Shown: positions 1 to 64,000 of the stretch, one piece after another
Layout: the number at the start of each line of letters is the position of its first letter
Numbering within the stretch: position 1 is the stretch's first letter
Origin: Elusimicrobiota bacterium
GTDB taxonomy: Bacteria; Elusimicrobiota; Elusimicrobia; UBA1565
Reading direction: 5' to 3'
Length of the DNA: 64,000 nucleotides
Assembly (NCBI GenBank): GCA_016212885.1
Contig: JACRDO010000132.1
Location: 28,779 to 92,778 of the forward strand
Position numbers and translations under genes: made by a program
The notes under the pieces: generated by a model
What the model saw: the letters and a program-made list of their open reading frames with translations, nothing else
Database searches by the model: none
Told to the model about the DNA's origin: nothing

Positions 1-1
1 G

Positions 2-660
2 GCGGCCAAGGCGGCGATGACGACAGCGCGCTACAGCTTGGCCGCGGCCGCGCTCAGCGGCAAGGTCTATGCGGTGGGAGGAATGGGCGGCACGCAGAAG
101 GAGAACGAGGAGTACGACCCGGCCGCCAACACCTGGGCCTCGAAGGCTCTGATGACTACGGCCAGGAACAGCCTGGCCGCGGCCGCGGTCGGAGGCAAGG
201 TGTACGCGGTGGGCGGAACGGGCGGCACCGAAAAAGAGAACGAGGAGTACGACCCGAACGTCAACACCTGGGCGTCGAAGACCGCGATGACCACGGCCCG
301 CTCCGGCCTGGCCGCCGCGGCTGTGGGGGGGAAGATCTACGCGGTTGGAGGCTCCGGGCCCTCGGGAGCCAACGAGGAGTACGACCCCGCAACCAACGGC
401 TGGACATCCAAGACCGCGTTGACCATAGCCCGCTCCGGCTTGGCCGCGGCGGCTGTAGGGGGGAAGATTTACGCGGTTGGAGGGACCAACGGAGTCGTCT
501 TGTCCTCCGCCGCGGAGTATGATCCGGGAAGCAATACCTGGTCCGCGAGAGCTCAGATGCCCACGGCCCGTCAGCAGCTGGCTTTGGCGGCGACGGGAGG
601 CAAGCTGTACGCGCTGGGGGGCATAGGCGGCGCGAACAATGAGAACAAGGAGTACGACCC
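2..660 (+). repeat. Kelch-type beta-propeller repeats (about 5-6 units of ~48 aa) inside the giant CDS
   Basis: Tandem units with the pattern W.SK.(A/L)MTTAR..LAAAAVGGK(I/V)YAVGG....NEEYDP..N.W, visible at both DNA and protein level. Confidence 0.75.
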
Positions 661-3600
661 GGGCTTCTCGCAGAAATTCACCGGGCTGACCCCGAACACG
701 CTCTATACCTTCAAGGCCAGGGGCCGCAACGCGAGCGGGGCCGAAACCCCCGAAACTCCGGCGATCTCGACCTATACCTTGGCGCTGGCGCCCGGAGGGC
801 TCGTGGCCGCGTCCTCTTTCACGAATGTCGCCTCTACCGGGGTGCGGGTGAACTGGTCATCTGGGACCCCTGCGGGCTACAATCCAATCGGGACATTGTA
901 CCGGCTCGAGCTGGCCACGGCCGCGAGCTTCACGACCCTGGCGGGGTCTTCCCAGACCTACAACACCTACGCCGGCCTGACGGGGCTGACCCCAAGCACC
1001 AAGCCTTATTTCGCGCGGGTCGAGGCGATCAGCGGCGCAGGCATTCCCACCTCCTGGCTCAGCCTCGGCTCCCTGTCCTCAGGGACCCTGCAGGTCACGA
1101 TCAGCACTTTCGCCGGGACCGCGGGCAACTCCTACGCCATCGCTTGGGGAGACTACGACAACGACGGCAATCCGGACCTGGCCGTCGCGAACTATGGACT
1201 GAACATCCTGCTCCTGCGCAACAACGGAAACGGGACCTTCGCCCAGTCCACCATCCTTGCCACCGCGGGCAACTATACCGGCATTGCTTGGGGGGACACC
1301 GACAACGACGGCCTCCTGGACCTGGCCGTGGCCGTCAACGTGGGGGATGAATTCATCCTGCACAACGACGGCGGCGGGGCGTTCACCCCCAATACCCTGA
1401 CCGGCTCCGGCGGCAATTCCTACGCCGTCGCCTGGGGAGACTATGACAACGACGGCCGCCTGGACCTCGCGGTGGCCAACGACTTGGCCCAGGACGACTA
1501 TGTGGCGCGCAACAACGGCAACGGGACGTTCGCCATCGTCCCACTGACCCAGACGCTCGGCAATTCGAGGGGCATCGCCTGGGGGGATTACAACAACGAC
1601 GGCTACCTGGACCTGGCCATCGGCAACACGGACAAGGATGTCGTCATCGTGCGCAACAACAACGGCGTCAGCTTCTCGACCTTCGCCGTCACGGGCTCCG
1701 GCTTTGCCAATGGCGGCATAGCCTGGGGGGATTACGACAAGGACGGCTATCTGGACCTGGCCTTCGCGCTCAATACCGGCATCGTGGTCCTGCGCAACAA
1801 CGGCGGAGACGGCACGTTCGCCAAGAACACGATCTCGGCCCCCGGCAGCAACGCCGGCGTCGCCTGGACGGATTACAACGGCGACGGCAGGCTGGACCTG
1901 GCGGTCTCCCGCTCGGGCGGCCAGGCCCAGATCCTCCTGCGCAACGACGGCGGGGTGTCCTTTACGACTGTGACCTTCGCGGGGTCAGCGGGGGGCGCGG
2001 TTCGCGGGTTCTCCCTTGGGAACTTCGATTTGAGCGGGGGCCCGGATATCGCCCTGGCCAACGACGGCGGGAGCGACGAACTGCTGCTGCATAACGACGA
2101 CCAATTGGCCCATGCAGCCCCCGGCGCGCCCTCAGCCGGCTTCTCCGCGACGCTCCAGGAGTACAGTCTCTTTTCCAGCTCCGGAATCCTGGCCTTGAGC
2201 TGGGGCAACGGGACCGACGCGGAGACCTCGACAGCTGCTCTCCGGTACCTCCTCCGCATCGGGACCACGGTCGCCGGCAGCAGCACGACCTGCAAGATCC
2301 CGGCCAAGTTCGGGTTGGACGCGGGCGCAAGCGGCGGGTCCTTCCTCTATAGCACCAGGATATCCTCGGCTGCGGCCGGACTGCGCCTCATCCTGCAGAA
2401 GGAGACTACGGTTTATTGGGCCGTGATGACGCAGGACGGCGAGGGCCTGCGCAGCGCCGAGTCGGCCGAGCAGACGGCCTTTCTCGCCGCGCCTGGGCTT
2501 GTGACGGACCTGCGCGTGAGCGCGATCGTCTCCACGGGCCTTGGGGCGTCTTCCATGACCGTGACCCTGCAGTGGACCGCTCCCGGGGACAACGGCTACT
2601 CCGGGGCCATCACGAACGGCGCCTTCGAGATCCGCTGCTCCACGACAGAGGCCATCCTGAGCACCTCCGCCTACGCAGCTGCACAGGTCGCGGTCTCGCT
2701 GGCCACGTCGGTGGTCCCCGGCGCCCTGCAGACCCACAGCATCCCGTACCTGAACGCCGCGGCGACGCATTACTTCGCGCTCACCATGAAGGACGGCTTC
2801 GGGGCGCGTTCGGCCCTCTCCAACCCGGCGACGGCTCAGAGCTACGTCCTCCGGCTTCCAGCCAGCGCAGGGAACCTCTACGGGCTCGCCTGGGGGGATT
2901 ACGACGGCGACGGCCGGCCGGATATGGCCCTCTCGTACTACGGCGGGAGCGTGGTCCTCATGCATAACGACGGCAGCGGCGCCTTCACTCAGACGACCGT
3001 TCCGGGCACCTCGGGCAGCAATACGGGAGTCGCCTGGGGCGATTTCAACAGCGACGGACGGCTGGACCTCGCGGTGGCCGTGGACGGCTCAGACGAGTAC
3101 GTCCTGCGCAACAACGGCGACGGCACGTTCACCAATGTCCCGGTGACCGGCTCCGGCGGCAGGTCCTACGCGGTCGCCTGGGGGGATTACGACAACGACG
3201 GACTGCTGGACCTCGCGGTGGCCAACGAGACCGCTCAGGACGACCTTATCGCGCGCAACAACGGCAACGGGACCTTCACCCTCGTTCCTTTGACCCAGAC
3301 GATAGGCAACTCGAGGGGCGCGGCTTGGGGCGACTTCAACAACGACGGGTTCCTGGACCTGGCCATCGCCAACACGGATAAAGACGTGGTGCTCGCGCGC
3401 AACCTCGGCAACGGGACGTTCTCTACCGGCACCATCGGGGGCACGGGCGTCTCCACCGCGGCTGCGTGGGGAGACTACAACAACGACAATTATCTGGACC
3501 TGGCCGTGGCCAATTCCGACGGCGTCGCCCTCATGCGCAACAAAGGCGACGGCACGTTCGCCAAAGTCTGGATCGCAGGGACGGCCGGCAACAACGCAGG

Positions 3601-6600
3601 GCTCGCCTGGGCGGACTTCAACAACAACGGCTTCCTGGACCTCCTGGTGTCCCGCCCAGGAGGCTCGGCGCAGCTGCTGCTGCGCAACAACGGCGACGGG
3701 ACGTTTACGCAGACGCTTCTGCCCCTGCCCGGGAGCAACGTCGTCAACGTCTCCTGGGGCGATTTCGACGCTGACGGGGATTTGGACATCGCCGCCGGCA
3801 GCCGCGGCTGGATCGACGCGTTCATCTTCCGCAACGACGCGGCCCTGGCCCATAACGCCCCGGCTGCGCCGGTCTCCGGCTTCTCCGCCACGTTCCAGGA
3901 ATACGCCGCTTTTTCGAGCACAGGCGTGCTGACCCTGAGCTGGGGCGACGCCTCCGATGTGGAGACGCCGACCAGCGCGCTCAATTATCTCGTGCGCGCC
4001 GGCACGGTGGTCTCCGGCAGCAGCGCGACGCTCAAGATTCCCTTCAATTACGGCCTCGACGGCGCAGCGGGCGGGGGCTCCTTCCCCTACGGCACGAGGG
4101 TTTCCGCCCTCCAGCGCGGGCTAAAGTTCGCCGGCTTCAGCAAAGGAGCGACCATCTATTGGGCGGTCGCGGCCGAAGACGGAGAGGCCCTGCGCAGCGG
4201 CGAGTCCGCGGAGCAGACGGCGAATCTCACTCCGCCGGCAAGCGTCAACAACCTCGCGGCCGCGCAGGACGCCGCAGTCGAGACCTCCTCGGTTTCCTGG
4301 GTCAGGCTCACCTGGACGGTCCCGGGGGAGAACGGAACGAGCAATCCGCTTCTGCCCGGGGCCCGCTACGACCTCCGCTGGAGCACCGTCGCTCCCGTGG
4401 CCCTGGAGTCCGACTACAACAGGGCCCCGAACCAGAGCCTCATCCCTGCGGACGGGGAGAGCCCGGGCGCGACGCATACCCAGCTCCTAGCGGTGACTGC
4501 GGGCAAGACCTACTACTTCGCGATGACGACGCTGGACAGCTGCAATTCCCGCTCCGGCCTGTCGAACGCCGCGAACATCCCGATGACCGCCTGGCTCCAG
4601 GAAGTCATCACGGATGCGGCGCCGCCCGCGGCGCTCCAGGGCGACACTACGGCGTTCCTCAAGCTCCGCCTCTGGACCAACTTGGGCTCGCTGAGCTGGA
4701 CCAAGCTCCGCGTGCGCAAACTGGGGACCCTGCCGGACGCCGCGGTCAAGAATGTGGCGATCTACGGCGACGCGAATACCAACGGGATCTTCGACTCCGG
4801 GGACACGGCGGCGCTCTACAGCGGCGTGCCGGCCGTGTTCGCCTCCAGCGCCGTCACCCTGGCGGTCCAGACGGTGGGGCAGACGATCAGCAACTCGACC
4901 CGGACATATTTCCTGACCCTGCAGCTCGAGCCCTCCTATCTGCCGCAGGACGGCTCGACGGCGGCGCTCAAGCTCGACGGCGAGGCCTTCAGCGTCATAG
5001 GCGGCGGAGTGCTGGGGACGGACTTCCCGGGACTGCTGCTCGACGGGATAGACGACCGGGTTCGCGCGAGCGACTCGGCGGTCCTCGACCCCCCCAACCA
5101 GATCACGCTCGACGCCTGGGTTCGCACGACGGATCCCGGCCCCAACCGGTCCATCATCACCCATTCAAACGCCTCAGGCACCGACGGCTACCGGCTCTGG
5201 CTCAACGGCTCGACCTGCGGCGCAGGCGTTCCGACGCTCTTCATCGGCCCGAGCGTCCTCTGCGCCAACCGCGGCGGGAGCCCAGTCTCCATCGCAGACG
5301 ACCGCTGGCACCAGGTTTCGGCCGTGTACAGCATCGCCGGAGGACTCGGACAGCTGATGTTCATCGACGGGGAGATGCTCTCCACGGGGCCGGTGACGGG
5401 ATCGATAAGCGACTCCGCAAGCGAGCTCGGGGTCGGAGGCCCCAACAACTACGCCGGGAATTATCTCAACGGGAAGATCGACGAGGCGCGCATCTCGCAG
5501 ACCGCGCGCTACACGTCGTCCTTCATCCCTTGGCGCCGCAGCGACACGGACTACAACACGGTGCTCCAATACCATTTCGACGCGATGGACGGGACCGGCA
5601 CGGTGGTCACGGACGCCGCGGGGCAGGTGACGGGCATCCTGGACGGACAGGCCCGGGGCTACGGGCGGTCCACGGCGACGGTCGTCGTGGACGCGCAGGA
5701 CATGATGATGTCGAGCGCGACCAGCCTCCTGCCGGACACACTCTACCGGAACGCGGTCAACGTCCCGGTGCTGAAATTGCAGCTTTGGGCGAGTCAGGAC
5801 AACGTCATCATCAACCGCCTCTCGGTCGCGCAGACCGGCACAGGCGCATCCGCCGGAGTGGCGAACCTCCGCCTCTACCGCGACAACGGGGACGGATACT
5901 TTCAGCCCACGCTGGACCAAAGCCTCACGCTCGGGCAGGTCTTCTCCGTGAACAAGGCGACCTTCGACCTCCTAGGCGCCACACCGCCCGCGCCCCAGCA
6001 GGTCTGGTCCTCCACGAAGACCTACTTCGTCGTCTGGGACGTGACCGGCGGCGCGGAGACAGGGAAGAGCCTGGGCCTGGCGATCTCGACCGACGACTTC
6101 GTCCTGGCCGGCGCGACCGACGCCGTTTCGACCGCGGCCTTCCCGCTGCGCGCAAGTACGGTGCCCGTAGTGTCCGCCCGGGTCTACGTGACGCCCGAGA
6201 CCCCGCCGAGCGCTTGGGTCAACGTCTCCTCCCTCGTTTTCATAGGCGACTTCACGCTTGGGAACGTGGACCATTTCTATTATCTATTCGACCAAAACCC
6301 GGGGACCCAAATAAACGGCGGCGGGAGCGAGACGCTCTGGACCATCGGAAAAGCGACGGCTACGGCGACAGCGGACGGCAGCAGCTGGTATTTCCACGTG
6401 CGGGCCTTCGATTATCTGGGCCAGGGCGGGACCCAGACGGACTTCGGGCCGTACTTCGTGGACCGCACGCGGCCGACAGGGGCCTCGTTCGTCCACTTCA
6501 ACTCGACGGGCGGCGCGCTCGGTCAATCCCAGGTCAACGACCTGGCCCAGCCGGTGACGGCCCAGCTCAGCGTGCAGGACTCCGGCGCCGGGCTCAATGT

Positions 6601-9600
6601 CGTCGGCCCGGCCCCGCTCGCCCCCAGCCCCGGGACCGTCTCTCTCTGGCGCCTCGACGACACGAGCGGAGCCGTTTGGAAGGACTCCGGCCCCGCGAGC
6701 ATCAGCCTCTCCAGCGTGGGAGTGGTCTCGCGCGGCGCCGGCCGCTTCGGCTCAGGCGTGCTCCTGGCCGGGAGCGGGGATCTGCGCAGCGCCTCGCCTG
6801 CGGGCCTGCCGACAGGCGCCGTGCCCCGCGCCATAGAGGCTTGGATCAACCCGGTTTCGACCCAGGGGACATTGGGCCTCGTGAGCTGGGGCACCTCGGG
6901 CGCCGGCACGCTCATGCGGTTCTCCATGGTCTCCGGGCAGCTGGCCGCGGACATGGGCGGGATCACGGTTTCCGGAGGTCCCGTGCTCAGCACCGGGGTC
7001 TGGCAGCATGCGGCCTTCAGCTACGACGGCAGCGCCGCGCGCCTCTATCTCAACGGCGCGCTCGCAGCCAGCCAGAGCGTCGGCGCCCTGGCGACGGCGC
7101 TGGGGACGCTTTTTATCGGCGCGACCGAGTCCGGGGGGAGGTTCTGGGGCTCGATCGACGAGGTCCGCATCATGAACAGCGCCCTTGCCGATGGGCAGGT
7201 CTATGACGACTGCACCCGCGGCCACCCGTATTTCGTCGCCTTCTCCTCCTCCGCGGGCAGCTCCTGGCAGGTGGTCGTGGCCACGGGCGCAGGCGCGGGG
7301 GCCCGCGTCGGCTTGGACGGCGCCCATGGCTCGACGGGCCCGCAGACCCTCAAAGTCAAGGGGCTGCCCCTGAACGTCTCGACGAGCTCGGCCGCGGGCG
7401 CCCTCGCGACGAACCAGGTCATTTTCTACCAGACCGACAGGGCGGGGAACACGAATATTCTGGGCCCCTACGGCATCCTCGTGGATACGAACCCCCAGGT
7501 CGCTTATTCGACCCCGATCCTGCCCGGCGACGGCATGTATACCGGCGCCCGGCCATGGTTCGAATGGACCGGGCCGAGCACCGCGATCACGGCCGGCATG
7601 GGGGGCGCCAACGGCCTCGGGGGGAGCTTCTACCTGCAGGTCTCCTCGAACGACCCGACCTTCGCGGACCCCAATATCGTGCTCAGCATTTCGACGCCCG
7701 CCATCATGGGCGACAACACCCTGCCGAAGGTCTATGGGGTCTACCTCTCCACCCACTCGCTGGGCGAGGGAGCCACATACTATTGGCGCATACGCTCGAA
7801 GAGCTTCTTGGACGTCCTGGGCCCCTGGGGCCCCTGGAAGAGCTTCGTCGTGGACGCGAGCACGCCCGCCGCGGCCAACTACCGGATGTACAGCGCGACC
7901 GGCGGCGTGGTCCTGGAGGGCCAATACACGGACCTGATGCTGGGCGTGACGGCGCAGACGACGGTCACAGACAACCTGAGCGGCTTCTCAAAGAGCTTCC
8001 GCTTCGACCCTGCCGCCGGCACCGTGGCCCTGTGGCACTTCAGCGAGCGCGACGGCCTCGCGCCGAAGGACGCCAGCGGCAACAACAACACCGCCGCGCT
8101 CCTGGGCATCAGCGGCGGCCCGCCCGGCTACCGGACATCTCCATTCGGCGCAGGCCTTCGCTGCGGCGGATCCCACGTCTTCCGGACGTCGAACGCGCAG
8201 TTCGACTTCCCCGCGAACAGCAACATGACCTTCGAGGCGTGGGTGAACCCGGACGATGTCTCCGGCATCCAGGCCCTGGGCGGAGTGGGCAGCGTCACTT
8301 TCCCCGGGGGCAACTGGCTGCTGCGCATCAGCGACGGGAGGCTCTTCTTCTCGAACAACACCGGATTCATCAACAGTCCGGCCATGATGTCGGCGGGCGT
8401 CTGGCAGCACATCGCGATGACCCTGCGCGGGGCCAGGGTCGCCTTCTACATCAACGGGGTGCAGGTCGCGGCGGGCCTCTCTGGCTCCGGCGGAAACAGC
8501 GGCGGGCCTTCTGTCCAGCCGTTCACCCTGTGCGCCGCGGTCGACAACGACGGGGTCACCTATCAGTCTCCATATTCCGGCATGATCGACGAGGTCCGCG
8601 TCCTGAACTACGCCGCGGATCCGCTGCAGATCGCGGCCGACTACGCCGCGACCCTGTCGGGCATCTACGCCGTCGAGTACTCCACGACAGCTGGCGCGTC
8701 CTGGATCGTCGTGAGCGCCACGGCCCCTGCCTCCGGCTGGGCCCACCTGGAGCTGGGCGGGTCGGAAGGCAGCGTGGGCCCGGAGGCATGGTCCGTGCGC
8801 AACCTGCAGCTGGTGCACTCCACTTCCGCGGCCATCGGCTACCAGGCGACCAACCAGATACGCTTCAGCGTCCCGGACCGCGCGGGGAACACGCGCCTCA
8901 GCGGGCCCTACGCCGCGATCGTCGATACCACGGTCGCGGCCGCGGTCTCGACGCCCTCCTACCCGGCGAACGGCGCCTTCCTCACCCAGCAGCCCAATTT
9001 CCTCTGGAGCGGGCCGAGCACGAAGACAGCTTCCGGAATGGGCTTGGCGGCCTCCTATTTCCTCGAGGCCGCGGCCGATCCCGCCTTCGCCAGCCCGGTC
9101 ATCTCCATCTCCACGCCCGTGATCATTCAGAGCACCTTCGCGGCCGCGACGTTCGGAGCCTATCTCTCGACTTATACGCTGATGGATGCCACGACGTATT
9201 ATTGGCGGGTCCGCTCGCGCGATTTCCTCGGCCTGCTCTCGCCGCCCCTGAGCGTGTCCAGCTTCGTCACGGACCTGGGGGCGCCCGCGGGCTCCGCCTT
9301 CCGCAGCTTCAATTCGACCGGCGGCGCGACGGCGGAGGACCTCGTCAACAACCTGACCTCGAACGTCACGGCTTACGTCACCTTCCAGGACCCCGGCTCC
9401 GGGCTGAAGGTCTCCCCGGCCGCGGGCGCGATGCCCTTCGGCGTCATCTACTCGACGACCGGGGGCGCAGGCAATTCGGCCTGGGTCGATGGGGGCCGGA
9501 CAGCGGAAGGAGGCCTGCCGGAATCCTGGTGGGACCCCACGGTCGCCACGATCACGGCGCTGGCGACGTTCCAGAGCCGGCTCTACGCGGGCGCGGCGGG

Positions 9601-12600
9601 TCCCGGGAGGACGTTCGAATACGACGGGACCCAGTGGTCTCAGTCCGGAACGTTCCCCAGCGACGTCCTGACTCTGAAGGAGTTCCGGGGCAAGCTTTAC
9701 GCCGGGCTGTCCGGGGGCTCGGTCTACTCGTTCGATGGGATAAGCTGGAACTTGGCCGCGTCTCTTCCGGCGGCCCGGGTCAACGCCTTGGCGGAGCATA
9801 ACGGGCGGCTCTACGCCGCGACCGGAGCCGAGGGCCAGATTTTCGCGTTCGACCCGGACGCCGGCGGCTGGTATGAGGTCTTTCGGGCCACTGAGCCGGA
9901 GTTCTTCTCCCTTAAGTCCTACAATGGGCGGCTCTTCGCGGGAGCGGGCCCGGACATCTACTCCTTCGATGGGAGCACCTGGACCGTGACGAACTGGATC
10001 GGAGGGTCGGCCCGCGCCTTCGAGGTCTACCGGGGCCGCCTCTACGCGGGCACGAACATCTCCGGGTATATCTACGCCTATGACGGCAGCGTCTGGACGC
10101 GTCCCTTGGACATCAGCGAGGATTTCAACCGGGCTCTCGGCGTCTTCGGCGGCCGCCTCTACCTCGGCGCCAGCCTGCCGAGCAACGGCCGGATCTACAT
10201 GTACGACGGCAACACCGGCCCCGGCGGGCTGCTCGTCTATACCCTGCCGACCCCGGCCGACTCGATCTACGCCATCGCCAGCTACGGGAACCGGCTCTAC
10301 CTCGGCGGCACGAGCCCCTCCGGCGCGAAGGTCTACGTCTCCACGCCTCTGGCGGTCAGCCTCACGGGCTTAGACGGCGCCAAAACGCCGGAACAACTCA
10401 AGATCACGGGGCTTAATCCGATCCAGTCCGTCAACGCGAACATCTGCAATGGGAACTGGGCCTGCACGGCCACCAACCAGGTCCGCTTCACGGCTGCGGA
10501 CCAAGCGGGCAACATCGGCCAAGCTGGGCCCTTCGCGATCCTGGTCGATCCGTCGCTTTCGCCTCCCACGGCGCTCTATCCGCCTTCCGGCTCATTCGTC
10601 CGCTCCAGCAGCCCCACGTTCGTATGGGCGGAGTCGAGCGCGATGTCGATCCACAACGTGCAGGTCTCCAGCCAGGCGGCTTTCACGAACCTGAGCCTCG
10701 ACAGCATCGCGAACACGCCCGCCTACACTTCTCCGGTTGCGCTTGCGAACGCCACCACCTATTATTGGCAGGTGCGCAGCCGCAGCCCAAGCGGCATCTA
10801 CTCGGCCTTTTCGGCAGTCAACGCCTTCGTCATGGACCTCAGCCGGCCCACGACCTCGGTGTTCCTCCATTTCGGTTCGACCGGAGGCCCTCTCGCAGAG
10901 AGCCAGTTCGGGAATCTGGCCGCAGGGGTGACGGTCGAGATCACTCTCCAGGATATCGTCTCCGGCTTGGACCGCGGGCCGAGGCGCCAGCCGGTGAGCG
11001 GCGCCGCGGCGCTCTATCCCTTCGACGAGGGCTTCGGCATGTACGCCTCGGGTCTCGGCGGGGAATACCGCCTCGCCTTCAGCTCCGGCGCGTCGTGGGC
11101 TCCAGGCCTCATCAGCTCCGCGGTCTTGACCGGCGGAGCGACCTATCTCTACAACGCCTCTCCAAACTACAACCCGGCCTGGCCCGCGGTCGGCCTGCCG
11201 ATCGCGGGCGGGACGAGGACAATCGAGGCCTGGATCTACCCGCTGGACGGGCAAGGAGGCGGCATACTGCATTACAGCGACTTCCGGCTCCACATCAGCG
11301 GCAGCTGCTCCGGCCCCGTTCCCGGCAACAGCTATCTCTGCGTGAATGCAAGCCAGGGGGCCGCGTATACCTTCACCCCCAGCCAATGGCACCACGTCGC
11401 CTACACCTATGCCGGAGGGACGCATACCCTCTACGCCGACGGAATTTTGCTGGGCTCCTTCCAGCAGATGCTCAATACTCCGGGGGCCGGGCCGATCTTC
11501 GTCGGGACAGCGACCGACTGCGGCGCATTCCGCGGCCGCATCGACGAGCTGCGGATTCTCGCCAAGGCGCTCTCGGCCGCGGAGGTGGACTCGGGCTATC
11601 GGCTTTCGGGCGCCTTCCGCGTGTCCTACTCCTCCGACGGGGGCGCCAACTGGACGGTCGTGACCGCCACGGCGCCGGCCTGGGGCCCGCACCTGGTCTT
11701 GAGCGGCCCGCCGGGGAGCACGGCCCCGCAGACCCTGAGGCTCGAGAACTTCTCGCTGGCGCAATCGACGATCCTGGCGACCGGGGCGTACGGCACGAAC
11801 CAGGTGGTCTTCTCGGTCTCGGACCAGGCAGGCAACGAGGCGACGGCAGGCCCCTTCACTGTCCTGGTGCAGACGTCCGTTCCGCAGCCCATATTGACTT
11901 CCCTGACCCCGCGCTCGACGGAGTCCATCTTCGCGACCGCCATCGCGACCGACCCCCTGAGCGGAGTCATGGAATACCGCTTCGAGGCGTCCCCCAACAA
12001 GACCTTCGCCCCGCCGGTCTCCACCTCTCCATGGGTGGCGGTGTCGACCTATCTTCCCACGGCGCTGCTGGGCTGGGCGTCCGCTTCCTCCTACACCTTC
12101 ACCGGGCTCGCCAGCGCGACGACTTATTACGTCCGCGTCACGGTCCACGACAACTTGTCGAACCTCTCGCCTCCCTCGGATGTGGGGAAAGTGGCGGGTT
12201 TCGCGGTGGACGCCGCCACCTCGACCTACGGGAGCGTGTTCTTCTCCACCAAGAGCGTCGCGCCGGCTTCAGCCCTGCAGAATACCGACGTGGCGATGCT
12301 GAAGTTCATGCTCGCCACGCCCCTCGGCTCCAGCTCACAGTTCTACTCGCTGACCGTGCGCAAGACCGGCACGGCTCCGGATGCGGCGATGCAGAAAGCC
12401 CTCATCGCAATAGACAACAACGGCGACGGGATCTACACCAAGGGCGTGGACGCGGTGCTGGCCGAGGCGCCGTTCACGAACTCGGTGGCGACCCTCAGCC
12501 TGGCCGCGGCCGGCAACTCCGAGAATCTGGGGCCGGCCCTGAAGACGTTCTTCATCGCCTACCGGGTGACGACGGACGCCCAGCCCGGCCTCACCGTGGG

Positions 12601-15600
12601 AGTCGACAACATCACGGAGGCGGATTTCGGCCTCCAGTTCCCCTCGCGCGCGGAAGGCCCATTCCCCACCAATGTCCCGCTGATCCCGATCGCCGACGGG
12701 CCCAACGCGCTGACCGTGACGGCCTTCAACCTCGCCCCGGCCGAGGTCCAGCCCAACACCCTGAACGTCGCGCTCCTGCGCCTGAGCGCCGCGACGGACA
12801 CCGGCACGAGCATCATCTCGACCATGACGTGGCGGCTGCAGGCGAGCCAGCCCTTCAACCAGCTCACGGGCCTCACGCTCTGGCGCGACAAGAACGGCAA
12901 CGGGCTCTTCGAGCCGGGCATCGACGAGAGGGTGACCAGCGGCAACGACTCCTTCACGAACGGATACTCGACGATGGCCCTGACCACCCCGGAGATATCT
13001 TCGCGGACGGTGAAGACGTCCGCGGTCAACTACTTCCTGAGCGCGAACGTGAGCGCGAGCGCCCCGCAGGGGACGACCTTCAGGATCGCGCTGTCCACTC
13101 CGCCGGACGTGCGTCTGGAGAACCCGCTCGATACCGTAAGCTTCACGCAGATCCCCATCATCACGAGCAGCTGCACCATCATACAGAACAACATCGTCTG
13201 GATCTCGACCACGGATCTCTCGCCGGGAGCGTACGGCCAGACTTACTTCCAGGGGAACCTCTATTCGGTGCTTCGCGCGACGCTGAGCGTGGACATCGGT
13301 TTCGCGGAGATCAACCAGGTCACGATGGACCGGACCGGCGACGCGCAGCAGGACGACGTCCAGTACGTGGCGGTTTACAGGGACCAGAATCTCGACGGCG
13401 GACCCCTGAACCCGGTGGTGGATGTGTTTCTCGGCTCTGCGATGTTCGATCCTCTTAAGAAGGCCACCATCGATATCACCACGGCGACGGTCGCCGCGGG
13501 CGCGACGACGGTGTTCTTCATCGCCTATCAGATCAACCCCGCAGCCAGCCCCGGCCGCACGCTCGGCGGCTCCATGACGAACTCGAGCTACTTCCATACG
13601 TCCAATCCCGCGAGCGTCGTTTCGTCGGTCACGATGGATGGGAGCTCCCTCTTTGAGATCAAGACGGCCACCGCGCAGATCGAGGCGACGCAGAACCAGA
13701 TGAAGATCCCGCTCGCGCAGTCCGCGGCCCCCGGCGCGATCGACCAGGTGGCCAACGACATCGGGATGCTGCGCGTCGACATGGTTTCCGACCGCAACAA
13801 CTTCAACTGGCTGAGCCTCATCGTGCGGAGCATCGGAACCGCGCTGGATTCCGACGTCCGGAACGTGCGCGTATTCCGGGACGACGGAAACGGCCTCTTC
13901 TCGGCGTCCTCGGACACCGCCATCAGCGACATCTCCCAGACCTTCACCGGGGGCCAGGTCAACATCCCGCTCTCCATCCCGCAGGCCGTCACCGGCTCGA
14001 CGCAGACCTACTTCGTGACGCTCAGCCTCAACCCCTCGGCCGTGCCGGGAAGGACCGTGGGGGTGGTGATCCCCTCGACGGCGAGCTTCAATGTTAGCTC
14101 GCCGAACAAGGTCTCCAGCCAGACCGCGCTCGGGCCGTTCGCGGGCGGCCCGGTGGCGATCAACCAATTCGCGAACACCATCGCGGTCTCTACCCGCGGC
14201 ATCACGCCCCCGCTCGGCGCGGTCCCGGGGGCGAGGAACGTCGGCCTGCTCGATCTGACGCTCAAGACCAATGTCTCGAACGCGGGCTGGGCGGGACTCA
14301 AGATCGACCAGGCCGGGAGCGCGTCGGACTCGGACATCACCGAGGTGAAGGTCTACTACGACCTCAACAACAGCGGCTTCTTCGACCCCGCAAACACCCA
14401 GCAGTATCTCCTGGTCAGCTCCACCGGGCAGCGCTTCGGGCAGGTCCAGGCCGGCAGCGTGGACATCGTCTTCCCGAGCACCCCCTCGCTGGGCCCGGCC
14501 CCGCAGAGGTATTTCGTAGCCGTGGACCTCGCCGACGACGCGACGCCGGGCAAGACGGTGGCCCTGCGCGCCATCAGCAAGGACTACTTCGTTCCGGTGG
14601 CGCCCAACCAATTCGGTCCGGTGAGCTTCAACTCCCAGCCGCCTATGGACCAGGTCGAGATCAAGGCTCCGCCGGCGCTGATGTACGTCCTTGGAACCAG
14701 CTCCGCGCCGGCCGAAGTCGCGCAGGGCACCGCGAACGTCGTGATGGCGGCGCTGAAGGTCTGGATGTCGAGCTACACGGGGCAATGGACCCAGCTCAGC
14801 GTGGACCGCTCCGGCGCGGGCATCGACTCGGACATCAGCGGGGTCAAGCTGTTCTACGACACCAACGGCAACGGCCGGCTCGACGTCATGACGGACGAGC
14901 GGATCAGCACGGCGAGCTTCATCGGGGGCACGGCCGCCCTGATGTTCTCGACCCAGACGATCACGACCAGCTCGAGGACCTACTACCTGACCTACGACCT
15001 CTCCATGACCGCGGTCGGAGACCACGCCGTGGGGGCCGCCATCAACGCCCCCGGCCTGCTGGCCGTGGCCATGCCCAACAGCGTATCGAGCGACAACTTC
15101 CCGTTCGCGTCGGCCGCCTCGAGGGTCGTCACCACACGCGCGGACCTCTTCGTCGTGGGCCAGAACAAGGCGCCGGGCATGCTGATACAGGGCGCCACGA
15201 ACCAGGTGATGCTCAGCCTTCAACTGAGCACGACGGAGCATGCCATCCTCTGGAGCGGGCTCACCGTGCGCTCCTTGGGCACGGCCGCGGACTCGGACAT
15301 CAGCAGCGTGCACATATGGAAGGACGTCAACGCAGACGGCTTCCTGGAGGCGGACATGGACCAGGACATGACCTCCGGGCTCAACGGATTCCTGGGCGGG
15401 TCCGCGGTTGTAAGCCTGATCACCGCGCAGACGATCAGCATGGCTCCCATGCGCTACCTCGTGACGGTGGACGTGGCCAGCTGCGCCTCGCCCTCCGCGA
15501 GCTTCGGGCTTACGCTGGCAGCGACGAACGCCTTCTCCGTGAACGCCCCCAACACGGTCGTGGACTCAGGCTTCCCGATCTCGTCGGTCGTCGTCTCGCT

Positions 15601-17077
15601 CAAGAAGAGGGCGGAGCAGCTTCTCGTTTCGCCCTCGGACCTCGTGCCGGCGACCGGGATCAACCAGGGACTCGAGGCCTCCGTCGCCAAGCTCGCCTTG
15701 AGAGCCTCGCGCAACAAGGTGGGCTGGACCCAGGTGAGGCTCGCCCGGATCGGGACCCTCAGCGATTCGGACATCGAGGAGGTCCGCCTCTATCGCGACG
15801 AGGACGCTTCCGGGGCCCTCAGCCCCGCGGATATCCTCATCGGCGCCGGAACCTACAACTCGGGCTCGGCGTCCATCGTGTTCGCCCCCGCCTTCGTGCA
15901 GACGATCACCCTCTCGACCCAGACCTACCTCGTGTCCTACAAGATCAAGCCCTCGGCGACCGTCAATGCCGTCGTCGGGCTCACCGTGGCAGAGTTCACG
16001 GTCGACAACCCGGACAGCGTCTCGCTGACGGGCCTTCCGTTCTCGACTTCGCTCGCGAAGATCCTCGATTCCCGAACGCCGAGCCGGCCCGTCGTGACGG
16101 TGGCTGACGGCGCGTTCAGCAGCAAGTCCGAATACCTGCAGTTCAACTGGCAGTCGAGCGTAGTGCTCGGGTATCTGGCGGGCGCCTTCTACGCGATCGG
16201 AACCACCACGGGAGGGACCGACTTGACGAATGGCTTCAAGCCGATCCGGGTCTCTGAGCTCTCCGTCCGAGCGACGGGCTTTGTCTTGCAAGACCAAACG
16301 ATGTACTACGTCTCCGTGAAGACCCAGTCGAACGAAGGCTGGTTCAGCCCCGTAGGCACCTCGAACGGGGTCTTCATGGACTTCGTCATCCCGCCGACCC
16401 CCGCGGCCAAGATCCACCCCCCCGGGGAGAGCACGCTTCGGGTCAGCTGGGGCTCGGTGACCGGCGGGCTCTCGGGCATCGCCGGCTACCGCATCGAGTA
16501 CCGCCGGGCGCAGAGCCCCGTGTGGTACAACGCGAAGACCAAGCAGCCGATTTCTGAAACCGGAGTCTCGGCAGCCGGAATGGGCGGGAAGGGGCTGCGC
16601 GCCGCGGCTGTCTCGCCCGATGAGCTCGTCACCGGAGTCTCGTACCAGGCCACCGACATGCCAAGCGGAACATTGTACGTGCGCATGCGCGCGTTTTCAA
16701 CCGCGGGCCTGGCCAGCGCGCCGACCGACCCGGAGAAGGTCCAGATGGGGCCGCCGGGGACGGCGGCCATCAGCCAGATATCCTGCGCTCCCAACCCGTT
16801 CGACTCTCGAACAAAGCATGGGTGCATCGTGTACACCCTCAGCCAGGATGCCGACGTGACCATCAGCATCTTCAATGTCTTCGGCGGCCTAATTAAGACC
16901 ATGTCGTATTCGGCCGGGTCCGCCGGCGGGCAGAAGGGGACCACAGATATCACGGCCTGTCCGGTGTTCTGGGACGGGACCGACGAGTCGGGACAGAAGG
17001 TCTCCAAGGGCATCTATCTGGCGGTCATCCAGTCCGGCGGGGCCAAGGAAATCCTGAAGATCGGCGTCATCCACTAG
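2..17077 (+). CDS. Giant secreted multi-domain surface protein (adhesin-like), 5'-partial, >5686 aa
   Basis: One uninterrupted frame runs from the window edge to TAG at 17075-17077. Codons 2-16 (AAKAA) continue the Kelch repeat pattern seen downstream, so the true start lies upstream of the window. Domain and repeat grammar is coherent along the whole length (see sub-features). Overlapping ORFs in other frames are Arg/Gly/Pro-rich artefacts. Confidence 0.9.
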   Translation, partial: AAKAAMTTARYSLAAAALSGKVYAVGGMGGTQKENEEYDPAANTWASKALMTTARNSLAAAAVGGKVYAVGGTGGTEKENEEYDPNVNTWASKTAMTTARSGLAAAAVGGKIYAVGGSGPSGANEEYDPATNGWTSKTALTIARSGLAAAAVGGKIYAVGGTNGVVLSSAAEYDPGSNTWSARAQMPTARQQLALAATGGKLYALGGIGGANNENKEYDPGFSQKFTGLTPNTLYTFKARGRNASGAETPETPAISTYTLALAPGGLVAASSFTNVASTGVRVNWSSGTPAGYNPIGTLYRLELATAASFTTLAGSSQTYNTYAGLTGLTPSTKPYFARVEAISGAGIPTSWLSLGSLSSGTLQVTISTFAGTAGNSYAIAWGDYDNDGNPDLAVANYGLNILLLRNNGNGTFAQSTILATAGNYTGIAWGDTDNDGLLDLAVAVNVGDEFILHNDGGGAFTPNTLTGSGGNSYAVAWGDYDNDGRLDLAVANDLAQDDYVARNNGNGTFAIVPLTQTLGNSRGIAWGDYNNDGYLDLAIGNTDKDVVIVRNNNGVSFSTFAVTGSGFANGGIAWGDYDKDGYLDLAFALNTGIVVLRNNGGDGTFAKNTISAPGSNAGVAWTDYNGDGRLDLAVSRSGGQAQILLRNDGGVSFTTVTFAGSAGGAVRGFSLGNFDLSGGPDIALANDGGSDELLLHNDDQLAHAAPGAPSAGFSATLQEYSLFSSSGILALSWGNGTDAETSTAALRYLLRIGTTVAGSSTTCKIPAKFGLDAGASGGSFLYSTRISSAAAGLRLILQKETTVYWAVMTQDGEGLRSAESAEQTAFLAAPGLVTDLRVSAIVSTGLGASSMTVTLQWTAPGDNGYSGAITNGAFEIRCSTTEAILSTSAYAAAQVAVSLATSVVPGALQTHSIPYLNAAATHYFALTMKDGFGARSALSNPATAQSYVLRLPASAGNLYGLAWGDYDGDGRPDMALSYYGGSVVLMHNDGSGAFTQTTVPGTSGSNTGVAWGDFNSDGRLDLAVAVDGSDEYVLRNNGDGTFTNVPVTGSGGRSYAVAWGDYDNDGLLDLAVANETAQDDLIARNNGNGTFTLVPLTQTIGNSRGAAWGDFNNDGFLDLAIANTDKDVVLARNLGNGTFSTGTIGGTGVSTAAAWGDYNNDNYLDLAVANSDGVALMRNKGDGTFAKVWIAGTAGNNAGLAWADFNNNGFLDLLVSRPGGSAQLLLRNNGDGTFTQTLLPLPGSNVVNVSWGDFDADGDLDIAAGSRGWIDAFIFRNDAALAHNAPAAPVSGFSATFQEYAAFSSTGVLTLSWGDASDVETPTSALNYLVRAGTVVSGSSATLKIPFNYGLDGAAGGGSFPYGTRVSALQRGLKFAGFSKGATIYWAVAAEDGEALRSGESAEQTANLTPPASVNNLAAAQDAAVETSSVSWVRLTWTVPGENGTSNPLLPGARYDLRWSTVAPVALESDYNRAPNQSLIPADGESPGATHTQLLAVTAGKTYYFAMTTLDSCNSRSGLSNAANIPMTAWLQEVITDAAPPAALQGDTTAFLKLRLWTNLGSLSWTKLRVRKLGTLPDAAVKNVAIYGDANTNGIFDSGDTAALYSGVPAVFASSAVTLAVQTVGQTISNSTRTYFLTLQLEPSYLPQDGSTAALKLDGEAFSVIGGGVLGTDFPGLLLDGIDDRVRASDSAVLDPPNQITLDAWVRTTDPGPNRSIITHSNASGTDGYRLWLNGSTCGAGVPTLFIGPSVLCANRGGSPVSIADDRWHQVSAVYSIAGGLGQLMFIDGEMLSTGPVTGSISDSASELGVGGPNNYAGNYLNGKIDEARISQTARYTSSFIPWRRSDTDYNTVLQYHFDAMDGTGTVVTDAAGQVTGILDGQARGYGRSTATVVVDAQDMMMSSATSLLPDTLYRNAVNVPVLKLQLWASQDNVIINRLSVAQTGTGASAGVANLRLYRDNGDGYFQPTLDQSLTLGQVFSVNKATFDLLGATPPAPQQVWSSTKTYFVVWDVTGGAETGKSLGLAISTDDFVLAGATDAVSTAAFPLRASTVPVVSARVYVTPETPPSAWVNVSSLVFIGDFTLGNVDHFYYLFDQNPGTQINGGGSETLWTIGKATATATADGSSWYFHVRAFDYLGQGGTQTDFGPYFVDRTRPTGASFVHFNSTGGALGQSQVNDLAQPVTAQLSVQDSGAGLNVVGPAPLAPSPGTVSLWRLDDTSGAVWKDSGPASISLSSVGVVSRGAGRFGSGVLLAGSGDLRSASPAGLPTGAVPRAIEAWINPVSTQGTLGLVSWGTSGAGTLMRFSMVSGQLAADMGGITVSGGPVLSTGVWQHAAFSYDGSAARLYLNGALAASQSVGALATALGTLFIGATESGGRFWGSIDEVRIMNSALADGQVYDDCTRGHPYFVAFSSSAGSSWQVVVATGAGAGARVGLDGAHGSTGPQTLKVKGLPLNVSTSSAAGALATNQVIFYQTDRAGNTNILGPYGILVDTNPQVAYSTPILPGDGMYTGARPWFEWTGPSTAITAGMGGANGLGGSFYLQVSSNDPTFADPNIVLSISTPAIMGDNTLPKVYGVYLSTHSLGEGATYYWRIRSKSFLDVLGPWGPWKSFVVDASTPAAANYRMYSATGGVVLEGQYTDLMLGVTAQTTVTDNLSGFSKSFRFDPAAGTVALWHFSERDGLAPKDASGNNNTAALLGISGGPPGYRTSPFGAGLRCGGSHVFRTSNAQFDFPANSNMTFEAWVNPDDVSGIQALGGVGSVTFPGGNWLLRISDGRLFFSNNTGFINSPAMMSAGVWQHIAMTLRGARVAFYINGVQVAAGLSGSGGNSGGPSVQPFTLCAAVDNDGVTYQSPYSGMIDEVRVLNYAADPLQIAADYAATLSGIYAVEYSTTAGASWIVVSATAPASGWAHLELGGSEGSVGPEAWSVRNLQLVHSTSAAIGYQATNQIRFSVPDRAGNTRLSGPYAAIVDTTVAAAVSTPSYPANGAFLTQQPNFLWSGPSTKTASGMGLAASYFLEAAADPAFASPVISISTPVIIQSTFAAATFGAYLSTYTLMDATTYYWRVRSRDFLGLLSPPLSVSSFVTDLGAPAGSAFRSFNSTGGATAEDLVNNLTSNVTAYVTFQDPGSGLKVSPAAGAMPFGVIYSTTGGAGNSAWVDGGRTAEGGLPESWWDPTVATITALATFQSRLYAGAAGPGRTFEYDGTQWSQSGTFPSDVLTLKEFRGKLYAGLSGGSVYSFDGISWNLAASLPAARVNALAEHNGRLYAATGAEGQIFAFDPDAGGWYEVFRATEPEFFSLKSYNGRLFAGAGPDIYSFDGSTWTVTNWIGGSARAFEVYRGRLYAGTNISGYIYAYDGSVWTRPLDISEDFNRALGVFGGRLYLGASLPSNGRIYMYDGNTGPGGLLVYTLPTPADSIYAIASYGNRLYLGGTSPSGAKVYVSTPLAVSLTGLDGAKTPEQLKITGLNPIQSVNANICNGNWACTATNQVRFTAADQAGNIGQAGPFAILVDPSLSPPTALYPPSGSFVRSSSPTFVWAESSAMSIHNVQVSSQAAFTNLSLDSIANTPAYTSPVALANATTYYWQVRSRSPSGIYSAFSAVNAFVMDLSRPTTSVFLHFGSTGGPLAESQFGNLAAGVTVEITLQDIVSGLDRGPRRQPVSGAAALYPFDEGFGMYASGLGGEYRLAFSSGASWAPGLISSAVLTGGATYLYNASPNYNPAWPAVGLPIAGGTRTIEAWIYPLDGQGGGILHYSDFRLHISGSCSGPVPGNSYLCVNASQGAAYTFTPSQWHHVAYTYAGGTHTLYADGILLGSFQQMLNTPGAGPIFVGTATDCGAFRGRIDELRILAKALSAAEVDSGYRLSGAFRVSYSSDGGANWTVVTATAPAWGPHLVLSGPPGSTAPQTLRLENFSLAQSTILATGAYGTNQVVFSVSDQAGNEATAGPFTVLVQTSVPQPILTSLTPRSTESIFATAIATDPLSGVMEYRFEASPNKTFAPPVSTSPWVAVSTYLPTALLGWASASSYTFTGLASATTYYVRVTVHDNLSNLSPPSDVGKVAGFAVDAATSTYGSVFFSTKSVAPASALQNTDVAMLKFMLATPLGSSSQFYSLTVRKTGTAPDAAMQKALIAIDNNGDGIYTKGVDAVLAEAPFTNSVATLSLAAAGNSENLGPALKTFFIAYRVTTDAQPGLTVGVDNITEADFGLQFPSRAEGPFPTNVPLIPIADGPNALTVTAFNLAPAEVQPNTLNVALLRLSAATDTGTSIISTMTWRLQASQPFNQLTGLTLWRDKNGNGLFEPGIDERVTSGNDSFTNGYSTMALTTPEISSRTVKTSAVNYFLSANVSASAPQGTTFRIALSTPPDVRLENPLDTVSFTQIPIITSSCTIIQNNIVWISTTDLSPGAYGQTYFQGNLYSVLRATLSVDIGFAEINQVTMDRTGDAQQDDVQYVAVYRDQNLDGGPLNPVVDVFLGSAMFDPLKKATIDITTATVAAGATTVFFIAYQINPAASPGRTLGGSMTNSSYFHTSNPASVVSSVTMDGSSLFEIKTATAQIEATQNQMKIPLAQSAAPGAIDQVANDIGMLRVDMVSDRNNFNWLSLIVRSIGTALDSDVRNVRVFRDDGNGLFSASSDTAISDISQTFTGGQVNIPLSIPQAVTGSTQTYFVTLSLNPSAVPGRTVGVVIPSTASFNVSSPNKVSSQTALGPFAGGPVAINQFANTIAVSTRGITPPLGAVPGARNVGLLDLTLKTNVSNAGWAGLKIDQAGSASDSDITEVKVYYDLNNSGFFDPANTQQYLLVSSTGQRFGQVQAGSVDIVFPSTPSLGPAPQRYFVAVDLADDATPGKTVALRAISKDYFVPVAPNQFGPVSFNSQPPMDQVEIKAPPALMYVLGTSSAPAEVAQGTANVVMAALKVWMSSYTGQWTQLSVDRSGAGIDSDISGVKLFYDTNGNGRLDVMTDERISTASFIGGTAALMFSTQTITTSSRTYYLTYDLSMTAVGDHAVGAAINAPGLLAVAMPNSVSSDNFPFASAASRVVTTRADLFVVGQNKAPGMLIQGATNQVMLSLQLSTTEHAILWSGLTVRSLGTAADSDISSVHIWKDVNADGFLEADMDQDMTSGLNGFLGGSAVVSLITAQTISMAPMRYLVTVDVASCASPSASFGLTLAATNAFSVNAPNTVVDSGFPISSVVVSLKKRAEQLLVSPSDLVPATGINQGLEASVAKLALRASRNKVGWTQVRLARIGTLSDSDIEEVRLYRDEDASGALSPADILIGAGTYNSGSASIVFAPAFVQTITLSTQTYLVSYKIKPSATVNAVVGLTVAEFTVDNPDSVSLTGLPFSTSLAKILDSRTPSRPVVTVADGAFSSKSEYLQFNWQSSVVLGYLAGAFYAIGTTTGGTDLTNGFKPIRVSELSVRATGFVLQDQTMYYVSVKTQSNEGWFSPVGTSNGVFMDFVIPPTPAAKIHPPGESTLRVSWGSVTGGLSGIAGYRIEYRRAQSPVWYNAKTKQPISETGVSAAGMGGKGLRAAAVSPDELVTGVSYQATDMPSGTLYVRMRAFSTAGLASAPTDPEKVQMGPPGTAAISQISCAPNPFDSRTKHGCIVYTLSQDADVTISIFNVFGGLIKTMSYSAGSAGGQKGTTDITACPVFWDGTDESGQKVSKGIYLAVIQSGGAKEILKIGVIH
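1090..4590 (+). repeat. Internal tandem duplication of a ~580-aa module (FG-GAP/VCBS propeller plus Fn3-like tail) in the giant CDS
   Basis: Copy 1 spans about 1090-2860 and copy 2 about 2870-4590. Each has 8-9 FG-GAP units (AWGDYDNDG.LDLAVAN....L.RNNGNGTF) followed by AH(A/N)AP.AP..GFSAT(L/F)QEY...LSWG...AL.YL.R.GT. Some stretches are nearly identical between copies (LTGSGGNSYAVAWGDYDNDGRLDLAVAN vs VTGSGGRSYAVAWGDYDNDGLLDLAVAN). The period is about 1740 nt. Confidence 0.8.
6465..11880 (+). repeat. Four copies of a ~465-aa super-repeat (Ig-like / LamG / Ig-like / Fn3-like) in the giant CDS
   Basis: Units start near 6465, 7858, 9272 and 10840, each opening with F..(F/Y).STGG........(N/D)L...VTA...(V/F)QD..SGL. 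Next comes a LamG/ConA-like block (..(E/D)AW(I/V)NP....W(Q/H)H.A..Y.G....LY.NG.......(I/G).IDE(V/L)R(I/V)). Then come (Y/F).V.YS...G..W.VV...TNQ(V/I).F...D.AGN....GP....VD and P..G.......P.F.W.GPS....YYW(R/Q)(I/V)RS. In the third unit the LamG block is replaced by a beta-propeller. Confidence 0.7.
9540..10345 (+). other. Second beta-propeller-like region (about 8 blades of ~40 aa) replacing LamG in super-repeat unit 3
   Basis: Recurrent (F/Y).(G/N)(R/K)LY(A/L)G......G.(I/V)Y.(F/Y)DG..W units, e.g. FRGKLYAGLSGGSVYSFDGISW, YRGRLYAGTNISGYIYAYDGSVW and FGGRLYLGASLPSNGRIYMYDG. Confidence 0.6.
12230..16060 (+). repeat. Array of 8 tandem ~160-aa modules, each with an embedded D.N.(D/N)G..D Ca-loop-like motif; family not recognised
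   Basis: Period is 460-500 nt. Each unit has (V/A).(M/L)L(K/R)(F/L).L........W..L.V...GT..D.D(I/V)..V.(L/V)(Y/W).D.N.(D/N)G.(F/L)(D/E)....D......F......(L/V)......(I/V)......TYF(V/L). Loop motifs sit near 12410, 12880, 13375, 13870, 14350, 14850, 15310 and 15790. Two more diverged copies lie near 4660-5000 and 5760-6130. Confidence 0.7.
16780..17074 (+). other. C-terminal FlgD-Ig-like / T9SS-type sorting domain (CTD) of the giant protein
   Basis: The terminal ~95 aa read CAPNPFDSRTKHGCIVYTLSQDADVTISIFNVFGGLIKTM.....WDGTDESGQKVSKGIYLAVIQSGGAKEILKIGVIH. This matches the NPF...(I/V).Y.L.....V...I(F/Y)...G.L(V/I)..L......WDG.D..G..V..G(I/V)Y signature of FlgD_ig / Por secretion tail domains. Confidence 0.7.
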
Positions 17078-17140
17078 CACCCCTGAGAAGCGCTGAAATA
17101 TCCTGATTTTTTCGAGCCCCGGAATTCCGAAGTTTCCTCA

Positions 17141-17158
17141 TGATTTCTTCGTGATTTA
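17141..17158 (+). promoter_or_regulatory. Direct repeat TGATTTC-N4-TGATTTA (11-bp periodicity) upstream of the barrel gene; candidate winged-helix (OmpR-type) regulator site
   Basis: TGATTT starts at 17141 and 17152, and a third copy starts at 17104. The repeats lie in the only AT-rich gap (17078-17195) between the giant gene and the downstream cluster, about 40-55 nt upstream of the ATG at 17196. Confidence 0.25.
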
Positions 17159-17195
17159 AGCCGATCCGCCGCTAAACTAATAGCGGGGACGGACT

Positions 17196-18773
17196 ATGTT
17201 CGCAAGGTTTATTCCATTGGCGCTTCTGGCTCTGGCGCTGCGGGCCTCGCCCGCGTGGGCCCAGGCGATCGGAGGCCAGCCCGGCGAGATATTCTCCTTC
17301 GGGGCCGGGGCCCGGGCGCTCGCCATGGGCTCGGCCTACACGGCCGTGGTCAACGACGTATCTTCGGTCTACTACAACCCCGCCGGGCTCGGGCTTCTGC
17401 CGGCGCGGGAGATCTCCCTCATGCGGGCGTTCCTCTACGGGGATGCGACCTACGACTACATCGCCTACGCGCAAAACAACCGCAAGAACGCCGGCGGCTG
17501 GGGCGCCGAGTTCATCCAGTTCAAGGTCGGCGGGGCGAGCGGGCGCGACCAGGACAACAACGAGACCGGGCAGTTCGGCTACTCTGAAAGAGCCTTCGGC
17601 CTCGCGGCAGCCTGGCGCGGGCTCCTGCACCCGCGGCTCTCCCTCGGCGCCAAGGTGAAGATGATGCAGCGCGGCTTCAGCGGCGCCGGCAACGCCGCCT
17701 CCGACAGGCTCTTTGGCATCGACTTCGGCGCGCAGATGGGGCCGTGGGTCGGCGAGCGCCTCATGCTCGGACTCATAGTGCAGAATGTGATGGGCTTCAA
17801 GCAGGGCGACACGGAGGATTCCCTCAAGCTGCTGCTGCGCCTCGGCGCGGCCTACAAGGTCATCGGGCCGCTCTCCGTCGCGGCCGATGTCTCCAACAAC
17901 AGGGAGTTCCGCGTGGGGACGGAGTACTCCATCGGGTTCCTGGCTCTCCGGGTCGGCCTCGCCCAGCAGGGCATGACCTTCGGCGGAGGGCTGCTCTTCA
18001 AGAACCGTTATTCCGTGGACCTGGCGATGCTCAACCATCCGACCCTCGGCATGTCGCAGAGGATCTCGCTCGGCTACCGGTTCGCCGGCGCCGCGGGCGC
18101 GGGCGAGAAGTCGAAGAAGATGCGGTTCTACGCCGAGGAGTTCCTCGCCAACGCCCAGGCCGAGCTGAAGAAGAGGAACTACCTCAAAGCCCTCAACGAC
18201 TTCTCCGCCGGCCTCGGCATCGACCCCAAGCGCGGGGCCGAGTGGCGCTCGAAGACCGACCGCCTGCGCCGGCTCCTCAAGCGGATGGGCCTCGAGGCCC
18301 ATCCGGAGGACAGCGCCACGCTCGCAGAGGACTCGCAGCCCGCCGTCGTAGCTTTCGCGGCCATAGAATCCTACATGGGCCGGGAGGAGGAGCGGGCGAT
18401 GACTCTGGCCCACGCGGCGGTCGGCCTGGATACCGCCAAGGGCGCCTTCGGACGGCTGCTCGACTCGCTGGCAGCGCTGACGGGACATGCGATCCAGCGC
18501 GACCAGCTCCTGCCGCCGCTGCGGCTGGCGGAGTTCAAGATGAAGCGGGCCATGGACGCCATCTATGCCCGCAGGTTCGAGGCGGCCGTGACCCTGCTTC
18601 GCGAAGCCCTCTGGCTCGACCCCGGCAACGTCATGGCCTGGACCCGGCTCGGCTCGGCCTTCTTCGCCTCCGGGGACCGCCCGAAGGCCGCGGAGGCGTA
18701 CCGAGAGGCGCTCCGGCTCAACCCGGCCGATGAGAAGCTGAGGCAGTTCGTCAGGTCCCAGGGGTTGGAGTAA
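17196..18773 (+). CDS. Outer-membrane beta-barrel protein, PorV/PorQ (FadL)-like, with C-terminal TPR-like domain
   Basis: Signal peptide MFARFIPLALLALALRASPAWAQ. The N-terminal motif GARALAMGSAYTAVVNDVSSVYYNPAGLG is typical of FadL/PorV/PorQ-type barrels. An amphipathic strand pattern runs to about residue 300 (..QRISLGYRF). A ~220-aa helical TPR-like tail follows (AWTRLGSAFFASGDRPKAAEAYREALRLNPAD). Confidence 0.55.
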   Translation: MFARFIPLALLALALRASPAWAQAIGGQPGEIFSFGAGARALAMGSAYTAVVNDVSSVYYNPAGLGLLPAREISLMRAFLYGDATYDYIAYAQNNRKNAGGWGAEFIQFKVGGASGRDQDNNETGQFGYSERAFGLAAAWRGLLHPRLSLGAKVKMMQRGFSGAGNAASDRLFGIDFGAQMGPWVGERLMLGLIVQNVMGFKQGDTEDSLKLLLRLGAAYKVIGPLSVAADVSNNREFRVGTEYSIGFLALRVGLAQQGMTFGGGLLFKNRYSVDLAMLNHPTLGMSQRISLGYRFAGAAGAGEKSKKMRFYAEEFLANAQAELKKRNYLKALNDFSAGLGIDPKRGAEWRSKTDRLRRLLKRMGLEAHPEDSATLAEDSQPAVVAFAAIESYMGREEERAMTLAHAAVGLDTAKGAFGRLLDSLAALTGHAIQRDQLLPPLRLAEFKMKRAMDAIYARRFEAAVTLLREALWLDPGNVMAWTRLGSAFFASGDRPKAAEAYREALRLNPADEKLRQFVRSQGLE

Positions 18774-18786
18774 CAAAAAGGCAATG

Positions 18787-18802
18787 AAAGCCCCGGCTTT
18801 TT
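18787..18802 (+). terminator. Weak hairpin plus T-tract after the barrel gene (AAAGC-CCCG-GCTTT-TT)
   Basis: 5-bp stem, 4-nt loop and a short T run, 14 nt after the stop codon. It is too weak to assert termination. Confidence 0.2.
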
Positions 18803-18823
18803 CCTGCATACTTGAGCGGTGAC

Positions 18824-21331
18824 ATGGACGCTGTCATCATCGTCCTGATCCCGGTGCTGTTCCTGACGCTGGCGGCCAGCATGCTGGTCGTCAGCCAGGT
18901 TTCCGGCTTCTTCCAGTCCAACAAGTACTCCCGCAAGCGCCAGCAGGACCGCATGGAGATCCAGCGGTTCATGGCCCAACTGGCCGGCGCGCAGAGCCAG
19001 GTCTTTGCGCGCAGCAAGGAGCTCGAGCGGCTCTCGGCGAACCTGCAGCTCAGCAACCAGGAGCTGGCCCGGCTCAACAGCATGAAGACGAAGTTCCTGT
19101 CGATGGTTGTCCACGATATGAGGACCCCGCTTGCCTCCATCAAGGGGTTCGGCGAAATGCTCAGCCGCCAGACGCTCCCGGCGCAGCAGACGAAGTATGT
19201 GAACTATATCGTCAGCGGCACGGACCAGATCAACCAGCTGATGGCCGACCTCACGGACCTCGCGGTCATCGAAGCAGGCAAGCTCAAAATGGAAAAGCAG
19301 CCATTCGCCTTGTCCGACATGGTCAATGACCTCGTGCCCGGGATTGGCCTGCAGGCGCAGAAGAAGGGCGTGATTTTCACGGCGCCGGAGCCGCCGCGGG
19401 GGATCACCGTAATCGGGGACAGCTTCCGTCTGCGCCAAGCGCTCCAGAACTTCCTCACCAACGCGGTCAAATTCACCCCCGCGGGGGGAAAAGTCGAGCT
19501 GAGGGTCAGCGTGGGCCCGCGGGGCGCGCTGTTCCAGGTCAAGGACACGGGCCCGGGCATCCACGCCTCCGAGCGCAAGCGCATCTTCGAGAAGTTTTAC
19601 CAGTCGCAGTTCGGGGACCCGAAGGCGCGCCAGAAGGGCTGGGGGCTCGGCCTCTCGATCGCGCAGGAGATCATCCGCTCGCACCAGGGGGAGATGGGGG
19701 TGGATTCCGCCGGGCTCGGCAAGGGCGCCACCTTCTGGTACCGCATCCCGCTCAAGCCCTCCAGGATGGCGGCCTACGCGCTCGCAAAGACCGCGGCGGC
19801 CGTCCTCCTGCTGGCCCTGCTCCTGCCGGGGGCCCGGGCCCAGCAGACGCTCCCGATCGAGGAGAAGGCGAAGTTCGAGAAATCCCTCGAGGACCGCGCC
19901 AACACGATCCTGCTCCACATCCTGGGGCCCAACCGCGGGCGTGTCGTAGTCGACGCCACGCTCGACTTCACCCGCATCGAGAAGTTCGACGTCAAGAGCG
20001 GAGCCGTATCGCCTGACCGGGAGACCCTCTACCTCTGGGAGAAGGTGGGAGCCCAATCGGGCGGCCAGGACCTGCTCCCGGGCATCCCGCCCCAGGAGCA
20101 GCTGCCGAACGCGAACCTGGCGCGCTCCTACGAGCGGCAAAACTCCTTCCCGACGGCCTTTATCAAGAGACTCAAGGTGACGGTTATCTTGGACGGCGCT
20201 GTCGGCGCCGACCAACGCAAGATCATCACGGATGCCCTGACGGAGGCTCTCGACCTCAAGAAAGATCGGGGAGTGGATGCAAACGGCTTCACGCTCAAAG
20301 ACGAAATGCTGATCGTTCCCGCCACCTTCGCCCCCGCATGGAAGACGGTCTGGTACACCCCGGAATCCGCAAGCCTCCTCTTCAAATACGCGCTCATCAG
20401 CCTGATGACGCTGATCACCCTCATCGTCGTCGCGGCCTGCTTCCTGAAGCTCGCGGAGGCGATGGACTCGATGGCGCAGGCGCAGGCCCATCAGCTCCAG
20501 ATGGACTTCGGCCAGCAGGGCGCCGACCTCGCCGGGAAGGAAGAGGAGGAGAAGAAGAAGAAGGAGGAGGAGGCCAAAGCCGAGAGCGCGGAGGCCGCCT
20601 CCACCAAGATCGTCTTCAACGTCAAGGTGGAGCAGATCGAGACGCTCATCGAGATGGTGCGCAGCCAGGACGCGGAGAACATCTCCCTCATCGCCGCGCA
20701 CCTCCCGCCCGACGTCAAGAAGGCGTTCCTGGCCAAGCTCCCGCCGAGCGTCTACAGCGAGGTGATCTTCTATCTCGGCCGCGTGCGCTTCATCGACCAG
20801 GAGGTTGTCTCCACCGTCAAGGACGAGCTGGAGCGGCGCCTGGAGAGCGCGGTCGGCGGCCGGTCGAACCTCCTCGGCATGATCGAGGCCTCGGACCTCA
20901 AGTCCAAGCGCGAGCTCCTCAAGCTGCTCGAGGAGCGCGACCCCGACCTTGCGCGGCAGCTGCGCGAGCAAATCCTGCTCTTCGAGGACCTCTCGGACCT
21001 CGAGGAGAAGGACTGGTCCTTGGTCTTCTCGGTCGTCACGCTCGAGGAATGGGCCTTCGCGCTCTACGATGCCCCGGAGGATCTGGTCGAGGCGCTCAAG
21101 AGCCAGATGCTTCCGAAGACCTGGGCCATCCTGTCCCAGATGATGCAGGTGGGCCGTCCCTCGGAAAGGGCCATCGAGGAGGCGCACGAGCGCATCGTCA
21201 ACTCGGTCTGGAAGCTGGTTCAGGACGGCCGCATCACCAACCCCATCACCCGCCGCATCGAGCGCATGGCCGCCCGGCCGAAGGAAGAGGGCCCTCCCCC
21301 CTTGGTCGAGGGCGCCGCGGAGCTGGGCTAG
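18824..21331 (+). CDS. Fusion protein: membrane-anchored histidine kinase + FliF RBM3-like periplasmic ring domain + FliG (middle and C-terminal)-like domain
   Basis: The frame is open from TTG 18812 / ATG 18824 to TAG 21329-21331 with no internal stop. N-terminal TM helix (AVIIVLIPVLFLTLAASMLVV), coiled coil, H-box FLSMVVHDMRTPLASI, N-box NAVKFT, G1 DTGPGI, G2 GWGLGLSIA. From M at 19766 there is a TM or signal-like helix. Next comes LEDRANTILLHILGPNRGRVVVDATLDF...IKRLKVTVILDG...TM, colinear with FliF RBM3, beta-collar and TM2. After a Glu/Lys-rich linker, a region aligns end to end with FliG_M and FliG_C (ISLIAAHLPPDVKKAFLAKLPPSVYSEVI...; LLKLLEERDPDLARQLREQILLFEDL...WAFALYDAPEDLVEALKSQM). 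Confidence 0.8.
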   Translation: MDAVIIVLIPVLFLTLAASMLVVSQVSGFFQSNKYSRKRQQDRMEIQRFMAQLAGAQSQVFARSKELERLSANLQLSNQELARLNSMKTKFLSMVVHDMRTPLASIKGFGEMLSRQTLPAQQTKYVNYIVSGTDQINQLMADLTDLAVIEAGKLKMEKQPFALSDMVNDLVPGIGLQAQKKGVIFTAPEPPRGITVIGDSFRLRQALQNFLTNAVKFTPAGGKVELRVSVGPRGALFQVKDTGPGIHASERKRIFEKFYQSQFGDPKARQKGWGLGLSIAQEIIRSHQGEMGVDSAGLGKGATFWYRIPLKPSRMAAYALAKTAAAVLLLALLLPGARAQQTLPIEEKAKFEKSLEDRANTILLHILGPNRGRVVVDATLDFTRIEKFDVKSGAVSPDRETLYLWEKVGAQSGGQDLLPGIPPQEQLPNANLARSYERQNSFPTAFIKRLKVTVILDGAVGADQRKIITDALTEALDLKKDRGVDANGFTLKDEMLIVPATFAPAWKTVWYTPESASLLFKYALISLMTLITLIVVAACFLKLAEAMDSMAQAQAHQLQMDFGQQGADLAGKEEEEKKKKEEEAKAESAEAASTKIVFNVKVEQIETLIEMVRSQDAENISLIAAHLPPDVKKAFLAKLPPSVYSEVIFYLGRVRFIDQEVVSTVKDELERRLESAVGGRSNLLGMIEASDLKSKRELLKLLEERDPDLARQLREQILLFEDLSDLEEKDWSLVFSVVTLEEWAFALYDAPEDLVEALKSQMLPKTWAILSQMMQVGRPSERAIEEAHERIVNSVWKLVQDGRITNPITRRIERMAARPKEEGPPPLVEGAAELG

Positions 21332-21334
21332 GCT

Positions 21335-22459
21335 ATGGCGGAGAAAGTCGACTTCCTTCTCGCCTCCCTGCGCGGCCAGCCACCGCCCGAGGCCCCGCCG
21401 TCCGTCGAGGCCCAGGCGGCTGCGGCCGCCTCGGAAGAGCAGCTCGCCCCTCTGCGCTCGAAGGTCGAGGAGCTCGAGCGCAAGCTCGCCGAGCTCTCGG
21501 CGCCGCCCGCCCCGCCGGAAGGCGCGGAGGCTCCGGCGGAGCCGCCCAAGCCGCCGACCGAACTGATGATGTTCCTGCACACGCGCATGGAGCTTCTCGA
21601 GCGCCGCCTGGAGCTCGCCCAGCAGGAGGCCCTGCGGGCCAACCTGGTCCTCCGCGAGCGCGAGGAAGCGCAGAAGAAGGCCCAGGGCGAGGTCGAGGAG
21701 CTCTTCCGCTCGATCCGCGAGCAGGAGCGCTCGGCCCGCTTCGACCGGAGGCTGCGCGAGCAGTACTCCGCGACCCACTCCCGCGTGGAGGAGCTGGAGG
21801 CCCGGCTGGCCATGGCCCAGCTGCGCATGGTCCCCGCCGACGAGGTTCTCCGGTCTATCGAGAGGGAGGAGGGCTTGGGCGAGCTCCGTTCCCGGCTGAA
21901 GGAGCAGCTTTCAAGGATGTCCGGGGGGGAGCCGTCCGTCGGCGCCCCGGCGCCGGCCCCGCCCCCAGCGCCTCCGGCAGGGGCCCCGGACCGGCCCGAG
22001 GGACCCGCACGGCCCGCGCAGGACGCCCCGTTCAACTATAGCGAGCTTCCGCCCCTTTCCATCGTGACGGCCAAGATCGCCGATCTTGAGCTTCGGCTCG
22101 CGGAGGCCGAGAAAGCCCGCGAGAAGGAGCGCCAAAGCCGCCTCCTCTGGGAGAACAACGTCCTTCAGGCGCTCCGGCAGTCCTCCGGCCGCTGGCAGAA
22201 AGCCGGCGGAGCCGGGCTTCTGGTGGAGGCGACTTTGGAGAGTATGGTAGAGTTGCTCAAGAAGAGGGACCTCCTCGCCGGGGAGACGGCTCAGATCCTG
22301 GACAGGCTCCGGTCCGAGCCGCCGGGCTCGGGGGAGGAGCCCCTCCTGCGGGCGCGGCTCGCGGAGCTGCGCAAGAGCATCGAAGAGCTCCAGGGCGAGC
22401 TCGACAAGAAGATGGCGATCGTCAACGCCTGGACCGAGCGGAATAAAGGCAAGGATTAA
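21335..22459 (+). CDS. Coiled-coil / proline-rich protein of unknown function
   Basis: ATG lies 3 nt after the preceding stop. Heptad-rich Glu/Arg/Leu segments (VEELERKLAEL, RMELLERRLELAQQEALRANL, IADLELRLAEAEKAREKERQ) are separated by Pro/Ala linkers. No recognisable family. Confidence 0.6.
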   Translation: MAEKVDFLLASLRGQPPPEAPPSVEAQAAAAASEEQLAPLRSKVEELERKLAELSAPPAPPEGAEAPAEPPKPPTELMMFLHTRMELLERRLELAQQEALRANLVLREREEAQKKAQGEVEELFRSIREQERSARFDRRLREQYSATHSRVEELEARLAMAQLRMVPADEVLRSIEREEGLGELRSRLKEQLSRMSGGEPSVGAPAPAPPPAPPAGAPDRPEGPARPAQDAPFNYSELPPLSIVTAKIADLELRLAEAEKAREKERQSRLLWENNVLQALRQSSGRWQKAGGAGLLVEATLESMVELLKKRDLLAGETAQILDRLRSEPPGSGEEPLLRARLAELRKSIEELQGELDKKMAIVNAWTERNKGKD

Positions 22460-23197
22460 ATGGACATTACGACACTCTCCGGCATCGTCGGCGTCTTAGC
22501 CATGGTGCTCATCGGGGGCTTCACCGGCGAGCTCTCCGCGGTCTTCCTGAACGCGCACGGCATCGTGATCGTCTTCGGCGGGACCGCCGTCGCCATGCTC
22601 ATCAATACGCCGCTGCGCTATGTTCGGGAGACGCTCCTGGCGTTGGCGGAGCTCTTTCGGGGAGACCGCTTCAGCGACCCGGGCGAGCTGATCCCGGTGC
22701 TGGTGCGCCTTTCCGAGCAGGTCCAGGCGCACGGACTCGGGGCCCTGCGGGGCATCGACGAAAGGGCCGCGGGCGGCTTCCTCGGCCAGGCCGCCACCAC
22801 TGCGATGGAGTACAACAACCCCGACTTCGTCCGGCGCGTGCTGGAGACCGAGGTCAACAACAGGGTGGACCGGGCCAACGAGGTCATCAACGTGGTCCGC
22901 ACCATGGGCGTTGTCGCACCGATGTTCGGCCTGCTCGGCACCCTCATCGGCATCGTGCGGGTCATGGCCGTGCTCACCGACCCGGTGAAGGTCGCCCCGG
23001 CCATGGCTGTCGCCATCACCACGGCCTTCTACGGCATCGCCTTGGCCAACCTGGTGGCGGTCCCCATGGCCGGCAAGATGCGCTTCAGGCTGTGGGAGGA
23101 GATCAAGGTCCGGGCGATGGTCATTGAGGGCGTCATCGGCATGATGCAGGGCACGGTCCCCCTGGTGCTCGAGCGCCGCCTGCAGGCTTTCAAATAG
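22460..23197 (+). CDS. motA: MotA/PomA-family stator channel protein (4 TM)
   Basis: 245 aa. It has TM1-TM2, a ~100-aa cytoplasmic loop, then TM3-TM4 with MGVVAPMFGLLGTLIGIV and APAMAVAITTAFYGIALANLVAVPMAGKM, the MotA-type signature. The start abuts the previous stop (0-nt gap). Confidence 0.85.
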   Translation: MDITTLSGIVGVLAMVLIGGFTGELSAVFLNAHGIVIVFGGTAVAMLINTPLRYVRETLLALAELFRGDRFSDPGELIPVLVRLSEQVQAHGLGALRGIDERAAGGFLGQAATTAMEYNNPDFVRRVLETEVNNRVDRANEVINVVRTMGVVAPMFGLLGTLIGIVRVMAVLTDPVKVAPAMAVAITTAFYGIALANLVAVPMAGKMRFRLWEEIKVRAMVIEGVIGMMQGTVPLVLERRLQAFK

Positions 23198-23200
23198 ATC

Positions 23201-23881
23201 ATGGCCGTCTACCGCTTCAGGAAGGAGGAGCTCGAGGGACATCTCAACAGGAACGCCCTCTGGGCGATCGTCTACGGGGACATGATGAGCTACCTCATGA
23301 TCCTCTTCCTCCTCCTGCTCTCCACCGCGCTCATGAAGAACGTCAAGAAGGAGGATAGGCCGGAGGTCGAGAAGTCCCTCATGGAGATCCAGGTGGTCTT
23401 CGGCGGCAAGGTGGACAAGGCGTACGAGGAGAAGAGGTCGCGCGACGAGAAATTCTTCAAGATCTCCGAGGCGCTGAAGGGGATGCAGAGCGCCAACGTC
23501 AGCGTCATCGCCACCGAGAAGCTCGTCCGCGTGCAGCTCGGGGAGGGCGTTCTCTTCGACTCCGGCAGCGCGGAGCTCAAGGAGAGCGCCGCGCCGCTGC
23601 TGGAGCCTATCGCCAAGCAGATGCTCGTCCCCGACAACCAGATCCGCGTCGAAGGCCACACCGACACCGTCCCTATCCGAAAAGGCAAGTACAAGTCCAA
23701 CTGGGAGCTCTCCATGGCCCGCGCCTATTCGGTCGTCCGGACGCTCGAGGGGATGGGCGTCAAGCCGGAGCGGCTCTCCGGCATCGGCTACGGCGAGTAC
23801 CGCCCGGTCGCCGCCAACGACACCCCTGAGAACAAGGCCAAGAATCGCCGCATCGAGATCAACCTGCTGCGGTCGGAATAG
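23201..23881 (+). CDS. motB: MotB-family stator protein with OmpA-like peptidoglycan-binding domain
   Basis: The N-terminal TM carries the conserved Asp (WAIVYGDMMSYLMILFLLL). The C-terminal OmpA-like domain reads VLFDSGSAELK...IRVEGHTDTVP...SNWELSMARAYSVVRTL...GYGEYRPVA.N.T.....NRRIEI. Confidence 0.85.
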   Translation: MAVYRFRKEELEGHLNRNALWAIVYGDMMSYLMILFLLLLSTALMKNVKKEDRPEVEKSLMEIQVVFGGKVDKAYEEKRSRDEKFFKISEALKGMQSANVSVIATEKLVRVQLGEGVLFDSGSAELKESAAPLLEPIAKQMLVPDNQIRVEGHTDTVPIRKGKYKSNWELSMARAYSVVRTLEGMGVKPERLSGIGYGEYRPVAANDTPENKAKNRRIEINLLRSE

Positions 23882-23897
23882 TATAATCTGCCGGCCC

Positions 23898-24593
23898 GTG
23901 CGCGCGCTCATCCTAACGGCGGATAACGCCTTTGCCCTCAGGCTGACGGGCCTGCTGAGAGGCCTGGGCTTGTCTGTCGATGTCCTCCACAGCCTCTCCT
24001 CGGCCGCGGCCAGGACCCGCTGCGAGCTGGCGGTGGTGGATTGGGACGCGGTCCGCTCCGGGCCGGCCCAGGCCCTCCCGCGCCTGCGCGGCTTGGCGTG
24101 GAGGGTGGTCCTCCTGGCAGGGGCCGATGTCGTCTATGGGCCGCAGATGGCCGAAGCGCTCGCCTGGGGGGTCTGCGACGTCGTCTTGAAGACCCTCAAG
24201 GATCCGGCCCTGGCGGGCCGGATCGCGGCTCAGCTTAAGTCCCGGCGCTACTCGGCGATCGAGCCGCGAGGCTGCGGATTGCGGCTGGACAAGGCGGCCC
24301 GGCGGGTGTGGGCGCGCCGCGGACGCGGCTGGAAGGAGATCCCCGCCCTGCCGCCCAAGGAATTCGATCTCCTGTGCGCCTTCTTGGAGCACCCGGGGGC
24401 GGCGCTCCGGCGCGCGGCCCTCCTGGAGCGCTTCTGGCCCGGGAGATCCGGCGACGTCAACCCGGAGACCGTGGACCGGCACGTCCAGCGGCTCAGGCGC
24501 CGGCTCGGGGCCGTCGGGTGGCTGATCGTTTCGGTGCGCGGCGTCGGCTACCGCTTCAGTTTAGGAGAGAGTCCCCATGACAAACGCGGATGA
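23898..24593 (+). CDS. OmpR/PhoB-type response regulator (receiver with partly degenerate active site + winged-helix DNA-binding domain)
   Basis: GTG start. The receiver has the phospho-acceptor context LAVVDWD and the Lys (DVVLKT). However, the acidic pair reads AD-N and the conserved Thr/Ser position reads A (VVLLAG). The C-terminal trans_reg_C-like region reads KEFDLLCAFLEHPG...R..L......G......ETVDRHVQRLRRRL......I.SVRGVGYRF. Confidence 0.7.
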   Translation: MRALILTADNAFALRLTGLLRGLGLSVDVLHSLSSAAARTRCELAVVDWDAVRSGPAQALPRLRGLAWRVVLLAGADVVYGPQMAEALAWGVCDVVLKTLKDPALAGRIAAQLKSRRYSAIEPRGCGLRLDKAARRVWARRGRGWKEIPALPPKEFDLLCAFLEHPGAALRRAALLERFWPGRSGDVNPETVDRHVQRLRRRLGAVGWLIVSVRGVGYRFSLGESPHDKRG

Positions 24594-25938
24594 GACGAAG
24601 AAGGAGCTGGGCCTCAAGGAGTCGATCAAGATCCTTTTCCAGGCCTCCAAGGGCTTCTGGCTCGTGAACATGGTCAATTTCGGCGACGGCATCGCCTATT
24701 TCGGGATTCTGACCCTGCTCACGCTCTTTCTGGGCAAGGAGCGGCTCGGCATGAGCGATCATGCCGCCGGCCTGTCGGTCTCCGCGTTCACGGGCTTGGT
24801 CACCCTGTTCATGTTCGGCGGCGGGTTCATCTCGGACAAGCTCGGCGTGCGGCGGGCGCTCACCCTCTGCCTGATCCTCTGCTTGGGGGGCCGCGTGCTC
24901 CTCTCGGGCTCGCCGTCTTTCGGCGGCGGCGCGCACTTCGCGGCCTGGCTGGGCCTCCTCGTCCTCTCCTTCGGCGAGGGCGTCATCCAGCCGGCCCTCT
25001 ACGCGGGGGTCAAGGAATACACGGACTCCAGGACCGCGACCATGGGCTACGGCATACTCTATGCCATCATGAACCTCGGCATCGTAGCCGAGAACTTCAT
25101 CTCCCCTTTCGTGCGCACGGACAAGGAATTCATTCTCGGGGTCAAAGGCCTGGGCCTGGGCTTCGACGGGGTCTTCTGGATGTGCACCGGCATCACGCTG
25201 ATCATGCTCGCGGTGCACCTGGGCCTCTTCACCAAGAAGGTCGAGGAGACCGACCGGGTGGCCGTGGACGCGCCCAAGACCGAGGAGCCCCAGAAATCCC
25301 TCCTGGAGAAGATCCGGGAGCTCCCCTTCCTGGACCCGCGGTTCATGTTCTTCATCTTCATCCTCCTGCCGGTGCGCACCCTTTTCGCGCACCAGTTCCT
25401 GACCATGCCGGACTACGTGTTCCGGGCCTACGCGCCGGAGGTGAGCGCCAAGTTCGAGTGGATCGCCGGCTTGAATCCCTTCATCATCGTGATCTTCGTG
25501 CCGGCCATCGCGGCCATGACGCGCAAGGTCAACATCATCACCATGATGATCATCGGGACCAGCATCTCGGCCCTCACCACCTTCATCCTCGTGCCGGGGC
25601 CGGACCTGACGCGGCTGATCCTCTACACGCTCCTGTTCTCCCTGGGAGAGGCGGTCTGGTCCTCGCGCTTCCTGGAGTACGTGGCGGACCTGGCGCCGCA
25701 AGGCAAGGTGGGCGCCTACATGGGCCTGGCCGGCATCCCCTGGTTCCTGGCCAAGTTCACGACCGGCCTCTATTCCGGCCGGATGCTCGAGATCTTCGTC
25801 CCCAAGGGCGGGGCCCTGAACACGAGCACGCTTTGGCTGATCTACGCCCTCATCGCCTGCATCAGCCCGCTGGGCCTGCTGCTCGCCAGGAGCTGGCTCC
25901 TAGGCCACAAGAAAGCGATGTCTGGAGGCGCGTCATGA
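24577..25938 (+). CDS. MFS-type transporter (12-14 TM; POT-like N-terminus)
   Basis: AGGAGAG Shine-Dalgarno at 24563-24569 and ATG at 24577, overlapping the regulator gene by 17 nt. It is hydrophobic throughout with a central loop. Substrate unknown. Confidence 0.6.
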
Positions 25939-26132
25939 CGGACTGCCCGAAGAAAGACGAGAACCTCAAGGACTGCAACTGCACCTATTCCTGCTCCAAG
26001 AAGGGGCGGTGCTGCGAATGCGTGGCCTACCACCGGAGCCAAGGCGAGTTCCCGGCCTGCTTCTTCACGGCCCAGGGCGAGCGGACCTACGACCGCTCCT
26101 TCGCCGCGCTGCAGAAGTACCATAGGAGCTAG
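25935..26132 (+). CDS. Small Cys-rich protein (65 aa), translationally coupled to the transporter
   Basis: ATGA start/stop overlap with the MFS gene. The sequence [44 protein letters not shown] carries 9 Cys in 43 residues. Confidence 0.55.
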
Positions 26133-26138
26133 CCGAAG

Positions 26139-26612
26139 ATGAAGGGATTCTCCCTCCTCTGCGCGATCCTCTTGGCCGCGTCGGCTGGGGCGGGCGGATG
26201 GAAGGCCCGCCGGTTCGAGAGGACCTATGAGAATGGCCGGCTGAGGATCGAGGTCAAAGTCCCCGGGGACTGGAAGCTTAAGGAGAACCCATCCTCCCTC
26301 ATCTGGACAATGCCGGAGCGGGAGGGGGAGGCTTTCGCGATCCATTGGCTGAACCCGGACCGCATCTACGACGTCGAATCCATCTGCCGCTCCGGGATGT
26401 GCGTCGACGAGGCGGCCTTGAAGGACGCTTCGGGCTCCAGGATCCGGATCGCCAGGCCCACGCCGGAACGCCAAAGCGCCATGGGCCTCTCCAAGGATTT
26501 CCTTTTCGCGGAGCCAATCAATTCGAAGGACCGGATCACCCTCTGGTTCACCACGGACCATCTGCCCAGCGCGATGTTCAGGAAAGTCCTTTCCACGCTG
26601 AAACATCGCTGA
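26139..26612 (+). CDS. Secreted hypothetical protein
   Basis: Signal peptide MKGFSLLCAILLAASAGAGG. Amino-acid composition is normal for a real protein. No family recognised. Confidence 0.5.
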   Translation: MKGFSLLCAILLAASAGAGGWKARRFERTYENGRLRIEVKVPGDWKLKENPSSLIWTMPEREGEAFAIHWLNPDRIYDVESICRSGMCVDEAALKDASGSRIRIARPTPERQSAMGLSKDFLFAEPINSKDRITLWFTTDHLPSAMFRKVLSTLKHR

Positions 26613-26648
26613 AACAGCGGCGGGCCATACCCTCGGATAGGCCGTCGG

Positions 26649-28004
26649 TCAGCCGAGCATCTCCACGAGGCGCCCGCTGAGGTAATGCGGCAGCGTCACC
26701 AGGGGAACCTTGCGCGGCGTCCCGGCGTTGGCGATTCTCGCCTCATGAGCGGCGTCGCGTCGCGGCGGCTCCTTGCTCATTTTGACGAGGCACCCCACTT
26801 CTCTCTCGAAGACGGCGCAGCTGTCGAGGGAGCGCGCGTCCCCCCGCGTGGATTTCACGTCGATCGCCGCGAACAGGGGCGACCTGAGGATGAATTCGAC
26901 CTGCGCCCCGCGGCTGGATTTCCAGTAAAAGAGATCGTCGCGCGTCGGCAGGGTCGCGATGATCTCGTTTCCGACCGCGGTCTCGTACTGGACGGCCAGA
27001 TGCGCGTCGGTGATCCTGCCGCGGAGGATGTCGGAGCCGTTGAGGAGATAGTTCAAGACGCCGGCGTCGAAGATGATGTATTTCGAGAGGTCGATTCCGG
27101 ACTCGTAGAGCCGGATCTTGTGCGCGACGCGCGCGCCGACCGTCTTGTTGACCAGCCGCTTCGCCTCTCCCCGGCTCGCGTGCCGCACCTGGAGCCGTGA
27201 GAACTTGAGGGTATCCATGGAGAGAAGCGCGAGCCTCCTGAGCACGTCCTCGTATTCGTAGAGCGCCGTCTTCTCGCCTAGGACGGACTTGACGTTCTCC
27301 TCGATCGAGCCGGCGAGGTCCGCAACGAGCTGCGGCAGGGTCTCTTTCCCGGGCGCGTCAATGAAGGCGTCGAGTATGCGCGGCATTCCGCCCAGCCTGA
27401 GGTAGAGGCCGAAGAGATCGTTTAGTTCCTGGTGGCGCATCTGCGAGCAGGTCCTATCCTCCAGCGAAATCCCATCGAGATAGGCCAGTTCCGGCTGCTT
27501 GCCGTAGGCGCGGAGGAACTCCCGGAAGGTGACTGGGTAGAGGTCGAGGTGCCGCTTTCGGCCTGTGGCGGCGTTCTTGACCGCGATGTTCTCCAGGTTC
27601 GAGCCGGTGTAGACGGCTTTGAGCCTGTCGGAGAGCCCCGCCATGGTCTGGATCGTCTCAAGCGAGACCGGATGCCTGTCCGCTTCGTCAATGAAGATGA
27701 TCGCGGGCGCGCTCAACCGCTCGATGGGGCCGAGGGTGAGGGAGATGTTGCGCAGGAGTTGAGAGGCATCCTCCGCGGCGCCGAAGAAATCGCGGCCGAA
27801 GTAGTCGACACCATCGATAATGCCGCGACGCTGCAAGGACAGGTTGATCCTGATCTGCGGGTGGCTTGCGAGGTCCTTGAGCGCATTGAGGACAAAAGAC
27901 GTCTTGCCGACCTGCCTTGCCCCCCTGACCACGAGGACCTGCGATTTCAGGCGCTTGACTGATTGAAGGAAGTCCTTCTTTTTGTTCGCTCGCTCGATCC
28001 ACAT
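26649..28004 (-). CDS. AAA+ ATPase (AAA_14 / DUF4143-type)
   Basis: Walker A VVRGARQVGKTSF and Walker B IIFIDEADR. Length (~450 aa) and C-terminal layout are typical of stand-alone DUF4143 ATPases. GC content is visibly lower at the gene's 5' end and in the flanking region. Confidence 0.7.
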   Translation of the reverse strand: MWIERANKKKDFLQSVKRLKSQVLVVRGARQVGKTSFVLNALKDLASHPQIRINLSLQRRGIIDGVDYFGRDFFGAAEDASQLLRNISLTLGPIERLSAPAIIFIDEADRHPVSLETIQTMAGLSDRLKAVYTGSNLENIAVKNAATGRKRHLDLYPVTFREFLRAYGKQPELAYLDGISLEDRTCSQMRHQELNDLFGLYLRLGGMPRILDAFIDAPGKETLPQLVADLAGSIEENVKSVLGEKTALYEYEDVLRRLALLSMDTLKFSRLQVRHASRGEAKRLVNKTVGARVAHKIRLYESGIDLSKYIIFDAGVLNYLLNGSDILRGRITDAHLAVQYETAVGNEIIATLPTRDDLFYWKSSRGAQVEFILRSPLFAAIDVKSTRGDARSLDSCAVFEREVGCLVKMSKEPPRRDAAHEARIANAGTPRKVPLVTLPHYLSGRLVEMLG

Positions 28005-28179
28005 GCCGCAATTATACCATTATATGCGTCAGTTTGGGGGCATTATCGTCAAAAGTGACGTAACTATTGACATCATTGACTCGGGCCTGAATTCCCAATT
28101 CCGCGTAGGCCCAGAGGCCGAGCGCCGAAGGCCGAGCGGCCCCTGCCCGGCCCTGAAACTGCCGCCATAATATCAGGCG

Positions 28180-29028
28180 ATGACTCGTTCTCCGCCTTGG
28201 GCGCTCGCGCTGGCGTTGTTGCCGCTTTTTATGTCCGGGGCTCGTGCGCAGACCTTGGACCAGCTCCGGCGCATGGCGCCGGACTCCGGCGCTTTGACCG
28301 CCCCGGTCATCTCCGCGGAGGGGCCGGCGCTGGACAGCGTCCCTCCCAAGGCCTACCGTCCCCCTGTGCGGCCGCTCGGACAAGCCCAGCCGCCCGGGGT
28401 CCCGGACGCGACGGTGGCGCTCGCTGATGTCCGCAATCGGCACTGGAAGACGACGGACGGCTTCGGCGCGGGAGATGACCGGATCCATCTCAGCGCGCAT
28501 TTCGACCTGGAAGGGAACGCCTACCTGTCCGTGATGGCCGCCTCCTGGGAGCTGCCGTACTTCTACCTCTTCAAGCGCGGCATGAGCGGCTGCTGGGAGA
28601 GCCGCGGCGCGCGCTATCACATGCGCCTGGACGTGAGCATCTGGCGCGCGCGCACGAGCAACATCGTCGAGATCTACCGGGAAGGGGAGAATCATCCAAC
28701 GTATGCCGCCAGGATCATCGACATCCTCGCCAAGGCCTACGAGACCGGCAGGGAGATCCGGCTCGGGAAGAGGGCCTACCGGCTGTTCTATTCCTGCAGC
28801 GTGGACGGCTCCAAGACCCCGGCCGAGGCCGACACCCGGCGCATGGGCATCGCCCTAGTGGAGGATGTCGGCAAGCGGGGCGAGCACGATTTCAATCCCT
28901 ACATCTTCCCGGCCGCGGACATCGGGAAGGCGAAGCTCTCCCGCTATCAGCTCGCCAACGGGCAGACGGTCGGCTTGAAGCTCTCGCAGGACGGGGCGTC
29001 CCTTCTGATCTACGGCTTGAGCGATTAA
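28180..29028 (+). CDS. Secreted hypothetical protein
   Basis: Signal peptide MTRSPPWALALALLPLFMSGARAQ. No family recognised. Confidence 0.5.
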   Translation: MTRSPPWALALALLPLFMSGARAQTLDQLRRMAPDSGALTAPVISAEGPALDSVPPKAYRPPVRPLGQAQPPGVPDATVALADVRNRHWKTTDGFGAGDDRIHLSAHFDLEGNAYLSVMAASWELPYFYLFKRGMSGCWESRGARYHMRLDVSIWRARTSNIVEIYREGENHPTYAARIIDILAKAYETGREIRLGKRAYRLFYSCSVDGSKTPAEADTRRMGIALVEDVGKRGEHDFNPYIFPAADIGKAKLSRYQLANGQTVGLKLSQDGASLLIYGLSD

Positions 29029-30467
29029 CGATGGGCTCCCGTGCCCTTGATCTCGGGCGCCGTCTTGCGGTGCTCGGCGAACAGCATCGAGAGCTTCTGC
29101 ACGGCGGCCATGATCTTCTCGGGCTTGCTCCCGTCCCGGAAGGGGAGGACCCGGCCGCCCTCTTTGAGCACCCGGCCGCGCGCGACCACGGCATCGATCT
29201 CGCTGCCGTCCGCGGCCCAGATGATGTTCTCCATCAGGTTGTCCAAGCGCGTGGGCACCAGGTTGGGCCGTTCGAGCCCGAGCAGGATCCAATCGGCCCG
29301 GCGTCCCGGCTTGAGCTCGCCCTGATCCTGGCGCAGGATGCGGGCCGGCACGCTCGTGATCATCTCGAGCAGCTGCTGGGATCTTAGCACGGTCGCGTCC
29401 TGGCGCCTCGCCTTCTGGTACTGGGCGGCCAGCCGCGCCGCGGCGATGATGTTCTGGTTGTCGGCCGAGCCGGAGCCATCGGTGGAGATGGCCACCGGCA
29501 CCCCCGCCTCCAGCATCTCGATGACGGGAGGCATCCCTGAGCCCAGGATGGCGTTGGCCAGGGGGTTGTGGACCACCTTGGCGCCGGTCCTGGCCAGGAT
29601 ATCGACGTCGCGCGGCCCGCAGTTGACCTGGTGGGCGATCACGGTGTCCTGGTCGAGAACGCCGAGCGATTCCATGAACTCGACCTCGCTTAAGCCCGGC
29701 TCGATCTCCCGGGTGAACCAGCGCGTGGTCGTGGGCTCCTCCGCGCTGTGGATGTGGAAGAGCGTGCCGTGCTCGCGCGCCCATTTCTTAAGCGGGGCCA
29801 GCATCTTCCCGCTGTTGGAGAAGACCTGGTCCGGCCCCGGGCAGAAGCTGGTCCGCTTGAGCCCCTTGATCGAAAGGGCGTCGTCTAAACGCTTGAGCGC
29901 GTCCTTGGGCCGGTCCAGCACCTCTTTGACGTAGTGTCGGTCCTGAGCGCCGACCGCTACGATCATGGTGGTTCCGGCGGATTCGTTGGCTTGCGCGATC
30001 TCTTCGAGGTGGTACTTGTTGAAGTTGCAGTGGTGGACCATGCAGGCCGTGATGCCGTAGTGGATGTCGCAGAGCCGGGCCATCCGGTAGGTGATGAGTT
30101 GGGGGGAGTCGCCCAACTCCCGGCGGAGCCGGTCGTGCTCCTTGTTGATGAACCCGGTGAAGGGGTTGACCGCGTGGTCGAGCCAGGCGGTCAGGGGCTC
30201 GTCCTTGGCGATGCCGATGAGCGGCTGTTCGTGGTCGTGGCCGTGCGCCTTGACGAAGGCCGGCAGCAGGATGGCGTTGGGATAAGTCATGATCCGCAGG
30301 GAGGAGCCGTGCTTCTTCCTGGCCCGCTTCTCCGCTTCGGGAGAGTAGCGGCCGACCTCTTTTATCGTCTCGCCCTCGGAAAGGACGCAGCCGTCCTCGA
30401 TGCGCACCCCGCGGTCCGGCTCGGCCAGCGGCAGAAGGTATTTGGCGCGGCAGAAGATGGCGTTCAT
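29025..30467 (-). CDS. Amidohydrolase-superfamily deaminase/chlorohydrolase-like enzyme (MtaD/SsnA-like)
   Basis: Metal-ligand motifs FVKAHGHDHE, LFHIHSAEE, AHQVNCG and VAISTDGSGSADNQN, in the order expected for amidohydrolase_1 deaminases. Confidence 0.7.
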   Translation of the reverse strand: MNAIFCRAKYLLPLAEPDRGVRIEDGCVLSEGETIKEVGRYSPEAEKRARKKHGSSLRIMTYPNAILLPAFVKAHGHDHEQPLIGIAKDEPLTAWLDHAVNPFTGFINKEHDRLRRELGDSPQLITYRMARLCDIHYGITACMVHHCNFNKYHLEEIAQANESAGTTMIVAVGAQDRHYVKEVLDRPKDALKRLDDALSIKGLKRTSFCPGPDQVFSNSGKMLAPLKKWAREHGTLFHIHSAEEPTTTRWFTREIEPGLSEVEFMESLGVLDQDTVIAHQVNCGPRDVDILARTGAKVVHNPLANAILGSGMPPVIEMLEAGVPVAISTDGSGSADNQNIIAAARLAAQYQKARRQDATVLRSQQLLEMITSVPARILRQDQGELKPGRRADWILLGLERPNLVPTRLDNLMENIIWAADGSEIDAVVARGRVLKEGGRVLPFRDGSKPEKIMAAVQKLSMLFAEHRKTAPEIKGTGAHR

Positions 30468-30526
30468 GGCGATATGATGGAAAATACTCTCGGCAGGGGC
30501 AAGCTGCGGCGGAGGTCCGGAAGCGT

Positions 30527-33160
30527 TCAGCGAGAGGCGGGCGCGGCGCTTCCAACGTACACGTGCATGATGGGCGACTTTGCGATCCTCCCAGCAGCGT
30601 CCTCAGCCTCGATGTAATAGTCGACCAGGACGTCGGAGCCGGGGCTCACGCGGGCGTGGGCCATGGGGGGAAGCTCCTTGATGCGGTCGCTCTGCGGAAG
30701 GTTGCCCCATTCCGCCTGCGCGATGGGGTCTTTGAGCTCCATCTTGGCCGAGTCCCAGCTCCCGTCGTAGCGCAGATTTTCGTCCAAAGGAGAGGTCCGG
30801 CCGTCCGTGGAAGCGCGCCACTTAAGTTCCACGCGCTTCAAGCCCGCCGCGGAGTAGACGAAGCCGTACGCGTCGAACTCTGGGCCGTAGGTGTGCGAGC
30901 GCCACCCGTAGACCTCGCCGCGGTTCTCGCCGCCCGGGTTCCACGGGAAGCGGGTCGGGCCCCAGATCGTCGGCGGGGCCTTGGGAGCCTGCTCTCCTAG
31001 GATGGCCTTCGCGGCTTCAAAAGCGGCTTTCGCCGCGAGCAGGGGGATCTGCACGAAGTCCTGCTCGGGCGAGTAGTAGACGTGGCCGGAATCGAATGCG
31101 CGAAGGACCGTTTGAATGGCCTTCTCCAGCGGGCCGGCGCTCGGGTCCGTATCGGCCTTCAGGACCTTGGCCATGTCCAGCTCCCAGCCCGGGGTCTTCG
31201 CCTTGAGAGCCGCTTCGCCTTGTAGGAGCCAATGCACCGCCATGGTGAGGAGCGCGTGGAACTGCAGCTTGAAGTTCCAGGCCGACGGGTCGAAAGCGGG
31301 CTTCGGGACCCCGACGGTCTTCATTGGGGGCCAGAGCCAGCGGCTGAGCTGGGGCGTGCCCCAGTCCGCGTTGGGCCAGGCGCCGGGCTCGACCCAGTCC
31401 AGGACGTCGTCCTGCGGCACCGGATAGCGGGTCAGGTACTCCTGGATGGTGCCGAAGTGGTGGCCGTTGGAGTCCATCCAATGCGCCAGCCTGGGCATGG
31501 CCTCCATGTAGCTGCTGTAGCCGCCGCCCCAGGCATTGTCCCCGTCCGTGTCGAGCCCCAGCACCAGGGGGCGCCCCTGCGCGGCGTACTTCGCGATGTC
31601 CTGAACGATCTCGTTCGGGAAATCCTGGTAGCCCGCGACGTAGGAGGGGCCGCCCGTCATGGGGAAGACGATGATCCGGTACTCCTTGCCGTCAGCCGGG
31701 TCCGTGTAGCGCAGCCAGTGGGGCAGGAGGGAATAGGGAAGGACGTCCTTGGTGTTGCGGCCGTCCTTGCCGGAGGTGTAGTAGTCCATCTGCTGAGGGG
31801 ACGCGTTCCTCTGGTCCGCCTTGTTGGGCGGGGGAAGGTTGGGCATGCCGCTTGCGTCATAGCCTTTGATGGCCCGGCTGATGTGGTGGCTGTCCACGAT
31901 CACGACTTGGACCCCGGCCTTGACCAAGGAGGGGACCATCTCGGGGCTGAAGCCGACCTCCGGGGGCCGGAAGATCTTCAGCTGGCCGGGCGCAGGCTCG
32001 CCCCAGAACTCCTTGTTCAGGAGCTCGTGGTACTTGACGTTCCAGCGGATCAAGGCATCGGCCGAAGCGCCCCAGGGAAGGAGTCCATAAAGGAAGTGGA
32101 AGCCGGTGAGCAGCATCTCCATGCGCGGGGCGCCGCTCTTGGTGCGCCAGTTGATGGCTTCCCGCCAGCGCGCGATCCAGCCGGTGCCCCAGAGCTTGCG
32201 CGCGATCTCCATCAAGGCCGGCGTAAACGAGATCGAGAGGCCCGCGGGGTTCTCCGCGGTCCAGCCCGTGCGGTTGAGGATCTCGCGCAAGGCTCCTACC
32301 GGGTGCTCGCCGTTGGCGGCCTTGATCTTGTCGTCGCTCGCCATGTCGCCGACGATATGGTCCCAGCTGCGGTAGGGATAGTGCAGATGGAGGATGCGGA
32401 CCCCGTAGGCTGAGCCGAACTGCGCGACGGCTTCGGCGACCCTGCTGTAGAGCGCCGCGACCTGCCGGCCGATGCTTTGGACCGCCGCGAAGGCCGTGCC
32501 GAGCAGGGAGGCGGCCGGGCGGGGGCTCAAAGGCTTCCCAGCGATCGGCGCGTTCCGGCGGAGCCGCCCTATATTATGGAAGGAAGGGGACAAGAAGCTC
32601 GGGGTCGCGCCTTCCGGCATGTCCGCTTCGACGGCTGGGATTGAGCCGCCGGCCTGGGGCTTCTCCGCGCCGAGGACAGCATCCATCACGGATTCGCCCG
32701 CTGTCCGGGCTTCTCCAGCTTCCATCTTCGAGACCCGCTCCCCTGCTGGGATATCCACCCCGTTGACCGCCAGCTTGCCGTCCTGACGGCTGACTTCTAG
32801 ACCCGCCGCGGCCAAGGGCTCGAGCTTGCCGGCTGGGAGCGCCGGCGCATGCGTGATGGCCGCTGCTTCGGCATGCGGGGCTTCGATCAGCGGCGAAACG
32901 AGCGGCGCGGCGGGACTTGCGCTCCGCGCGCTTGGGAGAGTCAGAGCCGGGAGGCTGGGGGAGCCCTTCGGGGCGATGTCCGCCGCATTGAGGCCTAGAT
33001 CGAGACCCGCCCCCGGGGACTGAGAGATCTTGACCGCGGCTGGGAGCGCGCCCGGCGAAGCGGCCCCTGCGGCGTTGAAGCCTACGGTTTGAGCCAAGGC
33101 TGAGCCGGGAGCGGCCCACGCCAGAGCCAGGGCCAGGATGGATGCCAATGATTTCCGCAT
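30527..33160 (-). CDS. Secreted GH57-like glycoside hydrolase with a long Ala/Pro-rich N-terminal region and a C-terminal beta-rich domain
   Basis: Start chosen at MRKSLASILALALAWAAPGSALAQ (signal peptide); the ORF-track start at 33283 is probably an upstream extension. GH57-like blocks are HLHYPYRSW (region I-like), RPPEVGFSPEMVPSLVKAGVQVVIVD (nucleophile Glu region) and LGLDTDGDNAWGGGY (acid/base Asp region). Confidence 0.5.
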   Translation of the reverse strand: MRKSLASILALALAWAAPGSALAQTVGFNAAGAASPGALPAAVKISQSPGAGLDLGLNAADIAPKGSPSLPALTLPSARSASPAAPLVSPLIEAPHAEAAAITHAPALPAGKLEPLAAAGLEVSRQDGKLAVNGVDIPAGERVSKMEAGEARTAGESVMDAVLGAEKPQAGGSIPAVEADMPEGATPSFLSPSFHNIGRLRRNAPIAGKPLSPRPAASLLGTAFAAVQSIGRQVAALYSRVAEAVAQFGSAYGVRILHLHYPYRSWDHIVGDMASDDKIKAANGEHPVGALREILNRTGWTAENPAGLSISFTPALMEIARKLWGTGWIARWREAINWRTKSGAPRMEMLLTGFHFLYGLLPWGASADALIRWNVKYHELLNKEFWGEPAPGQLKIFRPPEVGFSPEMVPSLVKAGVQVVIVDSHHISRAIKGYDASGMPNLPPPNKADQRNASPQQMDYYTSGKDGRNTKDVLPYSLLPHWLRYTDPADGKEYRIIVFPMTGGPSYVAGYQDFPNEIVQDIAKYAAQGRPLVLGLDTDGDNAWGGGYSSYMEAMPRLAHWMDSNGHHFGTIQEYLTRYPVPQDDVLDWVEPGAWPNADWGTPQLSRWLWPPMKTVGVPKPAFDPSAWNFKLQFHALLTMAVHWLLQGEAALKAKTPGWELDMAKVLKADTDPSAGPLEKAIQTVLRAFDSGHVYYSPEQDFVQIPLLAAKAAFEAAKAILGEQAPKAPPTIWGPTRFPWNPGGENRGEVYGWRSHTYGPEFDAYGFVYSAAGLKRVELKWRASTDGRTSPLDENLRYDGSWDSAKMELKDPIAQAEWGNLPQSDRIKELPPMAHARVSPGSDVLVDYYIEAEDAAGRIAKSPIMHVYVGSAAPASR

Positions 33161-33347
33161 CTGCGATGATAGGATAGCGCGGGCGGGGTTCGGGCGCCTG
33201 GGCCGTTCATCCGAATATCGGGGTTCTATTGGGCTAGATTCCGGTAGGACCAAAGACTTCGGCGTTTTGCCGTTTAGACCCAAGGTGTTTTCGCCCGCCG
33301 CGTGTACAATGGATTCTTGAAGGGGCCGACACCCGGAGGTGCGGGCA

Positions 33348-34217
33348 ATGCTGAGAACGATCCTCGCCGCGATGCTGGCCGCCGTGTGCGCGAAGGCGCA
33401 AGCTCAGGTCGTCGTTAGCGACGCGCAGTTCGCATCCGAGCTGGGCAAGGTCTTCGCCCAAAGCGTCTCCGCGGGCCGCTCCTTCGAGCAGGCCGCGCCG
33501 GTCCGGCTCCTCGACCGGGTGATGATCGCCATGTACGACGCGCCCGGCACGGGCGAGATGATCGTGCAGTGGCTCAGGGACAACAGGGCCGTCGTGGAGT
33601 TCAGCGACCTCGTCATGGAGGGCCGCAGCGCCCACGCCTGGCTCGGCGACTTCGTGCCGGAGCCCAGGAAGCCGGCGGTCTACATCACCCCGCTCCTGCT
33701 CAAGCCGCCCGTGTCCTACCGCCTGCTCGGCGCGCTCATCGCCAAGGAAGGCTCCGAGCTCATGCTCAAGGACTTCCCGGAATCGGCCGAGAAGCGCTAC
33801 ATCACGGCCAGCCGCATGGCCGAGACCTATTTCGAGCTGGGCGGCACGCGCATCGCCCTGCCGGACTTCGACGGGACCATCGATGAGGACGCCGCGGACA
33901 CGATCCGCATCTGGATCGAGAACGCCCCGGACTCAGGCGTGCAGGTCCTAAAAGAGCGCGGCTTCAAGACCCTCAAGGAAGCGCAGGCCGACCTGCTCTC
34001 GGAGGAGGCCCGCCTGGCGAACCTCCATCAGGCCATCGAGCAGATGATCTCCGTTCACGGGCCGGATGAGGAGTCGCTGCGCGCGGAGCTGGCTTGCGTG
34101 GAGAAGGAGTCGGCGCGGACCGCCCGCAAGCTGGACGCGGCCAAGAAGGCCGAGGACGAGTTCAAGCGGTTCAAGGAATACGAGACGGACTGGCTGATGT
34201 CGCACAGACCTTCCTAG
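33348..34217 (+). CDS. Secreted hypothetical protein with C-terminal coiled coil
   Basis: GGAGG lies 8 nt upstream of ATG 33348. Signal peptide MLRTILAAMLAAVCAKAQAQ. No family recognised. Confidence 0.5.
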   Translation: MLRTILAAMLAAVCAKAQAQVVVSDAQFASELGKVFAQSVSAGRSFEQAAPVRLLDRVMIAMYDAPGTGEMIVQWLRDNRAVVEFSDLVMEGRSAHAWLGDFVPEPRKPAVYITPLLLKPPVSYRLLGALIAKEGSELMLKDFPESAEKRYITASRMAETYFELGGTRIALPDFDGTIDEDAADTIRIWIENAPDSGVQVLKERGFKTLKEAQADLLSEEARLANLHQAIEQMISVHGPDEESLRAELACVEKESARTARKLDAAKKAEDEFKRFKEYETDWLMSHRPS

Positions 34218-34222
34218 GAGTT

Positions 34223-34864
34223 CTACCGCTCCAAGAAGCCCGGCACCTCCCGGATGTCGTCTAGGACCGGGACACCGCTCCTCACCAGCCGGTGCTTGGC
34301 CTGATAGCCGCGCGCGATGAGCGCGCAGCCCACTCCCATGGCCCGCGCGGTCTCCAAGTCATGCACGGTATCGCCGATCAGGATGATCTTCTCCGGCTCT
34401 ATGCCGCAGGAGCGGATCCAGCTCGCGCCCAGCTCCACCTTGCTGCCGGCGTGGTAGTCCCCCAAGCCGAGGACCGGGTCGAAATAGTCCCGGATATTGA
34501 AATGGACCAGCGCTTTTTCGAGCATCTCGTGCTTGTAAGCCGATAGGATGCCCTGCTGAATTCCCTTGCCGCGGAGCGTCTCCAGAACGTCCGCGGCGCC
34601 CTCGTGGAGGCGGCCTTCGGCCCAGATGCGCTCATGGTAGAGCCCCGCCCATTCGTTCGCGGGGACGTCGAAAGGCTCCACGCTGAAGTCGAAGCCGATC
34701 TTCCGGTAGAACTCGATGACGGGGAAGTCGAAGTTCTCGAGGTAGTACTCCAGGGGGACCTCGGGCATGGAGCGGCGCCGGCGCATCGCGTTGAGGCACT
34801 CGAGGCAGAGCCGGGCGTCGTCGAGGAGCGTGCCGTTGAAGTCCCAGATGACGCGCCGGATCAC
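34223..34864 (-). CDS. HAD-superfamily phosphatase (phosphoglycolate phosphatase-like)
   Basis: GTG start in a GTGA overlap with the upstream gene's stop. Motif I reads VIWDFNGTLLDD (second Asp replaced by Asn), motif II GILSA, motif IV LIGDTVHDLETA. The remaining upstream part of ORF 34223..35611 is Arg/Pro-rich artefact. Confidence 0.7.
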   Translation of the reverse strand: MIRRVIWDFNGTLLDDARLCLECLNAMRRRRSMPEVPLEYYLENFDFPVIEFYRKIGFDFSVEPFDVPANEWAGLYHERIWAEGRLHEGAADVLETLRGKGIQQGILSAYKHEMLEKALVHFNIRDYFDPVLGLGDYHAGSKVELGASWIRSCGIEPEKIILIGDTVHDLETARAMGVGCALIARGYQAKHRLVRSGVPVLDDIREVPGFLER

Positions 34865-35826
34865 TTGTCGCCGCGGCGGTCGATGACGAAGCGGGAGCCC
34901 GGCCCGTCCTGCTGCTTGGCGAACTCCTTGAGCTCGGCGCAGATCTGGCTGACCTGACCGTAGGAGACCAGGCGCCTCTGGCGGTTGTGGCAGACGCCGA
35001 TCGCGATGGAGAGCAGGGGATGCTCGATGAGCCGGCCTTGGCGGTCGTTGGCCAGGATACCCCCGCGGGCGCGGTCTTCCTCCGGGTAGAAGGAAGGGGA
35101 GAGCCGGTCGAAGCCCTCGACCACGCGGCGGCAGAGGGCCTCCATGCTGTCCGGGTGGGTCACGATGATGAAGTCGTCGCCGCCGATGTGGCCGAGGAAG
35201 TCCGTCCCCGTCCCCGCTTCCCGGACCACCTCCACCAGCAGCTTGGCGGTCGCCCGAATGACGCGGTCCCCGGCGTCGTAGCCGTAGTGGTCGTTGTACG
35301 CCTTGAAGTCGTTGAGGTCGAGATAGAGCACGGCGAAGGGCCGAGCGGAGGCGACCGCTTCGGCGATGCGGTTTTCGATCATCACGTTGCCCGGCAGGCG
35401 GGTCAGGGGGTTCGCGTCGAGCCCCTGGCGCGTGCGGCGCAGGATCATGCGGATGCGGGCCAGCAGCTCGCCCAGGTTGAAGGGCTTGGTGAGGAAGTCG
35501 TCTGCGCCGCTTTCGAGGCCCTCGATGCGGTTCTCGACTTCCCGGCCAGCTGCCGAAAGGATGATGATGGGCAGGTGCTGGAACCCGGGGTCCGCCTTCA
35601 GCTCCCGGCACACGCTGAAGCCGTCCTTGAGCGGCATCCAGAGGTCCACGACGGCGATGTCGGGCACCTCGGCCCGGATGGCCGCCAAGGCCTGCTCGCC
35701 GTCCATGGCAATGCGCACCTCATAGCCTTCCTGCTCCAAGGCGCCTTTCATCAGCGCCAGCAGGTCCGGCTCATCATCGGCGACCAAGAGCCGCGCTTTC
35801 TTGACAGGAGAAGATTCGGGGCCCAC
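34861..35826 (-). CDS. Response regulator receiver + GGDEF domain protein (putative diguanylate cyclase; signature reads GGDDF)
   Basis: Canonical REC (RLLVADDEPD...IAVVDLWMP...IIILSA...DDFLTKPF), then LTRLPGN...AVLYLDLNDFKAYND.YGYDAGD....FLGHIGGDDFIIV. The GTG start at 35826 is tentative, with no ATG and no clear SD. The upstream part of ORF 34861..36216 overlaps the atp promoter and is rejected. Confidence 0.7.
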   Translation of the reverse strand: MGPESSPVKKARLLVADDEPDLLALMKGALEQEGYEVRIAMDGEQALAAIRAEVPDIAVVDLWMPLKDGFSVCRELKADPGFQHLPIIILSAAGREVENRIEGLESGADDFLTKPFNLGELLARIRMILRRTRQGLDANPLTRLPGNVMIENRIAEAVASARPFAVLYLDLNDFKAYNDHYGYDAGDRVIRATAKLLVEVVREAGTGTDFLGHIGGDDFIIVTHPDSMEALCRRVVEGFDRLSPSFYPEEDRARGGILANDRQGRLIEHPLLSIAIGVCHNRQRRLVSYGQVSQICAELKEFAKQQDGPGSRFVIDRRGDK

Positions 35827-35853
35827 GCGGGAAGGGTAGCATATTTGCTTAAA

Positions 35854-35883
35854 TTGACAGGCTTTTTCGGTTATTTGTAGAAT
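35854..35883 (+). promoter_or_regulatory. Sigma70-like promoter for the atp operon: TTGACA-N18-TAGAAT
   Basis: TTGACA at 35854-35859 and TAGAAT at 35878-35883, in the AT-rich divergent gap between the GGDEF gene and the first atp gene (ATG 35905). Confidence 0.5.
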
Positions 35884-35904
35884 TGTTTCGCTTTGTTTTT
35901 TGCC

Positions 35905-36129
35905 ATGAACGATGCCCGACAGCCGCCCCGCCGCAGCGCATGGACCGCTTTTGGGGCCGGAACCGAACTGGTCGTTTTCGCCCTGGCGGGTTTTTTCGCG
36001 GGCCGCTGGGCGGACAGCCGGTTCGGAACGCAGCCCTGGCTGCTTTTGGCGGGCACGCTTCTGGGCATCTGCCTTGGACTCTATCAGTTCATCCGAGAGA
36101 CGGTTATCGCTAAGGACCGCGCTCCGTAG
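35905..36129 (+). CDS. AtpZ-like small membrane protein (ATPase_gene1 family)
   Basis: Two TM helices with AWTAFGAGTELVVFALAGFFAGRWADSRFGTQPWLLLAGTLLGICLGLY, matching the AtpZ pattern. It is the first gene of the atp operon. Confidence 0.6.
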   Translation: MNDARQPPRRSAWTAFGAGTELVVFALAGFFAGRWADSRFGTQPWLLLAGTLLGICLGLYQFIRETVIAKDRAP

Positions 36130-36154
36130 CGCGGGCGAAGCGACAGCGGCGTCT

Positions 36155-36460
36155 TTGGCGGTAGCGGCCGCGCTGTGGGCCGCGCTGCCCCGCGGGGCCG
36201 CCGGCCAGGCGCTCATGGGACTGGGCGCGGCATGGGCCGTCTCGGCGGCCTGCGTGGCCGCGCTATTGGCCGCGCAGGGCCGTTCGATGAAGACGTTCCT
36301 GTGGGTCTACGGCGGGGGATTGGCCGCGCGCGCCTTTGTCCTCGCCGGACTGATGGCCGCGGTGTGGGGCCTGCCCAGCGGCGCCCAGGCCGCGCGGCTT
36401 CTGGCGTATGTCTTTGGCGTGCTGTTCCTGTTGCTGCTCGAGATCAGGCATCTGAGATGA
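36155..36460 (+). CDS. AtpI-like hydrophobic protein (start uncertain)
   Basis: Hydrophobic helices (AAWAVSAACVAALLAA, GGGLAARAFVLAGLMAAVWGL, LLAYVFGVLFLLLLEI) end in an ATGA overlap with atpB. Possible starts are TTG 36155 or ATG 36215. Confidence 0.4.
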   Translation: MAVAAALWAALPRGAAGQALMGLGAAWAVSAACVAALLAAQGRSMKTFLWVYGGGLAARAFVLAGLMAAVWGLPSGAQAARLLAYVFGVLFLLLLEIRHLR

Positions 36461-37221
36461 ACTTCGAGGAAGTCGTCGGCCACCATCTGCTCGACCACGC
36501 GATCGGGCCCTTCGCCGCGGTCGGGGGGATCCGCTTCGGCTTGAGCAAGCACCTGCTGATGATGTGGATCAACGGCAGCCTGCTCCTCGTCGGGATCTCC
36601 TGGCTCTCCCGCGGCCGGTCCAAGGCGGCGCAGCTCGCCCGCATGGCCGTGGAGATGGTCGTCCTCTTCATCCGCGACGACATCGTCGAGCCCATCCTCG
36701 GGCATGCCGGCCGCCCGTACCTGCATTATTTCCTGACGCTGTTCTTCTTCATCCTCCTCTGCAACCTCGCGGGCCTGGTGCCCTACGGGGCCACGGCGAC
36801 CGGCAACATCGCCGTGACAGCTGCCCTGGCGAGCTGCACCTTCGCTCTGATCGTGCTCGGCGGCATCCGCGAGCAGGGGCTCTCCGGCTTCCTCAAGCAC
36901 ATCGTCCCGGGCGGGCTGCCCTGGTGGATCCTGCCGATCATGTTCGTCGTCGAGATTTCGGGGCTTTTCGCGAAGTGCTTCGCCCTCACGATCCGTCTTT
37001 TTGCGAACATGATCGCCGGCCACATCGTGGCCCTGGGGTTTCTGTCCCTGATCTTCACCTTCGGGGCCGCCAGCCGGCTGGCCGGGCTCGCCGCGGCGCC
37101 CTTTTCAGTGGCCGTGGTGGTGTTCGTCAACGCGCTGGAGGTGCTCGTCTGCCTTCTGCAGGCTTACATCTTCACGATGCTGACGGCAGTTTTCGTAGGC
37201 GGGGCTCTGCACCCGCACTGA
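36457..37221 (+). CDS. atpB: F0 ATP synthase subunit a
   Basis: Subunit-a signature with the essential Arg, FALTIRLFANMIAGH, and the C-terminal LQAYIFTMLT. Confidence 0.9.
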   Translation: MNFEEVVGHHLLDHAIGPFAAVGGIRFGLSKHLLMMWINGSLLLVGISWLSRGRSKAAQLARMAVEMVVLFIRDDIVEPILGHAGRPYLHYFLTLFFFILLCNLAGLVPYGATATGNIAVTAALASCTFALIVLGGIREQGLSGFLKHIVPGGLPWWILPIMFVVEISGLFAKCFALTIRLFANMIAGHIVALGFLSLIFTFGAASRLAGLAAAPFSVAVVVFVNALEVLVCLLQAYIFTMLTAVFVGGALHPH

Positions 37222-37277
37222 CAAAGCGGCCCCGTGAGCGTGAGGCGGCGGGCCGGAGGCCGCAAACGGAGGGTAGA

Positions 37278-37568
37278 ATGCTGAACATCGGACTTGGCTA
37301 CATAGGCGTCGGGATCGCCATAGGGGCGGGCCTTTTCGGCGCCGCGGCGGGCATCGGGAAGCTGGCGAGCGCGGCTCTTGAGGGGACGGCCCGGCAGCCG
37401 GAGGCGACGGGTTCGCTCCAGACCATGATGATCATCGCGGCCGCGCTGATCGAAGGGCTCGGGCTCTTTGCGCTCGTCATCGCCTTCCTGGCGGTCAATA
37501 CGCTCAACAAGAGCCTGCAGACAGGAGCGACGGCGGCGCCGGCGGCGGTGGAGGCGGGCCCGCGCTGA
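37278..37568 (+). CDS. atpE: F0 ATP synthase subunit c (with ~20-aa C-terminal extension)
   Basis: Hairpin of two helices, the loop ARQPE and the ion-binding Glu in AAALIEGLGLFALVIAF. Confidence 0.85.
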   Translation: MLNIGLGYIGVGIAIGAGLFGAAAGIGKLASAALEGTARQPEATGSLQTMMIIAAALIEGLGLFALVIAFLAVNTLNKSLQTGATAAPAAVEAGPR

Positions 37569-37578
37569 GCGGCGAACG

Positions 37579-38103
37579 ATGGAGACTCTGCTGAGCCCGG
37601 ATCCGGGCCTGTATATCTGGACCATCGTCAGCTTCCTCGTCCTGGTGGGCCTGCTGAAGGCTTTCGCCTGGGGCCCGCTCCTGCGCGCGGTGGAGGAGCG
37701 GGAGTCCGCCATGCGCTCCGAGCGCGAGAAGGCGGAGGCCGCGCGGCGGGAGGCGGAGGGCATCCAGCGCAGTCTCGCCGAGCAGCTCAAGGGCGTCGAC
37801 GCGCAGGCCCAGGAGATCCTCTCTAAGGCCGCTCGCGAAGGAGAGGCTCTGCGCGAGCGGCTCAAGAAGGACGCCGAGGAGGAGTCCAAGCGGCTCCTCG
37901 AGAGATCGCGCGAGCAGCTCGTGGAGGAGAAGGCGCGCCTCGTCGTCGAGCTGCGCGGGGAGGTCGCCGCGCTCTCCGTCCAGGCGGCGGAGCGGCTCCT
38001 CAAGAAGAGCTTAGACCCCGGCGTCAAGAAGGAAGCGCTCTCGGAGTTCCTCGGCCAGCTCGACGCGCGGGGCGGCGGCAAGGGCCCCGGAGGCGGCGCT
38101 TGA
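37579..38103 (+). CDS. atpF: F0 ATP synthase subunit b
   Basis: N-terminal TM (LYIWTIVSFLVLVGLL) followed by a long charged helix. Its position between atpE and atpH fits subunit b. Confidence 0.8.
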   Translation: METLLSPDPGLYIWTIVSFLVLVGLLKAFAWGPLLRAVEERESAMRSEREKAEAARREAEGIQRSLAEQLKGVDAQAQEILSKAAREGEALRERLKKDAEEESKRLLERSREQLVEEKARLVVELRGEVAALSVQAAERLLKKSLDPGVKKEALSEFLGQLDARGGGKGPGGGA

Positions 38104-38636
38104 ATCTGTCCGAGCGCGTCCTCGCGCGGCGCTATGCCGCGGCGTTCGTCCTGGCGGCCTCGGCCGCTGAGGAAGGCGCCGAGACGGCCGTCTTGGAGCT
38201 GGAGCGGGCGGGAGGGGCGCTGCGCGGGGAGATGTCCCTGTTCCGCCATCCGCGGCTTTCCGCGGGCGAGAAGAAGGCCCTGCTCGCGAAGGCCGTGGGA
38301 AAATCCGCTTCCAGGACGGCGCTCCGCTTCTTGGAGATCCTCGTAGACAAGAAGCGCTTCGGCCTGCTGCCGCTGATCGTCCTAGACGCCGGCAAGGTCT
38401 TAGACGAGAGCAAGGGCCTGCTCCGGGCGCTTGCCCGCTCGGCGCAGCCCCTGACGCCGCAGGAAGCGGAGGCGCTGAAGGCCCGCCTGAGCCGGTTCAG
38501 CGGCAAGCTCGTGGAGCTCGACGCCCAAGTCGACGAGAGCCTGCTGGCCGGCGTGTCCGTGCGGCTCGGCGACTGGGTGCTCGACGGGAGCCTGCGGGGG
38601 CGCCTGCGCCGGATGGGAGATTATTTGACGGCATAA
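38100..38636 (+). CDS. atpH: F1 ATP synthase subunit delta (OSCP)
   Basis: TTG start overlapping the atpF stop. Size, position and the C-terminal GG..V..G....DGS..G.L match the delta-subunit pattern. Confidence 0.75.
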
Positions 38637-38641
38637 AACCC

Positions 38642-40156
38642 ATGGCTATACGACCAGAAGAGATCACCGGCGTCATCAAGGACCGGATTTCGGGCTACGA
38701 GGGCGCGGCCGACATCGCGGAGGAAGGGTTCGTCCTCCAGGTCGGCGACGGCATCGCCCGCGTCTACGGGCTGGAGAACGCGATGGCGGGGGAGCTGCTG
38801 GAGTTCCCGCACGGCGTCTTCGGGATGGCGCTCAACCTCGAGAAGGAGAACGTGGGCTGCGTGCTCTTCGGCCGCGGCGAGCTCATCGGCGAGGGCGACC
38901 CGGTGCGCCGGACGGGACGCATCATGCAGGTCCCGGTCGGAGAGGCCCTCGTCGGCCGGGTCGTGGACCCGCTCGGCCAGCCGATCGACGGGAGGGGCCC
39001 GATCAAGGCTTCGGGCACCCGGCCGGTCGAGGTCATCGCCCCGGGCGTGGTCGCGCGAGCGCCGGTCAGCTTCCCCCTGCAGACGGGCCTGAAGGCCATC
39101 GACTCCATGATCCCCATCGGCCGGGGCCAGCGGGAGCTGATCATCGGCGACCGGCAGACCGGAAAGACCGCGATCGTCATCGACGCGATCATCAACCAGA
39201 AGAATGCGCCCAAGCGCCCGGTCTGCATCTACGTCGCCGTGGGACAGAAGCAGTCCACGGTCGCGGGGGTCGTCAAGACGCTGGAGGAGTTCGGCGCGAT
39301 GGAGTACACCATCGTCGTCAGCGCGACGGCCTCGGACGCGGCCCCCCTGCTCTACCTCGCCCCGTATTCCGGCTGCGCCATGGGAGAGGAGTTCCTCTGG
39401 GCGGGCAAGGACGTGCTGGTCGTCTACGACGACCTCTCCAAGCACGCGCAGGCCTATCGCCAGCTCTCCCTGCTGCTGCGCCGGCCGCCGGGCCGCGAGG
39501 CGTATCCCGGCGACGTCTTCTACCTGCACTCGAGGCTTCTGGAGCGCGCCTGCAGGCTCTCGGATGAGAACGGCGGTGGCTCCCTGACTGCCCTGCCGAT
39601 CATCGAGACGCAGGCCGGGGACGTCTCCGCGTACATCCCGACCAACGTCATCTCGATCACGGACGGGCAGATCTACCTGGAGTCGAGCCTCTTCTACAGC
39701 GGCATCCGCCCGGCGCTGAACATCGGGATCTCGGTCTCCCGCGTGGGCGGCGCGGCCCAGATCAAGGCGGTCCGCCAGGTGGCGGGCAAGCTCAGGCTGG
39801 ACCTCGCGCAGTACAACGAGCTGGCGGCCTTCGCACAGTTCGGCTCGGACCTCGACAAGACCTCCCAGCAGCAGATCGCCCGCGGCCAGCGGATGGTCGA
39901 GCTGCTCAAGCAGGACCAGTATCGGCCGATGCCGGTGGAGGAGCAGGCGGCGTGCCTCTTCGCGGGCGTCAGCGGCTTCATCGACGACCTCCCGGTCGAG
40001 TCGATCCGCCGCTTCGAGGCCGGGTTCCTCAAGGCCCTGGCGCAGCGCCGGCCGGGCCTCCTGCGGGAGATCGCCGAGAAGCAGATCCTAGACGACGACT
40101 TGAAGGCCGGGCTCACGGAAGCCTGCTCCGAATTCCGGAAGGAGTTCAAGCCATGA
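38642..40156 (+). CDS. atpA: F1 ATP synthase subunit alpha
   Basis: Walker A GDRQTGKT, followed by [26 protein letters not shown] and a conserved C-terminus. Confidence 0.95.
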
Positions 40157-40593
40157 AGACAGCGTTGTTGGCGGCGTCGTTGGCGGTTTCGCTTGCCTTG
40201 CCCGCGGCCGCGCAGGAAGCCGTTCCGATGGGGCAGGTCATCAATCTGAGCCTCGTGGAGGCCCTCGTCGCCGTCGAGCATGCGGACCTGTCCGGCATCT
40301 TCGGCTTCGTGCCGGAGGAGGCGGCCGGCTTCGCGCTGGCCGACTTCCTGATGCGCGACCACAAATCCCTCAAGCGCTTCATCCAGAAGTGCGAGAAGGA
40401 CTACAAGCAGGCTCATGGCACCAGCCTTTGGGACAAGCAGGTCCTGCTCCACCTCGTCACCATCAACGCGTCCGGAGCGGCGCCGATGGGCGTGAAGCGG
40501 ATCCCGGCGAAGCTGATGGACAGGGTCAATACGCTGAGCCTGGTGGATGGACTGCCCCTGGAGGTCGTGGTGCAGCGTCGCGGAGGGAAGTAG
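40153..40593 (+). CDS. Small secreted hypothetical protein inserted between atpA and atpG
   Basis: ATGA overlap with the atpA stop. Signal peptide [21 protein letters not shown]. No family recognised. Confidence 0.5.
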
Positions 40594-41519
40594 TGAAGCG
40601 CGCCCTGGTCACCGGCGCGGCCGGCTTCATCGGGTCGAACCTCGCGCTCGAGCTGGAGCGCTTGGGCTGGCAAGTGGCGGCGCTCGACGACTTCAGCTCC
40701 GGGCACTTCGAGAACCTCCGGGGCTTCACCGGAGAGGTCATCGCCGCGGACGTCTCCCGCCCCCAGGACTGGGAGGGCCGGGTCGGGCGGGTCTGCGCCG
40801 TCTTCCACCAGGCGGCGATCACGGACACGACCGTCAGCGACCCGATGCGGATGATGCGGGTCAACGTGGAGGGCTTTCGCGACGTCCTCGGCTTCGCGCT
40901 GAGGGCCAGGGCCCGCTCCGTCGTCTACGCCTCCTCCGCCGGGGTCTACGGCCCCGGCCCCTGCCCGATGCGCGAGACCCAGGCGCCGAATCCCTTGAAC
41001 ATCTACGGATTCTCGAAGACGGCGATGGAGCGGGTCGCGGCCGGCTTCGCCGCGGCGCACCGCGGCGTGCAGGTGACCGGGCTGCGGTATTTCAACGTCT
41101 ACGGGCCGCGGGAGGCCCACAAGAAGAAGGCCGCGAGCATGATCTGGCAGCTTTATGAGCAGATGCGCCGGGGGCGGCGGCCCCGCATCTTCAAGCGCGG
41201 GGAGCAGTACCGGGACCAGATCTACGTCCGCGACATCGTGAGCGCGAATCTGAAGGCCCTGGCAGCCGGGAAGAACGGCGTCTTCAACGTCTGCACCGGG
41301 CGGGGGACGGACTTCAATACCATCGTCAAGGCGCTCAACGGCGTCTTGGGGACATCCCGGCAGCCCGAGTATTTCGACAACCCGTACCCGTTCTACCAGG
41401 ACCAGACCCTCGGGGACCCGGCGGCCGCGAAGAAAGCCCTGGGATTCGCCGCCCGCTGGAGCTTTTCGGAAGGCGTGAAGGACTACCTTGGAGGCCGCGC
41501 GGCCAAATGGCTTCCCTAA
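40593..41519 (+). CDS. NAD-dependent sugar-nucleotide epimerase (ADP-glycero-manno-heptose 6-epimerase HldD-like)
   Basis: GGAGGGAAG Shine-Dalgarno and a GTG start overlapping the preceding stop by 1 nt. Rossmann motif VTGAAGFIGSN, the SDR catalytic YASSAGVYG...YGFSK, and HldD-like FHQAAITDTT. Confidence 0.7.
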   Translation: MKRALVTGAAGFIGSNLALELERLGWQVAALDDFSSGHFENLRGFTGEVIAADVSRPQDWEGRVGRVCAVFHQAAITDTTVSDPMRMMRVNVEGFRDVLGFALRARARSVVYASSAGVYGPGPCPMRETQAPNPLNIYGFSKTAMERVAAGFAAAHRGVQVTGLRYFNVYGPREAHKKKAASMIWQLYEQMRRGRRPRIFKRGEQYRDQIYVRDIVSANLKALAAGKNGVFNVCTGRGTDFNTIVKALNGVLGTSRQPEYFDNPYPFYQDQTLGDPAAAKKALGFAARWSFSEGVKDYLGGRAAKWLP

Positions 41520-42487
41520 GGGAGATCCGGCGCAAGATCAAGTCGGTGCGGTCCACCGAGCAGATCACCAAGGCGATGAAGATGATCGCGGCCGCCCGGA
41601 TGCGCCGCGCGCAGGCTTCGATCCTCGCTTCGCGCCCCTTCGCGGAGAAGATGGAGGAGGTCGTCTGTGGCCTCGCGGCCCTGGAGCGGGAGTCGCTCGA
41701 TCACCCGTTCTTCAAGCCCGCGTCGGCCGCCACCATGGCCTCGGAGGCGGGCCGCCCCTCGACGGCATCCCGAAGCGGCATTCCCTCGCCGGAAGGCTCG
41801 GTCACACTTCCTCGGGTTGGCCCTCGGTCGCCCGCGGCCCGTCCGGATTGCGGGGCCGGCCTCATCCTTGTGGCGGCCGACAAGGGCCTCTGCGGGGCCT
41901 TCAACGCGAACACCCTGCGCTCGGCCGTGGAGTGGATACGGGGCCGGCAGGAACGACCGGTCCGCCTGGCGGCCGTCGGCCGCAAGGCCCGCGATTTCGC
42001 CCTGCGCCTCCAAGGGGCTTCGATCGTCTACGAGATGGCCGGCATCTTCCCGAAGGTGTCCTTCGCCCACGCCGAGCTCCTCGGGCAGGCCGTCATCTCG
42101 GCCTATCTGGAAGGCCGGGTCTGCTCCGTCACGGCGATCTACAACGAGTTCCGTTCGGTGGTGTCCCAGAGGGTCGTCAAGCAGGAGCTGCTGCCGATCC
42201 CCATCCACAAGGAGAACGTGCGGGCCATGGATTTCAGGTTCGAGCCGGAGCGGCGCCGGGTGCTGGCCGCCCTGCTCCCGCGCTACCTGAAAGCCCAGCT
42301 CTACCGGATCCTGCTGGAGTCGCAGGCCGCGGAGCTGGCCGCCCGGATGAACGCGATGGACGCGGCGTCCAAGAACGCCGGGGAGCTGATCGATTCTCTG
42401 ACCTTGTCGCTCAATAGGACGCGGCAGAGCCTTATCACGAGGGAGATCGCCGAGCTGGTCGGCGGCGCGGAGGCCTTGGCCGCATAG
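41507..42487 (+). CDS. atpG: F1 ATP synthase subunit gamma (with ~44-aa low-complexity insertion)
   Basis: MASLREIRRKIKSVRSTEQITKAMKMIAAARMRRAQ at the N-terminus and LSLNRTRQSLITREIAELVGGAEAL at the C-terminus. The Ser/Pro/Ala/Arg-rich insert lies before LILVAADKGLCGAFN. Confidence 0.9.
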   Translation: MASLREIRRKIKSVRSTEQITKAMKMIAAARMRRAQASILASRPFAEKMEEVVCGLAALERESLDHPFFKPASAATMASEAGRPSTASRSGIPSPEGSVTLPRVGPRSPAARPDCGAGLILVAADKGLCGAFNANTLRSAVEWIRGRQERPVRLAAVGRKARDFALRLQGASIVYEMAGIFPKVSFAHAELLGQAVISAYLEGRVCSVTAIYNEFRSVVSQRVVKQELLPIPIHKENVRAMDFRFEPERRRVLAALLPRYLKAQLYRILLESQAAELAARMNAMDAASKNAGELIDSLTLSLNRTRQSLITREIAELVGGAEALAA

Positions 42488-42509
42488 ATCGGCGGATCTT
42501 GGGAGACAA

Positions 42510-44720
<2,211 letters not shown>

Positions 44721-44737
44721 CGCCCCAAACATCCGAA

Positions 44738-46006
44738 ATGCGCATCGTCGCAGCGTTAGCCGCGCTCCTCCTCCTGCCCCGCGCCGCGCAGGGAGCCGAG
44801 GGCGCGTCCTGCGCCGTCATCCGCGGCCTGGCCGGAAGCCTTAAACCGGAGTGGAAGCCTTCGACGCCCAACCCGATCAACTGCTTCTTCCGCGGCGGGG
44901 AATCCTCCAACTACGTCCTGCCCACCCAGCCCTCGGCTTCAGCCGAGGTCCACATCATCAGCGTCCGGGAGGGGCGTTTCGGCGGCGAAGAAGCGGCGAA
45001 GGCGCGCGGCGCTACGGGCTCGGTCCGCGTGGTCCTGCATAAGACCCGCAAGCCTGCCATCCTGGTCTTGAACGCTCAGAAGCCCACCCGTTGGGAGCTG
45101 ACCGTCACGCAGGAGGCCGAGCTTCGGATGATCATCCTCCAGGGCCGGGGAGAGCAGGCCCTCAAAGGCGCGCCCAGCGGCATCCCCGTGCAAAGAAGGG
45201 CCGCGGAACAGGCGTGCGCGTTCGCCGAGCAATGGGAGGCGTTTGCGCAGGCCGATCCTCGGGCCGCCGCGGCGCGCGGGAAGCTGAACTCCGACTTCCG
45301 GGCCATGGCGCAGGGAATCCGCTGCCTGACCGGGCTTCGGGAAGCGTCGTTCCAGGGCTGCGGCTTGGGGCTTGTCTTCGAGGTGCCCCACTATCACCCG
45401 GACGCCAAGGGGCTGGACGCGGACGAGATCGCGCCCGTCTGTCCGGGCGGCCTTTCCTCTCCGGAAACCTCGGCCGCCGCGCCCCAGGCTTCAGAATCGC
45501 CGGAGGGCGCCGCTGTGCAGGCGAGGGCTCCGGAGGGCCCGAAGTCGCCCAAGAGAGAGGGGCCCGAAGCGGAAATAGAGAACAAGACGCAAAAGCCGAA
45601 AAAGCCCCAGGAGACCCTCTCCTCTTCCCCCGGCATCCCGATGCGGGACTATATCTCCGTGCGGGCCGAAGCCATCCTCATGAAGGGGGACAGGACCCTG
45701 CTCACCCATGACGCGGTGCCGGACCTCGTGCTCGTCCTGGAAAGGGGGGACGCGAGGCTGCGCTCCCGGGCCGCGGACGCCCTGGGACAGCTCGGAGCGG
45801 AGGGCGCGGACGCCGTGGCCGCGCTCATGCGGACCCTGGCGAAGGACGAGAGCCCCCGCGCACGTTCGAGCGCGGCCCTGGCGCTCGGGAACATCGGTCC
45901 CGCGGCGAAGGAAGCCGTTCCCCTCCTCAAGCGCGCGGCCAAGAGCAGGAACCCGGACCTACGCCTGAGCGCCAAGACGGCGCTCGAGCGGCTCGGGGCC
46001 GATTAA
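44738..46006 (+). CDS. Secreted protein with C-terminal HEAT (PBS-lyase-type) repeats
   Basis: Signal peptide MRIVAALAALLLLPRAAQGAEG. C-terminal repeats read RSRAADALGQLGAEGADAVAALMRTLAKDESPRARSSAALALGNIGPAAKEAVPLL. Confidence 0.6.
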   Translation: MRIVAALAALLLLPRAAQGAEGASCAVIRGLAGSLKPEWKPSTPNPINCFFRGGESSNYVLPTQPSASAEVHIISVREGRFGGEEAAKARGATGSVRVVLHKTRKPAILVLNAQKPTRWELTVTQEAELRMIILQGRGEQALKGAPSGIPVQRRAAEQACAFAEQWEAFAQADPRAAAARGKLNSDFRAMAQGIRCLTGLREASFQGCGLGLVFEVPHYHPDAKGLDADEIAPVCPGGLSSPETSAAAPQASESPEGAAVQARAPEGPKSPKREGPEAEIENKTQKPKKPQETLSSSPGIPMRDYISVRAEAILMKGDRTLLTHDAVPDLVLVLERGDARLRSRAADALGQLGAEGADAVAALMRTLAKDESPRARSSAALALGNIGPAAKEAVPLLKRAAKSRNPDLRLSAKTALERLGAD

Positions 46007-46902
46007 TCCTTCCCGACGATCTCCAGGAAGCGCGGATCATCCCGCAGGGAATCGAACTCGAGCGCTTTGCGCGCCTCGGCCATATAGGCCTTGTCGAGCT
46101 TGATCGCGGCGCGGATGTCCTCCAGGGCCTCGTCGAAGCGCCCGAGCGCCGCGAGCAGGATCGCGTGATGATATCGGCCGGAGGCGTACTCGGGGTCCAT
46201 CCGCGCGGCTATTGCGAGCTCCGCCTCGCCGGCTTCGGGGTCCGAGGCCTTGCCGTAGAGCAGGACCCCGTTGGCGGCGTGCCCCTCGGCGCGCCGGCGC
46301 CGGGCATTGGTGTTGCGCAGCCGGATGAGCGCGAAGCGGTAGAGGGCCGTCTCCGGGCCGCCGCGCGTCTTGAAGACGAGCAGGGAGCAGGTGATGAGGG
46401 GATGGTAATGCACGCGGGAGAGGCGGAAGGAGGCCGGCGGCCAGTCCGGAGAGCCGGCGGCCTTGAAGGACGGCGTTGTCGTAAGGAGCTCGACAAGGCC
46501 TGGCTGCGACCCCATGGCCCCCTCGCGGACGTCCTCCACGTAGCCTTTGATGGAATAGTCCTTCGCGAGAGCCTCTGAGACCTGCTGGGCCTGCTGGCTG
46601 CTCCAGAACTCATCCTTGCGGGAATTGAGGATCCAGTCAGCTTCGGGCCGGACCGCGCCCGCCGGGATCGTCAATGTCCCGAACTGCCAGGACTTCGGCT
46701 CCCCTAGCATCGTCTTCCCGAAAGGGGGGTAGCTCACCTTGCTCACAGCGGCCGAGCAGGACGGCCCCCAGCCGATGAACGAGAACTCGTCGTGGGCCTG
46801 CTGGCGCTGGATCGTGGTCGCGCCGCCGATAACCTTGACGTGGGCCGCGCGGGCCGGCGAAGCCGGAATGAAAAAGAGGAAGGCGATCATCCATTGGGAC
46901 AT
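46003..46902 (-). CDS. Secreted hypothetical protein with C-terminal TPR-like repeat
   Basis: Signal peptide MSQWMIAFLFFIPASPARAA. The C-terminus reads EAELAIAARMDPEYASGRYHHAILLAALGRFDEALEDIRAAIKLD. The stop is convergent with and overlaps that of the HEAT protein gene. Confidence 0.55.
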   Translation of the reverse strand: MSQWMIAFLFFIPASPARAAHVKVIGGATTIQRQQAHDEFSFIGWGPSCSAAVSKVSYPPFGKTMLGEPKSWQFGTLTIPAGAVRPEADWILNSRKDEFWSSQQAQQVSEALAKDYSIKGYVEDVREGAMGSQPGLVELLTTTPSFKAAGSPDWPPASFRLSRVHYHPLITCSLLVFKTRGGPETALYRFALIRLRNTNARRRRAEGHAANGVLLYGKASDPEAGEAELAIAARMDPEYASGRYHHAILLAALGRFDEALEDIRAAIKLDKAYMAEARKALEFDSLRDDPRFLEIVGKD

Positions 46903-46940
46903 GGGACCGTTCCAGTATATCGGCTCGATGAAGGGTTGTC

Positions 46941-46987
46941 CAGGCCTGGGCCGCCGAAAACGATATAGGCCCTAGGGCCCAGGCCTG
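46941..46987. repeat. GGCC-rich inverted repeat in a divergent intergenic region
   Basis: CAGGCCTGGGCC (46941-46952) is the exact reverse complement of GGCCCAGGCCTG (46976-46987). A perfect 12-bp palindrome GGCCCTAGGGCC sits at 46968-46979. Confidence 0.5.
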
Positions 46988-47043
46988 AATAGTCCTATGG
47001 CCCAGCCCAAAGGGGGCCTATTGCATTATACTCATGCAGACCC

Positions 47044-48219
47044 GTGATTGAGAGACGAAATAAGATTTTCTTCATAGCAGGCCTGGGGCTCCTCTTCTCC
47101 CCGGCCTTCTCGTTTGCCTCGGATTCCCTGATCTCCCTGGAAGTCCTGGGGACCCTCCAGCAGGGCCTCATCACGGCTGTCCGCGAGCGCTCCGGCAGGC
47201 GCGAAGAGATCGCGGGCCGTGCGGTCGCCTCCGCCTCCCGGATCACCCTCAACAAGGACTACATCCACGTCCTGGACGGAGATACCCTTTTCTACGGCCC
47301 CAAGAGGGGCAGGAAGCTGAACGTGCGCATCCTTGGCATCGACACCCCGGAGGTCCATCACTACGCGGCCGGCAAGTTCGAGGACCAGGAGTACGGGCAG
47401 AAGGTGAAAGAGTATGTGCGCGGGGTCATCTACCGCGCCGACAAAGTCGAAGCCCTGCTCTGCGGTGAGGACATCTACGACCGGACACTGGCACACATCT
47501 ACGTGGACGGCCGTCTTCTTTCCGTGAAGGTCTTGAAGAAGGGCTACGCCTACGAGACGATCACATATTACGGAGACAACGGGCAGCCCGAGCTCGCCTC
47601 TGAGATCCTCGAGGCGGCGAAGACCGGCCCGAGGCCGCCTTTCGAGAACCCCTACCGGTGGCGCAAGAGGATGTGGTCCGAGGAGAAGGAGCAGGCGGAA
47701 CTCCGCAAGGACCTCGCGACCCCCCGCATCCCGGTCGACAAGTCGCAGATGTTCTTCCAGGACGGCGACACCGTCTACTTCGGAAAGGAGGAAGTCCGCA
47801 TCCTCGGCGTGGACACCCCTGAGATCGCCCATCCGGAGCACGACAAGCCAGAGGGGCAGGAGTACGGGCCTGAAGCCGCTGAGTTCACCAAGCAGGCCCT
47901 GCTCGGGGCGAAGAAGGTCGAGTACATCCTCGGCCCCGGCAGCACCTATGGGCGGTCATTGGCGCACGTGTTCGTGGACGGCGAGCTCTTGTCCCTGCGC
48001 CTCATCCAGGCCCGCCTCGCCTACGAGACGGTTTCCAGGTACGGGGCCGGCGGCTTCCCCGGCTACGCCCGCCAGCTCTTGGACGCTTTCCATTCCGTTG
48101 AGACCCCGCCGTTCCAGAACCCGCAGTACTGGCGCTGGGAGCATTGGGGCCAGCCCAAGCCGGAGCCCGTCGACGCGGAGATCGCGCCCCCAGCGCTTCG
48201 GAGCCTGCTCGCTTATTGA
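47044..48219 (+). CDS. Secreted tandem thermonuclease (two SNase domains)
   Basis: Signal peptide MIERRNKIFFIAGLGLLFSPAFSFA. There are two copies of the SNase pattern: VRILGIDTPEV...EYGQKVKEYV...DRTLAHIYVDGRLLSVKVLKKGYAYE and VRILGVDTPEI...EYGPEAAEFT...GRSLAHVFVDGELLSLRLIQARLAYE. Confidence 0.8.
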   Translation: MIERRNKIFFIAGLGLLFSPAFSFASDSLISLEVLGTLQQGLITAVRERSGRREEIAGRAVASASRITLNKDYIHVLDGDTLFYGPKRGRKLNVRILGIDTPEVHHYAAGKFEDQEYGQKVKEYVRGVIYRADKVEALLCGEDIYDRTLAHIYVDGRLLSVKVLKKGYAYETITYYGDNGQPELASEILEAAKTGPRPPFENPYRWRKRMWSEEKEQAELRKDLATPRIPVDKSQMFFQDGDTVYFGKEEVRILGVDTPEIAHPEHDKPEGQEYGPEAAEFTKQALLGAKKVEYILGPGSTYGRSLAHVFVDGELLSLRLIQARLAYETVSRYGAGGFPGYARQLLDAFHSVETPPFQNPQYWRWEHWGQPKPEPVDAEIAPPALRSLLAY

Positions 48220-48225
48220 TTGCGC

Positions 48226-49518
48226 CTATTTCCCTTTAGCCAGCATGCTGGGATAAACCAGCATGCAGGTGGGCCACCAGTCCCACGTGGCGCGCTTCTG
48301 GCCGTTGATGACGAAGCTGCTCTTGAGGTTCTCATGCACGGCGCTGATGGCGGTGATCCCTGCCGCTTGAACCGCTCGCAGCTCCTGGGGCTCGGTCTTC
48401 CCGTTGCGGTTGTCGTCCACCCAGACCATCAGCCCCTCGAGCTCCTTGCCTTCGACCACGCCGTTTTGGTCCTTGTCGTAGCGCAGGCCGAGCTTCTGGT
48501 AGCCGTCCACGAACCCGATCGGGTTGCCGAAGAGCTCGTTGCCGCCCTTGACCCCCCCGTCCTTCACCGGCGCCGCAAGCAGGCCGTCGTTGCGGCCGAT
48601 CCATTCGGAGATCTCCTTGAAGCCGTCGCCGTTGATGTCGAAGGCCAGGGCCTTGCTCTTGTTGAAGCGGGCCGGATGGGGCAGCCACTGCCCCTGGTCC
48701 ACGTCCGGCTTGCCGTTGTCGTCCAAGTCCAGGATGATGGGGGAGGTCATCATCCAGCCCACGATCTCGTACGATGCTCCGTCGATGTTGATCGCCGCGC
48801 CGCCGCTGAACACCTTGCTGAGGTCGCCCGAGCCCCAGGGGTTGCCCAGGTAGGAGAGGCCGGGGATCCCGCCTCCGAAATAGAGCGCCCAGCTGTCCAG
48901 CTTTCCCAGCACGTTGCCGGCCTCGTCGATGACGTCCGTGGTCCCGCCGGTATGGGCCTGATGGAAGGCCTCGGCGCTGGGCGGCCAGGTCTTCACGGCG
49001 TCCGCATATTCGCGGTAGTTGGCCAGGCTCTCCTCCGTGGTCCGGAACCGGCTGTCATTGTACACCCCGGCGATGTGCCGCTCCACGTACGGCATGAGGA
49101 GGTCCACGAGGCCCGCGACGGTCGGCCAGGAGATGTAGAGGCTTCCGTTGAGGAAGACCCGGCCCTTGGTCAAGGTGATCGTCTTGCTGGAGGAGACCGC
49201 TGCCCCGCTGCAGTTGATGCCCCGGAGGGTGTAGGTGATCTTCCCTTTGCCGGACGGCTTGATTTGGATGCTCTCGCCCGCCACCTCCCCGATCCCGTCG
49301 ATGGCGAGGTTGGCGACGTTGTCTGCGACCCAGGTCAGGGTGATCAGATCCTCGGTCCGGGCCGTGTTGGGCCCCTGGAGCAAGAGCCTGGACGAGGGAC
49401 ATTCCACGACGCCGACTTTCACGCTGCGCTTCGATGACTGCGAAACGGCCGACAGATGCAGCAGGCACAGGGCGCCAACGGCCAAGATCACCGGTACGAC
49501 AAGACGCAGATATTTCAT
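48226..49518 (-). CDS. Secreted protein with EF-hand/dockerin-like Ca-binding loops
   Basis: Signal/anchor MKYLRLVVPVILAVGALCLL. The C-terminal half carries DLDDNGKPDVD, DINGDGFKEISE, DKDQNGVVEGKE and DDNRNGKTEPQE. Confidence 0.6.
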   Translation of the reverse strand: MKYLRLVVPVILAVGALCLLHLSAVSQSSKRSVKVGVVECPSSRLLLQGPNTARTEDLITLTWVADNVANLAIDGIGEVAGESIQIKPSGKGKITYTLRGINCSGAAVSSSKTITLTKGRVFLNGSLYISWPTVAGLVDLLMPYVERHIAGVYNDSRFRTTEESLANYREYADAVKTWPPSAEAFHQAHTGGTTDVIDEAGNVLGKLDSWALYFGGGIPGLSYLGNPWGSGDLSKVFSGGAAINIDGASYEIVGWMMTSPIILDLDDNGKPDVDQGQWLPHPARFNKSKALAFDINGDGFKEISEWIGRNDGLLAAPVKDGGVKGGNELFGNPIGFVDGYQKLGLRYDKDQNGVVEGKELEGLMVWVDDNRNGKTEPQELRAVQAAGITAISAVHENLKSSFVINGQKRATWDWWPTCMLVYPSMLAKGK

Positions 49519-49642
49519 GCTTTCTCCTTGAGCGGTGAATCTATTATATTTACGTGCGGGCGGCGAAAGAGTTACTGGGAATGTTTATATGGGCGCGTTT
49601 TCTATATATCATTGGCTTCTGACTCCCGCGATGGAGGTTTCC

Positions 49643-50218
49643 ATGGGGATCCGAACGGCTTTGCTTGCGGCGATGCTGTCCCTCCCGGCTTCGGCGCGGG
49701 CGCAGAGCGGGGAGGAGAAGCTCCCGCCGCTGGATCTCCCCGAGATGCTTGGAGTCTGGAGCGGCCAGCAGATGTGCACGAGCGGGAGCGCGGGCCTGCG
49801 CGTCTCGATTTCCACGACCTCCAAGGGCTTCCTCATCGAGTACGCCATCCGGCAGCGCATGAAGGGGAGCAGGGCGCTCCAGACCGCCAAGGGAAGGGTC
49901 CCGGCCTTTCCAGTTGCGAAGAAGCCGGGGGTCTATTCCCTGCAGTTCGAGCTGCCGTCCTGGACCATCTTCAGGCTCCCCAAGGTGCCTGCCAGCCTGC
50001 GCTTCGACCCTAAGAAGGAGTCGGTCTCCGGCCAGCTGGAGCTGGGAATGCTGGGCCCATTGGCCAGCGGCGGGGGGAGCGGCCGCCTGAGCGAGAAGCG
50101 CGGCAAGCTCTCCTACAAGCTCTCTTCCTCCATGGGTCCTCTGAGGGATATCTGCACCGGGACACTCAGGCGCGAGAAGCGGGCGGCGAAGCAGAAGAAC
50201 CCCGCCCCCGCCGAATAG
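49643..50218 (+). CDS. Secreted hypothetical protein
   Basis: Start chosen at MGIRTALLAAMLSLPASARAQ (signal peptide); the ORF-track start at 49535 is probably too far upstream. Confidence 0.45.
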   Translation: MGIRTALLAAMLSLPASARAQSGEEKLPPLDLPEMLGVWSGQQMCTSGSAGLRVSISTTSKGFLIEYAIRQRMKGSRALQTAKGRVPAFPVAKKPGVYSLQFELPSWTIFRLPKVPASLRFDPKKESVSGQLELGMLGPLASGGGSGRLSEKRGKLSYKLSSSMGPLRDICTGTLRREKRAAKQKNPAPAE

Positions 50219-50219
50219 C

Positions 50220-50402
50220 TTAGGGTCTCGGGATCGATGCAGGCGCGTCGCGGAAGTCAGAGAGGCGCTCCGGCTCGATGGAGACGCGCGGAGCGTTCGA
50301 GCCGGGGGTGAGCCTGCGGGGGCCCGTCAGGATGAACGAGGGGCCGATGACGAGGGCCACGAATAGGATCACGATCCAGTAGACCGACCATTTCCCGTTC
50401 AT
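50220..50402 (-). CDS. Possible small single-TM protein (60 aa)
   Basis: The TM segment VYWIVILFVALVIGPSFIL, with an ATG start, lies downstream of recG on the same strand. Support is ORF and hydrophobicity only. Confidence 0.3.
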   Translation of the reverse strand: MNGKWSVYWIVILFVALVIGPSFILTGPRRLTPGSNAPRVSIEPERLSDFRDAPASIPRP

Positions 50403-50489
50403 ACGGATAGCATAGCGCTTGCGGGCAGGGTTTGGATGGGCCTTCCAGCGCCCATCCGGCTGGAAATCGGCCCAAGCGGCAATGGGCCA

Positions 50490-52610
50490 CTAGGCCAGGT
50501 CGATGGTCCTGAGGTTCTTCTCATAGCGCCGGTACAGCTTGCGGTTGAGCGGGAGGTTCTCTTCAGCCAGCAGCTTTGGGTCCTTGCTGAGGAGCTCTTC
50601 GGCGTCCTCCCGCGCACCGGCCAGGAGGTCGCAGTCGCGCAGGAGGTCCGCGGTTTTCAGCGAGATGTCCCCGTGCTGCTCGACTCCGAGGATCTCGCCC
50701 GGGCCCCGGAGCTTGAGGTCCTCCTCGCTGATGCGGAAGCCGTCGGTCGTTTCGCAGAGGGTCGCGATGCGGTGGCGGGCTTGGGGGGTGGAGGGGTCCG
50801 CGATCAGGAAGCAGCGCGACTCGGCCGCGCCGCGGCCGATGCGGCCCCGCAGCTGGTGGAGGCTTGCCAGGCCGAAGCGGTCCGCGTTCTGGACGATCAT
50901 GACCGTCGCGTTTGGCACGTCCACGCCCACCTCGATGACCGGCGTGGCCACGAGCACGTTGCAGCGGCCTTTGGCGAACTCCTCCATGGCCCCGACCTTC
51001 TTCTTGGGCGGCATGCGGCCGTGGACTAAGGCCACCTTGAACTCCGGGAACACCCGGGTCTTGATGCGCTCGTACTCCAGCATGGCCGCCTTGAGGTCGA
51101 GCTTGGCGGACTCCTCGATGATGGGGTAGACGATGTAGACCTGGCGCCCGGCCGCGGCCTCGCGGCGGGCCGCTTCGAAGGCTTCCTGCTCCTGGACGTG
51201 GTTCGTGGAGGGGTAGCGTCGGCCGGGGGGCATCTCGTCGATGGTGGATACGTCGAGGTCCCCGTAGAGGGCCAGGCTCAAGGTCCTGGGGATGGGGGTG
51301 GCTGTCATGAGGAGGAGGTCTAAAGGCGGGCCCTTGCGCCGCAGGGTGGTCCTCTGCCGGACTCCGAAGCGGTGCTGCTCGTCGATGACCGCCAGCCGCA
51401 GGTTCTTGAAGAGGACGTCGCCCTCGAGCAGGGCGTGGGTGCCGATGACGATGTCCGCCTCCCCGGAGCGCACCCGCTCCAGCGCCTGCTTGCGCTCCTT
51501 GGCCGCGATGCGCGAGCTCAAGAGCTCCATGCGCACCGGCAGGCCTTTGAGGAACTGGTTGAATGTCCAGAGGTGCTGCTCGGCGAGGATCTCGGTCGGG
51601 GCCATGAAGGCTCCCTGGTAGCCGTTCTCCACCGCAAGCAGGAGGGCCGCCAGGGCCACGACGGTCTTCCCCGAGCCCACGTCGCCCTGCAGGAGGCGCG
51701 TCATGGGGTTGGGGCCGCGCATGTCCTCGAAAATCTCGTTGATCACCCGCTTCTGGGCCGGGGTGAACTCGAAGCCGAGCCGGGCCTTGAGCGGGGTGAG
51801 CAGGGTCCGCTTGATCTCATAGCCGTAGGCTTTCAAGAGGGCCTTGGTCTGCCGGCGCTTGAAGGTCCAGGCCAGCTCGAGCAGGAGCAGCTCCTCGTAG
51901 GCCAGGCGGCGGCGCGCCTCCTCCAGCTCGGGATCGGAGCGCGGGAAATGGGCCGCGGGGAGGGCCTGAGGCAGGGCGAGGAGCCGGCGCTTCTGGAGCA
52001 GGCTGAGCGGCAGGACCTCGCGCAGCTGCGAGGCGCCCGCGTTCAAGGCGCCGGCCATTGCCTCGCGCATGCGCCTCTGGGTCAGCCCCTCCGTGAGAGG
52101 GTAAAGAGGGGTGATGCGGTCCACGTGCAGGGAGGCCTTGGGATCGGAGAAGAGGTAGTACTCCTCCACCCGGATCTTGCGGCTGCGCAATAGCCCCGGC
52201 TCGGCGCGGCCCACGATCCAGACGTCCGCGCCGGGGACCATGTCCTTCTTGATCCCAGCGAACACGTCGTAGGTGCGGCTGCGCCGCTTGAACCAGAGCG
52301 CCTCGATGTATTCCGGGCTGTCGTGCGGCTTGAGCGTGGCGATGAAGAGGAGCAGGTGCATCCCGGCGCGGATCTCCCCTGCCTTCATGACGCGGCCGCG
52401 CACGACCACGGGGCCGGTCACGGCCCCCGGGAAGGAGCCATCCTCCGGGCCCTGCTCGAAGGGGGTCGGCCTGCGGTTCTCCCAGGCGCGGGGCAGGTGG
52501 TGGAGGAGATCGCCCAGGGTGGCGATCCCAAGGCGGCTCAAGAGCTGGGCTCGCTTGGGGCCGATCCCCTTGAGGAACTGGACCGGGTTGTCGAGCGCGT
52601 TCTCCGGCAT
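50490..52610 (-). CDS. recG: ATP-dependent DNA helicase RecG
   Basis: Wedge domain N-terminus, FEFTPAQKRVINEI, Walker A GDVGSGKT, DEQHRFGV, TATPIPRT and LHQLRGRIGRG. Confidence 0.9.
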   Translation of the reverse strand: MPENALDNPVQFLKGIGPKRAQLLSRLGIATLGDLLHHLPRAWENRRPTPFEQGPEDGSFPGAVTGPVVVRGRVMKAGEIRAGMHLLLFIATLKPHDSPEYIEALWFKRRSRTYDVFAGIKKDMVPGADVWIVGRAEPGLLRSRKIRVEEYYLFSDPKASLHVDRITPLYPLTEGLTQRRMREAMAGALNAGASQLREVLPLSLLQKRRLLALPQALPAAHFPRSDPELEEARRRLAYEELLLLELAWTFKRRQTKALLKAYGYEIKRTLLTPLKARLGFEFTPAQKRVINEIFEDMRGPNPMTRLLQGDVGSGKTVVALAALLLAVENGYQGAFMAPTEILAEQHLWTFNQFLKGLPVRMELLSSRIAAKERKQALERVRSGEADIVIGTHALLEGDVLFKNLRLAVIDEQHRFGVRQRTTLRRKGPPLDLLLMTATPIPRTLSLALYGDLDVSTIDEMPPGRRYPSTNHVQEQEAFEAARREAAAGRQVYIVYPIIEESAKLDLKAAMLEYERIKTRVFPEFKVALVHGRMPPKKKVGAMEEFAKGRCNVLVATPVIEVGVDVPNATVMIVQNADRFGLASLHQLRGRIGRGAAESRCFLIADPSTPQARHRIATLCETTDGFRISEEDLKLRGPGEILGVEQHGDISLKTADLLRDCDLLAGAREDAEELLSKDPKLLAEENLPLNRKLYRRYEKNLRTIDLA

Positions 52611-52687
52611 GGCGGCTCATTGAAGCAAAGAAGGGTTTGCTGCGGCAATGGATTCCCCTGAGCCAAAACTGTTATCATGGCTCCACT

Positions 52688-52882
52688 ATGGCCTATCGGT
52701 GCGCGATCTGCGAGAAAAGGCCGGTTTCAGGCTTCAGCTACAGCCATTCAAATAGGGCGACCAAGCGCGTCTTCCGGCCGAATTTGCAGAAGCAGAGGGT
52801 GGTCCTTTGCGGCCGCACCCGGACCGTCTACGTCTGCTCCAACTGCATCAGATCCGGAAAGACAGTCCGTCCGAGCCGCTAG
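52688..52882 (+). CDS. rpmB: 50S ribosomal protein L28 (Cys-containing form)
   Basis: MAYRCAICEKRPVSGFSYSHSNRATKRVFRPNLQ... carries CxxC pairs (CAIC, CSNC). The start is set at the internal ATG of ORF 52637..52882. Confidence 0.85.
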   Translation: MAYRCAICEKRPVSGFSYSHSNRATKRVFRPNLQKQRVVLCGRTRTVYVCSNCIRSGKTVRPSR

Positions 52883-52893
52883 GCCCCCGGCTG

Positions 52894-54567
52894 ATGGCTG
52901 TCCCGCGCTGGGCGCCTGCGGCTCTGCTATTGGCCTGCGCGGCGGCGGCGCTCTGCCTGCCGGTCCTCAATCCCGACGTCTTCTGGCACCTCAGCGCAGG
53001 GCGCTGGATGCTCGAGCATCGGGCTTTTCCGCATGCGGACTGGCTCTCCTTCACCATGGCGGGACGCCCATGGGTGGACTTCGAGTGGCTCACCCAACTG
53101 CTCTTCTACGCGGCCTTCTCCCTGGGCGGCTTGGGCGGGCTCTGGGCCCTGAAGCTCCTCGTCTTCACGGCCGGCGCGGCCCTGCTCTGGCCCTCCCTCG
53201 GCCTCTATGGGACCTCCGCCTCCGGCCGGGCCGTGGGCATGCTCGCCTGGGTGCTGGGCATCTCCACGGCGAACGACTTGAGGCCGGAGAACTTCTCGCT
53301 CGTCTTCTTCCTGGCTCTTTGGTTCTATCTTGAAAGGAGGAGGCTTAAGGGTCCGTCCTTGCACAAGGGCGCTTACGAGGTCATTGCTGTCGCGGCCTTT
53401 TTCGCGCTCTGGGCGAACCTGCACGCCGGCTTCGTCTACGGCTTGATCCTGCTTGGGATTTGCGCGCTGGCGGACTTCGCCAAACGCCGCGCATTGGGCC
53501 TGCCGGCTCTTCTGCCCATTGCAGCGGCCGCGGCCCTGCTCAATCCTTATGGGCCTGCGGTCTACCGCGTGCTCTGGGAGCATTACGGCGCGCTGGCGGA
53601 GCTCAAAACCTACATCTTTGAGTGGCAGGATCCCACGCTTCAGGCCTCCTGGCTCTGGCCGTTCTGGGCCATCCTGCTGAGCGCCTATCTCAGCGTCCTC
53701 GCGCGCTATCTCAAGTCGCGCGACGTACCGGCCGAGCATCTGGCCTGCATCTTCCTCTTCGGCCTTTCCGCCTCGGCGCACGCCAGGACGAGCGTGTATT
53801 TCCTCTCGATCGCGGTGCCGGTCACAGCGGCTGCGCTGAAGGGGCTGGCCGCAGGCAAGCCGCGCAGGCTCCTGCTCGGCGCAGCTGCCGCCTTTGAGCT
53901 GGCCTTCTTCGCTTGGAAAGTCGCGCCGGAACTCGCCCGCTTCGATGTGTTCCAGGAGCACTACGTCCCGGCTGGGCTCACGCGCTTCTTGGAAGGCGAG
54001 CGCGGGACCCTTGGAGGCAAGAGGGTCTTCAACCCCTGGCACTGGGGCGGGTATCTGGGATTCAAGCTCCATCCGGACATCCGAGTCTTCGTGGACGGGC
54101 GCTACCTCTTCCATGGCCTGCTCCCGCGCATGTACGCGGCTACGCGCACGCCGGAGGACTACCGCGTCTTCCTGGACAGCTACGGCATCGACATCGCTGT
54201 TTTGGAGAGGACACGCCAGCTCATTGCGATGCCGGCCGCGCTCAAGGGCGGGGGAAAGGGCATGCTCTGGCGGCCGTTCTACCTCTTCTTCCTTCCGAAG
54301 AAGGACTGGGCCCTGGTCTACTGGGACAGCCAGGCCATGGCCTTTGTCCACCGCTCAACCGTGCCTGAGCAGTGGCTCAAGACCCACGAATTTACAGCGT
54401 TCCGGCCGGAGGATCTCAAGGCCGCGCAGGAACTGCTCCACGAAGGCCTGCTCCCCAAGGGCCGGCTCGCCGCTGAAGTCGAACGTTTCGCCGCTCTCAG
54501 TCCCGACCCGGCGGATGCCGCCGCGTCCAGAGCCTGGCTCAAGGCTTTGACTGAGGGGCAGCCATGA
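52894..54567 (+). CDS. Polytopic membrane protein, GT-C-fold glycosyltransferase-like (paralog 1)
   Basis: More than 10 predicted TM helices. The N-terminal motif is NPDVFWHLSAGRWMLEHRAFPHADWLSFTMAGRPWVDFEWLTQLLFY and the C-terminal soluble domain reads FNPWHWGGYLGFKL.PDI.VF.DGRY. The function assignment is weak. Confidence 0.5.
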   Translation: MAVPRWAPAALLLACAAAALCLPVLNPDVFWHLSAGRWMLEHRAFPHADWLSFTMAGRPWVDFEWLTQLLFYAAFSLGGLGGLWALKLLVFTAGAALLWPSLGLYGTSASGRAVGMLAWVLGISTANDLRPENFSLVFFLALWFYLERRRLKGPSLHKGAYEVIAVAAFFALWANLHAGFVYGLILLGICALADFAKRRALGLPALLPIAAAAALLNPYGPAVYRVLWEHYGALAELKTYIFEWQDPTLQASWLWPFWAILLSAYLSVLARYLKSRDVPAEHLACIFLFGLSASAHARTSVYFLSIAVPVTAAALKGLAAGKPRRLLLGAAAAFELAFFAWKVAPELARFDVFQEHYVPAGLTRFLEGERGTLGGKRVFNPWHWGGYLGFKLHPDIRVFVDGRYLFHGLLPRMYAATRTPEDYRVFLDSYGIDIAVLERTRQLIAMPAALKGGGKGMLWRPFYLFFLPKKDWALVYWDSQAMAFVHRSTVPEQWLKTHEFTAFRPEDLKAAQELLHEGLLPKGRLAAEVERFAALSPDPADAAASRAWLKALTEGQP

Positions 54568-56192
54568 GGAAATACGGCTGGCAAGTCGTCGGGGCGGGTG
54601 TCGCGGCTTTGGTCGCCCTGTTCCCGATCGGGGACCCGGACCTCTGGTGGCACCTCTCAGCCGCCCGCTTCATCCTGGACCATGCGGCCCTGCCGCATGC
54701 CGACTGGCTCTCATATACGCTGGCCGGGCAAGCCTGGGCCGACTTCGAGTGGCTCGCCGAGGTATTCTTCTACGCGGTCTATCGAATAGGCGGCTTGCCG
54801 GCCCTGTGGGCCCTCAAGGCCGCGCTCTTCTCGCTCGCGGCCGCGCTCGTGTGGGCTCTGCTCAAGCGCATGGGCTTCGACCGCGCCTCTTGCGCGGCCG
54901 GGGCCGCGGCCTGGGCCGTGTGCCTGATCCCGCGCTCGGAGATCCGAATCGAGCTGTTCTCGAACAGCGCTTTCGCGGCCCTGCTGATCGCGGTCCACTG
55001 GATCCGAGCCGGCCCGTTCGGCCAAAAGGAGCAAGCTCCGCGAAAGGCCCTGCTGGCCGTCGCAGCAGGCTTCGCGCTATGGGCGAACCTGCACGCGGGA
55101 TTCGCCGCTGGGCTCCTGCTCCTGGGCCTTCACGCGGCGGGGGATCAGCTGGACTCCATGCGCGCAGCGGCCCCCCAAGCCGGTCCGCGGGCGGCTTTCT
55201 TCACAGCGGCGGCTCTGGCAGGGCTCGCTGGAACGGTATTGAACCCCTACGGATTCGGGATTCATTCCGCCTTGTGGGCCCATGCCGCGGACAGCTCGAA
55301 GATCGCGGGGCTCATCCAGGAGTGGGGAAGCCTGCGCGTGGGCCGGTCGGTCCACTGGCCGGCCTTCCTGCTCCTGATCGCGACAGGGACGGCATTCATA
55401 AAGAGCCGGCGCAAAGGGCCGCTGCAGGCCGGGCCTTGGCTCGCCGCGGCCGTGTTCGGCCTGCTCTGCCTGCGCCACGCGCGCCTCATCCCGTATTTCG
55501 CGACCGCGGCCATCCCGCTGGCCTTGGGGCTTCTGGAGGATCTCAAGCCCGAGTTCGCGGCCCGGGCCTGCGCAGGGGTCGCCCTCGCCTGCGCGGTCTT
55601 CGCGGCGGATCAGGCCGTCGGCGCCGGGCTGTTGCGAAACACTTGGCAGGACCGCTTCGTTCCGCGCGAAGCGGCGGCCTTCCTTGATAAGCATCCTGAC
55701 CTGCTCGAACGGAGGATGTACCATGCCTGGGGCTGGGGGGGATATCTGGGGTTCAGGTTCGCTCCGAAGCTGAAGGTCTTCCAGGATGGGCGCTACATCT
55801 TCCATCCGCTGTTCTCCGAGGCGGCGGAAGCCGCGCGCGAGCCGGGTACTTGGCGGGAGTTCTTGGCTAAGTACGGAGTGGAAGCGGCGGTGGTGGAGAA
55901 CCTGCCGTTCAGAGTCAAGATGCCGCGCATCTATCCGGACGGGACCAGCCGGGACTTCATGAGGCCGTACTATGCGGCGTTTTTCCCTAAGGAGGCGTGG
56001 GCGCTGCTGCACTTCGACGAGAAGGCGCTGGTGCTGGCGCGGCGCTCAGGGTTCAAGCCCGCTGAGCTGGAGCCGTTGGAGTACCGGCTATTGAGGCCGG
56101 GGGACGAGGAGGCGCTGGAGGACGCGCTCAAGAGGGGGGAGGTGGATCTGAAGCGGCTCGAGGACGAGAGGAGACGGCATGGGGGGGGGTAG
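54564..56192 (+). CDS. Polytopic membrane protein, GT-C-fold glycosyltransferase-like (paralog 2)
   Basis: ATGA overlap with paralog 1. It shares the same motifs: DPDLWWHLSAARFILDHAALPHADWLSYTLAGQAWADFEWLAEVFFY and YHAWGWGGYLGFRFAPKLKVFQDGRY. Confidence 0.5.
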   Translation: MRKYGWQVVGAGVAALVALFPIGDPDLWWHLSAARFILDHAALPHADWLSYTLAGQAWADFEWLAEVFFYAVYRIGGLPALWALKAALFSLAAALVWALLKRMGFDRASCAAGAAAWAVCLIPRSEIRIELFSNSAFAALLIAVHWIRAGPFGQKEQAPRKALLAVAAGFALWANLHAGFAAGLLLLGLHAAGDQLDSMRAAAPQAGPRAAFFTAAALAGLAGTVLNPYGFGIHSALWAHAADSSKIAGLIQEWGSLRVGRSVHWPAFLLLIATGTAFIKSRRKGPLQAGPWLAAAVFGLLCLRHARLIPYFATAAIPLALGLLEDLKPEFAARACAGVALACAVFAADQAVGAGLLRNTWQDRFVPREAAAFLDKHPDLLERRMYHAWGWGGYLGFRFAPKLKVFQDGRYIFHPLFSEAAEAAREPGTWREFLAKYGVEAAVVENLPFRVKMPRIYPDGTSRDFMRPYYAAFFPKEAWALLHFDEKALVLARRSGFKPAELEPLEYRLLRPGDEEALEDALKRGEVDLKRLEDERRRHGGG

Positions 56193-56245
56193 GATTTGGA
56201 CGGGGCCAATTATCCCCTTTGGCTCTGTTGTTCTGCCACTGAAAG

Positions 56246-56396
56246 GGAATCGTTCGCGGTTGCGTTTGACCGTTTTGTTGAGATTGAAGGTCTCCACGCC
56301 ATAAAGCACAGCTAGGTCGCGGTCCAGCATGACCTTATGTCCCCGGATGAGATAGATTCGCCGCTCGATGTGCTCGATGGGTATCAGAGAGTCCAT
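56246..56396 (-). pseudogene. Truncated ORF6N (KilA-N-related) domain gene remnant
   Basis: MDSLIPIEHIERRIYLIRGHKVMLDRDLAVLYGVETFNLNKTVKRNRERFP matches the N-terminal ~50 aa of ORF6N-domain proteins. Similarity then ends. The remaining ORF runs into the 3' end of the upstream gene. The local region is lower in GC. Confidence 0.5.
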
Positions 56397-56449
56397 ATGC
56401 CTAATAATACGAGTGAGGACGGAAAAAGTTCCGCGCGACGGTGAAGGCG

Positions 56450-56935
56450 TTATCCCGCCGGCTTGTCGCCGGAAGGCTGGGCCGGGGCCGGCTGTGCGGG
56501 GGTAGCGGCCGCCTGCTTGGGCTTGGGCGAGCGCGCCTCGATGAGGGCGAGGGTCCGGGCTTTGAGATCAGGGTCCTTCTCTAGCAGGCTGGAGAAAGCT
56601 TCCTGCGGGATTACGAAGATCAGGGACTCGGGCGCCGAGCCCTTGATCGTGGCCCCCGCGGTGGTGAACTCCAGGATGGAGCGCTCGCCGAAGATGTCGC
56701 CCGAGCCGAGCTCGGCCGCCTTGACCCATTCCTTGTTCTTGTCCGGGCGGACGAAGACCGCGACCTTGCCGGTCGCGATCACGTGCAGGCCCTCGACCGT
56801 GACTCCCTTGAAGATGACGGTCTGGCCCTGCTTGACATGCTTCTGCTGAACGGCCTGGGCGAGGGCCCGGGCCCCCTCCTGCGTCAGCCCCTGCAGGAAG
56901 GGGACGTGGTTCTGCAGGAATTCGGTAATGGTCAT
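56450..56935 (-). CDS. Stand-alone cyclic-nucleotide-binding (CAP effector-type) domain protein
   Basis: FLQGLTQEGARALA......KQGQTVIFKG....GLHVIATGKVAV.........ELGSGDIFGERSIL fits the cNMP-binding beta-roll pattern. No DNA-binding domain follows. Confidence 0.7.
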   Translation of the reverse strand: MTITEFLQNHVPFLQGLTQEGARALAQAVQQKHVKQGQTVIFKGVTVEGLHVIATGKVAVFVRPDKNKEWVKAAELGSGDIFGERSILEFTTAGATIKGSAPESLIFVIPQEAFSSLLEKDPDLKARTLALIEARSPKPKQAAATPAQPAPAQPSGDKPAG

Positions 56936-56949
56936 GGAGCTTGTCTATT

Positions 56950-58392
56950 CTACGCGACGATGCCCTTCTCCCGCAAGTAGCTGCGGATCTTCGATCTCGC
57001 CCGCGCCGTCTTGACGAGCCTCAGCCAGTCCCTCTTCGGGACCGAGCCCTTGCGCGTGAGAATCTCGCAGATGTCGCCGGACTTGAGCTCGTAGTCGAGC
57101 GAGACCATCTTGTTGTTGACTTTCGCGCCCACGCAGGCCATGCCGATGTCCGTGTGCACGGCGAAGGCGAAGTCGAGCGGCATCGAGCCGGCCGGCAGGG
57201 CCTTGACCTCGCCCATCGGGGTGAAGATGAAGACCTGGTGGAGCTCCAGGTCGGTCTTGAGGCTCTCGAGGAACTCCCTGGGGCTCTTTAAGTCCTGCAG
57301 CCACTCCAGCCACTGCCTCAGCCAGTTGAGCTTCTCTTCCAGGTGCGCGTCGGTGGCGTGCTCGCCGCTCTTGTAGCGCCAGTGCGCGGCGATGCCGTAT
57401 TCCGCGGTCCGGTGCATCTCCTCGGTGCGCAGCTGGACCTCCACCAGCTCGCCGCCCGGGCCGACGACCGTGGTGTGCAGGCTCTGATAGAGGTTGATCT
57501 TCGGGATGGAGATGTAGTCCGTGAAGGAGCCCGCCACGGGCTTGAACTCCGAGTGGATGAGCCCGAGCAGGGCGTAGCAGTTGGCCACCGTGTCGGTGAG
57601 GATGCGCACGCCGAGGGAGTCCTGGATTTCGGGGTAGGGCTTCTTCTGGCGCTGCATCTTCGAATAAATGGAGTAGAGGCTCTTTGAGCGGGCGAGGATT
57701 CGGTGGGGGAGGCCGGACGCCTCGATCTTCCTGCCGAGGACCGCCTTGAAGTTCGAGAGCGTCTTCTCCCGGCTGCTGGTCAGGGCGTGCACCTCGCGCT
57801 CGAGCTCCGCGTGCTCCTGCGGATGGAGGTGCTTGAAAGCCAGGTCCTCGAGCTCGCTCTTAAGCTGGAACATCCCAAGGCGCTGCGCGAGCGGGGCGTA
57901 GAGCGTTAAGGTCTCGTGGGCGATGCGCTGCCGGCGCACCTCCTCGAGGAAATTCAGGGTGCGCATGTTGTTGAGGCGGTCGGCCAGCTTGATGATGATG
58001 ACCCGGATGTCCTGGGCCGTCGCCAGCAGCATCCTCCGCCAGTTGGCGGCCTGCGCTTCGTCGCGCGAGGTGAACTTCAGGGTGTCCAGCTTCGTCACCC
58101 CCTCGACGAGCTGGGTAATCTCGACGCCGAACTCCTTCTTCATCTGGGCCGCGGTGACCGGTGTGTCCTCGATGACGTCGTGCAGGAGCCCAGCGCAGAC
58201 CGTGGGCAGGTCCAGCTTGAACTCCAGCAGGGTCCGCGCGACGGCCTCGCAATGCACGAAGTAGTCCTCTCCGGAGGCCCGCGCCTGGGAGGCGTGGGCC
58301 GATTCCGAGAACTCGAAGGCCTTCTCCAGGATGGAGGCGTCCAAGTGCGGGGAGTACTCTAGAAAGCGCGCCTTCATCTCTTCGGAGGTCAC
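56950..58392 (-). CDS. spoT: Short bifunctional RelA/SpoT homolog (HD hydrolase + synthetase + TGS; no ACT/RRM region)
   Basis: The GTG start sits in a GTGA overlap with the ZIP gene stop; ATG 58377 is the alternative. HD motif GLLHDVIEDT, the synthetase region YSIYSKM......I.D..G.R and TGS FIFTPMGEVKALPAGSMPLDFAFAVH are present. The protein ends about 35 aa after TGS. The upstream part of ORF 56950..58833 is artefact. Confidence 0.8.
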   Translation of the reverse strand: MTSEEMKARFLEYSPHLDASILEKAFEFSESAHASQARASGEDYFVHCEAVARTLLEFKLDLPTVCAGLLHDVIEDTPVTAAQMKKEFGVEITQLVEGVTKLDTLKFTSRDEAQAANWRRMLLATAQDIRVIIIKLADRLNNMRTLNFLEEVRRQRIAHETLTLYAPLAQRLGMFQLKSELEDLAFKHLHPQEHAELEREVHALTSSREKTLSNFKAVLGRKIEASGLPHRILARSKSLYSIYSKMQRQKKPYPEIQDSLGVRILTDTVANCYALLGLIHSEFKPVAGSFTDYISIPKINLYQSLHTTVVGPGGELVEVQLRTEEMHRTAEYGIAAHWRYKSGEHATDAHLEEKLNWLRQWLEWLQDLKSPREFLESLKTDLELHQVFIFTPMGEVKALPAGSMPLDFAFAVHTDIGMACVGAKVNNKMVSLDYELKSGDICEILTRKGSVPKRDWLRLVKTARARSKIRSYLREKGIVA

Positions 58393-59111
58393 AGCCAGCC
58401 CCGCATCGCGGCGATAGCCGCGGCCCCCGCGATGAAGAAGGCCAGGCTCCAGGGGTCCTTCTTCTTGTGGGTCCGGGCGAAGGCCGCGGAGGCCGCGATG
58501 TAGAGCAGGGAGCCGCCCGAGAAGGCCAGCAAGGCCGCGGTGAGCCCCGGCGCCAGGCCCCGCAGGCCGAGGAAGCTGAGGGCGCTTCCCAAGGGGGTGG
58601 CCAGGGTGATGATCGCAAGCGACGCGAGCACCGAGCCGCGCGGGTAGCCGCCCTCCTCCAGGAGCGAGGTCAGCGTGAAGCCGTCGGCCAGCTTGTGGAG
58701 GAGCAGCGCGACCCCTCCGGCCGTGCCGAGCGCCTGTCCGGCCGCGAACGCCGCGCTGAGGTTGAAACCGTCGAGAAAGGAGTGCAGGAACAGCGCAGCC
58801 AGGGCCCAGGGACCCAGGCGATGGGCGTGGCACTCATCGACGAACTCGCAGCAGGTGTCGGGGATCGAGGCGCTTTCGATCGCGAAGAGGGCGAGGAAGG
58901 CGGCCAAGGCTCCCACGCCGGCCAGGGTCTCGTTGAGGCGCGCGGCCTCCGGCAGGATGCCTACCAGCGCCACGCTGAGCAGGATGCCGGAGCGCAGGGC
59001 GAACATCCGGCCGATGGCCGCGCGCGAGAGCGCGCTGCGGACCGCCGGGACGAGCCCTCCGAGCAGGGTCATCCCCACGGCCGCGCAGTTGAACGCCGTC
59101 AGGCGGGTCAC
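58389..59111 (-). CDS. ZIP-family divalent metal transporter
   Basis: The GTG start sits in a GTGA overlap with the msbA-like stop. It has multiple TM helices with HSFLDGFNLSAAF and LLHKLADGF (ZIP/ZupT-type His/Asp motifs). Confidence 0.65.
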   Translation of the reverse strand: MTRLTAFNCAAVGMTLLGGLVPAVRSALSRAAIGRMFALRSGILLSVALVGILPEAARLNETLAGVGALAAFLALFAIESASIPDTCCEFVDECHAHRLGPWALAALFLHSFLDGFNLSAAFAAGQALGTAGGVALLLHKLADGFTLTSLLEEGGYPRGSVLASLAIITLATPLGSALSFLGLRGLAPGLTAALLAFSGGSLLYIAASAAFARTHKKKDPWSLAFFIAGAAAIAAMRGWL

Positions 59112-60868
59112 GAAGCGGGAGCGACCGGGTCCGGGCGCTGCGGGGGTTCCGCCTTCTGGATCTCGTAGAGGCGCCGGTAGACCCCGTCGCGCTCGATGAG
59201 CTGGGCGTGCGTGCCGCACTCCGCGACGGTTCCTTCCCGGAGGACGTAGATGCGGTCAGCTGAGCGCACGGTCGAGAGCCGGTGGGCGATCACGAGCGTC
59301 GTGCGCCCCTCCATCAGCCGCTCCAGGGCCGATTGGACCTCACCCTCGCTTGTGGAGTCGAGGTTGCTCGTGGCCTCATCGAGCACCAGGAGGGAGGGGT
59401 TCTTGAGAACCGCGCGGGCGATGGCGAGGCGCTGGCGCTGGCCCCCCGAGAGCTTCATGCCCCTGTCCCCGAGCTGGGTCTGGTAGCCCTGCGGCAGCGA
59501 CTCGATAAAGTCGTGGGCGTCGGCGATGCGGCAGGCCCGGGCCACATCCTCCGGGCTCGCGGAGCGCCGGCCGATGGCCACGTTCTGGAAGACCGTTTCG
59601 TTGAAGAGCACCGTCTCCTGGGTGACCAGGCCGACCTGGCCGCGCACGGACCGCAGGTCGAGCTCGCGCAGGTCCGCGTTGTCGAGGAGGATGCGGCCTC
59701 CCGCGGGGTCGTAGAGCCGCAGCAGCAAATAGACCAGGGTCGATTTCCCGGACCCGGAGGGGCCGACGATCGCCACGCGCTCGCCGCGGTGGACCTCGAT
59801 GGCCACGTCCCGGAGCGCGTGCTGCTCGCGCGAGGGATAGCGGAAGCTGACTCGGTCGAAGCGGATCAGGGATTTGAGACCCGTGAATGGCGCGGAGTCC
59901 GGACGCTCCAGGACCGTGGGGCGCTCGTCTAGGAGCTGGAACATCCTCTCCCCGGAGGCCAGCCCGCGCTGGAGCTCGGAGTTGAGGCGGGCGAGGTTCT
60001 TGGTCGGGGAGTAGGCCGCGAAGAAGGCGGCGAGGAAGGCGAAGAAATCGCCGGTGGTCATCCGGCCGACGATGATCTCCCGCCCGCCGTAGTAGAGCAG
60101 GACCGAGAGGATCAGGGCCCCGCAGAGCTCCATCAGGGGGCCGGAGAGCGCGGTCGCGCGGAGGTAGCGCATCGTCTGGACGAAGAAGGAGAGATTCTCC
60201 CCGCGGAACTTCTCGACGGCGCCTTCCTCGTAGTTGAACGCCTTGATGAGCAGCATGCCCTGCAGGCTCTCCTGGAAGCGGTGGTAGATTTGCCCCATGA
60301 TGACCTGGCTCTGCATGCTGGAGTCGCGCATCTTCCGGCCCAGGATCACGAGCGCCACTGAGGCGACCGGGATGGAAAGGAGGGCGATGAAGGCGAAGCG
60401 CCAGTTGAGGTAGAAGAGCACGGTCATGAGGGCGAAAATCGTCAGGGTGTCGCGGATGAGGTAGAGGGGCAGGAACTGCAGGGAGGACTGGACGTTGCTC
60501 AAATCGTTGGTGACCCGCGCGAGGACCTCGGCGGATTTGTTCTCCGCATAGTAGTCGAGGGAGAGGGTGTGGAGGTGGCGGAAGAGCTCCTCGCGCAGGG
60601 TCTGGGTCGCGCGCTGGCCGATCCAGCTCATGAGGTAGTTCTGCACGTAGCCCGCGGCGGTCTTCAGCGCGATCAAGGCCGGGACCCCGACGATCGCCAG
60701 CCAGAGCCACCGGAAGTCCTTGGAGATGAGGGCCTGGTCGATGATGGGCTTGAGCAGGTAGACAGTGGCGCCGTTGACCGCGGCTACGACGACCATCGCG
60801 GCCGCGGCCTGGATGAAGCGCAGCCGGTAGGGCCGCACGTAGGGGAGCAGGCGCCGGGCGACGTTCAT
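59108..60868 (-). CDS. msbA: ABC exporter, MsbA-like lipid A flippase (TMD + NBD)
   Basis: The start MNVARRLLPYVRPYR is in an ATGA overlap with the lpxB stop. Six-helix TMD, Walker A GPSGSGKST, signature LSGGQRQR and Walker B LLVLDEATS. The remainder of the 1037-aa ORF (60869-62221) overlaps lpxB out of frame and is rejected. Confidence 0.8.
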   Translation of the reverse strand: MNVARRLLPYVRPYRLRFIQAAAAMVVVAAVNGATVYLLKPIIDQALISKDFRWLWLAIVGVPALIALKTAAGYVQNYLMSWIGQRATQTLREELFRHLHTLSLDYYAENKSAEVLARVTNDLSNVQSSLQFLPLYLIRDTLTIFALMTVLFYLNWRFAFIALLSIPVASVALVILGRKMRDSSMQSQVIMGQIYHRFQESLQGMLLIKAFNYEEGAVEKFRGENLSFFVQTMRYLRATALSGPLMELCGALILSVLLYYGGREIIVGRMTTGDFFAFLAAFFAAYSPTKNLARLNSELQRGLASGERMFQLLDERPTVLERPDSAPFTGLKSLIRFDRVSFRYPSREQHALRDVAIEVHRGERVAIVGPSGSGKSTLVYLLLRLYDPAGGRILLDNADLRELDLRSVRGQVGLVTQETVLFNETVFQNVAIGRRSASPEDVARACRIADAHDFIESLPQGYQTQLGDRGMKLSGGQRQRLAIARAVLKNPSLLVLDEATSNLDSTSEGEVQSALERLMEGRTTLVIAHRLSTVRSADRIYVLREGTVAECGTHAQLIERDGVYRRLYEIQKAEPPQRPDPVAPAS

Positions 60869-62019
60869 GCGCGAACCTCCTCGCGGCGGCGCGAGGCTTC
60901 CGAAAGCAGGATGTCCGCGGCGCGGCCGGTGGCGCCCGGTCCCCCGAGCTTCCTGCGCAGGGACAAGAGGTCCTTGCGCAGGGCGCAAAGGCGTCTTTGG
61001 TCCGCGAGCATGGTGAGCGCCGCCCGCGCGATCTTCTCCGGCGTCGCGTCGCGCTGGATGAGCTCCGGGACCATGTCCCGGCCGGCCAGGATGTTCGCCA
61101 TCGCGATATGCTTGACGCGGATCATGGCCCGGGCGAGCGCGTAGGTCGGCCAGGAATGCCGGTAAAACACGACCATCGGGACCCCGAGCAAGGCGTTCTC
61201 CACCGTCGCCGTGCCCGAAGAGGTAAGGGCGAAGTCGAGCTGAGCGCGCTCCGCGTAGTCGGCTTCCCGCACCAGGCGCATGCGGCGGCGCGAGGAGGAC
61301 ATCCACTGGGCGATCAAGTCCCGGTACGCGGCGTCGGGTGCCTGGGCGGTCGCGAAGACCGAGAACTCCGCCTCCGGGCGCTCCTGGAGGATGATCGACG
61401 CGGCGCAGAGCAGGATCGGCAGGTGCCGCTCGATCTCCGAGGGGCGGCTGCCCGGCAGGAGGCCGATGCGCAGCCGGTCCCCCTCCCGCATCGGGGCCCC
61501 CGGGCTGGGCAGCATGTCCAGCAGGGGATGTCCCACCCAGGCGACCGGCACGCCGGCCTCGCGGTAGAGCTTCTCCTCGAAGGGGAAGATGACGAGCATT
61601 CGGTCCACCAAGCGCTGGATGGTGCGCAGGCGGCCCGGCCGGGTCGCCCAGACCTGGGGGCTGATGTAGTAGAACGCCGGCACGCCGGACCCTTTCGCGG
61701 CCGCGAGGACATGGCGGTGGAAGCCGTAGTAGTCGATGCAGACCGCGGCGTCGGGGCGCTCCAGGCGCATCAAGGTCGCCAGGTCCGCGTGCAGGCGGAT
61801 GAGGGTGGGCACGCGCCGGAGCGGCTCGATGAAGCCGGTGATGCCCAGGCCGGCCAAGTCGAAGAGGAACTCGCAGCCGGTCTGGGCCGCGGCGCGCTTC
61901 ATCTGCGCGCCTCCGACCGCGTCCACGCGCAGCGAGGGCTCGCGGGCCTTCAGGGCGCGGATCAGCAGGGCGCCGTAGTTGTCGCCGGAAGGGTCCCCGG
62001 CGCAGATCAGGAAGCGCAA
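60865..62019 (-). CDS. lpxB: Lipid-A-disaccharide synthase
   Basis: MRFLICAGDPSGDNYGALLIRAL....P.......GG..M at the N-terminus and SGTATVENALLGVPMVV toward the C-terminus fit the LpxB pattern. Confidence 0.85.
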   Translation of the reverse strand: MRFLICAGDPSGDNYGALLIRALKAREPSLRVDAVGGAQMKRAAAQTGCEFLFDLAGLGITGFIEPLRRVPTLIRLHADLATLMRLERPDAAVCIDYYGFHRHVLAAAKGSGVPAFYYISPQVWATRPGRLRTIQRLVDRMLVIFPFEEKLYREAGVPVAWVGHPLLDMLPSPGAPMREGDRLRIGLLPGSRPSEIERHLPILLCAASIILQERPEAEFSVFATAQAPDAAYRDLIAQWMSSSRRRMRLVREADYAERAQLDFALTSSGTATVENALLGVPMVVFYRHSWPTYALARAMIRVKHIAMANILAGRDMVPELIQRDATPEKIARAALTMLADQRRLCALRKDLLSLRRKLGGPGATGRAADILLSEASRRREEVRA

Positions 62020-62022
62020 AGC

Positions 62023-63063
62023 TCAGCCTCCGAGCACGGACTTCGATACCGACTGCGCGATCTTGCCGAGGTCCCCGACCCAATTGGGGAGGAATGCGCG
62101 CGACTGCTGATGGCCCGCGAGCTCGTACTTCTCGAGCTCGTCGGTGATCTGGAGCGCGAGCCTGAGGGCTTCCATTCCGTGCTCGCCGGAAGGCCAGGGC
62201 TTGCGCCCGTGGCGGATGCACTCGATGAAGTGGTCGATCTCGCTGCGCAGGGGCTCCATCTTCGGCAGCTTCGGCTCATGCACCTCGACGTCCGCCAGGG
62301 TCCGGATGACCGGGACTTTTTTCCGGCAGACCTTCAGGGACGCGTTCGCGTAGTCCAAGGAGATATAGCTGCTCTCCTGGAAGATGCGGACCTTCCGGCA
62401 GCGCTTGAGCGATATCCGGCTGGCCGTGAGGTCCGCGATGCAGCCGGCCTTGAACCTCACCCGGACGTTGGCGATGTCCTCGTGCTTGGAGAACAGGCTC
62501 GCGCCGACGGCTTCCAGGCTCTCGATCTCCGAGCCCACGAGGGTGAGCAGGATGTCGAGGTCGTGGATCATCAGGTCCATGACGACGCCGATGTCCGAGA
62601 CGCGGGGATCGTAGGGGCCGAGACGCTCGACGCTCACGAAGCGCGGGTGGCGGATGTACTCGATGGCCTTGAGCACGGCCGGATTGAAGCGCTCGACGTG
62701 GCCGACCTGCAGAACGGTGCCGCTCTTCTCGGAGACGGCCAGCAGCTCCTTGGCCTGCTCGACGTCGGCGGCGAGGGGCTTCTCGATGAGGCAGTGGATG
62801 CCTTTCTGCATCGCGGCCAGGCCCACCTCGTGATGCTTGTCGGTGGGGACCGCGACGACGGCGGCGTCGATGCGGTCGAGAATCTGGCGGTAGTCGCGGT
62901 AGGCCAGCGCCCCGGTCCTCCAGGCGAGGACCTGGGCCCGCCAGACGTTGGGATCGCAGACCCCGACGAGCTCCGCATCGGGGTGGCGGCCGATGATGCG
63001 TGCGTGATGGGCGCCGATGCGGCCTGCGCCGATGACGGCGAACCGGAGTTTGTTGGGCTTCAT
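62023..63063 (-). CDS. Gfo/Idh/MocA-family NAD-dependent oxidoreductase embedded in the lpx cluster (GnnA-like candidate)
   Basis: Start MKPNKLRFAVIGAGRIGAHHARI (Rossmann GxGxxG), then EKPLA and GHVERFNP. The upstream part of ORF 62023..63444 is rejected. Confidence 0.7.
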   Translation of the reverse strand: MKPNKLRFAVIGAGRIGAHHARIIGRHPDAELVGVCDPNVWRAQVLAWRTGALAYRDYRQILDRIDAAVVAVPTDKHHEVGLAAMQKGIHCLIEKPLAADVEQAKELLAVSEKSGTVLQVGHVERFNPAVLKAIEYIRHPRFVSVERLGPYDPRVSDIGVVMDLMIHDLDILLTLVGSEIESLEAVGASLFSKHEDIANVRVRFKAGCIADLTASRISLKRCRKVRIFQESSYISLDYANASLKVCRKKVPVIRTLADVEVHEPKLPKMEPLRSEIDHFIECIRHGRKPWPSGEHGMEALRLALQITDELEKYELAGHQQSRAFLPNWVGDLGKIAQSVSKSVLGG

Positions 63064-63911
63064 TTTCGCTGCCCCTTCGCAACGGATTCTTCCGAAACGA
63101 CGATGACGGCGAGGCCCAGGGCGTCCGCGCGGCGGATGAATTCGTCTTTGTCGAAGACCAGCGTCTTGCCGGCCTCCAGCGCCAGGACCGAGGCGCCGGC
63201 CTTCTCCAGGGTCGGCAGGGTATCGAGGCCGAGGACCGGCAGGTCGAAGCGGAAATCCTGGCAGGGCTTGGCGACTTTGACGACGACGAGCCTCGGCTTG
63301 CGTCCGTGGCTGCGGGCGATCTCGCCCGCGCGCGCGACAGCGGAATCCGTCCCCTCCATCGCCTCGACGGCGACGATGGCTCCGCCCTGCGCGACCACGG
63401 CCTGCCCGATGTCGAAGCCGGCCACGGCTTTGGCCGCCCGCCAACCCAGCTCGACGTCCGCAAGCTCTTCCTTCGTGGGGGCCCGGCGCGAGAGGACCCC
63501 CTCGGATGGCATGAGATGGGTCAGATAGGCCGAGGAGGACAGCAGTTCGATGCCCTCCTTGGAGAATTCATCCGCCACCGCGGAAAGGATGGTGTCGGGC
63601 CGCCGGTCCTTCAAGCCGGCGAACAGCTTCAAAGCCCGGAGGTCGGGCATCAGGCCGCCGAAGACGGAGGCGTGCTGGACCTTGCCCGCCATGACGGCTT
63701 TGCGGACCCCGTGTTCCTTGAAGTAGCGCAGGGGGGCCTCGATCTGGCCGAGCTTGAAGTACTGGATCTTGAACACCTTCGGCTCAAGGGCCGGATCCGT
63801 CACGCCGGGGATGGCCAGCGCGACGACCTCGACGCCTTTGCGGCGGGCCTCCTCCGCCACCAGGACGGGAAATCGGCCGGAGCCGGCGATGAGGCCGAGG
63901 CGTTCAGCCAT
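63060..63911 (-). CDS. lpxI: UDP-2,3-diacylglucosamine pyrophosphatase LpxI (DUF1009)
   Basis: LGLIAGSGRFPVLVAEEAR..G.EVVA at the N-terminus, GQAVVAQGGAIVAVEAMEGTD and LVVVKVAKP.QD.RFDLPV.G match the LpxI pattern. Confidence 0.75.
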   Translation of the reverse strand: MAERLGLIAGSGRFPVLVAEEARRKGVEVVALAIPGVTDPALEPKVFKIQYFKLGQIEAPLRYFKEHGVRKAVMAGKVQHASVFGGLMPDLRALKLFAGLKDRRPDTILSAVADEFSKEGIELLSSSAYLTHLMPSEGVLSRRAPTKEELADVELGWRAAKAVAGFDIGQAVVAQGGAIVAVEAMEGTDSAVARAGEIARSHGRKPRLVVVKVAKPCQDFRFDLPVLGLDTLPTLEKAGASVLALEAGKTLVFDKDEFIRRADALGLAVIVVSEESVAKGQRK

Positions 63912-64000
63912 CTAGAGGGTGACCTCCTCTTCGGCCAAGGCGCCGGTCTCCGCGCGCATGATGCCGCGCTTGCCCGCGCCCTCGATGAAGGCGACCAGCT
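63912..64000 (-). CDS. lpxA: 3' end of a probable lpxA (UDP-GlcNAc acyltransferase), partial at the window edge
   Basis: The translated C-terminus ...LVAFIEGAGKRGIMRAETGALAEEEVTL* resembles the LpxA tail (F...S.RG(L/I).R). Its position directly upstream of lpxI fits. Confidence 0.45.
   Translation of the reverse strand, partial: LVAFIEGAGKRGIMRAETGALAEEEVTL

Follow-up and report, generated by a model that had tools for sequence, protein, structure and literature searches.

A giant multidomain protein of an uncultured Elusimicrobiota bacterium, a probable surface adhesin encoded beside PorV-like and flagellar-type motor genes

Introduction

SprB of Flavobacterium johnsoniae is a T9SS-dependent gliding adhesin whose cognate partner, SprF, is PorP-like. 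The giant protein described here, encoded by an uncultured Elusimicrobiota bacterium (MAG) and predicted to be a surface adhesin, resembles SprB in being beta-rich and repetitive, in its size (both are approximately 6,500–7,000 aa), in a C-terminal domain (CTD) that is probably of T9SS class, and in the position of its gene next to one for an outer-membrane protein of the PorP/PorQ/PorV type. It differs in that its CTD is type-A/FlgD-Ig-like and not type B, its domains are Kelch, FG-GAP, LamG and a new beta-sandwich module, it comes from a phylum without a described T9SS, and the motor genes in its neighborhood are of the MotAB and FliF/FliG type instead of GldLM. With MpIBP, LapA, SiiE and Bap-type adhesins the giant shares a presumed stalk of tandem beta-sandwiches, Asp/Asn-rich loops and distal ligand-binding domains, but it lacks RTX repeats, a T1SS signal and a retention module, and is presumably anchored through its C-terminal T9SS-like domain, with a predicted role for calcium. 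We considered and rejected an RTX/T1SS giant adhesin, as neither HemolysinCabind nor any other RTX model matched in Pfam and NCBIfam scans and no T1SS signal was found.

Giant proteins of Omnitrophota, Elusimicrobia and CG03 (West-Roberts et al. 2023, bioRxiv 10.1101/2023.11.21.568195) are likewise very large, multidomain and presumably extracellular, and come from related, mostly uncultured lineages. Those giants reach 30,000–85,000 aa, whereas the protein studied here is far smaller, has no enzymatic domains, and has a defined CTD sorting domain and a conserved gene neighborhood. Giant genes are said to be frequent in Elusimicrobia (PMC12057145), and taken alone the present giant belongs to a known class of giant surface proteins that is common in the phylum; in the literature we searched, we found no description of its family or of its gene cluster. 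The cluster downstream of the giant can be compared with the flagellar MS-ring/C-ring and stator, with which it has in common a FliF RBM3-like domain, FliG_M and FliG_C, as well as stator subunits A (PomA-like) and B (with plug and OmpA domains). It differs from a flagellar motor in that its rotor parts all reside in one polypeptide together with a histidine kinase, FliG_N is undetected, the charges of the torque helix are not conserved, and the phylum is reported to be flagella-less (PMC7031533; bioRxiv 10.1101/2022.07.08.499144).

Results

Gene extent and integrity

The window, a 64,000-nt stretch of contig JACRDO010000132.1, opens within the giant gene:

2..17077, + strand: giant ORF, truncated 5′ by the window edge, in frame and stop-free, with 5,691 of approximately 7,028 codons in the window

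Frame +2 is free of stops from base 2 to 17074 and ends at the stop codon 17075–17077, giving 5,691 codons and 26.7% of the window, in agreement with the first-pass annotation of a single giant ORF filling about 27% of it. By our own estimate, at a GC content of ~66%, such a run of stop-free codons has a chance probability of ~1e-60; in the remaining frames here, ORFs reach ~1,000 aa at most. The first codons fall within a Kelch repeat at the window edge, and the first 60 nt of the window have no exact match in the genome and metagenome contig collections searched. On the Logan contig SRR12113407_15668, the gene call is 7,028 aa, uninterrupted, and shares its stop with the window ORF, which leaves ~1,337 N-terminal residues (4,010 nt) before the first base of the window; the ORF was thus rightly described as 5′-incomplete, and represents the 3′ 81% of one ~7,028-codon gene.

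The origin of the window in a short-read metagenome assembly, combined with the many internal repeats of the ORF, could suggest that it arose during assembly, as a chimera or through collapse or expansion of a set of shorter repeat genes. The base-by-base comparison with a second assembly, the Logan contig, covers window positions 7196–28339, so that the first 7,195 nt lie outside it, and shows 9 substitutions and 0 indels in 21,144 nt. Over the part of the ORF that it covers (7196–17077) the second assembly is therefore indel-free and reaches the same stop. Internal DNA repeats of the gene reach an identity of at most 79–81%, the longest being 122–300 nt, and the orthologues P0005, P0009, P0006, P0008, P0027 and P0012 align colinearly with the giant in 36 of its 38 query chunks, with identities of 43–53%. 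Repeats no more than 81% identical, together with the recurrence of this domain order in six or more orthologues that come from other assemblies, make misassembly unlikely; we consider an artefactual ORF extremely improbable, and the expectation that the gene would be prone to assembly collapse or expansion found no support. We conclude that the gene is genuine and intact.

The giant is also part of a phylum-wide family of giant CTD proteins. Related loci (n = 72) are nearly all from Elusimicrobiota, and about 40 of them contain an ORF longer than 3,500 aa that ends in the same type of CTD; these ORFs were followed over a 10-kb flank, throughout which the ~40 CTD ORFs stay open.

Domain organization

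The part of the giant upstream of its C-terminal region is built as follows, with residues numbered from the first codon in the window:

2..646, + strand: five Kelch blades (aa 1–215; Pfam Kelch_1, E 1.5e-36)
647..1057, + strand: C-terminal half of one fn3 domain, identified by comparison with P0014, and one complete fn3 domain (aa 216–352; Pfam fn3)
1058..2803, + strand: FG-GAP module 1 (aa 353–934; Pfam FG-GAP_3, DxDxDG loop positions, self-BLAST)
2804..4552, + strand: FG-GAP module 2, a duplicate of module 1 (aa 935–1517; self-BLAST, offset 582 aa)
4583..5026, + strand: DxNxDG-loop beta-sandwich, copy 1 (internal HMM, E 4e-37)
5042..5509, + strand: first LamG domain (Laminin_G_3, aa 1681–1836; Pfam E 3.4e-15, 56.9 bits against a cut-off of 27.6)
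5693..6196, + strand: DxNxDG-loop beta-sandwich, copy 2 (internal HMM, E 5e-41)
6464..7855, + strand: super-repeat 1 (aa 2155–2618), comprising a beta domain, LamG, a beta domain and an Fn3-like domain (self-BLAST, MAFFT, second stretch of Pfam Laminin_G_3)
7856..9274, + strand: super-repeat 2 (aa 2619–3091), with LamG at aa 2727–2878 (Pfam, self-BLAST, MAFFT)
9275..10837, + strand: super-repeat 3 (aa 3092–3612), with a beta-propeller replacing LamG (self-BLAST, MAFFT, AF2, Foldseek)
9521..10348, + strand: 7-bladed beta-propeller within super-repeat 3 (aa ~3174–3449; AF2 and Foldseek)
10838..12211, + strand: super-repeat 4 (aa 3613–4070), with LamG at aa 3735–3862 (Pfam, self-BLAST, MAFFT)
12221..16093, + strand: eight tandem DxNxDG-loop beta-sandwich modules (aa 4074–5364; period ~160 aa; internal HMM)

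This anatomy agrees closely with the order read in the first-pass annotation, which had Kelch blades and fn3 domains, a duplicated ~580-aa FG-GAP module, calcium-loop modules around a first LamG block (about 5020–5540), four ~465-aa super-repeats with a propeller in place of one LamG, eight further ~160-aa calcium-loop modules, and Fn3-like domains with a CTD at the end. The Pfam scan that it had proposed placed Kelch_1, FG-GAP_3, Laminin_G_3, fn3 and FlgD_ig all above their cut-offs. Specifically, Kelch_1 scores 123.9 bits (cut-off 20.1) over a region of tandem 132–135-nt DNA repeats with 78–86% matches, in which five Y-A-V-G-G motifs mark the five blades in the window. The Pfam list of the 7,028-aa Logan product opens with several Kelch entries, and the blades in the window are the final propeller of an N-terminal Kelch array that extends upstream. 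The complete fn3 domain (aa 272–348) has an E of 1.9e-10 and 41.3 bits (cut-off 25). In FG-GAP module 1, a 7-bladed propeller that resembles that of integrin alpha and bears seven DxDxDG loops precedes ~200 aa of linker domains rich in beta structure. Modules 1 and 2 are 49–65% identical at the protein level, while their DNA is only 79% identical over the best 300 nt. FG-GAP_3 matches 13 stretches (E 2.7e-95, 313 bits) and FG-GAP scores 144 bits; the 7 + 7 DxDxDG loops of the two modules, spaced 47–50 aa apart, are predicted calcium loops.

Laminin_G_3, a concanavalin A-like lectin/glucanase family, scores 56.9, 138.3 (two stretches) and 61.8 bits, which account for four LamG domains, of which the first stands between the two isolated copies of the DxNxDG module and the others lie in super-repeats 1, 2 and 4. 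The four super-repeats are 458–521 aa each, with a mutual identity of 28–46%. Their linker domains, which had been labeled 'Ig' and 'Fn3-like', gave sub-threshold Pfam matches only and no match in a PDB profile search. The propeller of super-repeat 3 matched no Pfam family at threshold (Reg_prop and DUF6242 matches were weak), and was modeled by AF2 with a pLDDT of 71–97 across the propeller blocks, mostly above 85; in Foldseek the model matches WD40, Tako8, Kelch, Reg_prop and BT4663 propellers (E 6e-13 to 1e-10). Orthologues have this propeller at the equivalent position, and so we rejected a recent replacement of LamG: the 'swap' is ancient. The giant thus combines three propeller types with four LamG domains, as had been proposed in outline, and from these domain families the suggested multivalent binding of carbohydrate or protein is plausible.

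The DxNxDG-loop module occurs in ten copies, of which the tandem eight span aa 4094–5342 by the internal HMM, and corresponds to no Pfam family. An alignment of the module had no match in a word-indexed protein database, and an exhaustive search of representative proteins with its profile found 2,967, many of them 5,000–7,176 aa long. Its structural neighbors include a beta-sandwich region of Bacteroidota sialidases (8gn6_A, 4fj6), cohesins, an integrin alpha chain and biofilm-adhesin domains, with Bap, CLIPPER and Calx-beta domains among them. The cohesins could bring to mind a scaffold of the cellulosome type or a surface complex that degrades polysaccharides, but this likeness is at the level of generic beta-sandwiches (7–11% identity), and matches to glycoside hydrolase, lyase or dockerin families were absent, which makes such a scaffold or complex very unlikely. 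More generally, Pfam and NCBIfam scans of the 5,691 aa found no catalytic, RTX or toxin domains. This bears on a further reading of the giant, as a device for attachment to or attack on other cells in predation or episymbiosis, as proposed for Omnitrophota giants. The protein is giant, predicted to be extracellular, and rich in binding domains, and in the literature, giants from Omnitrophota and from related lineages of the PVC group have been tied to cell-cell adhesion and predation (bioRxiv 10.1101/2023.11.21.568195; PMC12057145); against this, its 5,691 aa contain no cell-wall hydrolase, toxin, Rhs, peptidase or lyase domain, and the rest of the window lends no support to a predatory lifestyle, so that we regard a device of this kind as improbable.

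C-terminal domain

The giant ends in a tail with the following features:

16094..16786, + strand: two Fn3-like domains (aa 5365–5595; Pfam fn3 at aa 5470–5511, 27.6 bits against a cut-off of 25)
16787..17074, + strand: C-terminal sorting-type domain (aa 5596–5691; FlgD_ig, TIGR04183, PDB profile)

The two Fn3-like domains are kept together with the CTD, at 41–57% identity across orthologues and Elusimicrobiota loci. The CTD is marked by the landmarks APNPFDSR, WDGTD and KIGVIH, in this order, and FlgD_ig (PF13860) matches aa 5607–5677 with 31.2 bits on the isolated C-terminus and 28.9 bits in a long segment (cut-off 27). The giant's own CTD scores 20.9 bits with TIGR04183 (cut-off 23) and 15.1 bits with PF18962 (cut-off 27), and TIGR04183 matched 16 of 16 family CTDs (best E 1.5e-9). 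The type-B model TIGR04131 did not match the giant and matched four of the 16 family CTDs weakly (best E 1.4e-3). In the PDB, the top match of the CTD family profile is the C-terminal stretch of PorU (6za2, residues 1056–1153 of 1156; E 6e-7), and the profile also matches that of PorZ (PG93; 5m11). From these profile matches we provisionally assign the CTD to the T9SS type-A/FlgD-Ig class, as a type-A-like domain. A search of the C-terminal 352 aa against the word-indexed protein database returned two short JGI fragments only.

Within the window we found no further CTD-bearing genes and saw none of the T9SS core (SprA/Sov, PorK/L/M/N, PorU), and no report of T9SS core machinery in Elusimicrobiota was found in the literature searched. 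The full-length relatives P0006, P0009, P0021 and P0028 begin with signal-peptide-like sequences, and these, the class of the CTD and the PorV/PorQ-family neighbor described below support the view of the giant as a mosaic secreted or surface protein with nested repeats.

Conserved gene neighborhood

The giant gene is followed by these features:

17196..18773, + strand: PorV/PorQ-family outer-membrane barrel with an N-terminal signal peptide and C-terminal TPR (NF033709; Pfam UPF0164, TPR)
18812..21331, + strand: HK-FliF-FliG membrane protein (Pfam; PDB profile)
21335..22459, + strand: conserved coiled-coil protein without a Pfam family (Pfam scan, conservation)
22460..23197, + strand: MotA/PomA-type stator A subunit (Pfam MotA_ExbB, MotA_N)
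23201..23881, + strand: MotB-type stator B subunit with plug and OmpA-like domains (Pfam MotB_plug, OmpA; NCBIfam MotD/MotB)
23898..24593, + strand: OmpR/PhoB-type winged-helix regulator (Pfam Trans_reg_C; NCBIfam PhoB-, NblR-like), in which Pfam detected no receiver domain

This conserved cluster, like the taxon, had been overlooked in the first-pass annotation, and the cluster is the part of the locus that bears most on function. The PorV/PorQ-like gene begins 118 nt past the stop of the giant, and its product matches NF033709 with an E of 1.3e-22 and 80.8 bits (cut-off 90); in 36 of 62 related loci such a gene lies no more than 2.5 kb downstream of the CTD gene. At the present locus the order is CTD gene, PorV-like, HK-FliF-FliG, coiled-coil, MotA and MotB, all on the same strand and separated by short gaps. 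This order recurs in at least 13 loci from Elusimicrobiota MAGs, and ~15 others have a looser form of it.

The HK-FliF-FliG protein consists of a TM segment, HisKA/HATPase, a second TM segment, a periplasmic FliF RBM3-like domain, a third TM segment, FliG_M and FliG_C. All 13 orthologues of the fusion that were compared match PF08345 in the FliF part, for which the PDB profile match is also FliF (E 4e-6), and the FliG part aligns end to end with FliG_MC (1lkv; E 7e-17), FliG_M scoring 34.6 and FliG_C 60.5 bits in Pfam. The fusion has 58 orthologue clusters at E<1e-95, whose named source organisms are Elusimicrobia/Elusimicrobiota except for one NC10 and one unclassified record. FliG_N was detected neither in the fusion nor in its orthologue clusters, the FliG-M stretch EHPQ of Thermotoga is QDAE in the fusion, and the torque helix has lost its acidic pair (PKTWAILSQMMQ here and SKRAAALLKDELE in Thermotoga); we therefore refer to it as a FliG-domain protein and not as a canonical FliG, and its interface with the stator is putative. 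The MotA gene product is closer to PomA (NCBIfam E 5e-43) than to TolQ (E 6e-8). A Zorya anti-phage system was considered for the MotAB pair and rejected: ZorA, ZorC and ZorD had no match, and ZorB matched only through generic MotB/OmpA similarity. The window contains no FliM/N or export-apparatus genes, and no hook or filament genes were seen in its annotated part.

According to published work, flagellar structural genes are missing from Elusimicrobia, although motAB and fliG homologues are numerous there and their role was called unclear (bioRxiv 10.1101/2022.07.08.499144; PMC7031533). Together with the conserved order of the cluster, the PF08345 and FliG_MC matches of the fusion, the PomA-like MotA and the MotB with its plug and OmpA domains, this suggests a non-flagellar motor that may be coupled to the adhesin. 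We can speculate that the giant is the moving surface adhesin, functionally analogous to SprB, of an undescribed non-flagellar rotary machine, in which MotA/MotB would turn an HK-FliF(RBM3)-FliG ring whose motion would cross the periplasm and reach both the PorV-like/TPR protein and the adhesin, resulting in gliding-type motility or powered export. Synteny by itself, however, is no proof of physical or functional coupling, half of the more distant CTD loci have no motor genes, no motility is known from these organisms, and the torque-helix, FliG_N and EHPQ differences described above also argue against such a machine. We therefore offer it tentatively, as a possible but rather doubtful reading.

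Discussion

Our preferred reading, to which we give a probability of roughly 0.7, is that the single ~7,028-codon gene encodes a secreted, multivalent adhesin attached to the cell surface. A Sec signal peptide at the N-terminus, upstream of the window, would direct the protein to the periplasm, where its Fn3-Fn3-CTD tail could be recognized by the adjacent PorV/PorQ-like outer-membrane protein, and the giant would then be exported or anchored in a T9SS-like manner. The eight tandem DxNxDG modules and the four super-repeats would form a long stalk, probably stiffened by calcium, that displays distal heads consisting of the Kelch propellers, two integrin-like FG-GAP propellers, four lectin-type LamG domains and one further propeller.

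The giant is a well-resolved addition to the growing catalogue of giant surface proteins from uncultured bacteria, and its analysis defines two building blocks that have no Pfam family, namely the 160-aa DxNxDG beta-sandwich, present in ~3,000 representative proteins, and the 7-bladed propeller. In a phylum reported to lack flagella, the neighborhood ties a T9SS-like pair of cargo and sorting protein to genes for a rotor and stator of flagellar type, and so turns a published puzzle, the role of MotAB and FliG in Elusimicrobiota, into a concrete hypothesis of motility or secretion. It is conceivable, though we would not expect it on present evidence, that Elusimicrobiota reused a flagellar-type rotor (FliF-RBM3 and FliG fused to a histidine kinase) and a MotA/MotB stator, together with a PorV-like protein, as an envelope-spanning machine for which the giant CTD adhesins are the cargo or a moving part. 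If true, such a machine would represent a new type of apparatus for surface motility or powered secretion and would account for the 'enigmatic' motAB and fliG homologues in the phylum, and the cluster is relevant to the reuse or origin of flagellar motor parts.

An intact giant gene that extends beyond the window

The proposal that a single 5′-incomplete ORF fills 27% of the window holds: frame +2 is free of stops over bases 2-17074 and closes with a stop at 17075-17077 (5,691 codons, 26.7% of the window). By our estimate, an open stretch of this length would arise by chance with a probability of ~1e-60 at ~66% GC, and the longest open runs in the other frames of the region are ~1,000 codons. 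The first translated residues already lie within a Kelch blade: the window edge truncates the gene. Logan contig SRR12113407_15668 (34,115 bp) aligns to window 7196-28339 with 9 substitutions and 0 indels, and its gene call for the giant ORF is 7,028 aa with the same stop, which places ~1,337 missing residues (4,010 nt) upstream of the window; the Pfam list of this longer product opens with several Kelch entries. The expectation that the repeats would be prone to assembly collapse or expansion is not borne out, as the longest DNA repeats in the ORF (122 nt at 81% and 300 nt at 79% identity) are too diverged for collapse and both the second assembly and, downstream of the FG-GAP repeats, six relatives are colinear; an assembly artefact is unlikely.

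Domain architecture

Features of the giant ORF (aa positions in its translation)
giant ORF, +, Kelch_1 (Pfam, E 1.5e-36)
aa 272-348, +, fn3 (Pfam)
giant ORF, +, FG-GAP_3 in 13 stretches (Pfam, E 2.7e-95)
aa 1548-1667 and 1918-2043, +, two copies of a ten-copy module, flanking the first LamG (internal HMM)
aa 1681-1836, within SR1, aa 2727-2878 and aa 3735-3862, +, four Laminin_G_3 domains (Pfam)
aa 2155-2618, 2619-3091, 3092-3612 and 3613-4070, +, super-repeats SR1 to SR4 (464, 473, 521 and 458 aa)
aa 4094-5342, +, eight tandem copies of the ten-copy module, period ~160 aa (internal HMM)
aa 5470-5511, +, further fn3 (Pfam)
aa 5607-5677, +, FlgD_ig (Pfam)

Self-comparison recovers the duplicated ~580-aa FG-GAP module, with the second copy offset by 582 aa at 49-65% identity. 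With seven DxDxDG loops per copy, at intervals of 47-50 aa, the pair points to two integrin-alpha-like propellers of seven blades each. The four super-repeats of ~465 aa (458-521 aa) likewise stand, including the replacement of LamG by a predicted beta-propeller in SR3. There, the LamG position is occupied by ~280 aa of ~40-aa repeats that no Pfam model matches; an AlphaFold model built from eight orthologous sequences (pLDDT 71-97, mostly >85) has 7- and 8-bladed propellers as its best Foldseek matches (E 6e-13 to 1e-10), namely Fbw7, beta-TrCP, the designed Tako8, the Keap1 Kelch domain and the BT4663 sensor. Orthologues carry this propeller at the identical place with 38-46% identity, so the swap is old, and we rejected a recent rearrangement as its origin. 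The remaining super-repeat domains, labeled ‘Ig’ and ‘Fn3-like’ in the first-pass annotation, have sub-threshold Pfam matches only, and a PDB profile search with them found nothing. What had been called Ca-loop modules, a DxNxDG-loop beta-sandwich repeat, is a genuine repeat with eight copies in tandem, to which the Pfam scan assigns no family; an HMM seeded with a single copy recovers all ten at E 1e-37 to 1e-47. By sequence reading, Kelch propellers are seemingly inserted within fn3 domains (window 2-760 and the relative P0014), where N-terminal fn3 strands precede the Kelch blades and ‘GLxPNTxYxFKAxARN’ strands follow them; the split fn3 in the window shows its C-terminal half only.

A family of giant proteins in Elusimicrobiota

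Used as a profile in an exhaustive search, the ten-copy module matched 2,967 representative proteins, of which 391 reached E<=1e-30; many of the matched proteins are 5,000-7,176 aa long. When the giant ORF is cut into 38 consecutive 150-aa chunks, six relatives (P0005, P0009, P0006, P0008, P0027 and P0012) match 36 of them at 43-53% identity, and from ~aa 1350, past the FG-GAP repeats, the order is preserved to the C-terminus. In more distant relatives the C-terminal ~4,000 aa are retained and the N-terminal arrays differ, consisting of Kelch-fn3 units in P0014 and of other repeats, NHL-like by sequence reading, in P0021 and P0028; the family thus has a stalk and tail that are conserved and a distal head that varies.

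Scanning a single genome from each species for the conserved C-terminal 329 aa yielded 72 loci, nearly all in Elusimicrobiota MAGs of groundwater or comparable origin (best match in UBA9639, 57% identity). At ~40 of these loci the ORF stays open across the whole 10-kb upstream flank and hence exceeds 3,500 aa. Some single MAGs hold two or three loci, with paralogues at L003/L012, L006/L016/L048 and L007/L021, and there is a second cluster type, in which PorV-like, MotA and MotB are followed at a distance by an HK/FliG-like gene; together these suggest that a single genome can hold several versions of the system. A neighboring gene product is 100% identical to NCBI MBI5244564.1 (HY922_12930, ‘Elusimicrobia bacterium’, 103,197-bp contig). 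Giant genes are already called common in Elusimicrobia in a passage of PMC12057145 that cites West-Roberts et al. 2023; our literature search found no description of this giant CTD family.

A T9SS-like C-terminal domain and a probable PorV-like partner

The last ~96 aa of the giant ORF (CTD; APNPFDSR ... WDGTD ... KIGVIH) score 31.2 bits against FlgD_ig (threshold 27), 20.9 bits against TIGR04183, just below its threshold of 23, and 15.1 bits against PF18962, below its threshold of 27. At the family level the T9SS-type signal is clear from sequence profiles: TIGR04183 is matched by 16/16 family CTDs tested (best E 1.5e-9), and in the PDB a profile of these CTDs matches the C-terminal stretch of PorU (6za2, residues 1056-1153 of 1156, E 6e-7), that of PorZ/PG93 (5m11) and FlgD Ig domains. 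Among 152 proteins (the 150 best module-profile matches and two C-terminal fragments), 73 have a PNPx motif within 130 aa of the C-terminus, and a few of these have tails resembling classical T9SS tails. The module also occurs in the large proteins P0004, P0039 and P0076, whose classical-looking tails (‘WPNPANP...’, ‘NYPNPFNPNT...’) differ from the Elusimicrobiota PNPFDSR...KIGVIH.

Between the giant-gene stop and the start of the PorV-like gene (17196-18773) lie 118 nt, in which no terminator-like site was detected on the + strand. The product of the PorV-like gene is a PorV/PorQ-family barrel (NF033709 E 1.3e-22, 80.8 bits, cut-off 90; Pfam UPF0164) that carries a signal peptide and a C-terminal TPR domain. 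Cargo plus cognate barrel, the arrangement seen here, is also the one in which T9SS substrates are organized, as for SprB and SprF. A T9SS core was not seen in the window, and literature searches returned no report of one in Elusimicrobiota.

With the CTD and this neighbor, the surface-protein interpretation is supported. We favor, at a probability of roughly 70%, an adhesin that would be exported by the Sec route and attached to the cell surface through its T9SS-like CTD and PorV-like partner, with the tandem beta-sandwiches forming a long stalk that displays the propellers and LamG domains for putative multivalent binding. An artefact, a cellulosome-like scaffold and a predatory weapon are less likely readings.

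A conserved rotor-stator-like gene cluster

The PorV-like gene opens a tightly packed same-strand cluster (17196-24593), kept behind giant CTD genes in many Elusimicrobiota MAGs, in which five more genes follow at gaps of 0-50 nt.

Genes following the PorV-like gene (window positions)
18812-21331, +, HK-FliF-FliG membrane protein (Pfam)
21335-22459, +, coiled-coil protein
22460-23197, +, MotA, PomA-like (PomA E 5e-43 vs TolQ 6e-8)
23201-23881, +, MotB with plug and OmpA domains
23898-24593, +, OmpR-type regulator

The order from the CTD gene through PorV-like, HK-FliF-FliG, coiled-coil, MotA and MotB recurs at no fewer than 13 loci, and looser forms at ~15 more. In 36/62 loci the CTD gene is followed within 2.5 kb by a PorV-like gene, and MotA and MotB lie downstream in 22/46 loci with at least 9 kb of flank; these are concentrated among loci sharing the whole Fn3-Fn3-CTD tail. 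A Zorya system was rejected as the identity of the MotAB pair.

The fusion protein comprises an N-terminal TM, HisKA/HATPase, a second TM, a periplasmic domain, a third TM, FliG_M and FliG_C; FliG_N was not detected. Its histidine kinase is intact with an invariant His and is apparently active. The periplasmic domain matches PF08345 (YscJ_FliF_C) in 13/13 orthologues (best E 2.4e-10; 24.8 bits in the window protein, cut-off 23.8), and FliF accounts for each of the five best PDB matches to its profile (E 4e-6 to 5e-4). The FliG part can be aligned over its full length with Thermotoga FliG_MC (1lkv, E 7e-17), relative to which the torque-helix acidic pair and the FliG-M stretch EHPQ are replaced. 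Orthologues form 58 clusters at E<1e-95, annotated as hypothetical or ATP-binding proteins and, where an organism is given, from Elusimicrobia/Elusimicrobiota except for one NC10 and one unclassified record; the next matches are canonical FliG (E 1e-8). Some orthologues lack the kinase part and consist of FliF-FliG only (490-609 aa).

Elusimicrobia are reported to lack flagellar genes (PMC7031533), and free-living Elusimicrobiota to have many motAB and fliG homologues of ‘unclear’ role (bioRxiv 10.1101/2022.07.08.499144). A possible, though rather doubtful, reading is that the adjacent genes encode a non-flagellar rotor-stator machine, of which the adhesin family would be the cargo or moving part. 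The logic would be analogous to that of SprB with the GldLM motor, with flagellar-type parts instead.

Other genes in the window

An F-type ATP synthase gene run (36175-44275; atpA 38642-40156, atpG-like 41507-42487, atpD 42854-44275) has an NAD-dependent epimerase/dehydratase gene (40389-41519, Pfam Epimerase E 4e-46) between its alpha and gamma subunit genes. Two adjacent, overlapping genes (52807-54567 and 54564-56192) encode paralogous polytopic membrane proteins of 586 and 542 aa, which share an N-terminal ‘D(V/L)FWHLSAGRW/ARF’ motif and have no Pfam match. Nor was a Pfam family found for two further secreted-looking proteins (48226-49518 and 30527-33283, both −), one of 430 aa with DxDxDG-type loops (‘LDLDDNGKPD’, ‘FDINGDGFKE’) and one of 918 aa with an N-terminal signal-like segment. 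An AAA_14/DUF4143 ATPase gene on the opposite strand (26649-28004, −) lies in the lowest-GC stretch of the window (0.63), and SRR12113407_15668 ends shortly past it.

Significance

Taken alone, the giant adds to an already known kind of protein; together with its conserved neighborhood, it has a modest chance of belonging to something categorically new.

Follow-up and report, generated by a model that had tools for sequence, protein, structure and literature searches.

The locus described here raises the question of what kind of domain makes up a long tandem array in a giant protein of an uncultured Elusimicrobiota bacterium, and what such an array does. In the stretch analyzed (64,000 nucleotides, hereafter the window), ORF and translation data show a single coding frame on the + strand running from the start of the window to a stop at nt 17077 (giant gene, 1..17077). 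No stop is found ahead of nt 17; the window edge therefore truncates the gene, whose 5′ end lies outside. The visible part encodes 5,686 residues, and the same gene on Logan contig SRR12113407_15668 was called at 7,028 aa; its GC3 is 0.89. The domains assigned by Pfam include Kelch, fn3, two FG-GAP blocks, four Laminin_G_3 domains and FlgD_ig. The ~13 FG-GAP repeats carry the same D-x-D-x-D-G-type motif as the modules described below.

The original prediction had placed eight tandem modules of ~160 aa, with a period of 460-500 nt, at 12230-16060, and two diverged upstream copies adjoining LamG at ~4660-5000 and ~5760-6130. All of these were recovered, and the coordinates proved right to within a few codons. 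Eight modules, M1-M8 (154-169 aa, period 462-507 nt), lie head to tail at nt 12236-16081, and two further copies, U1 and U2, flank a Laminin_G_3 (concanavalin-like) domain at nt 5090-5509 (PF13385, E = 3.1e-15, 57.1 bits, above cutoff), all on the + strand. The ten repeats are genuine copies of one domain of ~155 residues. They share 17-30% identity pairwise, M6 retrieves the other modules by phmmer with E values of 1.8e-21 to 1.8e-6, and a profile of 440 domains, none of them from the giant protein itself (the foreign-only profile), picks out the ten copies (E = 1.3e-31 to 2.6e-49) and no other stretch above noise level. With pI values of 4.2-5.1 the modules are acidic, and they are almost devoid of cysteine.

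Each copy contains an acidic loop; E values in this paragraph refer to the foreign-only profile. U1 occupies nt 4601-5080 (aa 1529-1688; profile match nt 4610-5002, E = 1.3e-31) with the loop DANTNGIFDSGDT at nt 4769-4807, and U2 occupies nt 5702-6181 (aa 1896-2055, E = 3.3e-42) with a shortened loop, DNGDGYFQPTLD, at nt 5882-5917. In the array, M1 (nt 12236-12706, aa 4074-4230, E = 2.3e-34) carries DNNGDGIYTKGVD at nt 12413-12451, M2 (nt 12707-13192, aa 4231-4392, E = 2.7e-40) carries DKNGNGLFEPGID at nt 12887-12925, and the loop of M3 (nt 13193-13699, aa 4393-4561, E = 2.8e-32), DQNLDGGPLNPVVD at nt 13382-13423, has an insertion. M4 (nt 13700-14176, aa 4562-4720, E = 7.2e-46) again has a shortened loop, DDGNGLFSASSD at nt 13880-13915, and is followed by M5 (nt 14177-14677, aa 4721-4887, E = 3.1e-36) with DLNNSGFFDPANT at nt 14360-14398. 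In M6, the copy chosen for modelling (nt 14678-15145, aa 4888-5043), the loop DTNGNGRLDVMTD at nt 14858-14896 lies between strands 53-60 and 74-79. The array ends with M7 (nt 15146-15619, aa 5044-5201, E = 1.7e-48), with DVNADGFLEADMD at nt 15323-15361, and M8 (nt 15620-16081, aa 5202-5355, E = 1.1e-43), with DEDASGALSPAD at nt 15797-15832.

An HMM search of protein databases, as the original prediction had suggested, returned a large family: exhaustive HMMER gave 3,110 representative proteins (protein clusters) at E ≤ 1e-3 and 1,394 at E ≤ 1e-10; a single protein could contain as many as 27 matched stretches. The family count rests on this search; a word-indexed homologue search with the module alignments returned one fragment only, and scanning contigs with the complete M1-M8 stretch brought up no relative. 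Members occur in Elusimicrobiota, Planctomycetota and Wallbacteria, and in one MYXO-CTERM protein. Curated databases do not recognize them. None of 61 family members passed a Pfam gathering threshold, an NCBIfam search of the modules gave no match, phmmer of P0137 against the PDB found nothing, and profile searches of the PDB matched only calcium-loop segments of FrpC (E = 0.016-0.06, without significance). Cadherin-like, BIg, Calx-beta, CARDB and other curated stalk domains from Pfam were not found for any module at E ≤ 10, and in the 61 family members at E ≤ 1 they gave nothing past single chance-level matches; a cadherin, BIg or CARDB identity was therefore rejected. The module is a widespread beta-sandwich domain of ~155 residues absent from curated families.

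The sole Pfam hints for the family are sub-threshold matches to GEVED and BNR_assoc_N; the relation to GEVED and to CBM93 was judged from HMM match scores, motif and fold match. If the modules were very divergent GEVED domains (PF20009), they would be an already known stalk element of fibrillar adhesins (PMC10952558). GEVED is the commonest weak Pfam match: it was obtained for 7 of 61 family members (lowest E = 0.0036), for M2 (E = 0.02) and for M5 (E = 0.014), and the best relative scored 23.3 bits where the cutoff is 24.4. Its alignment spans module residues ~57-139 with the loop included. However, no match reaches threshold, the window modules score 16.1-16.6 bits at best, and the GEVED motif G[ED][VIT]ED is found in none of the 440 family domains and none of the ten window modules. 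The GEVED model, with 78 residues, is also half the length of the module, and the two are most alike around the calcium loop, a feature that unrelated folds also have. We therefore regard a GEVED identity as very improbable. Least probable of the readings considered is that the modules are cohesin-like interaction domains and the array a scaffold recruiting partner proteins; judged by an HMM match and a dockerin-binding nine-stranded jelly roll, the modules fall outside the cohesin family (PF00963).

All ten modules have the acidic loop, and in eight it follows the pattern D-x-[DN]-x-[DNS]-G. The loops of M4 and U2 are one residue shorter, and Ser occupies position 5 in M5 and M8. Among the 440 foreign domains, Asp is found at position 1 in 94%, Asn or Asp at position 3 in 80% and at position 5 in 80%, and Gly at position 6 in 78%; position 8 is hydrophobic, position 9 is Asp, Asn or Glu in 72%, and Asp is found at position 12/13 in 82%. 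The family consensus is D-x-[ND]-x-[ND]-G-x-Φ-[DNE]-x-x-(x)-D, and roughly one family member in four lacks a residue at position 2. The loop coincides exactly with the non-strand segment 61-73 and is flanked by two strands rather than helices; on this ground a dockerin, an EF-hand domain or a thrombospondin repeat was rejected. EF-hand and dockerin domains have a 12-residue loop between helices, with ligands at positions 1, 3, 5, 7, 9 and 12; the loop here is of DxDxDG type and set in a beta-hairpin. Of the earlier suggestion that an EF-hand/thrombospondin-like loop is set in a beta-sandwich, the EF-hand-like pattern between strands stands, whereas the thrombospondin repeat does not. Judged by its sequence pattern, the loop most likely binds one calcium ion, in an EF-hand/integrin-type site whose putative ligands in M6 would be D61, N63, N65, D69 and D73.

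The best structural matches of the module are CBM93 modules, and its modelled fold is closest to the CBM93/BNR_assoc_N module of Bacteroidota sialidases. The original prediction could not assign the module to a known domain family; this is borne out for sequence families, but the fold is shared with solved CBM93 structures, at 10-17% sequence identity. Because the solved structure nearest to it in fold belongs to a carbohydrate-binding module, ligand binding is a genuine alternative: the modules could be remotely related to CBM93, and the array could act as a multivalent lectin on surfaces of polysaccharide or glycoconjugate, where the calcium loop might help to bind sugar. CBM93 of Tannerella forsythia NanH binds sialoglycans, and a conserved Arg-rich cleft is described for CBM93 (PMC9472817); lectin-like LamG domains are present in the same giant protein, and sub-threshold matches to BNR_assoc_N (PF14873) were obtained for one of 61 family members (E = 3.3e-4) and for one family protein (E = 7.5e-5, 22.9 bits against a gathering cutoff of 25). 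None of the ten window modules matches PF14873 at E ≤ 10, however, and none matches any Pfam family at gathering threshold. The residues conserved throughout the family are Gly, Pro, Ala, hydrophobics and the acidic loop; no Arg or aromatic cluster appears among these columns, which leaves the Arg-rich cleft of CBM93 without a counterpart and was counted in favour of a stalk. Two CBM93 structure papers make no mention of calcium. The Pfam scan of the giant protein yielded no catalytic domain, whether GH33 or another, and no BNR/sialidase domain was found in it or in the family proteins scanned. Finally, 8 to 27 linker-less copies beside a cell anchor is the usual layout of a stalk and not of CBMs. 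On balance we consider carbohydrate binding unlikely, although deserving serious consideration.

The array is old and has been maintained, as originally proposed, rather than recently expanded. In seven of ten orthologous giant proteins examined, the best match of each module is the module at the same position, same-position modules being 34-64% identical and modules from differing positions 23-40%; a few exceptions occur in the three most divergent of the ten. Each position thus has its own orthologue in at least seven of ten related proteins, from which the age of the array follows. At the DNA level no tandem-repeat signal was detected in the array, and a recent expansion is ruled out, the only remnants being 60-nt stretches of 63-75% identity that cover the loop and recur at intervals of 498 and 465 nt. 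Such position-specific orthology is more than a simple interchangeable spacer requires and therefore counts against a plain stalk; it suggests a specialized role per module position, as carbohydrate binding would have it. Adjacent domains in tandem arrays are reportedly kept below about 40% identity, which avoids inter-domain misfolding, a pattern said to have been described by Wright et al. in 2005. The 17-30% identity of neighbouring copies agrees with this and was counted for the stalk.

The array is followed by a C-terminal region of 331 aa (nt 16082-17077, + strand) consisting of an fn3-like stretch and a FlgD_ig/T9SS-type C-terminal domain. FlgD_ig is found at the extreme C-terminus (aa 5602-5672, nt 16820-17032; 29.8-30.5 bits against a Pfam cutoff of 27), the C-terminal region matches the PorU C-terminus locally (E = 1.4e-8), and relatives carry Por_Secre_tail or CHU_C, the NCBI name being 'T9SS type A sorting domain'. 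The next gene (17196..18773, + strand) encodes a PorV/PorQ-like outer-membrane barrel with TPR (NCBIfam PorV_fam, E = 1.3e-22, 80.8 bits against a cutoff of 90; Pfam UPF0164 and TPR); its position beside the giant gene is kept in four loci, and the barrel is probably the partner of the C-terminal sorting domain. Both features support an anchored stalk. The same usage is seen across the family: the 151 best family proteins have a median of eight copies, 61% of inter-module gaps are at most five residues, and the median distance from array end to C-terminus is 319 aa, against 331 aa here, which again speaks for a stalk.

Taken as a whole, the explanation that we favour, with odds slightly better than even, is that the modules form an uncurated family with a CBM93-like fold and a calcium loop, serving as a stalk in an Elusimicrobia surface protein. 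One hairpin of each module would carry the EF-hand/integrin-type loop and bind one calcium ion, and eight linker-less copies in tandem would then give a long, calcium-stiffened stalk of ~35-40 nm, estimated from typical beta-sandwich dimensions. Placed directly before the fn3-like region and the T9SS-like sorting domain, this stalk would hold the distal Kelch, FG-GAP propeller and LamG domains off the cell surface, with U1 and U2 serving one LamG domain as pedestals on either side. The analysis shows the repeats, the family, the fold class, the conserved loop, the orthology by position and the placement of the array towards the C-terminus; that the loop binds calcium and that the array is rigid, acts as a stalk and is displayed at the surface is inferred from these. 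The tandem AlphaFold model of M6-M7 was poor (3-sequence alignment, pLDDT 63, pTM 0.50) and is uninformative on rigidity. The shortened loops of M4 and U2 and the Ser5 of M5 and M8 were counted against a calcium-dependent stalk. So was the T9SS context: no T9SS core genes were seen within the window, and we know of no established T9SS in Elusimicrobia.

The stalk could also be part of a machine. In four diverged Elusimicrobia loci, the gene for a giant module protein with a C-terminal T9SS-like domain has downstream of it, all on its own strand and in a set order, genes encoding the PorV/PorQ-like barrel with TPR, a histidine kinase fused or next to FliF_C/FliG_M/FliG_C, a protein without Pfam or NCBIfam match, MotA and MotB; an OmpR-type winged-helix protein follows MotB in three of the four (not in L084). 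By analogy with the gliding adhesin SprB of Flavobacterium, the array might be the stalk of a motor-coupled adhesin, in which a non-flagellar FliG-MotAB motor would move or tension the adhesin and the calcium-stiffened array would transmit the force. A D-S-D turn is conserved where strand 5 of the module ends on one side, with the acidic loop on the other side, and the turn and the calcium loop might then form cadherin-like inter-domain calcium sites. We regard this coupling as speculative and improbable. A search of the literature for Elusimicrobia with T9SS or FliG/MotA turned up no description of the giant protein or the gene cluster, and the cluster is potentially a more interesting lead than the module itself.

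A family model for the module would annotate long blank stretches of giant surface proteins in uncultured phyla. At least 3,110 protein clusters contain the module. A Wallbacteria protein of 4,318 aa, for example, has 22 stretches matched by exhaustive HMMER, while Pfam recognizes only its C-terminal 100 residues. The module would also extend the CBM93-like fold past Bacteroidota sialidases, and adds another putative DxDxDG calcium loop grafted onto a beta-sandwich. As calcium-dependent beta-sandwich stalks are well known in giant adhesins, the family changes no concept; it is useful for annotation rather than surprising.

Compared with known systems, the loop resembles those of EF-hands, dockerins and integrin FG-GAP repeats in its acidic or amide residues at positions 1, 3 and 5, Gly6, hydrophobic position 8, acidic position 9 and Asp at 12/13. 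The DxDxDG loops that bind calcium in EF-hands, in dockerins and in the beta-hairpins of integrin/FG-GAP repeats are said to have been brought together by Rigden and Galperin in 2004. Like the loop of the module, that of integrin FG-GAP repeats connects two strands, whereas EF-hands and dockerins have a helix-loop-helix that the module lacks. The calcium stalk repeats of giant adhesins are ~90-110 aa long against 155 aa for the module, and the cadherin-like, BIg (LapA/MpIBP), SdrD B and Calx-beta repeats have no sequence match to it. Type I/II cellulosome cohesins are likewise without sequence relationship; no dockerin partners were seen, and cohesins lack the calcium loop, a dockerin feature, which the module has. 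GEVED of CshA-type fibrillar adhesins shows a weak, recurring likeness in sequence to the module's second half, D-x-N-x-D-G loop included, and both occur in adhesin-like surface proteins, where GEVED is viewed as a stalk element (PMC10952558). Members of CBM93/PF14873 are N-terminal modules of Bacteroidota GH33 sialidases (T. forsythia NanH, P. gingivalis PG0352, BTSA and Sialidase26) and are present as one copy fused to the GH33 propeller. The module described here, in contrast, belongs to Elusimicrobiota, Planctomycetota, Wallbacteria and others, has a conserved acidic loop not described for CBM93, and is found as 2-27 tandem copies in giant non-enzymatic proteins.

The giant protein is encoded by a single coding frame (GC3 0.89) running from the first base of the window to nt 17077, in DNA with a G+C content of 63–70%. 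Because the frame is open upstream of its first ATG (nt 17) in the window, the gene is truncated by the window edge. The corresponding gene call on another assembly, Logan contig SRR12113407_15668, comprises 7,028 aa and thus places approximately 1,340 N-terminal residues outside the window; these probably hold no extra modules, judging from orthologues of 6,600–7,200 aa that also carry ten copies. The visible protein contains Kelch repeats (aa 1–210), an fn3 domain (aa 267–343) and two FG-GAP blocks (aa ~379–700 and ~961–1300), followed by the two upstream module copies, U1 (aa 1529–1688, nt 4601–5080) and U2 (aa 1896–2055, nt 5702–6181). A Laminin_G_3 domain (aa ~1692–1831, E 3.1e-15) was found between U1 and U2, in line with the original observation that the upstream copies adjoin LamG regions. 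Three further LamG domains (aa ~2272–2395, ~2722–2873 and ~3730–3857) precede the eight tandem modules M1–M8 (aa 4074–5355, nt 12236–16081), after which come an fn3-like stretch inside aa 5356–5601 and a FlgD_ig-type C-terminal domain (aa 5602–5672). The region between U2 and M1 (nt ~6180–12235) also shows higher-order repeats, with three to four large blocks each holding Laminin_G_3 and recurring flanking segments (e.g., F-N-S-T-G-G ... V-Q-D-x-G-S/A-G-L and P-x-F-x-W-x-G-P-S-T) and with residual DNA similarity at 1431–2811 nt spacing (families D4, D6 and D8). Within it, aa ~3190–3480 (nt ~9600–10450) consist of about eight repeats of ~40 residues (G-R-L-Y-A/L-G ... Y-x-Y/F-D-G-x-x-W), with DNA remnants at 117–138 nt spacing (family D5). 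This stretch is probably a beta-propeller; it matched nothing in Pfam or NCBIfam at E<=1e-3 and is a second repeat without an assigned family in the giant protein.

With borders set by eye and MAFFT, M1–M8 lie head to tail and measure 154–169 aa each. Pairwise identity among the ten modules is only 17–30%, and M6 finds the nine others by phmmer with E-values from 1.8e-21 to 1.8e-6. A profile built exclusively from 440 module domains of other proteins recovered exactly these ten copies in the giant protein (E 1.3e-31 to 2.6e-49) and no further copy above noise. The repeat observation made from the DNA, eight modules plus two upstream copies, proved right in every particular. No tandem repeat is seen across the modules at the DNA level, apart from 60-nt remnants over the loop region, 498 and 465 nt apart.

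The modules had been described as not assignable to a known domain family, and by sequence no Pfam, NCBIfam or PDB family captures them. Pfam-A gave no match above threshold when listed down to E<=10, the weak signals being limited to GEVED (PF20009; E 0.014–0.02, M2 and M5) and FG-GAP_3 (E 0.1, M6). NCBIfam gave no match, and PDB profile searches matched only FrpC calcium-loop peptides (E 0.016–0.06). None of 61 diverse family members reached a Pfam gathering score, sub-threshold matches being to GEVED (7/61) and BNR_assoc_N (1/61), and of a 4,318-aa Wallbacteria protein in which 22 stretches match the module profile, Pfam recognises the last 100 residues only. An exhaustive HMMER search with the ten-module profile against 1.84 billion representative proteins, one of the checks originally proposed, returned 3,110 proteins at E<=1e-3, 1,394 at <=1e-10 and 411 at <=1e-30, with up to 27 matched stretches per protein. 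Named members belong to Elusimicrobiota, Planctomycetota and Candidatus Wallbacteria, together with one MYXO-CTERM protein; those from Elusimicrobiota are annotated as 'FG-GAP-like repeat-containing', 'VCBS repeat-containing', 'T9SS type A sorting domain-containing' or hypothetical. Copy number differs widely. The 151 best proteins have a median of eight copies, 61% of inter-copy gaps are <=5 residues, and the array ends a median of 319 residues from the C-terminus (331 in the window protein).

The age of the array was assessed in ten related giant proteins (4,387–7,176 aa), each from a separate 50%-identity cluster. In seven of these, every module (U1, U2 and M1–M8 where present) has its best match at the same position in the window protein, with 34–64% identity at the same position versus 23–40% at other positions. 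The eight-module order is therefore older than the split of these lineages, which bears out the view of an old, maintained array. A few positional exceptions occur in the three most divergent proteins (P0019, P0020 and P0027), including an M4-position module slightly closer to M7 in P0019 and P0020, and upstream copies in P0010, P0016, P0020 and P0027 have no clear U1 or U2 counterpart. Adjacent tandem domains tend to stay dissimilar, which limits misfolding, and the persistently low neighbour identity fits this pattern.

Downstream of the giant gene, a same-strand cluster (17196–24593, +; also at loci L081, L082, L083 and L084) encodes a PorV/PorQ-like barrel carrying TPR repeats (E 1.3e-22), a fusion of a histidine kinase with FliG_M/FliG_C, a 374-aa protein without Pfam match and with only a sub-threshold NCBIfam match, MotA, MotB, and an OmpR-type winged-helix protein without a detected receiver domain. 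The order from the giant protein to MotB recurs in three more Elusimicrobia loci, where the FliG proteins share 45–57% identity with that of the window. Across loci, the kinase is fused to or beside FliF_C/FliG_M/FliG_C and the unmatched protein has 260–407 aa; the winged-helix gene is present in two of the three further loci, and in L084 an opposite-strand hydrolase gene follows MotB. At least four diverged loci of Elusimicrobia have the cluster, in every case adjoining a protein that carries the modules and ends in a T9SS-like C-terminal domain, and a literature search (Elusimicrobia with T9SS or FliG/MotA) found no published description of it. The cluster may represent a FliG-MotAB motor that is non-flagellar and coupled to the adhesin, a speculative reading based on the conservation of the cluster. 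The window also holds an F-type ATP synthase, recG, relA/spoT and lpxB, and is thus chromosomal DNA of a diderm bacterium. AtpD shares 81% identity with an uncultured Elusimicrobia MAG and 74% with an Elusimicrobiaceae MAG, and a neighbouring gene matches HY922_12930 from an Elusimicrobia MAG at 100% identity. An NAD-dependent epimerase/dehydratase ORF (40389–41519, +) lies between atpA (38642–40156) and atpG (41507–42487) and, if real, is an unusual insertion in the F1 operon. Four ORFs with coding-like GC3 are without Pfam or NCBIfam match: 918 aa (30527–33283, −), 430 aa (48226–49518, −), 586 aa (52807–54567, +) and 542 aa (54564–56192, +).

The acidic loop is conserved among the 440 foreign domains, with D at position 1 (94%), N or D at positions 3 and 5 (80% each), G at position 6 (78%), F, L or Y at position 8 (majority), D, N or E at position 9 (72%) and D at position 12/13 (82%). 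Eight of the ten window copies have D-x-[DN]-x-[DNS]-G, while the loops of M4 and U2 are one residue shorter, a form shared by 24% of the family. In the M6 model, the loop coincides exactly with the non-strand segment 61–73, flanked by strands 53–60 and 74–79. A further acidic turn, G46 (97%)-T-x-x-D50-S-D52, is also conserved; it lies just before strand 5 and hence at the end of this strand opposite the loop. The DxDxDG pattern is known from EF-hands, dockerins and integrin/FG-GAP hairpins; the module loop has the same pattern, in a modelled beta-hairpin, which supports the originally noted EF-hand-like pattern within a beta-sandwich. Judged from its sequence, the loop is probably a calcium-binding site.

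The modules represent a genuine domain family, old, widespread and uncurated, whose sandwich fold resembles that of CBM93. In the giant protein they probably serve as a stalk array. The family is of use for annotation and will not surprise a specialist. The evidence best supports a calcium-stabilised stalk, with calcium binding predicted. Eight linker-less sandwiches would form this stalk directly inside the fn3-like region and sorting domain, the near-anchor position where stalk repeats of fibrillar adhesins usually sit, and the distal propellers and LamG domains could plausibly act as binding heads. Across the family, the conserved positions are structural residues and the acidic loop. The chief rival, a lectin like CBM93 with predicted carbohydrate binding, is favoured by the fold match and by position-specific conservation; a conserved binding cleft is not in evidence. 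A cohesin-like scaffold is a minor alternative, as is a divergent GEVED, the stalk domain of CshA-type adhesins (PMC10952558): similarity to GEVED is local, across the loop-containing half of the module, and none of the 450 domains checked (440 foreign and 10 window) has the motif that defines GEVED. The module is possibly a remote homologue of CBM93 (BNR_assoc_N, PF14873, a sialidase module) but lies outside the curated family, from which it differs in lacking a GH33 domain, in forming tandem arrays, in the phyla where it occurs and in its acidic loop.

Follow-up and report, generated by a model that had tools for sequence, protein, structure and literature searches.

Does a giant surface protein with a secretion-type C-terminal domain (CTD), encoded next to an outer-membrane barrel and to genes resembling flagellar motor parts, belong to a single machine in a bacterium of the Elusimicrobia? 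Free-living Elusimicrobiota lack flagellar structural genes, yet they have many motAB, flbD, and fliG genes, whose role has been called 'unclear' (bioRxiv 10.1101/2022.07.08.499144). We analyzed a 64,000-nucleotide stretch of DNA (the window) from an Elusimicrobia metagenome-assembled genome (MAG), in which a preliminary description had inferred a dedicated cargo-barrel pair and had suggested that the adjacent motor may be its energy source. The features of the locus are listed in Table 1.

Table 1. Features of the cargo, barrel, and motor genes, with positions in the window.
Feature	Positions	Strand	Basis or remark
Giant secreted/surface protein, C-terminal 5,691 aa	2..17077	+	N-terminus beyond window
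CTD, T9SS type-A / FlgD_ig kind	16790..17074	+	FlgD_ig, TIGR04183, Por_Secre_tail scores; locus-derived HMM; motifs
Intergenic spacer, 118 nt	17078..17195	.	Sequence reading; GGGGA Shine-Dalgarno-like site ~8 nt 5' of ATG
PorV/PorQ-superfamily outer-membrane barrel with TPR domain (predicted periplasmic), 525 aa	17196..18773	+	Family matches, AlphaFold2, Foldseek
Signal peptide MFARFIPLALLALALRASPAWA/Q (cleavage before Q)	17196..17261	+	Read off translation
N-terminal hatch (GARALAMG...YYNPAGLG) and 14-strand beta-barrel, residues 30-296	17283..18083	+	DSSP; NF033709 alignment
All-helical TPR-like arm, 12 helices, residues 307-521 (~215 aa)	18114..18758	+	Structure model; TPR matches
Rotor fusion: TM - histidine kinase - TM - periplasmic FliF RBM3-like - TM - FliG middle and C-terminal	18812..21331	+	Pfam, profile, model
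HisKA and HATPase_c cytoplasmic kinase core	19082..19756	+	Pfam; Foldseek
Periplasmic FliF ring-building-motif-like domain between two TM helices	19844..20386	+	Hydrophobic segments, model, profile
FliG_M and FliG_C	20642..21238	+	Pfam
Ala/Pro-rich coiled-coil protein, 374 aa	21335..22459	+	Sequence; position kept in related loci
MotA/PomA-type stator subunit	22460..23197	+	MotA_ExbB, MotA_N (Pfam); alignment
MotB-type stator subunit: plug, Asp-bearing TM helix, OmpA-like peptidoglycan-binding domain	23201..23881	+	Pfam; sequence
OmpR/PhoB-type response regulator	23898..24593	+	Trans_reg_C (Pfam); alignment

Inspection of the reading frame showed it to be open from base 2 up to the stop at position 17077; the giant ORF is therefore truncated by the left edge of the window and encodes more than 5,691 residues. 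Pfam recognized Kelch, 13 FG-GAP, four Laminin_G_3, fn3, GEVED, and FlgD_ig domains in it, and an NCBIfam search named no adhesin family. The ending had been described as FlgD-Ig/Por-tail-like, and the profile scores agree. When the last ~95 residues were scored in isolation, FlgD_ig (PF13860) reached 34.2 bits, above its gathering score of 27 (30 bits on the last 500 residues), whereas TIGR04183 (T9SS type A sorting domain) gave 21.0 bits (E 2.4e-4), slightly below its cut-off of 23, and Por_Secre_tail (PF18962) 20.2 bits, below 27. A locus-derived HMM scored the same domain at 78 bits. The domain carries the motifs PNPF (as PNPFDSR), GxY (as GIY), and a terminal K-I-G-V-I-H; TIGR04183 matches were obtained in 55 of 58 related CTDs, and their comparison revealed that the sub-signature PNPFDSR ... 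K[IV]GVIH is private to motor-linked CTDs.

The barrel gene follows after exactly the 118 nt previously reported (stop at 17077, next start at 17196), and a search of this spacer for plus-strand terminator-like sites found none. Its product contains the motifs GAGARALAMG and YYNPAGLG at residues 36-66. NF033709 (PorV/PorQ family) aligned over residues 33-296 (profile positions 7-326 of 326) and reached 80.8 bits (cut-off 90), and UPF0164 scored 27.7 bits, above its gathering score of 21.4. The window proteins thus score under the curated cut-offs for both NF033709 (barrel) and TIGR04183 (CTD); by E-value, the profile matches of the window elements are far beyond chance. In the AlphaFold2 model (mean pLDDT 88.5, low in the signal-peptide stretch), DSSP placed 14 strands within residues 72-295. 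PorV (6h3i_F) was the top PDB match of the barrel model in Foldseek and the sole barrel among the sequence-profile matches listed, the family profile matching the PorV sequence at E 1.1e-9. The window barrel is a member of the PorV/PorQ superfamily and is orthologous to neither PorV nor PorQ. As other identities, FadL/Toluene_X reached merely 12.6 bits versus 29.7, and PorP/SprF had no match at E <= 1.

TPR_1, TPR_2, and TPR_16 matched residues 446-516, so that both the signature-bearing barrel and the TPR-like helices of the preliminary description are present in this protein. The helical arm is predicted to lie in the periplasm because an even number of strands precedes it. It had been regarded as an unusual addition, which the comparison contradicts: the TPR tail is the norm across a barrel-TPR family that, clustered at 50% identity, has at least 71 full-length representatives and is nearly confined to Elusimicrobiota.

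The MotAB/FliG-like module noticed downstream of the barrel consists of a kinase-FliG fusion, the 374-residue protein, MotA, MotB, and an OmpR-type regulator, all on the same strand. Pfam detected HisKA, HATPase_c, FliG_M, and FliG_C in the fusion and YscJ_FliF_C weakly, and PF08345 was found in its homologues. A profile of the C-terminal half matched FliG (1lkv, E 1.6e-21) and also the RBM3 region of FliF (9yh6, 8z5s, 6scn). The proposed alternation of membrane helices and domains agrees with the secondary structure of the model and the hydrophobic segments, and the kinase core resembles GacS and HK853 in Foldseek. NCBI places the start of this gene at 18824. The coiled-coil protein has no Pfam match; across related loci, it keeps its position in the module and varies from 246 to ~1,230 residues.

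The window MotA aligned over its full length with flagellar MotA (9luc, E 2.2e-32), retaining the channel prolines with the R90 and E98 equivalents altered, and MotB is full-length with its transmembrane Asp retained. Sequence comparison indicated that neither the EHPQR motif nor the acidic torque-helix residues are conserved in FliG_M/FliG_C, and the canonical FliG-MotA charge pairs are not conserved in the window module. Flagellar-type torque generation is therefore not assured. The regulator, which aligned full-length to MtrA with the acceptor Asp and Lys retained, is likely the partner of the rotor-fused kinase; OmpR-like regulators also accompany the modules at loci L001, L002, and L005.

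The argument for one module comes from comparing loci. Each of the 23 barrel-TPR loci whose downstream DNA extends far enough encodes a FliF(RBM3)-FliG(M,C) fusion, in many cases with a histidine kinase at its N-terminus, and FliG is encoded at none of the TPR-less PorV-like loci tabulated, which supports the suggestion that the adjacent motor may power the pair. MotA and MotB are encoded in 18 of 20 barrel-TPR loci (MotAB is absent within 10 kb at L003 and L010). The barrel and FliG genes are spaced from a 4-nt overlap up to 76 nt, the gene order is conserved down to 31% barrel identity, and FlbD was found in distant modules. Two complete modules coexist in some genomes (L007 and L087; L012 and L036), and each of the two has a giant protein and a full set of parts to itself.

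Of the 27 barrel-TPR loci whose upstream DNA is long enough, 16 have a same-strand ORF ending in a CTD immediately upstream of the barrel, and the other 11 do not; where size is readable, these CTD proteins range from ~700 to 16,036 residues. The same arrangement occurs in most TPR-less PorV-like loci of other phyla. Together with the private CTD sub-signature, this pairing supports a dedicated cargo-barrel pair whose adjacency is frequent, not obligatory.

Gene neighborhoods thus tip us modestly towards a conserved envelope-spanning module, nearly restricted to Elusimicrobiota, in which the CTD-bearing giant, the barrel-TPR protein, the inner-membrane rotor, the coiled-coil protein, and MotAB would couple a cargo-barrel pair to a flagellum-derived motor. 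The giant protein would be exported by Sec, as the Sec signal peptide in the complete orthologue of locus L002 suggests. The dedicated PorV-family barrel might then recognize the type-A-like CTD and hold the giant protein, or help to pass it, at the outer membrane, as PorV homology and gene pairing imply. The co-occurrence of TPR and FliG in every scorable locus suggests that the TPR arm could touch the periplasmic FliF-like ring or the stator. Proton flow through MotAB, whose channel residues are conserved, might turn or strain the FliG ring, and this work could serve to export the giant adhesin, to put it under tension, or to move it laterally, with the kinase fused to the rotor and the OmpR-type regulator possibly reporting or setting the state of the machine.

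Folded cargo is too wide for a barrel of 14 strands that contains a hatch, so that an additional translocon may be required; none was found. Pfam scans of 32 window genes revealed no T9SS core gene, in line with what had been claimed for this window, the remaining genes being ATP synthase, RecG, RelA/SpoT, LpxB, and similar housekeeping genes. The TPR arm and an RBM3-type ring together may also lack the length required to cross a periplasm of normal width.

Bacteroidota gliding, with SprB, SprF, and GldLM, is the functional analogue that we propose for the Elusimicrobia module, the latter being made from flagellar parts. The presence of such a module in an Elusimicrobia genome that lacks a flagellum suggests a proton-driven envelope machine that has not been described before.

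The gene map of the window (G+C ~66%), obtained with a third-codon-position GC filter, places the barrel gene in a closely spaced series of genes on one strand. The preliminary description had put the barrel gene 118 nt behind the giant ORF and a MotAB/FliG-like module behind the barrel gene. The spacer is exactly 118 nt, and the module is a kinase-FliF-FliG fusion with MotA and MotB downstream. After the barrel gene, the intergenic gaps are 38, 3, 0, 3, and 16 nt, and the OmpR-type and MFS genes overlap. A sigma-70 promoter scan of 16800-26800 returned no promoter, and there were no plus-strand terminators between the module genes, which weakly supports an operon. An Rfam scan of 16500-26500 gave no match. 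All module genes are intact, with GC3 values of 0.88-0.94, and the only tandem repeats lie in the Kelch region, at the window's left edge.

Features of the giant protein, barrel, and motor gene cluster in the window
Feature	Coordinates	Strand	Remark
Giant ORF	2-17077	+	No stop from base 2, cut by window edge; >5,691 aa visible
Barrel-TPR protein	17196-18773	+	
Kinase-FliF-FliG fusion	18812-21331	+	
Coiled-coil protein	21335-22459	+	Without family
MotA	22460-23197	+	
MotB	23201-23881	+	
OmpR-type regulator	23898-24593	+	
MFS transporter	24577-25938	+	

The remaining window genes are of the housekeeping kind, including ATP synthase, RecG, RelA/SpoT, LpxB, an amidohydrolase, and a GGDEF response regulator. 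Within the F-type ATP synthase operon (36175-44275), atpA and atpG are separated by a gene for an NAD-dependent epimerase/dehydratase (40389-41519), and atpG and atpD by a 115-aa ORF (42510-42857). Genes at 30527-33283 (-), 52807-54567 (+), 54564-56192 (+), and 48226-49518 (-), encoding 918, 586, 542, and 430 aa, respectively, have good coding statistics and no Pfam match.

The 525-aa barrel product starts with a signal peptide followed by the GAGARALAMG...YYNPAGLG signature. It also carries the TPR-like tail that had been read from the sequence: TPR matches cover residues 446-516, and an AlphaFold2 model based on 29 homologues (mean pLDDT 88.5) has 12 helices at residues 307-521. In the model, an N-terminal hatch (residues 30-67) precedes 14 beta-strands (residues 72-295), as in FadL-like barrels. 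The top Foldseek match in the PDB was PorV (6H3I chain F; E 1.8e-9; TM-score 0.62, normalised by target length), followed by TodX, TbuX, and FadL, and the family sequence profile found PorV (E 1.1e-9) as the only barrel among the matches listed. Since the N-terminus of the mature barrel protein is periplasmic and the number of strands is even, the TPR arm is predicted to be located in the periplasm. By sequence, the barrel protein belongs to the PorV/PorQ superfamily while lying under the family threshold of NF033709, a model that aligned end to end (profile positions 7-326 of 326) with 80.8 bits against a cut-off of 90. UPF0164 passed its threshold (27.7 versus 21.4 bits), and the more distant homologues P0094 and P0119 are labelled 'PorV/PorQ family protein' by NCBI. 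The equivalog cut-offs were missed for PorV (19.4 versus 250), PorQ (49.7 versus 220), and PorV2 (60 versus 325) in the NF033710/NF033711 test, and PorP/SprF gave no match to the barrel at E <= 1 in Pfam or NCBIfam. The barrel is also unlikely to be a plain FadL: Toluene_X (PF03349) reached 12.6 against 29.7 with only residues 34-79 aligned, and FadL and TodX, although of the same fold, rank below PorV.

At the other side of the 118-nt spacer, the last ~95 residues of the giant ORF form the FlgD-Ig/Por-tail-like domain expected there, hereafter the CTD (FlgD_ig, 34.2 bits against a gathering score of 27). TIGR04183 (21.0 versus 23) and PF18962 (20.2 versus 27) both scored below threshold for the window CTD, which has PNPF near its start, GxY, and the basic-hydrophobic C-terminus KIGVIH. 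Pfam identified Kelch, 13 FG-GAP, Laminin_G_3, fn3, and GEVED domains in the giant protein, for which NCBIfam named no known adhesin family. Alignment of 58 CTDs from related loci gave the consensus YPNPF...IYd..G.LV...WDG.N..G..VAsGvY...KI.VIk. At E <= 0.01, TIGR04183 matched 55 of these 58 CTDs, FlgD_ig 50, and Por_Secre_tail 42; the best TIGR04183 E-value was 5.7e-11, and cargo of TPR-less loci scored up to 35 bits. Motor-adjacent CTDs are closer to one another (39% mean identity) than to other CTDs (27%), and have PNPFDSR and the terminal K[IV]GVIH in common. The complete cargo protein of locus L002 bears a Sec signal peptide, hence a two-step export.

Where a record or a complete ORF tells the size of the upstream protein, it ranges from about 700 aa (L036, L037) to 16,036 aa. 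The latter is, per the record, encoded upstream of the barrel-TPR gene in L088:1-9725 (JGI Ga0209978_10000025) and has a CTD at its end, as does a 6,438-aa protein in the same position in L087:1-9929. Between the giant cargo and barrel-TPR genes, three loci have mini-genes (L005:9604-9996, L006:7415-7807, and L007:9534-9938) for proteins made of a Sec signal and a CTD with the motor-linked signature, ~90-110 aa without the signal. The window has no stand-alone mini-CTD gene. These mini-CTD proteins could be a plug, placeholder, or competitor for the barrel.

The 839-aa fusion protein consists, in order, of a TM helix, a HisKA/HATPase core, a hydrophobic helix, a periplasmic domain of ~180 aa, a third helix, a charged linker, FliG_M, and FliG_C. 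Foldseek with the model of the full fusion returned only histidine kinases among the top 50, and FliG and FliF were found instead by a sequence profile of the C-terminal half. This profile matched Thermotoga FliG (E 1.6e-21), and the periplasmic part matched the RBM3 region of FliF chains (9yh6, 8z5s, 6scn). PF08345 (YscJ_FliF_C) is present in many homologues of the fusion, and no FliG_N was detected in it. In the window FliG (20642-21238), the FliM-binding EHPQR motif is not conserved (EHPQ to QDAE), and the torque helix reads SQMMQ instead of KDELE, without the acidic residues. The alignment of the MotA protein to flagellar MotA and PomA is full-length (E 2.2e-32) and shows that the prolines of the channel are conserved; its equivalents of R90/E98 are changed to H/A and R (ARREGVLALE against QAHGLGALRG). 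The FliG-MotA interface, with charge residues altered on both sides, may be jointly re-wired. MotB has a plug, a transmembrane Asp, and an OmpA-like domain, so that the pair holds the channel Asp and prolines of a stator. The window and the Pfam-annotated loci have no genes for FliM/FliN or for the flagellar type III export gate, rod, hook, or filament. The Zorya anti-phage system was considered and rejected: PADLOC gave a generic MotB/ZorB match only, and no ZorA, ZorC, ZorD, or ZorE. Without ZorA, ZorC, or ZorD, the genes are therefore not Zorya.

The OmpR-type regulator retains the acceptor Asp and Lys. In other genomes (L002:1963-3077 and L005:16925-18012), the flanks of the module hold a single-domain CheY-like receiver and an OmpR-type regulator; the window has the OmpR-type gene only. 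Together with the rotor-fused kinase, these flanking regulators hint at phospho-control of the machine.

The decisive evidence for the module comes from comparative genomics. At 90% identity, the barrel-TPR family comprises 304 clusters, almost all of them with the label Elusimicrobia. Of the best 150 representatives of clusters formed at 50% identity, at least 71 matched the full-length profile. At barrel identities of 63, 49, 41, 40, and 31%, we found the same order of a large CTD-ending protein, barrel-TPR, [kinase]-FliF-FliG, a protein of variable length without known family, (FlbD), MotA, and MotB, except in L003 (40% identity), where MotA and MotB are missing within 10 kb downstream. We surveyed 80 loci, one genome per species, with HMMs built from the window proteins; 28 loci in the survey table are full-length barrel-TPR loci. 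The statistics were restricted to loci where the whole 525-aa query aligned, because the iterated TPR-tail and MotA HMMs matched generic TPR and ExbB/TolQ-like proteins in other phyla. FliG is present in all 23 barrel-TPR loci with at least 3.6 kb downstream. The spacing of the barrel and FliG genes ranges from a gap of 76 nt to an overlap of 4 nt. MotA and MotB are both present in 18 of the 20 loci with at least 8 kb downstream, the exceptions being L003 and L010. A CTD-ending ORF lies directly upstream in 14 of the 25 loci with at least 1.5 kb upstream, or in 16 of 27 when L087 and L088 are included. FliG was found in none of the TPR-less PorV-like loci of the table (Poribacteria, WOR-3, Zixibacteria, Krumholzibacteria, FCPU426, Aerophobetes, and others). 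Two full modules are present in some genomes, namely JACPXC01 (L007, L087) and CAYFRM01 (L012, L036), and each module has a giant protein, barrel, FliG, and MotAB to itself, which argues for components that belong together as matched sets. The FliF-FliG fusion occurred only in records that are labelled Elusimicrobia or unlabelled and in one NC10-labelled partial protein on a 2.3-kb contig, and a profile search with the FliF-FliG half left a large score gap between such fusions and ordinary FliG. Outside Elusimicrobiota, the TPR-plus-motor version is essentially lacking.

The preliminary description had seen no T9SS core gene near the barrel, which was borne out by a Pfam scan of 32 window genes. 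The seven Pfam-annotated related loci (L001-L005, L087, L088) have no T9SS core gene, and no Elusimicrobia locus examined has a PorU-like gene. A CTD protein is located directly upstream in most TPR-less PorV-like loci, too. We scanned nine of these upstream proteins: that of L056 (Coatesbacteria) is a true PorU sortase (428.7 versus 420 bits), and the other eight have no PorU body. A non-CTD domain was recognised in four of the eight: a metalloprotease, NHL repeats, an M36-like region, and a Kelch/GlxA-like region, respectively. Among the scanned pairs, L059 combines a TPR-less barrel with CTD cargo, has no motor, and lies in the same Elusimicrobia genome as the motor module L002. That the upstream CTD protein is PorU, in a porU-porV operon, was found true of loci from Poribacteria (L053, L054, L060, L062, L064, L072, L077; PorU-like proteins of ~2,100 aa) and Coatesbacteria (L056), not of the window or of any locus from Elusimicrobia; those two groups thus possess components of T9SS attachment. 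Private pairs of a CTD cargo and a PorV-like barrel are thus widely distributed. The TPR-less barrels of L034, L050, L066, L070, L073, L075, and L080 (WOR-3, Krumholzibacteria, Fibrobacteraceae) have a weak C-terminal FlgD_ig/CTD-like match of their own (~19-23 bits), and in L066, L073, and L075 a MotA/ExbB-family match follows 2.9-3.8 kb downstream. These barrels may represent another barrel-tail variant with a different energiser.

The sequence and structure comparisons established which domains are present, what fold and topology are predicted, and that the gene linkage is conserved. We consider it highly probable that these features reflect a functional conserved module. We favour the explanation that the flagellum-derived rotor and stator power the export or movement of the giant adhesin via the TPR arm of the barrel. 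The barrel would bind the CTD, the TPR arm would contact the FliF-like ring or the stator, and proton flow through MotAB would do work on the barrel-adhesin unit. We regard this mechanism by itself as evenly balanced between true and false, and lean slightly towards the combined statement that a conserved module exists in which the motor drives the cargo. Several points speak against it: a cargo gene is not found next to 11 of the 27 modules, the charge pairs known from canonical FliG and MotA are altered, and the periplasm may be too wide for the TPR arm to span. Moreover, a 14-strand barrel cannot pass folded domains, and the translocon is therefore unaccounted for. More tentatively, Elusimicrobiota might have rebuilt the flagellar rotor and stator, as a FliF-FliG ring with MotAB and in some lineages FlbD, into a trans-envelope rotary machine, in which a TPR-gripped PorV-type barrel takes the place of a filament and bears a giant CTD-anchored adhesin (2,000 to 16,000 aa) that is reeled out or moved, giving a new kind of surface motility or active adhesion, with the rotor kinase reporting the state of the machine.

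Alternatively, the barrel might be an ordinary PorV paralogue that shuttles or anchors cargo exported by a canonical T9SS encoded elsewhere in the genome, with FliG and MotAB sharing the operon and doing an unrelated job in a pilus or another envelope process. The match of 55 of the 58 related CTDs to the T9SS type A model, the true porU-porV pairs among the Poribacteria and Coatesbacteria loci, and the motor-less L059 pair in the genome of L002 are in line with this possibility. However, it leaves unexplained why the TPR tail occurs only with FliG (23/23 versus 0) and why each duplicated module has its own motor. The lack of T9SS core genes in the window and the seven Pfam-annotated loci, and of PorU-like matches in the Elusimicrobia loci, also counts against it, and we found no T9SS report for Elusimicrobia/Elusimicrobiota in the literature. 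We consider it unlikely.

Still less probable, in our judgement, is that the assembly senses rather than drives. The adhesin, barrel, and TPR arm would then pass surface load to the FliF/FliG ring, where a load-sensitive stator would let the kinase phosphorylate the OmpR-type regulator and control gene expression. Flagellar stators respond to load, and most family members have a histidine kinase without a periplasmic sensor domain fused to the rotor, with OmpR-type and CheY-like regulators beside the module. Yet the kinase is missing or separately encoded in several sub-lineages (L004, L087, L088, L003) where barrel-TPR, FliF-FliG, and MotAB are retained. The kinase is thus dispensable in them, and signalling is therefore not the conserved core; an ion-conducting MotAB would also be costly for a pure sensor. 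The disfavoured notion that the barrel is a plain FadL-type importer of hydrophobic substrates, FliG and MotAB are relics, in decay, of a flagellum that was lost, and the adjacency to the giant protein is coincidental can draw on FadL, TodX, and TbuX ranking just below PorV in the fold search and on the absence of flagella from the phylum, but is very improbable given the low Toluene_X score, PorV as the only barrel among the sequence-profile matches listed, CTD proteins adjoining related barrels in most sampled loci of several candidate phyla, the intact module genes, and a gene order conserved to about 30% identity in a module that is also duplicated, which indicates selection rather than decay.

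Returning to the favoured motor-driven export or movement, the system would be a proton-motor-coupled outer-membrane adhesin or secretion machine with a logic resembling that of SprB, SprF, and GldLM. All parts come from known superfamilies. Their combination is undescribed; membership failed for T9SS PorV/PorQ orthology, PorP/SprF, FadL, and the flagellum, and we found no description of the module in the literature. PorV (F. johnsoniae SprA-PorV, PDB 6H3I chain F; P. gingivalis PorV and PorQ) and the window barrel are both 14-strand FadL-like outer-membrane barrels genetically paired with proteins bearing type-A-like CTDs. Unlike PorV, the window barrel has a 215-aa periplasmic TPR arm, is found in Elusimicrobiota outside the FCB group, and is tied to FliG/MotAB instead of GldLM/PorLM; none of the partners SprA/Sov, PorU, and PorKLMN was seen in the window or the Pfam-annotated loci. 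SprB-SprF/GldLM gliding in Bacteroidota follows the same logic of a giant adhesin gene beside its own retaining barrel and a proton-driven inner-membrane motor. In contrast to that system, the window barrel is of the PorV/PorQ family with no PorP/SprF match, and the window CTD is type-A/FlgD_ig-like and not type B, the type whose cargo is anchored by neighbouring PorP-like barrels in Bacteroidota (PMC9143113). Likewise, the motor in the window is composed of a FliF-FliG rotor and a MotAB stator rather than GldL/GldM, and no GldK/N ring was seen.

With the flagellar basal body, the module shares FliG_M/FliG_C, a FliF RBM3-like domain, full-length MotA/PomA and MotB, and, in distant modules, FlbD. 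It differs in that FliF and FliG are directly fused without a detected FliG_N and that a histidine kinase sits on the rotor. Stator-type proteins are tied to the secretion of a giant non-fimbrial adhesin also in Salmonella SPI-4, where SiiA and SiiB are MotB- and MotA-like and accompany SiiE. SiiE exits by a T1SS (an ABC transporter and a TolC-like channel, with a C-terminal T1SS signal), and the Sii system has no FliG/FliF, PorV-like barrel, or CTD of the T9SS kind, unlike the module. The published accounts describe SiiA as an auxiliary protein (bioRxiv 10.1101/641415; PMC6272769). In Myxococcus Agl-Glt (PMC9120999), surface adhesion sites are moved by an envelope-spanning complex that includes outer-membrane barrels and TPR proteins and is driven by a proton channel homologous to stators, whereas its motor is of the TolQR type (AglRQS) without a FliG/FliF rotor, its outer-membrane parts and adhesin are different, and it has no CTD-PorV pairing.

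The magnetotactic Elusimicrobiota genomes examined in one preprint have no flagellar structural genes, and 'numerous' motAB, flbD, and fliG homologues are present in magnetotactic and most free-living Elusimicrobiota; the role of MotAB in Gld-less members was termed 'unclear', and the motAB, fliG, and flbD genes were remarked on as 'enigmatic' for twitching (bioRxiv 10.1101/2022.07.08.499144). If the proposed coupling is true, it would explain the retention of these genes in non-flagellated Elusimicrobiota, and would be the first instance in which rotor and stator parts of the flagellum, with no flagellum present, act on a cargo barrel of the outer membrane. The module would then provide a minimal FliF-FliG/MotAB rotor of natural origin, lacking FliM/N, rod, and export gate, in which to study torque generation and the evolution of the flagellum, and CTD-PorV recognition would be usable outside the canonical T9SS. 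As CTD cargo occurs with private PorV-like barrels in many candidate phyla, a dedicated shuttle or anchor seems to be a common design that has escaped notice. For the Elusimicrobiota, the coupled machine would represent a second, independently built answer to the problem solved by SprB, SprF, and GldLM in Bacteroidota.
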